Assembly: GCA_965285935.1 (NCBI GenBank)
Contig: OZ260662.1
Location: 18,724,001 to 18,788,000, forward strand
Source: Ophelia neglecta
Lineage: Eukaryota
Length of the DNA: 64,000 bases
Direction: 5' to 3'
Made by a program: the position numbers and the translations under genes. Below, one piece after another: positions 1-64,000 of the stretch. Each line of letters opens with the position of its first letter. Within the stretch, counting starts at the first letter, position 1. Under the pieces are notes generated by a model. It was given only the letters and a program-made list of their open reading frames with translations. It was not told the DNA's origin and did not search any database.

Positions 1-59
1 ACATTTGGAAGACACGCTTCCTTCTTTCCCTGTCACTGCCATCCTAATATTACCACATA

Positions 60-364
60 GTCAACTAAATTTCTTGGCGATTTAATAGACTCCACTGATC
101 TGGAAGAAAATTATACATTACATAAGGGGTAACATTGCGAGAAAGTTTTTTGATAATTAAACTATGGTGTCTATATAGTTTTCTTTTATCCATCCCCATA
201 TTCACTTTCGTATCGAGCTATGGGGTAATACCTGTAAAACCTATCTAAACCGAATTGTAAAATTACAAAAAGAAGCCTTAAGATTGATCACTAGTTCAAA
301 GAGAAATACTCCTTCAATACCTTTTATTAGTCAACTACACATATTGCCATTCCATGATCTGTAA
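60..364 (+). mobile_element. Decayed CR1/L2-group LINE, C-terminal reverse transcriptase region
   Basis: Translates to TKFLGDLIDS..WK..I..IA and FSFIHPHIHFRIELWGNTCKTYLNRIVKLQKEALRLITSS...FISQLHILPFHDL*, matching the typical KFLGVIID..L.W / YCIEVWGNT..LQKRAIRII pattern. Confidence 0.85.
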
Positions 365-3300
365 TGCAATGTCTTGTGTTATCTTAATGTGGTGACAAAT
401 AAACATTTATATATCTGAAACGTCATCGAACGGCTTTCGGACTAAGCAATGTATTAACATTAATGCCAACATGGAAGTTTACATATTTCACTTTTTAAAA
501 ACATGCAACATGCACTTACAAGCATTTACATTTGAAAGAACAGATATAGGGTGTATGACTTCGCTTAACGGGGGACACAGGCGATAAAACTGAGTAAAAA
601 CGGATTGGATACTCCGGAGACAAATTAAAATAGTGCAGATGAAAGTGGAAATAATAAGTTGTTCAATATCTTTTATTGATTTTCATGAAGTTCCTTACTC
701 AGCAACAAAAAATATAATCACTTTCGTCTTTGTTGTAGAACTTGACATACAACTTGTATAAAATAGTAGGTGATCAGAATAATGATACTCATCAGTGACA
801 GGAATCTAATGAGAAACAGCAATAAGGTCCACCCCAAAGGCAATCTGTAAGTGCGTTCATTATTTGGCGAAGCCAATGCGTGCATCCTTCCTACACATTT
901 GGTCATACAATCCAATGAAGCAGCGTGGCAGCCTGTCTTAATCCCCTTATATTCTTGCAAACACAAAGCAGAGAAATGGAGCAACTAAGGTTCAACTCAA
1001 GTGTGCAATTGATGTCTAATTTATGTTTTCATTAATTAACTGCCATTTGTATCTGAGCGCACTTATTTATTGACACAAAGGTATATTACACGCATGCCGC
1101 CTATTTAGTATCTTAATATATTCAACAGCAAGCATTTGCAGCACTTAATTTTAGCAATCCATCATCATTATTTACTAATGGTTAGGTAACAGAATAAAAA
1201 CAGACACTAAACTTTCTATTCGATTCGGTTATACTAGAGATGACCACGTTCATACTCGTTGAGCAGCTTACATTTTGAATGCTTAGTCTTTCATTTGGTT
1301 TCACTTCCTGTTTTGCTAACGCTCACTTACGCCTTCAACTGTTGTTAGCATAAATAAGACTTGCCAGCTTTTGTTTATTTTGGATCGATGGAATGGTCTT
1401 TATAATGGAATATCTTGTATATTTTGTAACATTCTTCGTGTATCTACTCCCATTGTTATATAAATTCTCGCACTGATTACTTGAAGCTATGATTGCTGCT
1501 TATCGAATTGTTATTTTGTTATAAATCAACTGACACTGTGGGATATGAGGATTGTTGTGTTGATGTGTGTTGGCGTTTGGTTTGGAGGTGATTTCTAACT
1601 GATTAAATGTCTATTTGATGAAGATGTTATGTCTCCCTTGTATCCATATTGCAACCAGCAATCGGTGTAGAATAACAAAGCCGCCAGTCACTATTAAAAA
1701 AAAACTTATCTATTCAGTAACTTTCTAACCTCGGTCCATATTTTACAGTCAATCTTAGAACGTCAATGTAAGAATTAAATGTGTTTTGTATTTCCTTTCG
1801 GCATCTCCTCTTTTACTTCCTGAACCATTATTCCATTTAACAGAAAATCTCAAGGCTACAATATTTCACTGTGATGACCATGATATATCTCTTTAATTTT
1901 CCAACATTATGTATAATTTATTGTGATGCGTTGCAAATTTCTTTCCGTGTGACCACATTGTTCATTTAATCATTTTTGCACAATAATTGCACATTAATGT
2001 TTCCAGGTGTGCTCAATTGTGCTTAGCCTGTACCGAATATGGGCTCTTTATTTTCATAAGCCGCCGTGGTCAATGGTATTATTGTTAATATGACTATATA
2101 TATGCCTAATGCTCCCCTATGCTAGTCCGTTTTTACCTTGTATACATGGCAGACCACAGTTGAAAATGAAGGGCATGCCAGTCTAGTGTTGGAGATGCTT
2201 TTATAGTTCAAAAGCCATATTTGAATATCAAATTTGTGTTTTCGAACTTGCAATAACTCTTCACCGACCAACACTTTCTATCCTATCTACTGTAGTATTT
2301 GCATTATTCATTTTCACATGTATATTAATATTTATGTTTATTCATTGAGCCACGGATACCCAAGAGCACCATTTGTGTGTAGAATGACTTCCTGGTGTCC
2401 CTGCATTAAGTATGCAAACAAAAAACTATTGAATTAAAATGAATGACGACCCCCCCAACCCCCCCTCTACCCCCCCCCCCCGCAAAAAAAACAAAACAAA
2501 AACAAATAACACTGCAATTGGCTATCTTGGACAAATACACAGTATCACCGAGGTTATGTTATAATATTTTAACGCAAATGCACTGAGTAGAAAGAGTGCC
2601 TTAACTTTAAAGTATGGACAAATACCAATCTTTAGGTTGCTGGGTAAAAGTAATGCAATGCCTGAAAACAACACATGTGCAGATTTACTTAGTTTCTGCA
2701 AATTTGTTTTTAATATTTATAAAATAATTGCGTCACATACGTTGACTTAATGACTAATACCAGTCATTGGACTGACTGCACCCATTTGAAATAAATTAGT
2801 CCTTCGAATGAACATGATCTACTTAAGTTTCAGTTGAAATGTACCCTGTTCTTGTTTCCTATTAAAACCGTTAAGGTATAGATATGTTGAATATTTTGTC
2901 ATGATCCAATATATATCATATTCTTTTTGTACTAAAAGTCGGAACGAATTGCAAACATATTAATCATACTCTCAAAAAACAATATAACCACCTTATAATG
3001 ATTTTATAATAAGGTATTTGAATTATGATTATAAAGTAAATTAAAATATTTGATGAGATACATTAATGAGGTATTATTTTGTGGTTCCCAATAATTCCGG
3101 ACCCCTATTACTGACTATTGTTGATAAATGGATGCCTTTGTCTGCCGGGTATCCACTTCTGTGTTTATGTACATTTTGAAGTTTGCTAAATCCGTTCATA
3201 TTTATTTAAAAAATCTCGCGTTAGGATTCAAGTGACACAATATTATAAAATTCTTCATTTTATGCAGCTAATTTCTTAATATATTTCTCTTTATGTGTAA

Positions 3301-3427
3301 AACAAGAGATTCATACCAAACCTGTCTAGGTTATATGTTTGTGAAAGAGTCTAAAATCGTTTTCTGTATATGGCATACCATATTTGTTGAATCTGATGGG
3401 CAGGTTTGGCACAACAGGACACACTAT

Positions 3428-3880
3428 TGTTCCATATTTGTCTAGTCTAGTCATCATATTCTGCCAACATGTCGCTTAAGGGCACGGATAAGTTCCCATG
3501 CCCGCTGGCTCTTCACCATTCCAAGCTGATTTGCTGTAAGGGGCTTCCATTACCTTTAGTGAATCACAGTCAGGTGTTGGCCAGAAGAAAATGCAGTGTT
3601 CGTGAAGCAAACAAATTCGCACCACAGGCTACAAACTGCTTGTCTGTCTACAGGCATTTCATAATGAGCATAAATAGACGTGCTTTCAACATTTTGAAAC
3701 GGAATCTAGGTCCGAGCTACAACAAAGCTTTCCGGGTTGGTAAACTACCGGGAACGCTTTTCCTTGCAGTCCATCTTATAAAAGACAAAACTGAAACTGC
3801 ATACCAGTATGCAATCGTTAGGAATGGTACTTTCTTAATGTATTCCTTAAATGTTATCCTTAAGACAGCCTGTGTTTAAT
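3428..3880 (+). repeat. ~450-bp diverged direct repeat, copy 1
   Basis: Colinear with 6315-6775 (ttccatatttgtctagtctagtca...acaaattcgcac.acaggctacaaactgcttgtct...ggaatggtactttcttaatg). Confidence 0.9.
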
Positions 3881-6314
3881 TCTATAACTGATGACCTGTC
3901 TGTAATGCTATATTTAGAGTTCGGAGGCCAACGGCAATTATTTGCAAGAAGATATTCCCTGTAAGTGTAATCTAGGATTATGCCAAGAATATCACGGGCA
4001 TGACTGGGGGCATCAACCATTTCGCAATAACCAAATGCAACGCATTAGGAAATGGCAAGAGTGGGTTTCAGTTCTATGTTACATGAGGGATTGATGCTGT
4101 ATTACGTCTGGCAAGAATTATTCATATTTACCATTTGAAAGACCAGTCTTCGAGCCCCAAAACCACTTCGCATTTCTTCAGATACAACATTTCACAATTT
4201 TGAAAAAATGGATTAAAACGAAATAACTTGTTCTTCTTTAACTGCAAAAAGAAGCCAATCAGATATAAAGACGGTTTTATTTCTAAAGTTACCGAACTAC
4301 ATGTGCATCTGTATATATAAATAGGGTTGTATGACATTAAACTCTAGCATTTCATTATAAGAGTTGATATGTGCACCGATGAAACGACCGTTGTTAATTC
4401 TGTAAACAAATACTAAAAAGGTTATAGCTATTCATGGACTGTTTTTCATATTGCTTAACGTATATAGTTCTTAGTTTAATTACTTTTATTATTGGTGCAG
4501 TCTTTGGAATTGCTCTTATGGCTGGAGCTACTTTATCACAAACATACCATGAAAAAAATATGACGATTGAATAGGCAAACCCTCTCCAACCTTTTATAAA
4601 CGATTTGGTACGGTCTAAGTGGAAATCAGCGCGTTCAGTAAGCAAACTAGGTTTGTCAGCAACGGACCTCAACGGGAGAGGGGAGGATTGTGCTTCAAAA
4701 CCTATGGCCCTCTGTTTGCGGTATTTTATGACTAATATATTATGTGATGGAAATAGGTTATCCTTAAGGCCTCCGCCCCGTCCCTGAAATCCTGCAATAT
4801 CCCCACATCACCTCCAACCGCCCCCCCCCCCCCCCTCCCTCTCCTGTCTCGCCACTCTCCATACATGTTAGCGCCTAAATCCTTCACCAGTACATATAAA
4901 ACCCACAGTTCTTCCTTACTCATTGCCTTGTTTTTTTATTCCTATGCTTTGCCTTCCCGGCAGAGGCTACGTATTGTCACAACTAACTGAGGAAATCAGC
5001 AGAAATAAGTCATAAGTACATTTCATCTCCGCTAAGAAACCATTCGCTATCCGTTGTACTTTTCTTCTTAAACTGTCCATATATTTCATAAGTCAGTCGT
5101 GACCACGCCGGACATTAGCAGAGGTTCCAAAAAACGCAACAAATGATGAGTGTCTACACGAGGTTCTTAATAAATTGTGCTTTGCAACTTTGCAGAATAA
5201 TATAATGTTATAGATCAGATATTTGGCAGTTTTTCCGCCCTATCAACTTTTCGAATTTCTGTTACCCTTTATGAAAGAGTCTGCGTAAAATTACACGTAT
5301 CTCTTATCCTGCTTCTTATAAGTGGTCCATTTATTGTCAACATTTATCCCGGTATGTGATTATGATAATGTATCAGTCGGAGTGATGTTCAAAATTATTC
5401 TTTAAAATGTGTGTTATAGATTGCAGTAGGATGTTGGTAGAGCAGGGATTTCGATTCCATACGTAATCCGGTGGAAAATAAAAAAATGAACCTTAATGGC
5501 TTATGAGATAGAGCATGAAGCAATACAGGAGTCGTAATACACATGTCACGTGCAATCTTAACTAAATTGATCAAAGCGACACGTTCGTAGCCACAACTCA
5601 ATTTGGAGTTTAGAAGAAGGGTCTAAATTCGGCCTGGAACTAATTGCCAATCTTCCTTCTTCAAAGGCAATACGAGTTAGAAACCCCCCCCCCCCAATCT
5701 CAGGGTGTATACAGTTTTATTTTACTGAGCTTGCTCCCGGTAACCCATTTTTCAGTGTGCTAAAATTCATTGAAATGATCAGTTGCTAGAAGACTGGTAT
5801 CGTGCTGCGGAAGTTCATACATGAATAATATTGCCGCCATACTCTCTTAACCAATGGTAGCTCACAAAAACTGCCTTTGGAAGATTACAATCACATGTGC
5901 CGCGAAACTTGGTTATTGCAATAATTATTTATTTAACCAATGATTTTTACAGAGTTCCACAGCAAAGCGTTATTTTAAGAAACATGCTTGCTTTATATCC
6001 TGAAAGCAATGGATGTGATGGAAAGACAACGTGTCACGTTCAACTGTTTGTTGTTCATTTCCTTGTCCAGATATATCAAACTTCAGGAGCTATTCTGGAT
6101 ATGCCTTTTGTGTCGAGGATATATGGGCAAGTGATTTTGCTTTTTAAGGAGAATCGCATCGGCCAAGTTATTTAAGGCTGTCAAGGCAAAATCACTTTAT
6201 AAGCAATAGTCCATGTCAATTTCTTGCAGTGACAAAATCTATTCCAGAAAGGCCTTTTGCAAGTGTTCTACATGAAAGCTCTACTTATTGTTCATTTTTT
6301 TATTCATAAAATCA

Positions 6315-6775
6315 TTTCCATATTTGTCTAGTCTAGTCAACACATTGTACCAACATGTCGTCGAAGGGCACCTACCACTAACCATACCCGCTGACTCTTC
6401 GCCGTTCCGAGCTGATTTGCTGTGTGGCACTTCCTCTAATTTCAGTGAAACACACAGTCAGCTATTGGCCAGAAAAAGTGAAATGTTCATATGACAAACA
6501 AATTCGCACTACAGGCTACAAACTGCTTGTCTATCGACAAAGCATTTCATAATGAGTCTAAATGGAAATGCTCGTAAAATTGTTGAACAGGAATCAAGGC
6601 CTGAGTTAAAATAAAGCTTTTGGTGTTGGTAAATGACCGCTCAATCTTTCCACCCGAAAACGTTTATTTCCAGTCCATCTTATAAAAGGAAAAACTGCAT
6701 GCAATTATGTAGTTGTTCGGAATGGTACTTTCTTAATGTTTTCCTTAAAATGAATCTGAAGGCAGGCCGTCTTTA
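6315..6775 (+). repeat. ~450-bp diverged direct repeat, copy 2
   Basis: See copy 1. Offset about 2.9 kb, with indels and no shared open frame. Confidence 0.9.
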
Positions 6776-8145
6776 TTTTTACAACTTTTTATAAAAGTTG
6801 CTTTCAGAAGAAACATTTCAATCATCTGTATAATAATAATAAATAAGTACAATATAGGATTCTGAGTGGAGGTTTTATAAATTAAAATCTAATAATTCGG
6901 TTTTATGTTTCCTCCTAATAAGAATACAAATGTTACATTTCGCAGCACAACATGCAACGCGTGTAACCTGTCAGAATGATTCGTAATTGGTTTGTTAAAA
7001 TAGACTCAATGACCGACCTAATATTTCATCGACATTAAACATGTCTAACCTTTGGCTGTTTGGGCAATTCCTCCATGTCAATTTATTCCCTTTTTAAATT
7101 AGACACTAATCAGCTTCTGAAAGGCATACACATGTACTTCTACTGTTTTAGTTAACCGTTCATTATAGCTACCACAGGGCAATGAGGATACTTTTTATAT
7201 TTTTACTGGAGGTCTAAACAATGTCTAGTGCCACAAATATATATATAGTTAAACATATATAGTTATTATACCGAAACAAAAAGAAAGACCGTAGCATATG
7301 TAAATTTGAAAGTAAAAACTATGTTGATGTACGAAGATCCATTCTACATCATAAAACCTGCAAATGAGTTCTCTTTCCCTCCAACCTCGACCCCCGAACA
7401 GCCGGAACTGCGCGCAAAAATAAAAGGACATGTACTACCCAAACCAACAAATCAACATCATTATGGCGAACGCACCTGACACTGATAAAAACAACCGAAT
7501 TTACTGAAATACCATCTCGATAACCACAAATAGGCAGTAGAAAAATCTCCTACTCAATATCAATCTGCATTTAACGGACCAGCGCAACTTTTATTACATT
7601 AACCATAAACAGTACGTTAGGTCATTGTTTTTCCGTTTATTAACTCCAACAGGGATTCCTTGCACGGTAACATCAAATTAATCCTGCAGCCAAATATGCA
7701 AACAATGGAATCTCTTGGTATTGGCATTGTATACCTGACATGGCAGTGTCATAGCACGAGTATCAAATCATACAATAGCAATGGCACTAACTTTCGGCCC
7801 ATATAGCAATTTCAGGCCCAGGCGCATTTACCAAATTCACGACAGCAATAGCTTAGTCCTTAGAGAAATCCCTTCAATTTGTTTCGGGTTGGCTTTTGAC
7901 AGCATCACACAATTTGAGATTTGGACAGAAACCTCTAAGACCAGTCGGGTGAACGTGATACAACTGCCATTTGAAATTAGTAGAAAAGAACCCTTCTTTA
8001 TTGCCAAATTGGTGGCAAAGGTACCCACATGACCGTCAAGGCATCATAAATGGATGTACTTGGGCCGCCAACCACTAAACAACCATCCCCTCTCTCCACC
8101 GCAACAAGTATTTTTCTTTATAGGTATACATCGCGCAAAACATAA

Positions 8146-8372
8146 CAATGAAAGAGAACAATGCAGGATTGTCATTTTAATCTATGATTTCGCGAGCTAG
8201 CCACACACAGTATTTTTCGATATATAATCTCGTAAATATACGTCAACCAAGAACGTTACCAATGAAACTGAACAAAACAGAATTGTCATTTTAATCAATG
8301 ATTTTGAGCGGTATCCAAGCACAGTGTTTTTCGATATATAAGCTCTTACATATGCGTCAATCAAGGACGTCA
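8146..8372. repeat. Tandem duplication, 2 x ~114 bp
   Basis: caatgaaa..gaaca...attgtcattttaatc.atgatt...acag..tttttcgatatata...cgtcaa.caag.acgt repeated at 8146 and 8260. Confidence 0.9.
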
Positions 8373-9649
8373 TAGACCAGCTAAGATGCACGCTCTGTAA
8401 TCATGGTATTAATTGGTCCTCAATAAAACATCTGTAGTGTAAAAAATCATTCGGAAATCCTGTTATCCTGTTCATTTTTGCCTTAAGTCAGTCTTTGTTT
8501 GACGTCACATTCTGACTCAATAAATGCCACCCTTTGGCCAAGTTTCCGTTAACATACATTTATTCGTATGCTTAAAGTACCTTTTACACATATGGTAACG
8601 TCAACCGGAATATAAAAATTCACATCTTAATTGTATTTGGTTTGAATTGATGAAAGCTACATTTAATATATAAAGAAAATATTGGTATATTTATCATGCC
8701 AGTAACATATTCAATACATGCAAATATTTCTTGTATTAGATACTTATTCTACGTAGTCCTAAATTTTACCCAGGAAATTCAAAAGTGTATTATTTTATAG
8801 TTTATCAACCAAGAACAACTTAATAGATGTTTTTCTGTTAATGTCAAATACATTTAAATATAGCTTTTGAACGATTGAAATGACAATTGGTTGTATTTTA
8901 AAAAGGCCAATGTATTAGCACTCCTCATTTGGGCCAAGATCATATGGCACTTTTTGCTGATGGTACTCATTCATGTTAATATACCAACTGCATAATTCAA
9001 TTTGAAGAAACTGCGCAAAGCACAATACAACACAATTAATAAGGAGTATGTCCTGTCATCGCTAAGTGATGAAGCAAACCATATCTCAAAAAGCAGTTTA
9101 ACAAAAATCACAGCATCTAGACCGTTAGTAATGGTGTATTACTAACACGCGTAATTCCCAAGTCAGCAAGGAATCTTAAAAAGCCAACTACTGTGGGTTC
9201 TTTTAGGGCACCTGTGCCTGTTAGAATAACAACTATAGGTATACACAATCTCTCTCTGACTATTATACCCTCGCCTTGTTTGAAAAAGAAGGAAGTTTGG
9301 GGTATCTCTGTTTTCTAAAATGAAGCAACGGTCACATATCGATTCAGATAGGCGTAACTAGCCAACAGTTGTGCCTAAAAAGACCAACGATTCAATTCAG
9401 TTACTACTCTCAAGGTTAAATGCATGTATTGGAGTGGTATGTGGAGGGTTTCGGGATCTATGGGAATTTTTTTCTCTGTCAATGCGTAGCGCCGACGACG
9501 CATCACTGAACATATCAAGACAATATTATTTACCGGAATTTAAAACAAAAATATGTCTGCGCTTTTCCTTTGGCTGAAATATAAAGTTTGTGCTCGCGTT
9601 TGGGCGTTAAGTAAACATAAGTTGGCGGTATTAGGGGTGTTGTCATCCA

Positions 9650-10590
9650 TAGCGTGACTAGCGGGTGAAAAGTGTCCCCCATTTAAGGCACTTTCTTATA
9701 GTGAACACATCAGCGACACTCAGACACATAATCGAGACGGATAGCGCACCTGCCGGTGGATGAGAAACACTTAGCTTGTGATCAATACGAGTTCAGACCT
9801 GCAAGACCGGATCTTACTAGAGAGAACAATTAAGTACCCAGATGCCAATCGCCCGGCAGCCACTGTATTCCCATGTCTAGCCATAAAGATAACAGCAGCA
9901 GCAATCATGTGGTAATCACGTCGCAGGATGAGTTGGTTTATTGGCCGTTACCAGTTTGCCTTTAATCAGGGAACCCCATCATGGATACCCAATATGACGG
10001 AACAGTACCCGCGTTCACCGGTGCTGAAGGGGAAGCACTCGCCGGCCCCACCTCCATAGAGTACAATGTGCACGTACATTTTTAAGTGCGGAATATTTAA
10101 GCACGTGACTGGAGTGGAGGAGTGGAAATAAAAGGGTTAGAAGGTGTATAACATGTTGACGTATTGCCGTAAGACTTGAGGTGTAATGTGTTTACATATC
10201 ATCGTAGAATTTTAAACAATCATGAAACATTAATTGTGTACAGTATAGAATTATCATGTAGCAGAAGGCATAGTAGAGCAAGATAAGTACATGCGCCACC
10301 AAATGTAGGACTCTATCCATGTCACCTAAACGGAATATAATTATAAAGGAATACAGGATGCAATGGTCAAATCAGACGATTTACCGGCATATTAACATAT
10401 GAGTTAGTAAGTTAGTAAGCCACCGATCGAGTGCGTCTCAAGTTAGTTTGTTAGGCCCTCGGGGATTCGAATTAAAGCGCTCGAGTTTCGAAGGGGAAAG
10501 CAAGTCAGATAAATCATGGACAAGGTACGTTGTGTCATATTATAAGATACTTTTGACTGTGATTCTAAAACTATATGATGTCAAGGAAAA
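9650..10590 (+). repeat. Copy A of a diverged tandem duplication of a promoter/5'UTR/first-exon cassette
   Basis: Colinear matches to 12820-13620, e.g. acatcagcgacactcagacac vs acatcaggcgacatttagacgc; agcttgtgatcaatacgagttcagac vs agcttgtgttttatgcgggttcagac; actcgccggccccacc vs actagccggactcacc. Offset about 3.0-3.2 kb. Ends approximate. Confidence 0.75.
10363..10524 (+). pseudogene. Paralogous copy of the 13404 first exon, 5' part disrupted (MVKSDDLPAY* ... LVSHRSSASQVSLLGPRGFELKRSSFEGESKSDKSWT|)
   Basis: Same gcaATGG start context and AAG|GTACGT donor. A ~10-nt excess around short duplications (catatta/catatga; gttagtaa x2) introduces TAA and a frameshift between the ATG and the conserved C-terminal block. 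Confidence 0.6.
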
Positions 10591-12819
10591 GGATCGTGTT
10601 TTGAAAGTTGATTTAAGCATATGAGAAGGGAATCTTCATTTCTCTCCTCTGGACTTTTCCAATAGCAGGATGCCGCACAGGACATATTTATCGCAAATGG
10701 AGGCTTACTATAGCATTGTATAAGCCAGCCAAGTCAAGGCTGCTTAATCCTGACCTAAGAACAACCAAACTGAACTACTAGTGGCTGGCCATAATGCATA
10801 CATCTGCAATATGGAATCCTCATCTTTTATTAAATGGGGAGGCCAATGACCTCGATTCCCCCCTTCACATTGAAAGTGCTAACTAGATTAATTTGAGTGC
10901 AGCGATGGAAATACTTAGTCGATTACCAATCTAGTGGGATTCCTTGAAAGCTAGGCTACCTGGAAGAATTTAAATTTACTAAGTTAAAGGTCATTTAAAA
11001 TTGCTTTTGCTTTCCGGGAACATAGGCATTATTACAAAAACAGTAGTAAGCTGAATTTTAGATAAATTGGTCACTGGGCATACACATAGGCATACACTAT
11101 GATGGAAGATACCCAAACGTAAGAAAGATCACGAATAGAAGATCACGCAGACTAGATTATAGTAAAGATTATACAAGATTTATAAAGATTATACAATGAT
11201 TTTGCTGTGTGTAAAAGAATATACATTTCCTTTACTTTTCTTTACTACTACAAAAAAAATCAATGTTACCCTCAAAATATGCTTGATTGCAAACTTATAT
11301 TTTCTTCAATTGTGTCCAAGATATTGTCCTTTTAAAAATTATTAAGTTACCCCCCGCTATCTAATGATTCGTTTATTATACAGTGAGTGAAGCGCCATCA
11401 AAGAAACGACTTCTTACAACTAGGCCCTGCTGTGTATCCTTGGTTTATTTAAATATTGTATTGCATGCGGTTAATCGTCCTTACAGAAACGAAAACTAGT
11501 GTATATGCACAGTCATCTAAGCTATATTGGGGCTTAATAAGTCTATTCTAGAAGGACAAGCAAATGCGGAATATAACGACGAATATTTTCCTTATGGCTC
11601 GTACTGTCTTTGGTAGCGGGGAGAGTACGATGATGTAGTATTTCCAGTGTATTCCACAAGAAAACCCGCATAGGGACTACTTGGATGTAATTGAATTAGA
11701 ATTCCGGCCTTTGAGTGCCCCCCAGTAGCTAATGCTTGGATTTGACAAACATCGTGCTTGACAGTTACATTGGAGAGACCCTCCACAGTCAAGCTATCTG
11801 CAACATCTTCATTTCAAGGCCATAAAAGTAGAGTTGCTTTCATCCTATTTAGATATAACGATAGTTATCAACATAACATAATCTGAGTTAATTGTTTTCC
11901 CATCAGCTAATGTTTTTCGTCATATGTTGATTGCTTTAGTTTGCGCGATACGAATCACTGATGAATTAGCAACCGTGACGTGTAATTTCCTGAATACACG
12001 CTATAAATCGGGAAAAGAAATGTCTATTATGAAAAACACAATAAATAACCGAACCTTATCCAACATCATACCCTGCACCCAGTGGACGCCACAGCAGCAG
12101 TGCCAAAAGCAACAAAGCAGCGCAACAGTGCCGAATGCAAATTTCAAAATTGGGAGTACCCTCGGCAATTTGCAAGCGTGACGGAAAGAATTGCATACTT
12201 AAAACGCAATCGTTTTGATTTTATAGTGAATGATCATCAACTTGACTGTTCGTGCGTGCCATATATATCTATATGACTGGACTCATGGTACCGCACCCTT
12301 TTTATAAGCCGAAAGGAAAAGTAGTAAGCGAAATTCAATAGCAAAACTGTTTCCACCTGTATTTTACTAACTGTAACATAACAGTGTGTCTTCCAAGAGG
12401 GGTCCTACACACAATGTACAGGTAACTAGGATAGCCATTTTCTCTGTTTGTTTCAGATTATAAAAAACAAATCCACGTATTCGGCTTTCACTGTTGGTTC
12501 TGCACTTAGCAAAAACAACGGTATTAAACAACTTTAACCAGCATTACAGCCTGTTTCAAATGCTCGCTAGAGCAGCAGCTCCCAAGGTAGAACTCAGCGC
12601 CGAATACATACACTCGGATTTTAGCGTAATAATGTTGTATTAGAGTGTTTGTCTACGCCAAAACGTACGGATTCTCCATAATATATAATAATACAATGAC
12701 GTCCGTTTTCTTAGCGTTGCATACGTCTTCTTTGGTCTGTAAATTTGCAGAATATCCTAATTGAACCGGGATGCCTTTAAAGTTGCCGTTGTCGGCCAGA
12801 ACTCAATATTACCATGCAG

Positions 12820-13620
12820 CTCAGTGGCTGCGTTCTCAGGTGACAGGGCGCGCAGCTTTCGCCAAACATCGTTCTATGTCTTTACAGGCGTACATCAGGC
12901 GACATTTAGACGCGGTGAGGAGACGCTAGCGAGCACTCGGGTCGGTGCTAGGCACCCAGCTTGTGTTTTATGCGGGTTCAGACTACTCCGACCTTATCCT
13001 ACCGGCGGGAACAACGTATCGGTGACCTTCAAGGCTAACGAGTATCTTGCAGCATCATGTCTTGTTCAGCGGAGACGGCCACAGGATCAGAGGGCTCACA
13101 TCAACTGGGAATAAGGGAACATTTCATTTGCAGTGTATGTTAGTCTGGCAATCTAACTGACTAGCCGGACTCACCATTGTTAGACAACAAAACAGTACCT
13201 GGCAGCACGGATTTCAGTCGCTCAAATGACTATCTTAAGCGTGTGTGCTCTCGCATGAAAGTTACTGGTTTATAACTATCCTCCAACTAAAGGGCAAGAT
13301 TTGCGTGGGCAAGTCTTTAGTATGTAACGGTTATTACTCTCACTTCCGTATACCCAGGACTGATTAAATATTTCATACGCTTGGAACAAATAAAAGAGTA
13401 GCAATGGCCCAGTCAGAGTATCCACCTGCCTCCAGGGCTAGACTTCTTAGCTACAGATCGAGCACATCGTCCCGTGGAAGTATTTTAAGGTCCAGGAGAT
13501 ACGAATTGAAGAGTTCCAGCTTCGAGGGGGCAAGTAGAAATGTTAAAGCGTGGACAAGGTAAGCAACATATATGAGTGGAAACTGTTGAATATGATCTTC
13601 GAGTAAATGTTTAAAAATCT
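12820..13620 (+). repeat. Copy B of the duplicated promoter/first-exon cassette
   Basis: See copy A. Locally GC/CpG-richer than the surroundings. Ends approximate. Confidence 0.75.
13404..13558 (+). CDS. Putative alternative first coding exon (51 aa + 2 nt, phase-2 donor) of an unidentified long gene: MAQSEYPPASRARLLSYRSSTSSRGSILRSRRYELKSSSFEGASRNVKAWT(R/S)
   Basis: ATG in good context (gcaATGG). Open frame to a consensus donor AAG|GTAAGC. Paralogous exon at 10363-10524 differs mostly at synonymous third positions (tta/ttg, tcg/tcc, agt/agc, gaa/gag, agc/agt) across ELKxSSFEGxS...WT. Confidence 0.7.
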
Positions 13621-13621
13621 C

Positions 13622-13625
<4 letters not shown>

Positions 13626-13660
<35 letters not shown>
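13626..13660. repeat. (AT)n microsatellite
   Basis: Perfect AT run about 70 nt downstream of the 13558 donor. Confidence 0.95.
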
Positions 13661-13661
<1 letters not shown>

Positions 13662-16389
13662 CTCCATACACAATTCTCCGCCAGACGCTTTAAGTAAACT
13701 GGCATTTTGATTGCTGTAGTCTTTCTCTGATCTTGTCAGGATTTGATCCACTTCAATTAAATAAAGTTATTACTTTACATGAAGGAACACAGGCTATTAG
13801 TATTATTGACTTTGAGGAAGCTCATTATGCGATGAATGAGTTTCAAGCATGCATCCTTACGGGGTAAATCTGTGGACGCAAACTCGTTGCTTGACTAGTT
13901 TCCGGCTGCAGGCAGTGAGTTGAACGTGGACGTGATCAGTTGAGTGTATATCGGTGGTAACCCAGAGGGTTATTTTTTTTATCCCGCCTACTCTCCACAC
14001 TCTCGTAGCGCTCAATGTTCGAGCCTTGCTTGAATAAGCTGTTGCATCGACTTGTTCGAGTTGGTGCATGAACTGATTGCTATTTGTCTTCCGTAGTTTT
14101 CACTTTCCGGTGCTAAATTTTAAAACTTGGAACTTTTTTGATGTCATTTACTCTGGAAGCTACGTCGAAACATGAACATGTTGGAATGAAACCACTTTGA
14201 AAGAATGAAAACGGACGGAAAAGCAAAATATCATTAACATTGCTTTCGGACGAGAGATGAAATCAATAAAAAATGTCGTGCATTGTCTTAGTATCTAGAC
14301 TGTCAGAAATACTCGTCTCGAATCACATTTTTTTCCTATAGCTTTGCAGCTAGGGCTATTTGGCTGAAGTGATATTCCTATAGATTGGCGTCGTTATCCA
14401 ATTAGTCACATTGTCACGCATACATTCACACGTATTACAAAAGAGCACATAACGACTCCAGACGTACATTTATTGAGCTATTTTGTGTCGCTCTCCAAGA
14501 GGAGCACAAAAGCGTATGAATTTACGATCCTTTATTCTATATAGAAACACCTAAATCACCTCGCATTGTTTGTATGAATCAGTTATGCATTTGGCTGAAC
14601 TGAATGCGAGTTTAATTCAGACGAATGTCGACAGTTTCAAATATTAATAGTTTCAGACACTAGTATGTACGTCATTTAACACACGTGTCACCTGCGAGTA
14701 GGAGAACGTCTAGCTGTACATGGTAGTTACCGCGATAGGGTACTAGTAACTTAGAAAGTCCACAAAAATATATATTTTACTCGATTCCTCTAGCGACGTA
14801 CCGCAGATTATCACAAACAGCCCATTTCCTGTCTGCTCTCAACTGGTGTCCAAAATAGGCCCAGGGTTCACCTGTGGCCTATAATTCGACATTATTTTTC
14901 GGTCGATTGAAAAACTGTTAATATGTGCAGAATTAAAGTTATAAATTTATATTGACGCAAGATGGCCACCTATGGCAGATTGGGTAGCTTCGCACATCCT
15001 TATATATACACCCCCCCCCCCCCTTAAATGATGATAATGTATAACACGCACAATAAAAGCTTACTTTTTGTGTAACGAGCATGAATTACCTAGCAAATCT
15101 TATGCTATTTTGGCTACACAGGTAGAAAACTAAAGAGAGTGATATGTTAATTGCCCCATATGGTAATTAACACTACGGAAATCGTGTTAATACAATCTTG
15201 CTCCATAAAGGTTTGATTATCAATGGAATGTTAACCAGGTTTTTCATGCGCTAGTCTTGACAGCAGCCGGCTGCTAAAAATACCTGTAGCCAACCTCTAT
15301 AAATCAATACTATTCATCGTGTATAACATGAATAGCATACAACTTTAAACATTTATTTAACACCCGTATGTATCTAACTAGGCCATAGGCGTACATGTTA
15401 TCGCTGGAGGAGTATGGCCATGGTAATCTGGTATTTGTTCCACATACACATATATTAGGCTTGTTTTTGTCCCTTTCACCTTCACCAGAATTTTTAAAAG
15501 TATTTAATGTTCATCAAACGTAAGTCGTATTAAATAAGTTGAGTCGAATTAAGTCATTTTTTTATTGTCTTGGGAAACTTCAAAAATCCATCGACATGCA
15601 CGAACATGCTAAATAGAATATACATCGTACTGTTCTGATCATTTTCAAGCAAAGATTTTTTGTAAATTGGTAAGAAATATAGCTAGGGTGGGGGAGGGAG
15701 AGGGAGGGAGAGAGAGAGAGTTGTCGCAAAACGATTGTACTGCTAGGGACAGGGGGTGTTATAGATGACATCGGTAGAGGATAGAAAATAAACACTGCAG
15801 CGACTGTCCCATCTGATTCATACGTAGTTTAATAGGATATAAGGTTATACTCATGTTCAAACTGGGACCGAACAATTCCTTCCCAAACCAAATGTTGAAG
15901 CATGGCTTCCAAAAATGAGCCTTCCGCTTTGTCTGTCTAAATGTAGAGCGAGGGATTTATGTATGTGAGTCAGTAGCTGTTGCTTCCTGTTAATGTCTGG
16001 CCGATTTTCAATTAATATCTTGATGATTCATGTTTTGCTTTGTCTCCGAGGTATCCAATCTCGTATGTAATCCAAACAATGACATGCACCAACGGTCAAA
16101 CAAATGGATATGCCATGCAATGTAATATATGTTTTGGAGAGAACAAAATGAGCAATAAACATATTTTGATCCATCCTTATGTCCTTATTTAATTTACCAG
16201 CTCTTTCCTATCTAAAAACTATCTACTATATAATGTGTATTCTAATAAGTTGACGTTACTTTGGTTACTACATATAGCAAATTTTATTCAGTTAGCGGAC
16301 TTAATTCTTATACTTTACTTTACTTAATTATACTGTAAAAGTATAATTGGTATAAGAGCTTCAAATAAAATTTAAAAAGGAATAATATT

Positions 16390-16995
16390 CAGTTTGTGAC
16401 CAGGATATTGCATTTCCTTAAGCAGTTTGCAGTGCTGTCTCGGATTCACTCCCCGGGTAAATAATACGCATGACACGTCCTTGAATACCCTCCAATATAT
16501 TGCTCTGCTACTAAATTAGGCCAACGTGACCGAGCTGGCGCGCATGTTCCAAGAAGATGAGGAACCAAGCTGGTGTAGACAGATAGCGTTTGTTGTGGTT
16601 TCAAATTGCTTCTGTACAGGAGCCTCGGGAAAAAAACGTCGTGCTGCTTTCCACAGATGTCCTTGATATGGGCTGCCCAGAACAGGTTATCACTGATGGC
16701 AACTCCAAGAAGTAACGATGACAAGTTGATAATAACTTCCTTGCCTTCCTTGACATTTTATATCATGTTGTTTGTACCATGCCATGTGCCAATGTCATTG
16801 GTAGCCATCTGGAACAATCTGACGGTTGCTTTGGTTGCATATCTCATACAATGGTGTCCTATTCAAACTTGTATATGGACATTCAGATCCACGACAATGC
16901 ATTTGAAGTTGCGGGGCCTGATAGTGTGCCCTGTGGTTTACCTCCATTTGGGGAGATATACTTTCGGGATTCCCACTTTTTCGTTCTGGTTTTTA
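16390..16995 (-). mobile_element. Decayed CR1/L2-group LINE reverse transcriptase fragment
   Basis: Minus-strand GG.PQGTLSGP motif, then LLGVAISDNLFWAAHIKDICGK...RLLYRSNL..QTLSVYTSLV. Frameshifted. Confidence 0.85.
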
Positions 16996-17637
16996 TGCTT
17001 TATTTGTGCAATTTACAGTTATAGCAACTAAGTTAAGGTTGCCTTCTGTCTGGTTATGTCTTGTGTTATACGTAATTCAACACGGCAAAATGGTTCCTCG
17101 ATCAAATGTTTCAGGTTAGATATACGTTGTTTATTGGGCGAACCTTGTTTAATACTTTGGTGCACAATATTTTTCAGATAAAAGAAAAGAGTCGGTCGAT
17201 TAAATGAAAAAGAAACTGAGGGAAATGTAGGATGTGTAGTGTGTAAAGTATATACTTGCAAGCATTACAATTAACACAGTTTATTGCATTCTGTTCCCAG
17301 CATCCTTGCATAATTATAAATAGGCAATGCATATACTAGAAACAAAAAAATACAGACAGAGTCGTGAATATATAGAGAGGTGATTTCATTAAGGTATTGG
17401 ACAAACCGTACATAAGGGCAACAGCAAGTCAGGATAAGGCCAACGGAAAAGAAATCATGTACTTAGGACAGAATAAAATCGAATATTCTACCGCACATTG
17501 GCGCAAATGCTTCAAGAAATGGATGCCTAAGTATTCAATATTGGTTATGGTACATGAACACCTTTCTCTGGTACAGTTAAGACTGTGACGTGTAAGCCAA
17601 TATGGAATTTGTAAAAAAAAAACACTTTTATTTTTCA

Positions 17638-17859
17638 GGGCCCGATTCCGGGAAACGGTCCTAAGTTTTTGATCAGATTACCCTATTACCGATTAGCCGA
17701 GATCGCATTTATATGTGTGTCTATTGATCTGGAAATGGTATCAGACCAAAATGTATTTTCTTAAGATCAAACTCAGCTTGCCAAAACCCGGATTAGCTAG
17801 ATAAGACCGATTGCGTACTTTGAACCTGATTTAGATATGAGTTTCTAGAAACCGGGCCC
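17638..17859. mobile_element. MITE, PIF/Harbinger-like, ~220 bp
   Basis: Imperfect TIRs GGGCCCGATTCCGGGAAAC / GTTTCTAGAAACCGGGCCC. Internal sequence is homologous to the reverse complement of 27207-27446. Confidence 0.7.
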
Positions 17860-20253
17860 AACACAGTTCGCCTATTGCGCTAGAAGCAGACATAACCACT
17901 CTTAATTTACGTCTTACTTGTCCAATCAGCCGCAGATAAATATAAAGAGTTGTATGCTTTCTCTGACATTAAAATTCAGACTTGGGCATCACGTCAATTG
18001 AAGTCAAGATCAACACGTTTTTGAAAATGTCCTGGATATATCTTAATGACTTAATAACTGCTGAGTTGATGCACATTTCACTTGTATTTAATTGATGGGC
18101 AGTCTTACGAATGTGCAGCTTTTACTATCCAGACATAATGTTTAATATGACAAGTTCTGAGCAACAAGCATGACTCAAATGGTTTATCCATAAACTATTT
18201 TGGCTTGAAGTTGTACCAGGTTAAGCAATTTTATTTCTTAAAAAAGAATGATGAATAAAGTGCTAACGTTTAATAATAGATTGAACATAACGTATAGGGG
18301 GCAGCAAACAAAACCTTGAGAACCCCCAAACTACGCACTTCCTCAAATTTAAGTTACTTTTATGTCATTGCCAAGATGAATGTTATTCCCGTTAGCCAGT
18401 AGCTGTTGTTTCACTACAGTTTCCTTGTAAGGCCATCCGTTAACATCGTGGCCTTTAAGTAAATTACATGACAATAACTTTAGGGCTCCAGGCTAATTAC
18501 CTTGCACCCCATTATTAGCAGCGACCTTAGCTGACATTTTGCTTTGATTTGGCAAACCTCTTTTTCATGTGTTTACTAACGTGCTCCAGTCGCCGCGAAC
18601 TGATGGTCGGTTAACATGTGGGTCAATCGAAGGAGCTCGGAAATCTATACCGGTACAGGCGAGCCCTGTAGAATCTAACCGCCGGGAACAACATATTGTT
18701 TTACCATCAGGAATACCAATTGTTGGTCGTTTTATTCGAATGCATAGTCACGGATGTAGGGGTCACAATATATATAGACAACAGTGATCATTAATAAATT
18801 GGTCCATGTGCGTGTTTTTGTTAAGAGACACTAATCGAATTCGAATTAGTTTCTGTGCATTTACTTTCAGATGATTATTTTAAGCTTAGATATGCTACTT
18901 CATAGCTCTAAGAACAAAACATACAATTTATCGGATTTTACAGGATATTTCTATGCAGGCGTGGTTCTCAAACAAGATAAATAGTTGGTGACCGAAGATT
19001 TGTTAAATTGCTTAGATTTTAGTTTATTTTTTTGCCTTTTATTAAATCATACTATTCAATTTCCTAGAAAGGTCATGTGAATTGGTTGAATGTCTGGTTT
19101 TGGGTGAAAATAAGAGTTATGGAGTCCTATGGTACCAGTTTCTCTCTGCATTACACATGCGCGATACCGTACTTATTCTTTCCCGACATTGTTTACCAAG
19201 GGTTTTCCTGATGAAAAGTGCCACTCTGACAGGGAATAGTATCACTTAATTCATTAGCACTGAGGCGTAATACGCTGTCGTTCAGAAGTAATCTTCATGG
19301 CCTTTGTGAAGCCACTTGGCGACGGTATAATACAAGAACACGTCCTAAATTGCAATATATGATTGAATCCCATATGACTTTTTTGCTAGCAAATATGTTG
19401 ATAGCCATTGTCAGCAAAATCGACAATAAAGAGGAACCTGTCAAACCATCGGGCAATGTTTAGTTTGAAATAACAGCAAAACTTACCCTAAACTATACCC
19501 TTCTATCAGTCATGTGCTGCCCTAAACTGTGGGTGAGGCATTGTCTTCAGGTTGGAATAAAAACACTGATGTTTCGAGCACAATGCTTTTTTTAGTAATC
19601 ACGTCTGCTTGGTCCTATACTAGTGATCATGTTTTGTCAGGCCTATGTGTTATTTAGCTCACGTCTTCTTCTTTACTCGGCAGGAAAAGTACTTGCAGCG
19701 GGTTCTTATAAATAATGGAATAATAAGATGAATTTAAATTATTCCTTATCTCGTCTGCGTTCACTAACTCACCGTATACTATCTTACCCAAAAGGACGAA
19801 CAATTTATAGAATATCTTAGATATTTCGTCCCAAATTATGAAATATCCACTTAAAAGGGGCCCTGTTATTTAAGGCCAAACTAAAAACGATAAACTGTGC
19901 ATCACGTGTATCGCAAATGAATGTCTTAAAATCAACATAGAAAATAGTACGAAACTTTTCCCGGACTCTGAACCTATATCTCTCATAGGATATTATACCT
20001 ATGCCCAGTACAATGCCATCCTGGTAACAGCTTACTCATGTGTGACCTGGTTATAGGTCATACGGTATATGACCGACGAGAGAATCATACGGGGGATAAC
20101 TTGCGGGGCATGGTTCATCACGTCTCCAGTCTGCAGAGAATACCGATAATGATATACTCGTTGGCCAGAGATAGTGACACGTGATGTTACATGAGTTTGC
20201 GCTGTTAACAGAAACAGTCTATAGCACACAGCACAGCGGAAAGACCAGGATCA

Positions 20254-20291
20254 ATGATAATGTGCTCAATATATCATCGTTCCATATTTCG
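20254..20291 (+). CDS. Candidate short alternative first exon coding part, MIMCSIYHRSIF(R), phase-2 donor
   Basis: ATG open to TCG|GTAAGT, same phase as the 13404 exon. CACGTG E-boxes upstream at ~19904 and ~20177. Confidence 0.35.
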
Positions 20292-22504
20292 GTAAGTGGA
20301 GGGAACTAAATTAAAAATGAACGCGTGGTCAGTTTATTTGGATAAGAAAATATCGGAATATTGGCACAATCTTCTCTTCAATCTATTTCAAACGATCTTT
20401 ATTTTAGGTATACAGCCTAAAAAGGGCCAATCGAATGGCATAACACACCATGGTTAAGAGCCACACTTGAATGCTAAAAAGTATATCTCCTGTTTGTTCA
20501 AAGAAACAAATTAAACCCAATAGGACTATTAACGAAATTTAATCAGTCACGTTTGAACTGACAAACATCCATTTATGTTCTAAGCCCTTCTTCACAACAG
20601 TGGGTATTTCGGTTGACCTGGTCTGAAATTAGTGGAGTTAAAGGGAGAACTACATGTTTTACAATTGAAGCCTTTTATCTTCCTGGAAAAATTCTACCAA
20701 TGATTTGTTTGGTGACCTTGTACAATCGTTAGACAACACCCGCCTTCCGCCTACATGTCGAGGTCTGTGTAGTTCACCTCACTGCGAGCACAAACTCCAA
20801 TCAACTAGGCAGTTTCCTGCGAATTTTGTAATTAACTGGATTGTTTCTTGAGTGGCTGAGCTAGAGTGCTTGCTTTCGGTTGAGTGTACAGCAACAACCG
20901 CTTCTTTACCATTCAGTAGTTTTCAATGAAGTCTTTTTCGCATTCTCTTCTAGTTCTAAAACCACTCTTGTAGTTCTAAAACTAAACAAATTACATATCG
21001 TATTTAGTATTACCTGAAAATATCGTGATCAAAAAACCAAAAGCAGTAATATTGTCATGAGCATAATGCCCTGCAAAAGGACGTGAATTCTTTACAGATG
21101 TAGTGCTCAAAATTTTAAGTAAGTTAAATAATATAACTGAAGTCCAAACATGTCACTGAAGGTCGTGTTGTTTTATTATTGATGCTGCCAATTCAAATAC
21201 TCAGTTATTACGCGATGAACTGGCCGATTCATGACAAAAATCTCCGAAGATTCTGCATTTTCTGATTCAGGAGCGGTTAAAGAATGAGCAAATCAGTGGC
21301 AATCCATTAGAGTAGGTTTAGCGTATGCACTTCCTGCCTTTACTTTTTTGCGATGTATTATATCTGTTTTTAAGCTATTGTGATGAATCCTTGGGTGAAA
21401 GTTTAAACTGTTGCTTTGACCAGTCATTTACTCAATCTAATGGGTTCAGCTCTTCATGGTATGAAGTAAGTGAGTAAGGGCGATGATTAATAATCTGTGT
21501 GAGCAGGACACTGGTCATTTCAGTGGTCACTCAGTCTTGTGGGTGTTAGATATATGCCTGGAGAAAATAACATAAACTTCAGTCTTTAGTCTTGCAAACT
21601 AGTGTTCGGTGGCACAACTACACTGATTCTACAGATAGCTGATTAAAAGTGACTGTATAAATCCAGATGGGGTCCTGTCATACTACCTTTTTACGTTGGT
21701 ATAATTTCCACACTTGTCTTCTTCAATTTGCATTTTGTGTCCATATATTACATTCACATATTTAGACAGTTACCTAATTATATTAGATCTTGCACATGCA
21801 CTTGTAAAAAAGGACTCTTAACATGCTTATTCCCTTTCAGTTGTATAAATGGTCTTTAATGGTGCATCAATACTCTGACATGTGACAGCATTTTCATATT
21901 TAATGCTGGTCGTTTCCCCCCAATTATCTCAATTACAATTACACCGGCTGTCAAAGATAGGCGAGCAGTTGAGCAGTTGTTGATATGTGTGGTTATAGAT
22001 TTTGTATAATAAATCTGTATTCCAAACTTTTATTTATGTATTTGTTATATTCTATGTATATGAATATTGAACAATATATATAAATCGTAGTTTACGACAA
22101 ATAATGTGTGAACACAACCTTCATTCAATCACCAGTAATTGTTCAGTGATTGGTTAACCCGACCTGATAAACTGTGGCTGTAAGAAAAGACCTGTATTGA
22201 TTCGTCCTTGCCTCTCCTAAAAAAAATGATTATATTTAGGTAATTAGCTTATATAGAAACGCAGCAAGTATCAAAATCATTAAGAACACTACTTTTTACA
22301 TCGAGCAAATTTGCTCAGTGGGAATATTAAACCACTGTATATCTGTGTGAATCATTTTAGATACGATAAGTCATATGGCAAAGTTCATAAACTAAAACCG
22401 TCTACTCGAGAAGGGGTTTGATTTGAGTGGACCTGTGGGTGGTGGTTCCAGATGGTTTGGGACCGAGGTAATGGGCTATTGGCTCTCGAGGATCTATTCT
22501 CTAG

Positions 22505-23047
22505 TATACAATGTTACTGAGAAAATTACAGATATGTAGCAATATATGTAGCAATTATTCTGTGATATTTCCATATACACTAAGATAAATGGATCTCTTT
22601 CAATTTAAACATGGCAAATTGCTTCCCATGTGATGGATTGGCAGCGGTTATCATAAACGATACGCAACCAAAATGTAATTGGATTCAACCTTGAAATAGC
22701 AAGTGTCGAATAAAGTCTATACCTTTAAGAGTCACCAAGGAAAATAGTGAAGTTGGATCATGACAACAGCTTTCCTTTTGAATAATTATACAATGTTACT
22801 GAGAAAATTACAGATACGTAGTAATATTAATAGCAATTATTCTGTGATAATTCCATATACACTAAGATAAATGGATCTCTTTCAATTTAAACATGGCAAA
22901 TTGCTTCCCATGTGATGGATTGGCAGCGGTTATCATAAACGATACCCAGCCAAACGTAATTGGATTCAACCTTGAAATAGCAAGTGTCGAATAAAGTCAA
23001 TACCTTCACGCGTCACAAAGGAAAATAAACAAGTCGGATCATGATAA
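22505..23047. repeat. Recent tandem duplication, 2 x ~282 bp
   Basis: Units start tatacaatgttactgagaaaattacagat at 22505 and 22787, with long identical internal runs. Confidence 0.95.
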
Positions 23048-26000
23048 ATAAAACATTTATCTGACACAGGAAAAACACACTGCATATTCCTGCAGTGGAT
23101 ACCTGTTAGCTGTTCTCAGTCAAATGCCATCAGGCCGGATGTGAAATTGTCAGTTTTTATCAGCAACAGCTTATGTGGCCTGGTAATATAATTATACTCA
23201 ATGGCTTCCCAAAGAGGTAACAATTTATGGTTCATCTCGGCTACAAAATGTCTGCGTAGAATATCGTTAATTAAATACTAGTCAAGTACAGTGACACCTG
23301 ATGGGATATGAAGTTCTGTAGTGACCAAAACTAGATTAAACCTTGGCCCACAACAGAAAGGGCAAGAACAATGACAATTTCCCCAATACATCGCCGGTCT
23401 CTATTTCGATAAGTTGAAGACACTCAATTAACCATGGGGGGGGGGGGAGTATTTTATTTTATCGGATTAATAATCCAGAAACAATGCTAACTATTCTTTT
23501 TTAATTGTTCTGTTATAGATAATAATACGGGTGGCGCTTTATTTTTAATATACTCATTTGTATGCAGGCCCATTTTTTTGCCATTGGTAAAACTATCCAA
23601 ATCATCTCACCCACAAGTATGGCCATGATATTCTTTATTGTAAATAACCAATCCCTTTCCCTGGCGCGGTAGTATGTGTATACAAACGCTCACTGTTCGC
23701 TTTAATGGTGAACGTGTACGCGGGACTTTATGAACTTTATGTAAGTAACAAAATGAAGTATAAATATAAGAACATAAATATACGCGGAACCTGAATGAAT
23801 AATTGGGAAAAATCTCTACGGTTTCCATATTATCCCAGGCTGCTGTTAAAAAAGATGCTAGCGTGTGACGCATATTCAATAATTTGCCACACTTATTATT
23901 AATTCCTTTCAGCTGTCAGCCTTGGGGATAATTCACATGACCGCAGGTCAAGGATTAAACTCGTTGTCAAGATGACATGTTTGCTTATATAAATATTGGG
24001 AATGTTGGCAAACCTAGCAAAGTTTAAACGCGTGATGTTATTCAACCGACATTAGCATTTTACCGAGATATTTTACTTCATGTATCACACTTTGAAATGC
24101 GTGCTTGGATGTAATAAAGATGTATGCAACAGATTTAACTCCCTGAAAAGAACTAATGGACAAACTCGGCTTAATGTAATCAGTAGTTAAGCAAAATGAC
24201 GCTCGACCTGCGTTGGTTGTGACGGGAGTAATATAGTGAGAAAATTATTTCCTTTACAAATGTAAGTGTTTGCTAGCGGCGGTGATTGCGGCCTACGCCG
24301 CTTGTCAGTCCAGGCACATTAAACATAGCAAAGTTGTTAGTCAGGTGCTTTTTTCTCTTTTTTAGTGATTCACCTGTGTGATGAAATCCAATATTCTACG
24401 TCGCCTACTGCAAACTTCGAAATTCAAGTGATGTCTGTCTTCTCAGTCGGTGGGAGTAATAAATGCCGGTGTTACAATGGTGGCATATTATTTTCTAAAA
24501 CTTTTTGCTATGTACAAAGTCTGCTCTTTGGATAATGATATACTCAGCTTGTCCAAACACAAGAGAGACTGCTGCGCCGAACTGTCACACAAATGTTATG
24601 CTTGGTTAATATTTATATGTACTTGCCACTCAATTGGTATATAGGTATTTAACTTAATTTTAAAATACTTAAACTTGACTTTGATATACCATAGTGTGCT
24701 ATCGTGTGTTATTTACGCAATGACGGCGGTGTTCGATTGCAAGAACCAGGTGCGTTGGGGTCTTTTACATTCCTTTTTATTCACCAAAGTATTTCATGGC
24801 CTATGGTAAAAAAGAGTTGCTATATTTATAATTCATCTTTGGTTGCTTTCTTAATATATTTTTTAGTACATCGATTATAAAACGAAGAGAAAAATTACAT
24901 TAGCGAAACTAATATACATATTTCAGTTTATCCCATTACAATAACACTTAATAAAAGATAGAAACAATTAATTAATTTTCATAAAATAAAATTGAAATGA
25001 TTCATAAAGAGCTTAATTTGTACGAAGTTGCTTTGGGACCCCACCAACGCATTGACTTGACAAGTATCTGGATGCTCAATGTATCCATTTTTTGAAAGTT
25101 TTAGTAAAAAGAATTTTTTTTTCACATATAGACATTTTTTAGAACTGAAGACACTGACAAGAAACTTGTAGACATAAAACAGTTTGTCCCCAGTTTAACG
25201 CGTTGGAATATTGCGTCACGTGTATTTGTAGAATTAGAATGATAACCACAGACGTAAGTACCCTGTGTTGCTGAATACACAGCTACGCAGTCTCCGCTTG
25301 AACACTCTGACGATAACCGTTTAGAGGGCTTTCGGTATCAAGATCAAAACAGATCTCATCAGATCGGAAATGTCCGGGAGAAAATAACTCTGAAAACATA
25401 GGGGCTTGTGTAAAGATATACCCGGCAATGTACACATAACATATGGTGAATATACGGACACTTAGTTAATGGTTGCCTCACTTTTAGTTGTATTGTACAC
25501 AGCAGATGAAGACTACCATTCGCTTCTAAGATGTTTAGCTCTTAATGTAATTGATCACAGCCAGACATTGCTTACAATAAGGATATTGATCAGTTCAGAC
25601 CATACCAACATATGGGAACCATGTGGTTGAAAAGATACCATGCATATTTTGCACATCATACATCATACGGTCATTTTAGCTATCCCTGACCGAGGAATTT
25701 AAGGCTTAATTGTTCGTGACTGATTTGGTATTGGTCAATGGTGGTTATACATTTTAGCCCTAATTAACTGCGTTCTTGAAAATTACAATTACATATTTTG
25801 ACACAATGTTCCTAATGGATGGATTAATTATGCCTGGGAAATTGGAAAGGGGACCCCCATAAACCTACCCTCGTGTGAGTGTACAAACCAACTAAAAATG
25901 AAATAATCGGCAATCTTGGCCACAGCAATAGACATTTTAATGAAAGTGTGATGTTAATTTCTAGCTTGCGAAGAAATATGTTGATTGAAAAATCGACTAA

Positions 26001-26404
26001 CTATGGAGCAAATGGCACCAATGATCGAAAAATGATAACGAAAGGGTATTCTCAATCGTGATAATAAGAAAAAATAGAACATTCATAAAACATGTGTGGT
26101 TATACTGTCTATATAATGGTTCATTGAAACATAATCTACCATTATTAGTGTTACTTATATGTATTACATATACTTTTATTTTAAAAGTCGATAGCTTCTT
26201 GCCTAGGAAAATAATCCCTTATATAATGTCATTCGACAAGGTAATTCCAAAGCAAGTGATTTGTGCCGATTGTACATGCGTAACTATTAAAATGAAAAAT
26301 CCGTTTAAAATGAAACTCCTTAGATACGGCGATAAGGCTACTCTTACTTGTATTTATACGCTAGTGTGCTTATTAAAAAAATTTAATCACTTCCTAAATC
26401 ACAT

Positions 26405-26491
26405 GTATTATTCTTTTCAGGTAAGTGTCAAGATGTCTGTTAGGTCTAAGGGCATATACTCATTTGGTCTGTCTCCTGAAGGGAGGTGAGT
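26405..26491 (+). other. Recursive splice site (AG at 26419-26420) with 65-nt RS-exon 26421-26485; contains ATG 26433 reading MSVRSKGIYSFGLSPEG(R/S), phase 2
   Basis: ttattcttttCAG|GTAAGT is a strong acceptor directly abutting a perfect donor. A second donor, AG|GTGAGTAG, begins at 26486. Confidence 0.7.
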
Positions 26492-27206
26492 AGTTAACAA
26501 TTCAAATATCAAAATATATTAGCTCACAATCATATGGAAACTACGAGCGGTTCTGCCATTTTCTCAGAATATGGCTGAATCCGGTCTGCTTTCAATTTTC
26601 AGCAGCATTTATGTGTAACTGGCCAGCAATGGTGTTTCTCTCATTTTTACAGCTTAGGTTTTTCCCACAAGTGGAAATTAACACTGTTGTATACTTGTGC
26701 TCCGAAGCAATATGTATTCCACATGTATATATGATAGGATGTTTCTATTCGTCACACAATGGAATTGCGTTTTAACTAACGAGCGTTCTAATTAAGAACT
26801 ATATATGAACACTGCCCTGCCTTTTTCTTTAACAAAAATGGTAATTACATTCATCAATATGTCGCCAAGGGCATTGAACCTTATTTAAGCACGGTTTGCG
26901 TATTTGTTTATTGCAACACGTCTGCTTAAATAATTAGCTACCTCTAGTCCGAATTTTCCATGTTCCATACTTGTTAATAGCATTAATCCGGGCAATGGTA
27001 TTGTCCGAGCGGAATTTATATCACCTTAACGCTATTGATATACTTTTTTCTGTCAGTGGGAGCAGGTTATGTTTTCTGTTGTATTGGCAACTCAAAAACT
27101 GGAAAATATCGACACTTTTTTTAAACAGCCATGCTACACAGGTCAGTCGCTTGATGCATTATCTATATGATCAAGACATTGTTGCAGGGTAGCCTTTACC
27201 AATTTA

Positions 27207-27446
27207 CTGGGCCCAGTTTCTGGAAGGCATTTTAACTTGTAATCCGATTTAATCAGGATTAAAGGGCTTAATCGATGCAATCTTTCTAATATGTGTTGTT
27301 CTGGAAGCTGGATTTGGAATTAAACCTAGAAATTTTGGTGATCTTACTCCTGGTGAATAAAAAAACAGATTAACGTGGTCCCAGCTTATCGGTGATAGGC
27401 TAATCTAATTCCGAAACTTAAGACGGGTTCAAGAAACTGGGTCTAG
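27207..27446. mobile_element. MITE of the same family, opposite orientation, ~240 bp
   Basis: TIRs CTGGGCCCAGTTTCTGGAA / TTCAAGAAACTGGGTCTAG (16/19). Subterminal sequence matches the 17638 copy. Confidence 0.7.
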
Positions 27447-27520
27447 AATAGGTCAGTGCCACATGCTCATACAGTAAATATAGGTTCATAAATACGGTCA
27501 AAAGTGCTTTTACTCTGATA

Positions 27521-27571
27521 CTAAAGCGTTCATTAGTTGTCTCTAAAAGAGACAACTAATAAACGCTTTAG
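27521..27571. repeat. Near-perfect palindrome (24-bp arms, 3-nt loop, 1 mismatch)
   Basis: ctaaagcgttcattagttgtctct-aaa-agagacaactaataaacgctttag, flanked by ata on both sides. Confidence 0.9.
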
Positions 27572-30500
27572 ATATGTGACAGATCCGGAATAACAATTCA
27601 TCCATATTTTACAGAACATCAAAGACGCGGAATTATAGTAAATCGCCTGCTTGCAATATGTGATATAAACTTGTGATAATATTAGCCTTTTTGAATGATT
27701 GGCGCTTCGCTATGTTAATTAACTGAACTATTCAGTTGATGTATCTCTTTGAAAGGCACCTGATGTTGGTGGTTCCAGGCGATTACAACCCACGTGAGTA
27801 CATTGTATGCCTGGGAGTGTCCAGGTAAAAAGAAAATTAAAATACGGTAGAGTGTCGTATTCTCTACTGGGCGGGTAAATCTGTTGTTATCTGAAACCTG
27901 CCATTGTGATATTTGTCTGGTCACTAGCTTCATACCTGTGATGCAGCTGCCAGTGTAGTCAATTGACATATAACATGATTGCAAATCTTACATTATAAAA
28001 AACCTGTAGTGTCAAATACTTATTATACGAGCGGCAGGTTTCCAACTGGTATAATTATACATGCGTCCAGGTATTGCAATTTGTCTAAGGTGCAAAGATG
28101 GCCTCTTTGAGAATAAGACCCTATTTGCCCCGACTACAGTTACATAAGAACAAGGAGTAGCTTATGGCACCAAAAGCAAGGTAAATGACTAACAGTGCAA
28201 GCTTTTAATCGAACAAACATACGGCCTAGTTACATAACTGGACAGCATGTTTCTGTGTAAGATATCGAGATTAGTCAATTATGCTAGGAAGGATTACATG
28301 ATTTTTTTCAATTAAGTAAATAATGATAGTTAATTAAGCAATATCTGCTGCTGAGTTCGTGCACTCTGACTCATTCAACACCAAGCTTTGGATTGCTCAA
28401 TGTCTATGTAAGGGCCCTTTCTATAAAATTCAAAGGTGTGTCGGGTAAATCAGTGCACGGCTAACTGTTCTACAATGGCGGACATTAGTTGACGATTGCA
28501 CTATAACCTTCACACAACCTTTACTGCAAAAATCATTGCCAATGCGACATGGTATATGTCAACAATATTGTTTGGTTAGACAAACACGGATACTGAATTT
28601 GGTATGTTTAAGATATTACGGACTTTGACACCCGACTGATAACGAGAACTCATTAAGCAAAAATACTATATTAAATTCTGCTGAAAACCATCAAAATCTT
28701 TCTGCCCAAGGCCAATACATACCAATCCCCCGTTGAATTCCTGTTATTAACTGTAAATGAAATTAGGTCTCAAAAATCAAATATGCTATCATTCGTTTTG
28801 ATAAGTATTCCGTTTTGCATGAAGTTACCTTGACCTGAAAACTTAAATCCTGGTGGTCTATGTTGCCCAAGTATGAAGTAGTGAATCATTATTCCGGAAC
28901 ATTCTATTATAAAAGGACGAAATTTTCAAGACCAGCGTTGTGAAAACGGCGAAATCAGAAGCTTTGGCTTAATGTACAACGGCAGGCATGGGAAAATTAT
29001 CATATCACTCATTTACCCAACCCGAAAACATTAATAGCAGTTTTTTTTTACTTGATATGAATTGCTTTTGGTTTGGCTTATCATTTTGTTTAAATTCAGC
29101 GAAACTAAAAGGCCCATTTAGCTTTCGCTGTGTCTCTCTCGTTTACTGAAAGACTCAAGGACTGTTATTGGGAGGCACACCTAGATAACGATAGTAAATT
29201 TACAGGTAAAATTGCTTGCCGTGGACTCATGATTAATGCAATTTTGCAAGATAAAACAACATTCTGATGTCACGCTTTAATAGGACTGAAGATGTGCATC
29301 AGCAACGGTGTTATATTAGTCCTTAGATGAATGGAATTATGATTTAAAGTCATCTCGGTGTTGTACCGCGGAATTGTACAGACAGAGACAATAAGAACCT
29401 TGTCGCGAACACCAAAACAGTCGTCGATATGGTATTAACTCCTGTTCGGAATGGAGGAATTGGGGATAGGATGCCACAAGTGTTGTTTCTTTTATGACTG
29501 GTGACATGTTTATGTGTGTACTTCGTGACTGCCCGTCTAGGAAAACGGGAGTGGACACCTGGTAGACAGTTCAATATTTGTTAAAAATAATAACCCATAA
29601 TATTAATCCGATTACACCAGGAACCCCTACATGCAGAGTTAAACACACTCATCACCGGTTGCATAATTGTCAATAGGCAAATACAGATATAAAGTTGAAT
29701 CAATCACTCTGATATCACTCGCAATGCAACTTGATATCGAGCAGTATCTAAGATTAAATTGATCTTAGAAAATTTGGTTGTTTGCGAAATCCACATCATG
29801 TCTTTTCTAGTTTGCATTTAGGAGAGAATGGTTATAAATGATGTGTATTTATTTATGAGGCGATATATATTATAACACGAAAAGAACGTCTCTTACATGA
29901 TAAATTTTTAGATCCCCAGGCTTATCCTTAAAAATGTGCATGGTTATAAATACGAACTGGGAATTTAATTGAGTGAATTGACATTTTAGATAATTGATTT
30001 TGTTTGGTTAACCGTTTGGTAAATTCGTTCTTGGTGCTTTGTGTGTGGCACATATATGGTCACCAGGCGATAAGCATAAGGCAAACATGTTTTGACTACC
30101 TTTGACAATGAGCTTCCCGAAGAAATGAGAGCTCATTTATGGGACCTCAGTGCGAAAGATTCGGTGGTATTATTCATAGGCAAGGCGTTGCCCGCCCAAT
30201 TCGCAGAATATTAGTGTGACTTCCTCTTAATCTCCGCAGGAACATGGATGACTATTGTCTGATGGACACATTCGCGCATAGTCGCATCTCTGTATATACA
30301 TTTACGTTACTTGCATACTTTACTCTTATTTTTATTAATATGTCGTATCTAGCATGGAAACTAGCCAATTGTTACAGTACGACTAAGATGGATAAACATC
30401 GCGCATAATCATATCTCTTTATATGAAATTTATTTTACTTGAATAATTTACTAAGAACTTTAATTCAATAGCTCATTAATTTCATCCCATGTACGCTCCT

Positions 30501-30849
30501 AAATAAGAGGAAAAGAATACTTATAAAAATGTGTATGCATTCCACGCAATGTAGCAGGTGCATTGGTAATCATGGAAATTAAACTTAGATCATTAGATCA
30601 ACGTTGCAACTGCGTGTTGTTTATTACGTTGAAGAGGACATCCACTTAATGTGTTAGTGGTGGGCGTTATTGTAATTACATTGTCTTCAGACAGCTTAGT
30701 TCTTTCAGGCAGGAAGACTGAGCACTTCAGTCGACCGATACTGTGTTTATCTAAACACGGAGTTTCTAAGAAGATTTAATTCCATAGCATGTAGGTGGAT
30801 TATGTCCCAAAATATAACATGCAGCTTTGTTCATGGGGTATGAATCGGA

Positions 30850-31115
30850 AGTAATCAAAGAAAAATGCTCCAATACCATGGAATGGGAATATATTTATTA
30901 ACAAACATATACGAAGGGGTATCAGATATTGGAAGGAAGGTGTGATAGTAGCCACTTTGTCCAACCCTAACCTATATCTCACCATACACTGATTTCGATT
31001 TTCGTTTCTTTGCTCATGAACCCCCCTTAATCGATGCATAATGGAGAACATTATATTTTCATTGAAGATGATTGTGATAAATGGCGTTATCCCCAGTATG
31101 ATTTCTTTGACAAAA
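30850..31115 (-). mobile_element. Possible decayed LINE RT N-terminal fragment
   Basis: VKEIILGITPFITIIFN...KVATITP.F resembles LINE ..PFITHIFN..KVAKVTPIFK. Interrupted and weak. Confidence 0.3.
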
Positions 31116-31879
31116 CCGGCCACTGAACAATGTATATATGCACCCACTCCCCAACTCCAGTCTGCCCCTTATCTGGGAAGAGACCGTTTCTACAGAACGC
31201 AATAATGAACAGAGTTCATGTCGCGCTCTCTAACATTGTTCAATTGCAACGCGCTTTGTTACACGCGTACATGGGATAACTTTGCAGACTTATACAATAC
31301 TTAGACAATATACACATTTCAATGACCGTTTTGCACAAAAGACTGCTCTTGCCATGAATAGAGCATTGTCTACATTGTCTACTGTCATGCAATGGTTAAT
31401 CACATATCAGTTTCCGGTGCTGTAACTCATTTGCCTGTATAATTCCCCAACGTGTTTCCAGCAAACAATAAGTTAACATCTTTCCGAATTATAAGCCAGG
31501 TTTGATTGGTTGGAAGCTTCGCTTTATATGCAAATAGAGTATTGGGGATTAACACATGTATCTAGTATTTAAACAAACGCTAATTTTGCGTATTGACTAC
31601 ATGACGTCATGAAAATAAATCTATAGAAAATTATCCTTTCACTGTTATATGCGTACATGAATTGCTGCTGGTCATGTAGCAATAGTAAGTAAAGTTAAAA
31701 AATGCCGGAATACTTCATCTGCTGTGCTAGGAAAACAAAACAATTAACTGACAATGAATATTAAGCCTAGTCCAATAAATATAATCATTTTGTTTCAATG
31801 CAACCTAAAAAATGTATTGTTGTTTCTGAAGTATTTATAATAACAACGATTTATTCCATTGCCGTTATGGATGCCAGAA

Positions 31880-32330
31880 TATGGTAATAAAACCTCTTTT
31901 ATATGACATCTAACGGCTTTGTATAAATCTTACAAGCAATGTCTTTGATTGTGTAAGTTCTCACATATTCAGATAAATGTGTCTTTCCTTTGAAAATGGT
32001 TCATTTGTTAGGATCTAATGTGTCGTTCAGTAGATCTAGCTTTATACAAATGAGCCTCTGCGTTATCATCATTGAAAGATGAGCCAACCATCACAAGTAG
32101 AAACATTAACCATATAAAGGCTTAGAACCACGCTGTATCCACCATTTGTATTTGTTTTGTTTGTGTTATATTCCTACAAATCATTGCAATGCTATTTTCA
32201 TTGCTACATTATCAACTAAGAATTTGCAAGAGTCTTTTTTTTCAAGGAAAGAAAACGACACAAGTCTCATTTGTTTCCATTTTGCGTCCTTTAATAATTG
32301 CTCCAATGCACATTTATATGCCATTCACAA
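31880..32330 (-). mobile_element. Probable highly decayed L1/Tx1 ORF2 fragment (EN-RT linker)
   Basis: Minus strand GAIIKGRKMETNETCVVFF.*KKR resembles Tx1 GAIIRSR...ENEKCTKYFF..EK. DLYKAVR lies further downstream. Confidence 0.4.
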
Positions 32331-33364
32331 ATGCATTATTAGTATTAGAGACACTCTTAACATTCCTGAAATCTGAACGCCCAGCAGTTTATGCGTTAGA
32401 TTATTTAGAAAAAAGGAATGGATAAAAGCCTTGAAGGCATTATTACATAGACTCAGCTATCGAGGATGATCCATATAATTTTCTAGGTATCATGAGAAAA
32501 CTTAAGAAGCAAGGGCACAAATATCGATTAGCGGAAATGAAATAAATACAGTCTGATATCACTGGTCTTTTATAGCAAGCCGGCGAAAGTGGACAAAATT
32601 GTATGGGCCCTGTAGGAGACATTGATGGACTAGCCTCATTTTGCAGTTACAGTGTGAATTAGAGTTCACGTCATTCAAGGCCCGAGTTCTTTTCCTGAAG
32701 TTCCTCCTCCGTCAAACCTACTCGCCTGCACTTCCAATCAAAATGCGACCAAACGAGGTACAAATATAACGCGTAAAGGGTACACCAGTTTTGTTCGTTT
32801 GGGATTTGAGTATTTAACAATACATGGCAAAGTCCTAAATAAATTTTTCGGAACTAACTTACTCATCAAATAACTCGATAACCTAATCATTCAGTCATTA
32901 ATGGATAATGGTTAATGATTTATTGTCACAATTACATTCAATGTGTATACAACAAGAACAAAAAGGAGACTTATACGTCTTATTATCGGTTGAGCCTGTT
33001 AGAGGAATAATTATAATAATACATATTTTAAACAAATGAAAAAATATGAAAGTTATAAATGGGGAAAATATAGGCTGCACACAGCTTATGGTGCCTCTTT
33101 GACAAACGCTGTAAACACTGTGTTATAACATAGGTACACAATCTACATATTTTCACTATTGGACTTATTGAAGGTCTTAAGAGCCTCCGAAAGCGAGGGC
33201 TTGCGAGCCTTGTATAGCGAGTTAGATGTAACAAAGGGGAAGCATACATACTTTCAACTGGGTGTAAGAAAGCTAAGTATTACTATTAGAGTAAACAGGC
33301 TGCTCAGACAGTTGCAATATTAAGCTGCCCCAACAGTTCCAGATGTTCTCCTTCTTATAGCTTC

Positions 33365-34270
33365 TTATACCAGTTGGGGTAACTTAAAGTGAAAAAGATG
33401 AACCAAAAGATGGTGCAAGTCATCTGTATATAATATGCCTGTAAACACATTTATAAAGGAACATATGTACTCGAATATATTACCTATAAGACCTATTGAC
33501 GTCTTCGTTACTCTCGTTGGCTTGTTAATTAATGGTAAGATGATCTCACTAGAAATAATATCATCAAAGTCTTGTGTCGGGTTTTGATTTTCCACATTTA
33601 ATAAGTTGACATTGAAATCACCTGTCCGGTAACATAATTTGTTTACTGATTTTACAATATTAAGTATGGCTGATGTATATTCTTTAAAAACTGGTACATT
33701 CATATCTTGATAACGGTAGATGACAACTACAACAGCATAACGCTTGGTATTTATATATTCCTTGGAAATTTCAATATATTTACATTCGATATTTGTATTT
33801 AAAACATCTACAGACAAATGGCAGGTTATCCTTTACTAGATGCGACAGATCTCCGCCAAATCTATCAGGTCTATAATTACTCACAGATACATAGCCTGGA
33901 ATGGTAAAGCGGTCAACTGTATAATTTCATTTTGTACCTCTAGTTTACAAAGATTTTTTCGCAGCACTAGAAATGTTGGCATGAACCAAAGAAAAACATG
34001 TAGATTATCATGGATTGGGTCTTCGAAGTAATACATTACATGAATTAGAACTACTAGAAGACGTTTGCAAACAATTCACGCCCGGGTATATACAAAAAAT
34101 GTTGAAGATGCACCATCAAGAAGGTCAAATGGTACAAATAGTTTACTGCGATGTTCCCCTTTATTAATACATTTCGAATCATGTTGAAAGTCGCTCAGTA
34201 TCGGGAGGAAATCTTACATAAGATGACTGTAGGGGAATATGTCACAAATTTGTGTCAAGCAAAGCCAATT
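33365..34270 (-). mobile_element. Decayed CR1/L2-group LINE ORF2, APE endonuclease domain
   Basis: ORF 33365-33817 has VIYR, GDFNVNLL, LPLINKPTRVT..S..LI.NIF and TGILYTD..HHL (degenerate SDH). An LPGY..R..GG-like motif lies upstream. 5' end approximate. Confidence 0.9.
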
Positions 34271-37200
34271 ATTAATACTGCAGTAAAGTGTCAGTAAAAC
34301 ACGGGGAAGACAATTGATTTGTGTTATAGAAAAAGGACACAGAGCATACAGTAGCATAAGAATGAATATTTTACCCTACAAGAACATATTCTACACGGTT
34401 CTACTGGGCTCATATGAACCAAACACCACTGCTGGATATACTGTATGATAAATAGTCATGGCTGTTTTGGTTGTTAAGCAAGGGAGTGCATTGTACAATA
34501 AAGTATCAAACAAAAATCTGCTAAGGATTAGTAAAGAAATATATAGCCTGAAAAATTGATAACAAATACGAACAACATGCGTTGGTAGACAGATATATTT
34601 ACGCGATATCAATTAGCCTCACTGCCATAGAATGATAATAAGTATTATACAGTGTATGCATGCTTTTAAATCGCTTTTTATATAACTAATCAATAATAAG
34701 CAGATGTAGCTGACAAGCCTACTGCTCTTTTCTGAGATTAGGCACACTTGAAATTCAGTTACGGGAAAATGATATGATGGCCAGACATGTCCAATCTCTT
34801 TCTAACTCCACTTGAGCTTGCTGAGCGAGGTATTTGATGTTGTGTTTTGCCCTTTGGCAAATAATAATACAGTCTTGGGCAAAGTGATTCTTTTGATATT
34901 GCGATATCACTCAGATATGCCATTGAAGACACTCATATAGGCAAACTTCATTACGCCAGCCTGCAAAACACTCATGTTGACACTCACTACCTGACTACAA
35001 TCATAAAGCCTTTGAGTGCAAAAGCTATTAACAAAACCCTCAACGAAGTATACGAATGCCTTTTTTTTTAACACGGCACCCGCGCCATTCTGTGCTTGGC
35101 CGCTGTTGTGTCGTTGGATACATACACAAAGACTTCTAATACCATTAAGTTCTAACACCTGCCATACTGGTACTGCATGCAAAAGTACATGAACTGTATT
35201 CCTTTTCCGAGGTTTATAGTCTGGGTAACATTCATAGAAAGAAATTGTTAGGGACCTAAATGGCCCCATGGGCATTTAAGTCCACTTAACAATATATAAA
35301 ATACTCAGGATGAAGTTAATAGCAGTCATTGTATTTCTGTTTTGTCTTTTTTATCAAAAGTGTATTTGTGTTGATTCATAGTTTAATTAAAGTGGAACTA
35401 GTGTTCTTTGCAATTATAAGTTGGTTCTGGAAATCTGGATATATATAATTAGTTTATGTATTAGTCAACAACTAATGTTGCTATCATCTGTAGCCACGGG
35501 TAAGAGAATTCATCTCGAAAGAAGTCCTAATTATTTGGAAAAAATAGTATGGTAATGAAACAGGTCGGAGGAAGGAATTAATCACATTAAAGGGTGAAAT
35601 CCTGGTCAGAATTCCGACGCATGTCAGTTATTCCTTCTTGATGATGTGTCATCCTGCCATAGCTGTCACGTAACGTAGATGGAACACTACCGGGAAGTGT
35701 ATAAAGCTCTGTCCGAATGTTACCTGTACTGCTTGTTACAGAATAATGAGAGGAAATTTTACTACAGGCCACGTAAAACAGCGTGATTTCCCATCATAGT
35801 TAAAATAGAACGTTCGCTCAAACCATCAGGGTTCCAAAGAGATGTATTCAAAACATGAATGAAACTTTACAAATCTGTATTTCTAAGTGTTTCTGTAAAA
35901 AAAATGTATAAGCATAGTCTGTGTCAAAATATCAAAATATGCATTCGCGCATCTATCATGCCTCTTGGAAAATGTCATTGGATTGATTCCTTTGTCTGTC
36001 ATGTATTGTTTCAATAATGATAACCTATTTCGTCAAACATTCCACCCTATGCTGATATTGCCCTCAAATAACGAATTAAAAGTATGGCTTTTTGCGCAAG
36101 CTGCGATGGCAAGTGCAATGCTTACTGGATTTCACAGTTTCAAAAAAGAAACGCGAGAAAGTTAGGTTAATCTAATTTTACTTAGCGGATCCATTTCAAC
36201 TCCCAAACTAGGATCACCAGTTTTACCTGCCGATTGCGTTTTTTGTATATATAAGAATGACATTTAAACATGGAAGATAATGCTAATATACATTTAGAGA
36301 GGACCTCACACACTACAACAGTAAGTTGAGTATACTTTTTTTCTGTTTATGTTTTCGTTTATTTTTATTTGCATTACATGTTTATATGTTGTTTGTGAGC
36401 TGGAGAATGCTTAATTGATGTGTTTGGAGCTTTGGTTGCTGGCTCCTGATGATTTTAAACAGATTGAATGGACTGTTCTGAACTATTGATTTGGCTTTCT
36501 TTGCCGGATAGCCACAACCGGGATTTTAAATGATAAAGTGAAACATTCTGTGTTACTTGAATGGAAAAACGACTAGCTTAAATACAAATTGAATAACCAC
36601 CAGGACCAAAATATTGGATACAAAATGATTGATCGATGTGCTTTGTTAGCCTGGAATCAAATACTTTTTTTCCAAAACAATGTAGGCTAAGTCTGAAATG
36701 ATCAGTAGGGGGTTGTTACTTTAAACCCATGCGTCAAAGCTTTTTTTTTTACAACTGCATTTTTGTGAGTTATTGATCATCGACAAGCCATTTCTCTAAT
36801 GCAATCCTAGAGGTATATGCACCTTATGAGTAGAAGGATACCCATATTAATGTTAGGTTCAAAGGCTTGCTGTTCTACCTAATACGGGTAACATGAGATA
36901 TAATGGCCGAACAAAACAAGACGAGTAAAGAAGGCAATTTTGCAACAAAACAAGTCGAGCAACCTCTTTTATGTAAAATCTCTTATGAGAAGAGAGCTTT
37001 GCCTTCGTTTTTTGTACATTGAAGAACTGATGTTCTGTTAAATTCGTGCATTCCATTCGTAGTCTAGATGTATTTACATGATAATATGTAAATGGCATTA
37101 TGTTGTAGGGCCTACGGTTGACGTTTCCTAGTAAAAATGGCATGATTTAATGAACTATTCGACTCGGATCAATTTGCTATACACATTTGAACAATTAATA

Positions 37201-37406
37201 AACGAAAGAAGCTTATTGCATATATTATATAAATTACACTTGGCGCATGTACGTTGATCAATTTAATTTTTACATTTATGGGTTGGTTGTTGTCAATGTC
37301 AATTGTAATTGGACCCAGTTCATGGGCATTACTGTTGCTTAAAGTTCTGTTAATCTGATATACCATATCGAGAGACAAAGCTCCATTAATACTGAACTGT
37401 TAAGAC

Positions 37407-37482
37407 ATGGATACAAATAGGAGAGTGTACCATGCACACGAAGTAAAATTAATGGAGGATAGGCAACAAAAACCAAACCCAG
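37407..37482 (+). CDS. Candidate small exon MDTNRRVYHAHEVKLMEDRQQKPNP, phase-1 donor
   Basis: gacATGG start context, purine-rich open frame, full consensus donor CAG|GTAAGT at 37483. No recognisable homology. Confidence 0.3.
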
Positions 37483-40400
37483 GTAAGTCATTGCTTTAAC
37501 TCTTTAAAGCAATGCATCATCACAGACAGCAGTCATGTTATGAAGAATGACCAGTGGTATTTCCTGGTGATTAACTGCAGACATTATGTCATTTTTTATC
37601 TAAGTCTCCGTCGTTTGGCGTTGTTTGTATGAAGCTAATCATTGAAGCAACTTTTAGCATGATACGCTTCGCACGATAGGCCACAACTCTCCCGAAAGTC
37701 TTCGTATGATAAAAGGAATGGATCGGTCATTTTGCTATAAGATCTGGATCGAAATGACAGTTAGGCCACTTTTTAATTAGTATGACGAAGCATAATATTC
37801 TAACAAATGTGACATAGCGAGAAACAATGCATCGCAGTATGTAGCATTATGTTGACCTTAGTCAAGATACAGAAGGTCGATGAAAAAGGCTCCTTCTCCA
37901 AAAATGGAAAACAACGGGAGATAATTATCTCGTTTTAAAATAGTGCAGGAAGTCAAGGTGCCTAATTTGTTTGAACTAATATAATGGAATGTCATTTAAT
38001 AGTGATAAAACATTGTTCTGTAATTAAAATATACAATAACATGGTGAGAATAGTGTGTTTGTAATGTCATTCTCTTTGCTATATGGGCAAATATTAACAT
38101 GTTATTACCATAAATATAACTGATGATATATTGCTTTCCAACTCGACAGCAAATCAATAACAACTAATAATCAGTTTGTTACGATTAGGCCAATGAGCGA
38201 GAAAGCAGGTTTATTCTTTTCTTGCCAAGTGCCTGGAATGACCAAAGAACGGCAGTTTTACCCCATCAGCTTCGGAAATACACTGCTGATGAATAATAGC
38301 TGCGCGAGCCTTTGTTTCCTGTTTTTGACACACGCCTCGGCCTATTGTCAGCCGTGGATGCCTTTCTAATGAGAACATCTCATCCATTTTCGTATATGGC
38401 CTTCGCTGAATGGCCTGTTTTTGTAAGTTATAAATTGCGGAACCTTTGTCGGCCAACAAATACATGGACTAAACTACATGTATTGAACTAAACTGGCTTT
38501 ACTAAGGCTAAAGTTTTAGGGCCCTCTCGTTTGATTCACACATAAACAGTTTAGCGTATTATATAAACCGAGCGTTGCATAAGATAATCTTATCGACTGG
38601 ACATGTTTATATAACAATGCGTAGGAATGGAAATGTTCAGTCACCGATTGGTGGCGTAAATTTGTACCTAAACTTCATCATATATGGCCTTTTTTAGGTT
38701 TACAATTACTCGTATAATACTGCTGTACAACTTTGTCCATGGAATTCACTGGTCCAAATTACCTGCCAAGAATAGGATCCAATAGGATTTCCTGGTCTGG
38801 GATTGGCGTCTTTATATCTGTCCATCCTTCATCCTTCTCGCGAACTAACCTAAATTTGAAAATTGCAAGGGAGTCATGTATGATTTCCGGAATGAGTTAC
38901 AGGGCAGGTTTCCTTTCCTGTTTTAAATAGTTTCTAGAACTGATTCATATAGCTTATTTGTTTTGCATGACAAATAGATATGAACTGTCTGCTTTCAACG
39001 CATTCGTGTGAACGAAAACGATGTGTTTTTACAACCATTCTAGTCTTTATAAGTAACATAATTCATTTTAAAGACGTTATGTTGTTGCGTGGCTATGCTT
39101 TACTAGACTTAGTATATGTTTCTAATGGAACTGCATTTTTCTTGGAATACGGACAGGAAGAAACCAGGGACATATTAATCAAAAAAAGTGGTGTATCTGC
39201 CTGCCTTCTTACTGGCATGTGTCATTTATTCCTCTCAGAAGATCAGACCGCCTTGTTGGGACTCTGCCTGACATGATTAAGCACCACCAGGTCAGGCGAA
39301 AGGCAAAGTGTGATCCCTTACCGGGACTGGCTTATATAGTGATAATTATTGTCACCTGGCTACAGGATACCTGTTATTGAGGTCGACCCCTTGACGAATC
39401 CTTTTTCATACTGGACGCCGCCTGAATCAGCTTCTGTCTTCACAACTTCCGATAATTCTTATTTAAATATTTGAAAGGAAGGAGAGGATGTACAAAGAAA
39501 AATACACATTGTTCACAACTAAGTACGGATTCCAAAAGCATTTATTTTCTGTGTATACACATGACTAGTTCAAACTGGAAGGACCAAGCTAATATTTGTC
39601 TACTCAGGCCATATATATTTCATTTACACCCAGAAAGATCCTCTGTAGAAACTATCCTGAATTAAATCATATTGATTAGTTATAGCTGCCGCTCTCCCGT
39701 GTTGAATGACTTCTGTAATTACAGTTTCAGAATTAAAATGGTCTTAGGCATTTTTCTTGCTGTCTAGCGCATTGCTTAGCACTGTACAATCCCATTAGCT
39801 GTGCCTCTCACATGCGTCTAGCAATTTCTCTTCAATTTCCAAACGAAGAAATCTCATATATTACTCGATAAGGATATTGTTATTCTCTTAACAATTGGTA
39901 TGACAGTGAAATATGGATTGATCTATCTTTTTTTGCGTGAAGAATCTTAGTTCATGCGGTTTTTAGATACTTTTAGTCGATCTATCCTCGTGATACATAT
40001 ATTGTGCTTTGTTTCTAGACAAAATGTTTAGTCCCATTTAGAATGAACCAATTCGTTTTACCTCTCCTAGGCATATCCTGAAACAATGTGTGTACACCAG
40101 TTCTTAAAGCTTAATGAATATTTCGTGGTCATATGAAAACCGCCGCACGACAAAATGAGATTTATCCAGTCGTTTCAATTAACGCCGCGTGATTCCCACT
40201 ACAATGGAAACTTTTTCTTAAAAAAATACAGATAATAAACGGCATACAAAAGCAAATCAGTAATAAAAAATATTCCAAAAAATCTGTGTAAAGTCACCAG
40301 GAACTAACAGCCTCAAAAACATAAATTGTATGCGTGGCTTACAAATGGACACCATTCGTGTCTCAAAAATAAATGTCACAAAATGCGCCGCTCTGTTGTA

Positions 40401-42637
40401 AACTTCTCATAGAATATGCATTGACGCCAACACATGGCCTTTAGACCAGCTTAAACTTAGTGTGTCACGGCCAACTGAGAGCATATTAATAGAATCCAAT
40501 ATTATAATATACTGTTGAACGGTCTCATGTCACTGTTGGCTGACCAGGATTACCAGGCGTATCCAGCGACTATGTTTTTAAACGTAACACATCGTGTGAA
40601 CATTCTAGGTAATGTTACACTACCTTTGTTAACAGTTAGATGTCAGATTACAATTTATATATTCTAATTCTTTGCGGCAGCAAATCTTTAAGCGGCGTAC
40701 CCTATAATACATTAACCTCATTTTGCCGCAGTAACCTTTAATGAATAGTATTATTTGTTTAACAGGAACTTGTTGTGTCTTCCCCATAGCCACTCCCGCT
40801 TTCGTCTTCAATACATATTAGTGGTTCTAACACAATCAGGTACTAAGTATACCTAAGCCTTTCACTGTACTTCCTATATTTGTCGCTGAATCGTACCTGG
40901 CGCTAATTATGAGTCCCTGGTCGCCCGTTCCACGCTTTTTATAAGTGGGCGATCCAGGGCAGAAGCCAAGCACATGTCCAAGGAAGATGAATGACTTGTT
41001 ACATATGACCTTTCACTACTAATCTCTAGCTGTGCACGACATATACAGTAACCATTGCTACTGACATTTCAATAGACGTCTTCTCATTCCAGCGACATAG
41101 CGTTATAGTCAGTACATTAGACATATAATTACGTATTTGGTCACTAATTGGCAAGATTTGACTCAAAACAAAAACCGGGAGTGGATAGCTTACAGACAAT
41201 GACCAATCATGTGACGAAAATGGAGAAGATCAAAGGCACGTTATGTGACAGTATATTGCTAGACTTAAAGGCGCCTTTACATATTCAAATAGACCTTTCC
41301 AAATTTCCAAACGGACATATCCGGATTTAGGAACCTATCGAACTGTCGCATTATAAGCTGCCCTCCCGCTGCGGAGCCGATTGCAGAGAGTATCTCGCTT
41401 TGTGGACCAGCATAACACCTAATGACCCCCTTATTGTTGTGATGTAAACAGGGCTAACGATTAGACTCAAAATTGAGGTGAATGTCACTGAAATTTCTGG
41501 ACAGTATGAGGGCCTAATTCCGCCAGCGGGGTAAGTACTAGAGTACTTACTTTAATCGGTTGCATTATTGGGATTGTTAGGGTAAAATTAATTCAACTTG
41601 TAGTGTTGTGCCCAAACTGCAGGCTCCATCTAAATATAAACGCGTTGAGACAATCAGTGCCTTGTATTTATAGCGCCAATGTGCCTAGGTGAGAGAAATC
41701 ATCCCCTATATTTTAAGAACGAAAAGCAGCAAATTCTACCCCTAGAACATGTCAAATGATTTGTCACCGCTAAAAGGTAAACGCTTATTAGAAATCTTTA
41801 ATTGAAGAATTTTACTCGGTGTTGTCCCGTTGAAATCTGCTACCGTCCTGTATACGCATGCGCAGTAGACTCGCCCGCGCCCAACAGCGATATACTACAG
41901 AAAATTGCCTTCTTTTGTCTCCGAGTTGTCCCCGATATGTCTCCTATGATTTCGGCTAATTTCACCACTGAGCGAGCCAATTGTTTTTGGCCTTTTTGAT
42001 ATCCCTTACCTCATTACAAGAGATAACGCTCCTGTTTTCCTGGATGGATCAGGATAATTCATATGAGCGGAGAACTTATTGATCCAGCTTCCAGAAATAG
42101 TTCGGCCGACCTCTAAATGACCATTATTACCGAAGTTTATCAGAAAACTACAGCAAAGCCGTTGGATGCATCGCGAAAGAAAGTAAATGTTGGTTGTTTT
42201 ATTGGTAGTGGTCGTGAATGTTCTGTCGTGTGTCAGACTGCAAATGTGTTGCGCAACGCTTTGCAAAGGATAAAGTCAATTTGCCTAAGTTAACATTTCA
42301 GAAATACGTTGTATGTCATTTTTGCGAACGACCTTACCATTTTTATAATTGTTTTCACACTAATGCGACAATTTCCAGTCGCCTCTATCAGAAAAGCAAT
42401 AGTATTGACAATGGACATTTTCAGAATTATACCCTGTCTAGAGATTGGTGGAATATTCATTTCACCACTTCGTACCTAATATGCGACACGACATGATTTA
42501 TAATCTCATGTAGTCCAACCCACTCTTATATGGCAACTCTACCAATCTACATCTGGTATCATGTTCCCCGGGAACATGACAAGCCAAATGCAGCGTGGCA
42601 TAGAACAGCTGCTTCTATCACTGCATGCAAACATGAC

Positions 42638-43260
42638 AAGCTAGCCTAAGCAAGTTAGCCTTGAGCTGCTTTTTGAACAAAGTCACAGACTCAGAAGATC
42701 TTACATGAGCCGTTATGTACTTCCAAAATCTGGGACCGTATTAGTTAAATGATTGATCACCAGCTCCAGACAGTCTTGTTTTCGGCACAACAACTTGTGT
42801 CATTGACTTGGTTTGCAGAACACTCATCAGCTCGGGGAAGTAGACAGGTATCGCCATTCATTCTTGCACATCATCAAGGAAAGCTTGAGATTAATTCGAT
42901 GACATCACACAGGGCAGTAGTCAATGCGATATGTCACAAGCGCATGTACCGATATCTTCGTTGTATCAATTGGCAGACGACTCATGAGCTGCAGTTGTCA
43001 ATGATTGGCCAAACATGACTATCCAACTCTCAACAAGCTTGCTCTCAATCGCAGCCATCGTCCCAGCGACGCAATTATCAGTGTAAAATTGGATTAAGTT
43101 GTCCTGTCATCCAGTTCTTTAAGGATCAAAACCTTGTCATCAACCATCGACTAGTACGCTGTATTAATATATTAATAAAGAAAATAGTGCCTTGCAGATA
43201 TTTCGCAAAACAGTGAATTATGGATTCCTTGTGTATACGCTTTAACTGCCCCGCTCAATT
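42638..43260 (-). mobile_element. Decayed L2 LINE, RT core remnant to ORF2 C-terminus
   Basis: Minus strand gives IHCFAKYLQ (degenerate HCYADDTQ), KNWMT, TKISVHALVTYRIDYC and VVPKTRLSGAGDQSFN*YGPRFWK...SSESVTLFKKQLKANLLRLA, the characteristic L2 ending. Confidence 0.85.
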
Positions 43261-44949
43261 GGTCTGTTGTCTTGGGAACATGGAAATTGGATAACCAATT
43301 CCCGGAGCTTATAATTCTTCATGGATCCAACAAGGGCATGTACTGTTTGTTTAATGTTTACCTTTTTTTGGCTGTTGGCTCCATTATTGGGTCAACTAAA
43401 ACTACGCAACCGACGTGGCATACTTTGCAGTTATTATATTATTAACTCTTATTTGTTGAGTTAAAAATACTGGGTGGAATCGAAATGTACCTACCCATAT
43501 ACTTGGTTTAAGTATTGTAAAGTTTCTTGTACTCTTTCCATATCAGTGTCTTGTGTGTCATCCAGCAGGATCTCATTTTGTACTTTAATAACGTCCCAAA
43601 TAAACGTTCCCACGAATATGGTATATGATCAGGTCAGCACAAATTACGAAAGTATGCTTGTTTAATTTCCGCTGTCAAGCTAAATGCTCCATATGTTTAG
43701 ATGCCAAATTAGGGGAGTATTATTTATCAACAACTACGTTTCATCTGCCATGTATCGGCGGACGGGTTCTTACTGTAGCTTTTCTTTTCAACTTTTCTTT
43801 GTCTATTCAACTTACACATATTAATGCACAAGAAAAAAGAGCATAGTGCTTCTTATGATTATTCTGCGGATTTAGTCAGCGGGTTACGAGACCCCTAGTT
43901 TAAAGGTTATACTATAGCGCATCCATAGATCCATACTCTAGTCAGCGTGAATAGAGATCAGAAGGAGTCCTCGCCCTTGCTCCCTTGTGATCAAAGAAAC
44001 ACAGAGGACACAACAGGGGTGCTCTTTACATAAATTGAGGCACAAGGATAGTTGGTCTGGCCATTTCATTTGCGTCTAGACGGAACTATGATTGACTAAA
44101 GTTGTAAATAGGTCATGGTCGGAGTTTAGTTTTCTCCACTATTCCTCGACTAACGCAAACGTGTTGTTTGAGCTTATAATGTTATTTGCCTCCGTTATTC
44201 AGATCACGTGGGATCAAATGCCAGTGCCCCTTTACTTACAGTCGCTCTTCCTTCCTTCCTTCGGTTTCCCATGCTTAAGAGACACCTAGAACCTAACATA
44301 CCGAACGTGACGCGGGGAGTAGAAGCCCGAAATTCTGTGATTAGCGAGAGCCAGTGATCAATCTTGCTGGTCATATTATGGGGTTAAACTAGTGCAGTAA
44401 TTTGAATACATTTGGTAAGGATTTATTCTACGCCCATTGTCACACTTAACTAGTTGCATCCTGGATATCGGTTGCAGTGCTAAGTATCTAATATCGAGGT
44501 AATACCTATTCTATGCATAGAATTGTTGCTATCCGTAGAAAAAAGAGTGAATATCCTGCAGACAAAGGCAAACCATTAATCTAGAATATTGCATTTATAT
44601 ACTGCTTTAATTGTAGCTTAGGGCTCCTTATAAATCCCCCTAATAGGCAATTCAACTCCTTTGGTCACTGATTTGTATATATTCACTTTATATGATGAAG
44701 GTAGTGCCTCAAATCGAGCGTAGCAATTTCTGGCAATTTATATTCGGAGCTGTGATAAGCAAAATGCTACTGCGAAATCTTCTTGTGACGTTATAGCCGC
44801 TGTACATTTCCGATGAGAGGAATTTTGACAGCTAGCACAGGTATACGGCCCAGTTTGATTACTTCCAATTCTTCAAATTCTATTTACACGCATGTTATGG
44901 TTCGCGGTTGCCGAGCTGCACTGGATATGAAAATGATTTTTACTAGCTT

Positions 44950-45270
44950 GCTGAAGGGTGAGATGATGCAGCTTGCCAGACAATTGTTTAGATATATAGA
45001 TGATTCATATCCGTTTAATAACAAATACATCAGAAAATAATATTGTTACAGATATAGTGAAATAGGGGCAGCATTAAGAACTAAAATATACCACTCACAG
45101 ACCCAATGCTTGTTCCTGTTTGAATATTTTTTCTTCAAAAACAAACTGATGTTTTAAGTTCACGTCGTTATGACAAAAAAGATGACTTAGTTTTTCCATA
45201 GTTCACTGCCCATTCCTTGATAGCATTATTCCCGAGCGCATTGGGTGTATACTTCCATACTTGTGGACTT
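44950..45270 (+). mobile_element. Decayed Penelope-like element reverse transcriptase fragment
   Basis: LARQLFRYIDD..P.NN, later YDKKDD..FSIVHCPFLDSIIP...GVY, matching the PLE-type FRYIDD / LYDKRDDFNFPIVNFPFLSSNIP pattern. Confidence 0.8.
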
Positions 45271-48200
45271 TGTTCAATTCCAGGATAAATATTCTACAAA
45301 TTTGAAAAAACATAACACTCGCCTTTATGATTAGTGGAATCCGACAAAGGATTTTATTAGCCTCAAAATAAGATCGATGACTCTTCTTTAGACTTCTCTC
45401 TTGTAGGTTCCAATTGCCATTATGTTAATACCTGCGCAGTAAGAATAGATTAAGAATAGAGTGATATATTCCGCTCACCTAGAGGTGGGGCCAAGTGCAG
45501 CCGCTTCATACTGATAATAATATAGTTGTTGCAATGCAAATGTTTATTCACAGTAAAATCGTGACTGGTTCACTTTACATAGTACTATCAAGGAGATTTT
45601 GGCTATTTAATCAGTGGCGGACGTGACTCAGGAATTCTTCCTCTTATCCAAAATATAGCTACACTGGACTTGGATTCCCTAACTCTTAAATCAACGCCAG
45701 GCCGAGACGACGATTCTGGAGCCTCAAGGAACCAGAATCGTCAGCAACAATGGTCCCCTTGCTGACGACTGATTGCTTTGTGCCATTCAGAAATACCAAT
45801 GACCTCGCCTTCATAAAGTTTCTGCACCTCCGCGTTTAATCAGCACCACTTTACAATATGGAAGGTCAAGAGCTTTGTTGTCAAACTCGGGTAATCCATG
45901 TACTCAATCCCGTCCTGGGATATTAATACTACGGCTAATCGTTACTCGGTATCGTCCTACGATTATTTTTTATTTATCTTTTTGTTTGGTTTTCCTTTTG
46001 GGAATAAGCGATTTACGTACATGCAGATCATGGACGGGGCCACGTTACTCGAATGATAATAGACCAAATTAGCCACGGGCCCACGTAATATGGTGCTTGC
46101 GCCAATATGTCGTTCACTCCTAATAAATACTCTTGACTATATTGATATCAAATAAACAACTGACAATTATATAATAAAGAACTGCAACAACAGATATTGA
46201 AAATACCACGCAAGGCAATATTAATAAAATGCCTAGATGGTCGCTTTCTCGGCTCTGCCATAATATGACGCTAACAGGGTTAACATTTAATTTGATTCCA
46301 ATTACTGTTCATACAGGGCATAACATGCATATATCCGAACAAACAAATTGAGCACTTTTCAGCAAACCGCCTAGCCTTTGGCTTTAACCCGCCAAAAAAC
46401 ATCTCCTACCCAGTATGATAATGAGTAATTCCTTTTTTTATTGAAGATATAACATGCACTGCTAGAAAAATGTTAACCATCCACTAGTAAAAAGTAAGAG
46501 AGAACTAAAGGTGAAGATAGTCCTCCTTTTTTATATAGTAGTCTTCTTTATTTTTTCTCTATTGCTATTGTTGGTCTAAACCTTTTTTTAAATTTTTGGG
46601 TGACACGCTTTTCGTTTTACCTTCTTGTTAAAATATGGTTTGGGAATTTAATTCATGTATTTAGCATGATTCATTTGAGCCAATCCCTCCAGTTGAAAGA
46701 TCAAAAATGTCCGGATGAATTAATCCACATATCTTTCTTTCATTTATTTGCATGTGTTATGCATTTAGAAATTATTCAGCTGTTTTGTCATATGCCACAC
46801 CCAGTAACCATGACTGTCAACACTGATGAACGTGAATGCGTCGAGCTCATAACTGTCATCAGAACTAATTATTTTCAGACTATTTCTCCTTCAGGAGATA
46901 GCTGTGAGCGTTGTTACAAAATCCTATTTCCTGGCACAAACTGTGTTTTTATTTTTCAAACATGTAGCCTCATGTTCCACGATTTGTTTATTAATCGCTG
47001 CTTCAGGCATTATTTCTCTCTCTTAGTTAATTAATTCTCAGACTAACACCGGACGACCCTCGTATTCATACCACCCAGGCCTATTTAGGTAATAGAACCT
47101 CAACGTATTGGGACTAATTATGTAAAGCAATGTATATGATACAAGCTTAACATCGCTACGCAGCCAATTCTATATTATTTTAGGCACCAGCTTACAAACT
47201 CCAAGAAATCGCTTATATCCCGCTATTATACTACGTGTTATGTTATAATGTTAAATCTAATTGTAATTTGGGTATTTCTTTTCAAAACATGAACATTCTG
47301 TGAAATTCCAAGTTATATTTCCCCTTTATGTCATATTCTACATGCATCAAACATTACCCTGATTGTAAAATATAAATTGAATTTGCTACCGCTAGCCAGG
47401 GCGGCCAGATGTAAACAGCTTCGGCCAAATCATGCGCTTTCATGAGTTGTTTTCAATTCTAAACTAATCAATAGGCAACGAAGTTTCCGTATCAATGTTG
47501 AAATGATACTCCCGGTTATGAAATTCCAGTCACCTATATAAATATATAAAGCAAATACCAATTCACCACAAGGCCATGCTAACTCTCCACCTTCTGTGAA
47601 ATGCCCTTTTATACCATATAATTTTAGAAACAAGGAAGTGCATGGACATATTTTGATATTCGATGAATGTCTTTACAGTCATATTGAATAACAATAAAAG
47701 TAGAATAATAAAAGCTGTTTCACTTTATCTAGTGAGTGTTGTTTCGATAAAGACAATGATTGGGATTCTTATTATACACCATTGTCCACCTCACTAGGCA
47801 ACATCTGTACCCAGACTTAAACAGTTTCGATAGTAATGAATATGAAGTGACAATGTTGTATCATAATATATGACTTTTGCAAGACCTTAAAGGATCGTGT
47901 AAGGGTCAGCCGTTTGATTGCTAGTAATTATCATTATTAATTAGTAATTATCGCGTATGTCACCATGTATGTCACCATCAACATTTAGTCCTCGACTCAA
48001 CACCTTCATTGTCTTTTACGGCGAGATCAACATTCATAACCATTGTTTCAGTATTAGCTAATTGATATATTTCGAGTTATAGATTAGCTAATTAGAAATG
48101 GTAACCTTTGGTTTTTCTATGCACATATCGCAACTTGTCATCCTTAATTTAAAACTGGCATGAACAGTTAATATAAATTGCTATGATGAATCGGGCATCA

Positions 48201-49394
48201 CCACCTATAGTTGATACATGTTCTTTCAACTATGTCTCGGCCCAGCTACGAAAGTATATATAAATGAATATGAACCGTCATTCACAGGAACCAGGCAGAT
48301 GAATTAAACTCGATTCTGCTGATATGAGAAGTACGAGAACCGGGTTACTGTTTTCCTGCAACTCTTCTGGGCTGCTTGATGAATAACAATGACTCATCGA
48401 GCTAAGTCGACGCTTATATCAAGTTATTAATGGCGGTACGAGCCCTGGTTTCCGGTATATAATGCACGCCGATGGTAATTTTCAAACGGCGGCCGTTATT
48501 TCTGATAAATATGGTAATACGTCAGCGGAGGCTTGTGTTTAAGTTGCTTAGCTGGATTCTTATAGTAGTGAATGGATGCATGTTAGTGTTAAAACAGATA
48601 TGCCTGCTAGCAAGAAATTATCGTGGCTTTTATCAAGGTTTTGGCCTCTAATAAAAATTTGAAATTAAGTTCGAAAACTAGTTAATAAATCCAACGCAGC
48701 CGATTATGTAGGCATTTATCAAGATCGAATGCCTGAAGAAAAAAAATCGAAACAATGCACATACTGTATTTTTAATCAAAATTTGCATTTCAGTAACATC
48801 AAATCACTCGTAGGGCGTTGGGTTTCTTATAACGCCAGTGCCAATGTATTCGTACTTATAACAGCCCTCCTCCATTCAGTCACTCCTTTTGATACGAAAC
48901 TGCCAGCTCAGGGTGAAATTATATCAATGTAAAGTGATCCTTGGTTGAAACAGCTATGTCACCTTGGCGCCCTCGTGAAAAGAGAAATACCTCGGTGTGG
49001 GCAGTATGACTGACTTCAAAGTCTTGTACACATTGCTTCATTATAAACACGTATTGTTTTCATTCGGTCAGACTGGCCACGTTTTGCTAGGGTTTTCTCT
49101 ACTGCACGCATATCATTGATACCGTGTTAACAATAATTAATGAGTTTTGTTCGTATGAGATTTGCCTGTCCCGCTGTTCTGCTAATATTCATGAATTAAA
49201 GCGACATGGTAACTCTTGGAGATAAAAGTTGTGCTTTCGAATGCTCATAATGTCTAGTAGATAATAATAATAATGTGTGCATTAAGAGATATTTAAACAC
49301 TCCGGTGTATAACATCATTTGGTTCCCCGGATGTTCAGGACCACCGAACTCAAAACCCAAATATACCAGGCGACCGGCGTATGTAATAAACTAG

Positions 49395-49488
49395 GATTCC
49401 AATTATACTAGAATTTCTAGACCCGATTCCAAATGTACTACATTTTCTAGACATCATGACTTAAACTACTAGGGTTTCTTGACCTCCC
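49395..49488. repeat. Degenerate ~30-bp minisatellite, about 3 units
   Basis: gattccaattatactagaatttctagaccc / gattccaaatgtactacattttctagacat / ..acttaaactactagggtttcttgacct. Confidence 0.7.
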
Positions 49489-52400
49489 GGGTTTGTGTAA
49501 GTCAATATAGTCCGGGGGACTTTGCACTCAGGGGATCCAAAATACTATAGGTGGAAAATCTGGCGGGTTTGTTTTTTCCTGTTGATGATATTTGTTATTA
49601 TCTGCAGATAACTATGTTATTGCTTGCTGATAATAGCAACTGACTTTTCACTTCTTGTATTATCGTTCATTATATTTATATATCTTAGCATTAGTATAAA
49701 ATACACCTTTGCCTTAAAGCGTCAATTAATCTTTTATTACTGTCTGGCCAAAGAACCGACCAGTACGATTTAACAAAACAATGAAATAATAGTAACCGAA
49801 TTCCTACTTGTCCAAGTGAGGTCTGCTAGAAAGTGGTCCTTTCTAGTTTTCGCCTTTATGGGAAAAGAAATGTTTCGATTTTCCATTCGTAAGCTTCTCA
49901 TGCTTGAAAGCTATATTTAGGTTCTCCAACATTTGAGTGGGGTGCATAAGACCCTGTGGTAGGCTTTCTTCCTGTCCACATAGACAACTTATTAGGTCAT
50001 TTGCAGCAGGCAGATGTACATACCTAAACGTCTGCCTTGCCGATTTCAGCAATGTACGCACATTATAAAAAGGGGTTGGGTTGGTGGAGGGGGAGGGGGC
50101 AAATTTATTGGCCCCAAGTGTGTAAAGAAAAGTCAAGCAAGTGCACTGTTTTATTACATTTATATTCTGATTGCCTCTCCACTGGGATCGTTCTGGGGGA
50201 TGCAGTTCCCGCCATGCCCAGGGAATGTACCCGTCTTGGCCTAGCTATTCTATTTCGTTTAACCAATAAGTCAGCCCACACAGAATTCTCATGGTAGAAA
50301 GGGAACGGCTTAAAACAGCATCGTCGGAAGTATTGACATAACCTGCAGCCGTTTAAGTATTCTGGTTCCGTCCTTGATTGCAGTCATCTTCTCATGATGT
50401 ATTGTGGCAGCTTCTTTGGAACTAATTATCCAAGCCATTATGTCCGGCACTGCAAACCATGTACAGCTGTGGGTGGACCCAGGCAATTGTAAATTTCTTC
50501 TCCCATAACAGTATAAAATTATACAATAAAGAGTGTGGGTATACTCCTGAAATGTCAGGTAAACAGCTTTAACTTTCAACGAGAACAATTCTCGCTGTAG
50601 CTTGTATAGGGTTGATTATACTGTATATCCTAAACAGAGCTGCTTTTATCCATGTAAACATGTACTACGGAAGATATAAATCAAATTGAGTGGTGTATCT
50701 TTCTTTCTACTTCCTGACGCGTGTCATTAGTTCGTCGTCAGGCATCCATCCGACTACTCGGGTCACCACCTGGGCTGATGGAATGCTACCGGGCTGGACT
50801 AAAGTTACTCTTTCAGCCGAAACCCACGCAGCCTATTAAAATGTCTCCGCGATATAAATACGTAAACAAAGTCCGCCTGTTTACGAACTGTTATGGTGTT
50901 GTTGTCTCATTACCTGCGTATTTGGCTTAGTTTTATCAGAGCAAGCGTCCAAACTTTCTCTCCCTTTCTTTTGAGCTGGCAGAGAGAAACGCCCAGCGGA
51001 GAGCTACTATGGATGGTAGAGAAAACGGGCGGGTCGCAGACTACGGTCTAGCCATGTTTTCCTGCAAATTGTTCCCATATGGCAATTTAAACTAGACAAT
51101 CATCTCACATTCATCATATACATAATGGTACTTTATTCCATTGTAATAGGAAAGAAATTCATATCATTCATTCAATCATTTTATTTGGCATAATACGTGG
51201 TACATATAACAGATGATTTTGTAAAAAAAGATTACATTGCCAAGGACGCCAGAGGTAGCTGATGAACCTGTTGATTCTGGACGCCCTGAAGTGCATGTTA
51301 CAGAATTATTACGCAGGCAAGAAATATCGAGAAAAAAACACAAAAAACAACAACAATAAACACACGATTCACTGTGCACATAAACAGCAAAAATGTACAT
51401 GATTCCAGTATCCAGTATTGTTTATAAACAATATAACTATTCGAAGGAAAACAATTGATCATTGATTACAAACATATTTTATTTCTTAATTTACTTTGGG
51501 ATAGCCTGAACATGTTAATGATAAGGGCGCAATTTTGCTTCTTTGATAGAAAACCATCTCTGTTTACTACGGCCTAAACCATGGTAGCTTACAGAAAAAG
51601 TGTTATAATTAAAGGTTACCACACATCTTATAGTTCAAATCTTCATCTTAAGCGAAATATTTCACAGTAGAGAGTTTGCATATGCAATGGCTAAATAAAA
51701 CGAACGATCTATTAGCTTCATGCATTTAACTAAATAGTGGCGGCGAACAAATAACTGGGGGGAATTTGTTATACCAAACATTTTACCAGTATCAACGTGG
51801 ATGTATAAGCATCTTCAGGTCATGGGTCCATATAAGATACCACATATTTTGCCCAGTCGTACGAGTTTGGTGGTATTTACACCGCATACCTGCATGAATT
51901 GGATGTTTAAGCATATTCAAGTCTCTCTCAATAACATACACACATGTATCTTCTAAGGAGTGTGTTTGCATGTCTTTTCTCATATTAAACTTCGGGCTAC
52001 GGCATAATAAGAAGGAGCTGGCTATTCGATTATCGATGTGCACATACATCAGCCAAGGATTAGTCAGAGCGAGTGCGCACGTCGCCGTCTGAAGCAAATC
52101 ATTGCGGAGCAAGTGATTAGTACAAAGGAACGCTTAGCCTAGAAAATGGTAATTAGGGATCGAATAGGAGAAATGTGGAGCAGGGGAAGGGGAGGGGTTG
52201 GGTTACCCACATTCATCTTGTAAAACTATTTGTCAAGTACAATGTAAGTTTATTGCGCCTATAAGCCAAATGCAGAGACCAACCCCCCCCCCCCCTCCCC
52301 TCTACGTTCGATTGATCTCTTCTCCCGAAATACAACTGTGCAGACCGCTATTTCAATACCAACAATCGAAGCCTGCTAACATTTATGGTTTTAATGATTA

Positions 52401-55400
52401 CTCAAACAAACTATTTAATGGATGGCATCAGACCCTTTTATGCATTACCTATTTAGACCTAAGAAATATGTACTTAATGTAAATTCCAATTTGCCTACGC
52501 ATGCTTATCGGAGGTCCACACTCGCCACCTATTTTCTATGAATAGGCACGAGCTAAAAGCCGAGGACTGCTTAGCAAGTGTTGACCAGAATGTAACAAAC
52601 ATGCAAAGACATATAACAGGTGATTCATGGCGCCTCGGGCCTTGTAACACATATGAACTTCAATGGTCAATCGTTATTTATTGAATTAGGCACTTTGTCC
52701 GTTAAATGTGCACGTGTTTCCTAATGATCTACCTTTTATTCGTATCCTCTCCCATATGGTTTCATATGGTTCCTAAGCGTACCATTTTGTTCCTTCGTAA
52801 GTACACCTTCATATGATAATCATTCGTACTGTACACGATGCCCCCTTTTTGAAGCATTTTGATGTATTTTTATTAAGAACATTTCATATCAAAGAGAATA
52901 TTAAAAGTATAAATTTTTGTTAAATGTTGTTTAAAGTTAGGGCACTCGGGATCGATGTTTGTTTATCACCAGTTAACGGTGAACTCATACTAATTTATAA
53001 TATTTTATCGCCGAATATGTATTGTCTACTCTCAAATTTTTTATTTGTTCATTTACGCTGGTTACACATTTTCGTACTATTGTACATGTTCATTGTCTGC
53101 CAGGTACCCGCTGTCATATGCTTCATATTTTGATTGTCGGCCGCATACGTTATCTCGTGTGGTCATATATGTCGGTAATTTAATGCCATAAAGCAATGAT
53201 GTATCTTCCGTGACGAATCGCAACTGCTTCGTAGGAAAACAATCGACCATTTACATTAAATACACGATGAGACTCCTGCTGCCTTCCCTGCTGACTAACG
53301 ATTGTTTTCCCCATCATACGTTGTTGACGTCTTCCAAACCTCGTTAGGATCATGTCGGTGCGTAGGCGATCTCGGTTCAAGACCTAAATCTCCAGTTGCT
53401 TTATTGCATCCCTTTTTCATGCCTAGCTAGTTGCCGCCTGTATATTATCCGTCAGTGATTAAAGCCTAAGCCCCTTGGCTACCGCCCCTAGGCCAATAAG
53501 CATTCAGGTTTTCTCTTATGTAGCAGTGCTGATGCAAGTGCGCTCTGTCTACAAGCCAACAGCAATTGACTAGTAAGCGCCTGCCAAAATTGAGCCCGTA
53601 ATTTCAATGATGCTTGAAAAATACTGGGATGAAAAATATATACGCGAACGGCCTTGCCATGTCATGCCTTCAATGACAGTTTGAAGTCAACATCAATTTA
53701 TTCTACACACACCCTAAGCATGGGTATCAAACACGACAGATTGCCCTCCAAAATAATTTCATCGTACAATTCATGTTAATTAATCACATGACAACATTTA
53801 CATGTGTACATTCAAGCGGTTATTTAGTTTATAATTTTTCCAGTGGTAAATCTTGTATTTAAACTATACTTACAGACAGACGTGGTAATTTCAATTGCAA
53901 GGAGCTTATTATATAATTCTTAACTAATGTTTGGTGCTAAAACTGGCTAGTGTTGTAATATTCAAACATACTATTTTATAAACATACTTCAACTCCGTTG
54001 CGTGACTGCACAAAATTATTAACACGTACCATGATAAGGCTCAGTCATAAGTCATGTCATGTCTCCAGTGAACATTAATGTTCTATTGGGGTCTGTCGGG
54101 GCAAAGAGAGGGGGTTATAGTTTAGGTTGGGGGCTTACTGGAAAAATCGTGTTTCAAAGACTTCTAGCAAAAGTCACTATCTTTGAGCCCAGTCCGGATA
54201 TAGAGGTCTAAAATATCACATGCTTGAATAAAAGCCGTATCTTAAACGCGTAGCGAATACATTTAGACTAGGTGACAAATAACGATGGCTCCAAATAAAC
54301 GACTGAGTAGTAGTTGCAACAGATCAAAGAGAGTCCTATATTAAAGTAATACATATGAGTGTTTTGATTGGCTCCTTGTAATGAAATTCGCTGCTGCGGT
54401 GACCTCGCGCTACTTCCGGAGAAAACATGAAAACTAAAAGAATACACCTATCCTTATAGACGCTCGACACGCCTGAATCCCAGTGTACGTCAGAATCACA
54501 GCCCTCAATACCGGTAACCTATTGAACACGTATTAGGTAAAAATAAATACATGTTACTACTTCGCACCTTTAAATCATAAGGGACTTGATGGAAACATCA
54601 TATTAGACTTTGAATTTGCTCTCGCTCTAGGATGATACGTAATAATATTCTGTAACTAAGTGGCGCCTAATGATTATTATTGACTATTGCCTCCTGCTTT
54701 TGTTTCGTTCTATGTGATATAATGTCAACGATATGTAAAGTTTTCATTCAGACTTGATTATGTAAAATACGAGGTAAAGTCAAACCTGACTTAATTCGGC
54801 TCAACTGAGGCTACTACTTGATTGGATGAATGCCAGGTTCAGGTAGCTAATAACACGCTAATTACACGCTAATGGATGTTGTAATCACCACCAGTAAATT
54901 TAACCCAAGTGTGTCGTCATGGTAAATGCATTATTCATCTGAATTTATTGCTGGTTCGGAAAAGCTTAGTGCAAAACACTACCACATTGACTTTCTTCTT
55001 TTATCAACGTAAACTCACTTTGCCATAAAACAATATTACCCCCCTGATACGAATAAAAAACACCCAATATCCGATTTAAAACCGTCCTCAATATATAGTT
55101 AACACAAAACATCTAACTCTATCATTGTCATTGGCATTACAAAACCAGACCTTTTTCAATGTATGACACTCCTTCTTTCACAACTAATGTATATTGCATT
55201 AACTAAAAAACTGACAATATTCAATGATTGCACCATGTTATATTCGTCAACAGGATTATTTCTTACTTTGCACTAGAATGAAAAACCTTCTGCAAAACAG
55301 GTCAAATTAAGTATAATCGTGGGGAAGCAGGTGCGCTGATCAATTTGAAAACTTGCCTGGCTTCTGTTTTCCGGGATTTAAAGCAATTTCCTCCTCCAGT

Positions 55401-56669
55401 GCTGGCAATATCCGAATGGCTTCTGCCGTTCAATGTTTTTGGCAACTCCTAATGAAAATATATGCATTAAGGGTTACTATGTTCAATGTTACCGACGTTT
55501 ACTGATTACACCACACCACACATGTATGTGCATTGCCATGTATGTCTAGAGTCAATAATGGACCAATAGGTGTCTTGGGCTTTTGTTTGTTTTCGTGTGA
55601 CTAAATGTACGAAGGAAAAACTTCATTTTTATTTAATACAAAGGTTTGTGCAGAGACAGTGACAAACACCTGAGCGTTATCTGTAAAATTTCAAAGACAA
55701 ATGAAATTAATCTGTCCCTCATGCATTAAAAGTGAGGGCTTATTTATTATCAATATCGCGTTCGAGTCTCTGAAAATATCATGATGATATATCAGGACAC
55801 ATTTTGTTTGCATATAAATTTGTCCTTAAACTCTGCTTGAACAAAACATGCGTCTCGATCGAAAATAGTTTTCCCTCGCGTACCAGTTAATGCACTTTAT
55901 TCCATTTCTAAGGCTTCTTTGCTCCACCCTATTCAAAAACAATTAATGGGGAATGATGTGGGTTTTCGTAGGATCTAGCAATTCAGCTTCATCAGGTTTA
56001 AATATGAACTTTAAGTCGACAAAAAAAAGAAGAAAAAACGCTGCATGTTTGTCAGAAACGCTAGTATGAATAATTACGATTTGACCAGACAATAAAATAA
56101 TTAACAAAACATAGATTTTATTGATGCAAATATCAATTAAGATTTTTCCGCGGTTGAGCTGAGCCATGCCTCCATAGATCTGTGTTTATATTGCCATCGT
56201 TTCCAAATACTTGCTCTTGTGATTAGATTTTCTAAGCTAATATGATCCATGTCAAACCTTCTTTGTCTGCTTGTTGACATTATAATACTCCATTCGTCCC
56301 CGGCGGAAAGAACTTACCTTTTAAATTCGCCCTCGCTTTACTATACAATGTAGTCAGGTCTGCGAAATCACAGACAAGTGCCATCATGTGTTGCCATGTT
56401 AGTTGCAGGCAACTCGCACGTGCTTGTTTTAATATAGTTTAGTATGTTTGACGTGTTGACGTACAAGACATCCATAACTAATATTATGATTTGTAAATAT
56501 AAAAGAAATAAATAGAAACCATTGCTCGCTCCTAAACGTAGTCGGCCCGTTTACCGACGAAGCCCTATGGTGATTAGCGAACTCGCCTTCGAGTGCCATA
56601 CGTAGTCGCCCTACATATTTTATTTCTATTATCTGAGTTTAGAAAGCACTGTGACATGGGAATGAGCTG

Positions 56670-56671
<2 letters not shown>

Positions 56672-56713
<42 letters not shown>

Positions 56714-56720
56714 ATAATAA
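56672..56720. repeat. (AT)n microsatellite followed by short (ATA)n
   Basis: Direct inspection. Confidence 0.95.
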
Positions 56721-59700
56721 CTCTCGCGATCTATCTGGCGGTAAAATGACCACAAATTAGTTTTTACGCCCTCCACGACCAAAACAACGTGTCCCGCCAT
56801 GTTTGGTGTTGCATACGTAGTGTGACACTCCACGGCAATGTAGTCAACCATCCAAACACAATAACTGTGAAAATAACCTCGAGCGACTTGGCACCCGCGC
56901 GAGTTAACACCAGTCGGATCAGTCTCCTGACAGCGCCAGAGTTCATACCGTAATGCTACAAATTTTGGAGGTCCGCGTTCGCCGTTCGCGCGTCTGCCGA
57001 TTCAGAACAGCCTATAATATGTTGGCAAAACGAGGTTAATCGACAATTGACCGAGGAACATGTTTGTGCCCAGCTGTCTCATTATGAACCGTATTTACTA
57101 GGAGATAATCGAATTGAGATCTATTTACGTTGGGACAGAGGCCAGGGGGTGAAGTGGAGCGGGGATGTCCCGAAAGGATGCGGTAACCTTGTCAGTGACG
57201 TGCAGGTGTTTACGTTTTAAGGTCGTTACCCCCACTTTTTAATGTCCAAATGGAAATTGATTTGTCCTGTATGATAGACAGTTTCAGATGAATTAGACTA
57301 ATTCATATCCTGTTTTGCAGAAGGTGAATTTGGTTTTGTTCGCAAAAGAAATGATAACCAACTTCCATGGTTCGGAAATCATAGTCAACGATGGGAGCGG
57401 CGCTTGGAGTTTTTGATTACAATTATCAACTATTTATTTGTAACAAAACTTTTCATCTAAATAATTGGAGAAGACGTATAATATACAAATAATTTGCCTC
57501 CGCTGTAGTAGGAGATTCCCAAGTTAATCAAAATAAGTAGAAATCACTATCATCCCACCAGCATTATATCATTCAAATTGTTCAGAAGCAAATTTGAATA
57601 CTTAAATATACAACACGGTGTGTAATGTGCCTCCATGCAATATACATTGGAATGAATATATCATTACCAAACACATGCGTAGCTATGTGCTATCGTTAGA
57701 CTTTGGAAATCTGCGCAAACTGATGGATGTTGTGAGCAGTGTGAACATTTAAATTATCAATCAATATCAAAATAATTTTGACAGCAAGTTGATCATTCAA
57801 AATGGCGGCACATGTTTCCCATTCCAATGAGTTTTCATCACCACGCATATTACTTAGACGATTCGTTATTTAACGATTCATTATTAAAAGCCCATTGCAA
57901 CAATAACAGGCGACATAGCGTGCATCTCCCGGGAAACTCTGTTAAGGGCTGATTAGAGACATATATTCCATTGATAGGCGCTAAGTAGTGTGCTGCCATA
58001 CAGACTTCCCATACAGAGCCAGTTTTGTTAGAGCTTGTTTCAGACACTTTCTTTGTATAGAGCGTGTATATTTCAATTCTTATGACGCAACTAATATGGT
58101 ACCATATGTATCCTTGTTCATTAAAGTATTGTAACCGCACCGGGCGTAATGACTGAAGACTTTAGGTTTGACGGGAGCAATTTATTTTCTGGTCCTCTGG
58201 CCTATTCAAATCCATACAACGAACTCCGTAAAACTGTAATACAGGTGATATACATTAGGGCAATTATACAGTCTACAAACGAGATACAAGAAGACATTAT
58301 GGGCAATCGAATAAATAGTATACACAAACCTCTTTAGCTTCTGGTGGGCTCGGTGCAGCCATCCGTCTGCCACGAGGACGAAGAAAGAACTGGACAGTAC
58401 AAAGGGGACCACGTGACAGGCCGGATAAGGACCACCGCACCCACCAGATGGCCTCACAATCGATTCAAAGCGGCAATTACAAAAACTACTAATACGCTGC
58501 AGCTACAAGTATCAATCATTTTTTTTCAAATATGTACCAGGAATGACAACATCTAAACGATCAACTAATAATAATATGACAAATACATCAGAAACATTCG
58601 CTGAGTCGTTAATATAGAGGAGTGGTAAAGATAATAAGATAGAATCATGAGCTTCACCACATTTAAAACGAGCATAACTGAAAGAGTACCATTATTATCT
58701 AAAAACTGATGTCCTCAAATGACGAACATTTTTCCGCAATTCGAAAGCACCGCATCTCATACTATAGTGTTCAAGTTAAAGAAATAGTGAAATGTGGTTG
58801 AGTTGCTCCAAGGCCTTTGCGAAATCTTCAGGGTGATGCACTGCCACCAGTCCATTGCACAATGCCACTAGTCAAACAGCAAAAAAAAAGCCAACTTTAT
58901 GATATTTTTTCACGAATCTGACATACATTTATATTTTGATGGTTATATACAAATTGATGGTTCAGTATTTTGAGTTGGACGACGCAGCATATACGGAATC
59001 CGATAGGTGGAGCAGAATATTTCATAATCCATTTAAAAATCGTTAAAACTGTAATAACCTAATTTGGAAAAAAAACTTCTTTCTTGATGGAGTTTAATAA
59101 AAATTTAAATGTTCAATTAACGAGGCGATGCTTACCCAACCACTGCCCACGGAATATAACTACTCATCGCCGGTAAATCGCTTCGGTTCGTGAGTGCAAG
59201 GTCCTTTTTTACATATAAAAAAATCCCCTTGCCTGTACTTGCTGCTTTCCGATGCTTTCGGACAATCTTATGACTGCTTTGTTTGCCAGAACTGTTTATT
59301 TCTTGATACAATCGAGAAATGTTGTTTTATCCCCTCAACACATATTTTGATGCAAAATGATATATTTCATTAAAGGATGATCTATTTATGGTATTGCAGT
59401 TGTGTCTAGTGGGCTAGGATAGGGTTATTCTTTTTTCTCTCACAGCGCAGCGCCAAACATCGTACCGCCGGAAAGAGGTAGCACAATTTTTGCCCGATTA
59501 TGATTATCATGCGAATTGATCGGATTTAGGAGACTAGGTTGGCGGAGCGCACCTTGTATCTAGCAGATATAAATCTACACGTAAACACCAGTAAAGGCAC
59601 TGCCTACCATTGTTCGATCATCAAAAAGACTATCACAGAATAAAGACATAATGTTGCTGTGCTATTGTGCCTTTAATCATGCTGTTCGCTGCCATTGTGG

Positions 59701-61814
59701 TGATAAGAAACAGATGACAGCGGATAGAGTCATGCTTTGCAGCCCGATATACATTGTCTTCCACAGAAGAATATAAATATTGCTTTAAGTTAAGCAGCTT
59801 ATATCACCAAGACACCAAAATCCTTTAGAGGGGTTTTTCAATTGGTACCAAATAAGTAATAGTTTGTAATTGGAGTCATGATATAAGCGGATTTATTATG
59901 TATACTTTGCTTTAGTTTAAAGTACAAATGCCGGTTTTACACTAGCCTAAAGGTGTATGGGATAGCCACAAGAAAAAAAAAATTTAACGTATGTGTTTAC
60001 ATAGGCTGCCTATATAGTTGACGAATGGACCATGTGAGCGTGTGTATGCATATCAACACCTTCTGAAACAATTGACACTTACTTTGGTCGAACAGAGTGT
60101 GACGTATAGATGCCCATAAACGGTACAAGGGCGATAATTATATGGTGGTTATTTAATTTAACAAATCATTAGATGTTACGATTGGAATTTTTTTACTATT
60201 GTACAGCATGGTGTCTGGTTATCACGGGAAAACAATTTCCACGTGACATCTAGCTGTGCCGAGGGGCACGTGATAAACCACCCCACCTCCCAGTGCTTTT
60301 TAATGATCGATTGCTAAATCAATTACGATGAGAATGGGGACCATACTTTTTCAGTCGGGATAAATGTCGTGCTGGGAAACAGAGTGATGTTGTAGTTTGC
60401 GGCCTTCGAATATTGTGCATTTTGTCGGAAATGACACGCAGCATCTCGCAAGTAATGTATCTACTTCCAGGTCAAAAACAAGTTAGAGGAGACATTATAG
60501 GCATCAGACAATGATCAATCGGTTCCAGCGGTATATATTATACCCTGGACAGATAATTAACCCCAAGACACTTAATACATATCTATCATTCCACCGAGCC
60601 CAAGGGACAAGTGTAATTATATGTTAAGCTTCTGCTCATGGTCAGTTTTCTGGCTCCATTTTACAACCAAGACGACATATGCCATCGTAACACTTACACC
60701 TCTTATACTATTCAGTCTTTCCTCTCGGATATGGCGCCCAGCGTGTACATAATCTTAATAAATTGTAACCTGCAAGAATATCCCAGATGGTTATTCAAAA
60801 CGGAAATTAATTGCATATCAATTTTTTTTTATTAGTTGAACTTGGTTATGTTTTTGCTATTCTACACACCTTTGTAGTATGTAAGTAGTGTATGTGGATG
60901 AATTCAGTAGAAATAGTACTCTTATTGGGGCATAAATCGTCTATCCTCTATCTACAGCTAATGGTTATATGAGCCTTCTTCTGCTGTTCGATGTTGATTT
61001 ATTTCGTCTTCAAAACCCAATAAGTATTTAAGTACGATTTATTATAGACAATAATATTTACCTTAAGTGTTGTGGCTTGTGTCGTTTTGGTGCAGTATAC
61101 TTCTTTCGTTTGTACAGCGTTTCAGCTCCCAATCATAATAGGACGCTTGACAGCATGTAGCGCGACTGCACGGATGTGTTTGTTATGAACAGGCCCGGCT
61201 ATTCTATTGTCTTATTCGTCAATGCCTATATAACTAACCTTTTGAACATAGTGTCAAAGGGATTCAAATTTGTGTCTCTAAAAAGGACAGATAACAACAT
61301 CTGTGTGCATATAAAAACTAGATTTCCCCTTCTAGGAAGTAAGAATTGCCAACTAAAATATTTTTAATAAAAAGAAATGCATCAGGGTATAATCGAACGT
61401 TGTATTATTTTGTTGTATGCTATCATTTAGAAAGATTCGTTCTTCTCTTTCCAGTAATCTGTGTGAAAAAATTCTGTTCGCCGGTAAATTTACGATAAAG
61501 ATAACTATTCATTCATAATCAAGTTGGTTTTAATATATATAAGAGCATGTATCTATGAAGGACCTATCAAACTGGTTTTGTCCTACGAAACAGAAACTTA
61601 CAGTGTGACTAAAGGCCCATTAGAACAATGAAACTTTGATTGATTATAGTTTGTCAAATAAGTAGATATTGGGTAATTCAGATATAAGGGTGGTAATTCC
61701 ACTATATAGGAATATAGGCAACATATAGTACATGCTTTTACATTCGTGCCATATTTTGCAACATTTGTGAATATAAGCATGCATATTTCAAACCTAATAC
61801 TGTAAATGTATTTA

Positions 61815-61878
61815 TGTTTCTTTATTTGCGTTTCAGGTAAGTTGATCATTTTTGAAAATTATCCGCTAGTAGGTGAGT
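61815..61878 (+). other. Recursive splice site (AG at 61835-61836) with 36-nt RS-exon 61837-61872
   Basis: tttctttatttgcgtttCAG|GTAAGT, then AG|GTGAGTAG at 61873. The RS-exon has stops in two of three frames. Confidence 0.7.
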
Positions 61879-64000
61879 AGAAAAATAAAAAATATTGGTA
61901 AGTAGTTATGTTACTGTTCTTTCTTAGGATTTTGTAAATCTGGAGTAGTATAGACGATAAAGAAGTAGTTGAATACGCTGTTGGTTCATTCCGAATAACA
62001 GCGTCACTGTAATGTAGTTCGATAAACGATTACTCTGCAAGTCTGAGTCTTCATTTTACTACTTCAGTAAAGTCCTTCATGGCAAAATATTGCATTCGAC
62101 GATTTTCCCCTAGTGCTACTGGTGCCGTTCGTTGCAATGTTCTCTTAGGAGGACAAAACCTGGTTGTCCAAGGAAATATTGCTAGCTTGTTGTTTTCAGT
62201 AGTGAGCATACCAAACAAAAAACCTATTCACTACTGGAGAACTACAAGCCATGCCCCTCATGAACCGGAAATCAACACTCTACAGCAGGCAATCTAAGTT
62301 TGATATTTAAATTGATTACTTTCGGAGTGAAATTGGATTCGTGGCGGAAGCGTTTGACAGACGAAGCGCACCATTCAGGATATTAAAGCTCACCTGAGGG
62401 TCCCTTTTATCTCAACTTTGCTATACGAATTATATAAAGACTCGATGTTGACTACTTGAGGTTGATTTTCTTAGTCAAAGGGGCTTGCTTTCTTGTAAAG
62501 TTGAAATCTCTTGTTTACAGCAGTTGTATTTTATAAAAGAGTGAAAGGGTTTTTTTTAACTCTTATTCTGTTATTTACTGTCTATTCCGTGTGCAAACCC
62601 GGGTATTTCTTGTCCATTTCTTTGTGTCAGAATGAACTGTTTTCAAACTTGCTCGTTTATTAAGTGCCGATAAACTATTTCAATAATATATACAATACTA
62701 TAAGTAATGTATTATGATATTCTGCTTACTAATAAGACAGAGCGATGGGTGGAAACATCCCTGTAGACTACGGTTTCGTAAATAGGAAATTTTTTACCCC
62801 TGGTATATGAAAATGCTGGTACTTTACATTAAAAGTAAGTCGGGTTAGTAATAGCTTGTGGCTTATGTTGTGCTTGTCTTTCTGGAAAAGGACAAATGGC
62901 GCACTATCGTTGATAAATCCAGGCACGTTTGTTTCAAAGAGCTGTGTCTCTTCTATTGTTGAGCGGATCACGTTAAAGATAGTGAGGTATTTAGAAACAT
63001 AAGAATATAGGCCAGCGCAATGAGATGTTTGGAAAATATACGTATTGTAATATGATATAAGATAACAGGATTGCAGAATCAACCGTATATCATTAGAGTC
63101 AGAACAAATAAACCTAGTGCATTTAATAGGCTTTGAAATATTTTTTATATACAAGTCCATGGGTGACTAACATAATATACCAATGCGTTATGTGTGAGAT
63201 CATGCTTAGAATAGAATGCGTGTCTGATCTAAGTCAGTTATTGCTTATTCTACGGCGCCGCTGACGTCAATAGGGGCGTATATTCAGTAGTTTCTATTTG
63301 AAGTCGTCTCGCAACCTGAAACCTCAAGGACAGGAGTTAATGCAGGTTATATTGCGAAATGGTGACGTACGGGAAACAGCAATGGTTCGCTAATACAAGG
63401 GATTTATCAGCGTGGATCCGTATGTCAGCTCAATTACCTATTTATGGGGTTTGGTGGTATGAATAGATATAGTGTTAATAGGCAAAAGACAATGCGAGCT
63501 AATGTCTAAGATGTGAATAAAGTCTATATTTGGTTGCAATACTCTTTTTTTATTGAAAAGCGTTTCTATATCAGGAGAGTGTAAATAAAGCATATTATTG
63601 TTGTAAATAACCCCTGGGAATATTCCTACTAAATACCTATACATTACTGTAAACATTTTTAGTAACATGGAGGCTGTCATTAATGGGAATCAATCACATT
63701 TAAAATTTACATAGCTAAAGCATCCGATTTTATTATGCGGATCGAAAGGCATTCATTACTAGCAACTAAATTGTCGTAGAGTACTGATAAACATAAGCTT
63801 TGGGCTTTAAGAGTCGTCTGTGATCTCCATTAAAGTTGGAAGTTTATTGTATGTGATTCCATGTTCGCGTCACCGTCTAGGTGCTATTTTTACCTAAATC
63901 GGAGATGAATTCCTTTTGATTTCAGCCTAATGTTTACCGATCTGTTAACAGTTTTAATGTGAGTAGTATATAGTAGATCGTAATGTTTCGCATTTGTCTA

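What the first reader, a model, noticed from the sequence alone, without database searches (positions are those of the whole stretch)
26405..61878. Pair of recursive splice sites with matched RS-exons about 35 kb apart in a putative giant intron
Seen: the 12-mer TTTCAG|GTAAGT, preceded by a pyrimidine tract, occurs at 26420 and 61836 on the + strand. In both cases a second donor with the identical 10-mer AG|GTGAGTAG follows 65 and 36 nt later, and the rest of the two loci is unrelated, so this is not a repeat family. My rough base-composition estimate is about 0.01 chance occurrences of the 12-mer per 64-kb strand. Established: 3'SS/5'SS fusions (ratchet points) with a short cryptic RS-exon and competing downstream donor define recursive splicing in Drosophila long introns and some long vertebrate neuronal genes. 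Inference: this locus removes a very long intron stepwise, in an invertebrate lineage where recursive splicing may not have been documented.
Basis: partly seen in the sequence, partly recalled or inferred. Interest (0 to 1): 0.85.

Follow-up and report, generated by a model that had tools for sequence, protein, structure and literature searches.

The report
Two candidate recursive splice sites, annelid
Two "splice acceptor fused to splice donor" signals, each followed by a short dummy exon, lie 35 kb apart on one strand of gene-free DNA upstream of a Rap-GAP gene in an annelid worm; they match a genome-wide class of such sites, so long introns are probably removed stepwise here as in fruit flies, but no RNA data could be obtained.

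Summary
TTTCAG|GTAAGT occurs only at 26415-26426 and 61831-61842 (+). Each copy has a pyrimidine tract and a second donor, AG|GTGAGTAG, 65 and 36 nt downstream. The flanks are unrelated and single-copy.

The new evidence is genome-wide. The 12-mer occurs 268 times, against 174 for the reversed control. Neighbouring copies within 50 kb lie on the same strand 21 times and on opposite strands 3 times (chance is about 2.3 each). Among non-repeat sites in same-strand clusters, 17 of 31 carry a GTRAGT donor 28-69 nt downstream. Only 2 of 40 isolated sites do, and 2 of 93 control windows. The two window sites meet all three criteria, so they are very unlikely to be chance.

Most likely they are Drosophila-type ratchet points with cryptic RS-exons in a long + strand intron. 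The host is probably a distal-promoter transcript of the downstream Rap_GAP/CNH (GARNL3-like) gene.

The first RS-exon (ATG, matching phase) may also be expressed. This scan has reported similar sites elsewhere in this genome (ephrin, THOC2, RYK). The kind is known; the lineage is new.

The parts
26394..26420 (+). 3' splice-site region of site 1: branch-point-like CTAAAT (26394-26399), pyrimidine-rich tract, TTTCAG ending at 26420
   Evidence: Sequence read. Pyrimidine fraction 0.65. T at -5 and -6, as in 196 of 197 Drosophila ratchet points (Duff et al., doi 10.1101/006163). Use as a branch point is inferred.
26415..26426 (+). Ratchet point 1: TTTCAG|GTAAGT, junction between 26420 and 26421
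   Evidence: Single-copy flanks.
26421..26485 (+). RS-exon 1, 65 nt. It starts with GTAAGT, has an ATG at 26433, is open in one frame only, and ends in phase 2
   Evidence: open frame 0 only. The length lies within the class range of 28-69 nt. The phase equals that of the two 296-nt ATG exons at L003:904-1199 and L005:3042-3337.
26484..26493 (+). RS-exon 1 donor, AG|GTGAGTAG (GT at 26486-26487)
61794..61836 (+). 3' splice-site region of site 2: branch-point-like CTAAT (61794-61798), long pyrimidine tract, TTTCAG ending at 61836
   Evidence: Pyrimidine fraction 0.78. Use as a branch point is inferred.
61831..61842 (+). Ratchet point 2: TTTCAG|GTAAGT, junction between 61836 and 61837
   Evidence: Single-copy flanks.
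61837..61872 (+). RS-exon 2, 36 nt, with stop codons in two of three frames (GTA AGT TGA; G TAA). Inclusion after RS-exon 1 or after the 10.5-kb exon gives an immediate stop
   Evidence: Also matched by the genome-wide two-part pattern (place C2:18785831-18785878).
61871..61880 (+). RS-exon 2 donor, AG|GTGAGTAG (GT at 61873-61874). An alternative donor, TTG|GTAAGTAG, has its GT at 61898-61899
10516..10526 (+). Candidate upstream exon end, ATGGACAAG|GT (donor GT at 10525-10526). Joined to site 1 it would regenerate AAG|GTAAGT. Its ATG is in frame with RS-exon 1
   Evidence: That this is an exon is inferred only.
13540..13560 (+). Second candidate upstream exon end, ...GTGGACAAG|GT (donor GT at 13559-13560), weakly similar to the 10.5-kb one
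   Evidence: BLAST finds 67 nt at 73%, E about 1e-4. That this is an exon is inferred only.

Best explanation
Both sites are functional recursive splice sites (ratchet points) of the Drosophila type, used on + strand pre-mRNA. Each is first recognised by exon definition as a short RS-exon: acceptor plus pyrimidine tract upstream, GTGAGT donor 65 or 36 nt downstream. The upstream exon is spliced to the AG. This places GTAAGT directly after that exon and regenerates a consensus donor: AAG|GTAAGT if the upstream exon is one of the ...GACAAG| candidates, or GAG|GTAAGT if RS-exon 1 is kept. The regenerated donor then competes with the RS-exon's own donor. If it wins, the RS-exon leaves with the next intron segment and the mRNA keeps no trace of it. 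The intron is therefore removed in pieces, about 13-16 kb, then 35.4 kb, then 13 kb or more. The host is most likely a transcript from a distal promoter of the Rap_GAP + CNH (GARNL3-like) gene that follows on the same strand. Shown here: the motif anatomy, single-copy status, strand agreement with the downstream gene, and membership of a genome-wide, strand-clustered class. Inferred: transcription of the window, the identity of the upstream and downstream exons, and the two-step splicing itself.
For: 1. The anatomy is exact, with T at -5/-6 and a pyrimidine tract.
2. Genome-wide there are 268 copies of the 12-mer against 174 of the reversed control.
3. Adjacent copies within 50 kb are same-strand 21 times and opposite-strand 3 times, against a uniform null of 2.27 and 2.28. 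After dropping 6 duplicate-derived pairs, 15 same-strand pairs remain, Poisson P = 2e-8.
4. In non-repeat, same-strand-clustered sites, 17 of 31 have a GTRAGT donor 15-89 nt downstream (observed lengths 28-69). The controls give 0/31 upstream, 1/31 far downstream and 1/31 antisense. Isolated sites give 2/40. Fisher P = 2.5e-6 and 1e-10.
5. About 0.001 chance pairs with the full architecture are expected in the whole genome.
6. In 160 kb of this locus only these two sites have the full architecture on +, and none has it on -.
7. Rap_GAP and CNH exons lie on + at 142-158 kb in window-extended coordinates. No Pfam domain is found in any of the 32 longest window ORFs, which fits intron or intergenic DNA.
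8. Two diverged paralogous site pairs elsewhere keep the motif region (81-89% identity) better than their flanks (49-68%).
9. The Drosophila model has RS-exons of about 50 nt and donor competition (PMC8605326). Segment sizes there are 2.6-63.6 kb (doi 10.1101/006163).
10. One other 12-mer site lies 21 kb upstream of the RYK WIF exons, on the same strand.
Against: No upstream exon is established, and the two candidate first exons are only weakly similar. The two ATG exons at about 75 and 97 kb show no conserved acceptor or upstream conservation (A3). They therefore look like first exons with their own promoters, and the window might lie upstream of the gene's main promoters. Nothing links those ATG exons to the Rap_GAP exons by data. 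Strand composition and poly(A)-signal counts do not mark + strand transcription. The overall enrichment of the 12-mer is only about 1.5-fold, so most isolated copies are chance. The broader two-part pattern gives 73 against 60 because repeats inflate both counts. No orthologous sequence was available to test conservation.
Confidence: 0.6

Rival explanations
1. The sites are real recursive splice sites, but the host is not the Rap_GAP/CNH gene. It would be a separate, unrecognised + strand transcription unit, such as a long non-coding RNA or a gene with very small exons, that covers the window.
For: No exon in the window can be tied to the downstream gene. The nearest coding exons (about 75 and 97 kb) look like independent first exons. 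No window ORF has a Pfam domain.
Against: Nothing else on + is visible in 264 kb until the Rap_GAP exons. Known recursive sites lie mostly in long introns of protein-coding genes, often downstream of distal promoters (PMC8605326).
Confidence: 0.15
2. The two units are ordinary alternative, poison or decoy exons that are simply included or skipped. The GTAAGT at their 5' ends is never used as a donor. Site 1 would be an alternative start-codon exon and site 2 a poison exon.
For: RS-exon 1 has an ATG at 26433 and ends in phase 2, like both 296-nt ATG exons. The ATG at 10516 is in frame with it. Its own donor, GAG|GTGAGTAG, is strong.
Against: Ordinary exons have no need to start with a perfect GTAAGT. 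Genome-wide, the exact fusion TTTCAG|GTAAGT is what co-occurs with a nearby donor and with same-strand clustering. The phase match has a one-in-three chance. Exons that start with a donor consensus and are included are themselves recursively spliced where tested (PMC6224609, PMC8605326).
Confidence: 0.12
3. Chance: two consensus-like strings in untranscribed, AT-rich intergenic DNA, with no function.
For: Roughly two thirds of the 268 genomic copies are at chance level (174 in the control). Isolated copies show no further features. Transcription of the window is unproven.
Against: A same-strand neighbour within 35.4 kb has probability 0.012. A donor in the right window has probability 0.028 per site. 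About 0.001 such pairs are expected genome-wide, whereas several multi-site loci of this kind exist.
Confidence: 0.08

Closest known systems
Drosophila intronic ratchet points with cryptic RS-exons (Hatton 1998; Duff 2015, doi 10.1101/006163; Joseph 2018; Joseph & Lai 2021, PMC8605326; Pai 2018, PMC6110457)
   Same: The same fused consensus (Y)nTTNCAG|GTAAGT with T at -5/-6, a short downstream unit ending in a GTRAGT donor (about 50 nt in flies; 28-69 nt in the class found here), several sites per locus on one strand, and spacings of tens of kb (35.4 kb here; 2.6-63.6 kb in flies).
   Different: The lineage is Annelida, not Diptera. No RNA proof and no cross-species conservation are available. 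The RS-exon donors at this locus have a full exonic AG, which makes them stronger than most in the class, so skipping is less assured.
Vertebrate RS-exons (Sibley 2015) and EJC-protected annotated RS-exons (Blazquez 2018, PMC6224609)
   Same: An RS-exon is defined first, then the regenerated donor competes with the RS-exon donor. Such an exon can be included in mRNA, and RS-exon 1 (ATG, compatible phase) could behave that way.
   Different: Vertebrate cryptic sites are few and lie in very long neuronal genes. Whether inclusion here depends on the EJC or on promoter choice is unknown.
Ubx microexons mI and mII (expressed RS-exons)
   Same: A short coding exon that begins with a donor consensus and can be kept or re-spliced away, changing the protein isoform. 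This is the model for RS-exon 1 if its ATG is used.
   Different: The Ubx microexons are frame-preserving internal exons and are ultraconserved. Here the unit would supply an alternative start, and its conservation is untested.

Membership tests
Recursive splice site / ratchet point (Drosophila type) | Juxtaposed 3' and 5' splice-site consensus, (Y)n-NCAG|GTAAGT | tested here: met
   Exact TTTCAG|GTAAGT at both sites. Pyrimidine fraction 0.65 and 0.78.
Recursive splice site / ratchet point (Drosophila type) | TT at positions -5 and -6 of the acceptor (196 of 197 fly ratchet points) | tested here: met
   Both sites read T T T C A G at -6..-1. Criterion taken from doi 10.1101/006163.
Recursive splice site / ratchet point (Drosophila type) | Short RS-exon closed by a downstream 5' splice site, so that exon definition is possible | tested here: met
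   GTGAGT donors at +65 and +36 nt. The feature is enriched only in same-strand-clustered sites genome-wide: 17/31 against 2/40.
Recursive splice site / ratchet point (Drosophila type) | Lies inside a long intron, on the sense strand of the host gene | tested here: inconclusive
   The strand matches the downstream Rap_GAP/CNH exons and the window has no recognisable coding ORF. No flanking exon pair is proven.
Recursive splice site / ratchet point (Drosophila type) | RNA evidence: junction reads into the AG, lariats from the regenerated donor, saw-tooth intronic coverage | not testable with these tools
No transcript-derived protein of this gene is in the protein libraries.
Recursive splice site / ratchet point (Drosophila type) | Sequence conservation peaked on the ratchet point in related species | not testable with these tools
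   Only fragments of 20 kb or less around the conserved ATG exon could be fetched from other species, and they hold no such site. Indirect evidence only: two paralogous site pairs elsewhere keep the motif better than their flanks.
Cryptic (never expressed) RS-exon | Exon content non-coding, frame-breaking or stop-containing, so it must be skipped | tested here: inconclusive
   RS-exon 2 meets this, with stops in two frames and an immediate stop in the relevant phases. RS-exon 1 does not: it has one open frame with an ATG and a phase that matches the other ATG exons.
Expressed RS-exon (Ubx mI/mII, vertebrate annotated RS-exons) | Exon that starts with GURAGU and is found in mature mRNA | not testable with these tools
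   RS-exon 1 starts with GTAAGT. There are no mRNA data.

The most novel reading that the evidence does not exclude
Zero-nucleotide recursive splicing through cryptic RS-exons, in the exact form known from Drosophila, is a selected genome-wide way of removing long introns in an annelid. Several tens of sites exist, often 3-4 per locus at spacings of 20-50 kb. The RS-exon mechanism would then predate the split of Ecdysozoa and Lophotrochozoa, and with the vertebrate cases probably Bilateria. At this locus the first RS-exon may in addition work as a splice-controlled alternative start-codon exon.
Probability: 0.55. Interest if true: 0.65.

Novelty: new member of a known kind. Interest (0 to 1): 0.55.

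Why it matters
Recursive splicing has been shown by RNA evidence in Drosophila and in vertebrates. In the paper library searched, no paper on the subject deals with annelids or molluscs; the three papers that hold both terms are on other subjects. If these sites work, the fly-type architecture (fused site plus a cryptic exon of about 30-70 nt) is not a dipteran peculiarity but an old solution to the problem of splicing across tens of kilobases. The genome-wide list produced here gives a short set of multi-site loci where one total-RNA or nascent-RNA library could settle the matter. For annotation, such sites mark the sense strand and the extent of very long introns, including distal promoters that gene finders miss. 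They also warn that tiny exons starting with GTAAGT should not be put into gene models without RNA support.

Tried and rejected

2. Transcript-derived proteins:
- A word-index search and an exhaustive HMMER search with the 98-aa ATG exon found only genomic ORFs of about 100 aa in other species. No full-length protein was found.
- Their contigs carry no Rap_GAP exon and no fused site within reach.
- The ESM Atlas gave nothing usable.

3. Joined gene model: none was built or searched. Exons were searched one by one by reference.

5. Broad pattern YYYYAG|GTAAGT-N20-50-GTRAGT: 73 against 60 in the control, no overall enrichment, because repeat families and a tandem array fill both counts. Only the TTTCAG subset is informative, with 21 listed against about 3 expected by my own estimate from motif frequencies.

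6. Strand composition, poly(A)-signal and hexamer asymmetry as a proxy for transcription: uninformative even over the known gene body.

7. 'Tandemly duplicated first-exon cassette' at 10.5 and 13.5 kb: MAFFT suggests 76% column identity, but BLAST supports only 67 nt at 73%. This is weak.

8. Third CAG|GTAAGT at 37480: rejected, no pyrimidine tract.

9. Repeat-family explanation for the pair: rejected.

10. Ephrin cross-check: a same-strand 12-mer lies 41 kb from the ephrin-domain exons. Its position relative to the intron described by the earlier agent was not resolved.

The window has no N runs.


Full report
OBSERVATION

The 12-mer TTTCAGGTAAGT occurs exactly twice in the 64-kb window, at 26415-26426 and 61831-61842, both on the + strand. 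Dinucleotide-preserving shuffles expect 0.01 copies. The 10-mer AGGTGAGTAG also occurs exactly twice, at 26484-26493 and 61871-61880. Each fused acceptor|donor is therefore followed by a second donor, which closes a unit of 65 nt (26421-26485) or 36 nt (61837-61872).

Both acceptors have a pyrimidine tract, T at -5 and -6, and a branch-point-like CTAAAT or CTAAT 22-42 nt upstream. The branch points are read from the sequence and are untested. The flanks of the two sites do not align (A2). Each flank is single-copy in the genome.

WHERE THE WINDOW LIES

The window is G000:C2:18724001-18788000 of a 762-Mb genome. Earlier notes of this scan take the genome for an annelid's. None of the 32 longest ORFs in the window has a Pfam domain.

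I fetched 200 kb downstream. Coordinates beyond 64000 below continue the window numbering. On the + strand at about 142-158 kb lie exons of a Rap_GAP domain followed by a CNH domain, a GARNL3-like architecture.

Two paralogous exons precede them on +, at L003:904-1199 (74,904-75,199) and L005:3042-3337 (97,042-97,337).
- Each starts with ATG, codes for 98 residues plus 2 nt (phase 2) and ends in a GTGAGT donor.
- The exon is conserved as an ORF of about 100 aa in genomic contigs of other species, at 40-82% identity.
- Conservation starts at the ATG, and no conserved acceptor precedes it (A3). These are therefore probably first exons with their own promoters.
- Nothing ties them to the Rap_GAP exons except strand, order and the open donor.
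Exons were handled one at a time.

GENOME-WIDE TEST (NEW HERE)

The 12-mer occurs 268 times in the genome, against 174 for the same string read backwards. Most copies are therefore chance. I collected 267 of the 268 positions.

Strand clustering.
- Adjacent copies within 50 kb lie on the same strand 21 times and on opposite strands 3 times.
- Uniform random placement expects 2.27 and 2.28. Opposite-strand pairs are thus at chance level and same-strand pairs are about nine-fold enriched.

Flanks of 100 sites.
- Thirteen small repeat or duplicate families were set aside. They include four near-identical copies about 100 kb apart at C5:98.3-98.6 Mb.
- Without the 6 duplicate-derived pairs, 15 same-strand pairs remain (Poisson P = 2e-8).

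Downstream donor among non-repeat sites.
- In same-strand clusters, 17 of 31 sites carry a GTRAGT donor 15-89 nt downstream. The observed unit lengths are 28-69 nt.
- The control windows give 0/31 upstream, 1/31 further downstream and 1/31 antisense.
- Among isolated sites, only 2 of 40 carry such a donor. Fisher P = 2.5e-6 and 1e-10.
- Clustered sites also have richer pyrimidine tracts (mean 0.70 against 0.57).

Several loci carry three or four such sites on one strand at spacings of 17-50 kb. One example is C5:87.52-87.61 Mb (-), with units of 39-41 nt. Two diverged paralogous pairs keep the motif region (81-89% identity) better than their flanks (49-68%).

The genome thus holds two populations of the 12-mer. 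One is chance copies. The other is a class with the full ratchet-point-plus-RS-exon architecture. The two window sites meet all three class criteria: a same-strand neighbour at 35.4 kb, a pyrimidine tract, and a donor at +65 or +36 nt. About 0.001 such pairs are expected by chance in the whole genome. In 160 kb of this locus they are the only such sites on +, and there is none on -.

MECHANISM PROPOSED

This follows the fly model (PMC8605326; doi 10.1101/006163).
1. Each site is first defined as a short exon.
2. The upstream exon is joined to its AG.
3. The GTAAGT then regenerates a donor that competes with the RS-exon's own donor.
4. If the regenerated donor wins, the unit is removed with the next intron segment.

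Candidate upstream exon ends in the window are ATGGACAAG|GT (donor at 10525) and ...GTGGACAAG|GT (donor at 13559). Either would regenerate AAG|GTAAGT. Their status as exons is inference. Their mutual similarity is weak: 67 nt at 73%, against a more generous MAFFT picture.

RS-exon 2 gives an immediate stop in the relevant phases (AG|G TAA, or GTA AGT TGA), as expected of a cryptic unit.

RS-exon 1 differs.
- It is open in one frame and has an ATG at 26433 in a fair context.
- It ends in phase 2 like the two 296-nt ATG exons, and it is in frame with the ATG at 10516.
- It could therefore be an expressed RS-exon in the manner of the Ubx microexons.
- The phase match alone has a one-in-three chance.

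WHAT IS NOT SHOWN

No transcript-derived protein of this gene exists in the libraries searched. No orthologous non-coding DNA could be reached. Base-composition and poly(A)-signal asymmetries do not discriminate, even over the known gene body. Transcription of the window, the host gene and the recursive reaction itself therefore remain inferred.

RELATION TO EARLIER NOTES OF THIS SCAN

The same kind of site was reported before on other DNA of this genome (ephrin, THOC2, RYK, a GPCR gene), each time without RNA.
- RYK, checked in part: WIF-domain exons lie at C2:34712393-34713585 (+), and a 12-mer copy lies at C2:34691299 (+), 21 kb upstream on the same strand.
- Ephrin: a same-strand copy lies 41 kb from the domain exons. 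I could not place it relative to the intron that note describes.

LITERATURE

In the held library, no paper on recursive splicing deals with annelids or molluscs. The three papers that hold both terms are on other subjects. Subscription-only papers are not covered.

VERDICT

These are very probably functional fused splice sites of a genome-wide class, and most likely recursive splice sites. The 'giant intron', its host gene and the splicing steps still need RNA evidence. The mechanism is a known kind, in a new lineage.

Noticed in passing
L003:904-1199 and L005:3042-3337 (window-extended 74,904-75,199 and 97,042-97,337), + strand: Two paralogous 296-nt ATG exons 22 kb apart, each ending in a GTGAGT donor in phase 2. 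They are conserved as ORFs of about 100 aa in other species (P0001-P0008) but have no Pfam family. They are probably alternative first coding exons of the Rap_GAP/CNH gene, though no data link them to it.
   Followed up: partly
window 26421-26485 with 10516-10524: The 65-nt unit has an ATG at 26433, is open in one frame, and ends in the same phase as the two 296-nt ATG exons. The ATG at 10516 (ATGGACAAG|GT) is in frame with it. An RS-exon that doubles as an alternative start exon is possible.
   Followed up: partly
G000:C5:87523602-87609670 (-); C5:14035651-14114389 (+); C2:10649968-10805459 (+); C9:6943599-7029813 (+); C2:8049652-8101417 (+): Loci with 3-4 fused acceptor|donor sites on one strand at spacings of 17-50 kb, each followed by a GTRAGT donor 28-64 nt downstream. 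These are the best places to test recursive splicing in this genome.
   Followed up: partly
G000:C5:98318022, 98418029, 98523879, 98612260 (+): Four near-identical copies of the same sequence about 100 kb apart, which indicates a large tandem segmental duplication. They inflate same-strand counts and were excluded from the statistics.
   Followed up: no
G000:C8:83012698-83013039 (+): A tandem array with a 55-nt period in which each unit ends in TTCCAG|GTAAGT. This is a satellite that mimics the fused motif.
   Followed up: no
L067/L068 (C9:75116439 and 75134487, +) and L054/L055 (C8:6409137 and 6428852, -): Diverged paralogous site pairs that keep the pyrimidine tract, AG|GTAAGT, unit length and downstream donor, while their flanks have drifted to about 50-68% identity. 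This hints at selection on the architecture.
   Followed up: partly
window-extended about 166-168 kb (-), 177-183 kb (+), 215-221 kb (+), 239-242 kb (+): By eye only: death-domain-like ORFs on the minus strand just after the Rap_GAP/CNH gene, two long retrotransposon-like ORF sets, and one LINE-like ORF pair. Not tested with Pfam.
   Followed up: no
window 33365-33817 (-): The longest ORF in the window (150 aa) looks like a fragment of a retroelement endonuclease by eye, but it has no Pfam hit at E <= 0.01.
   Followed up: partly
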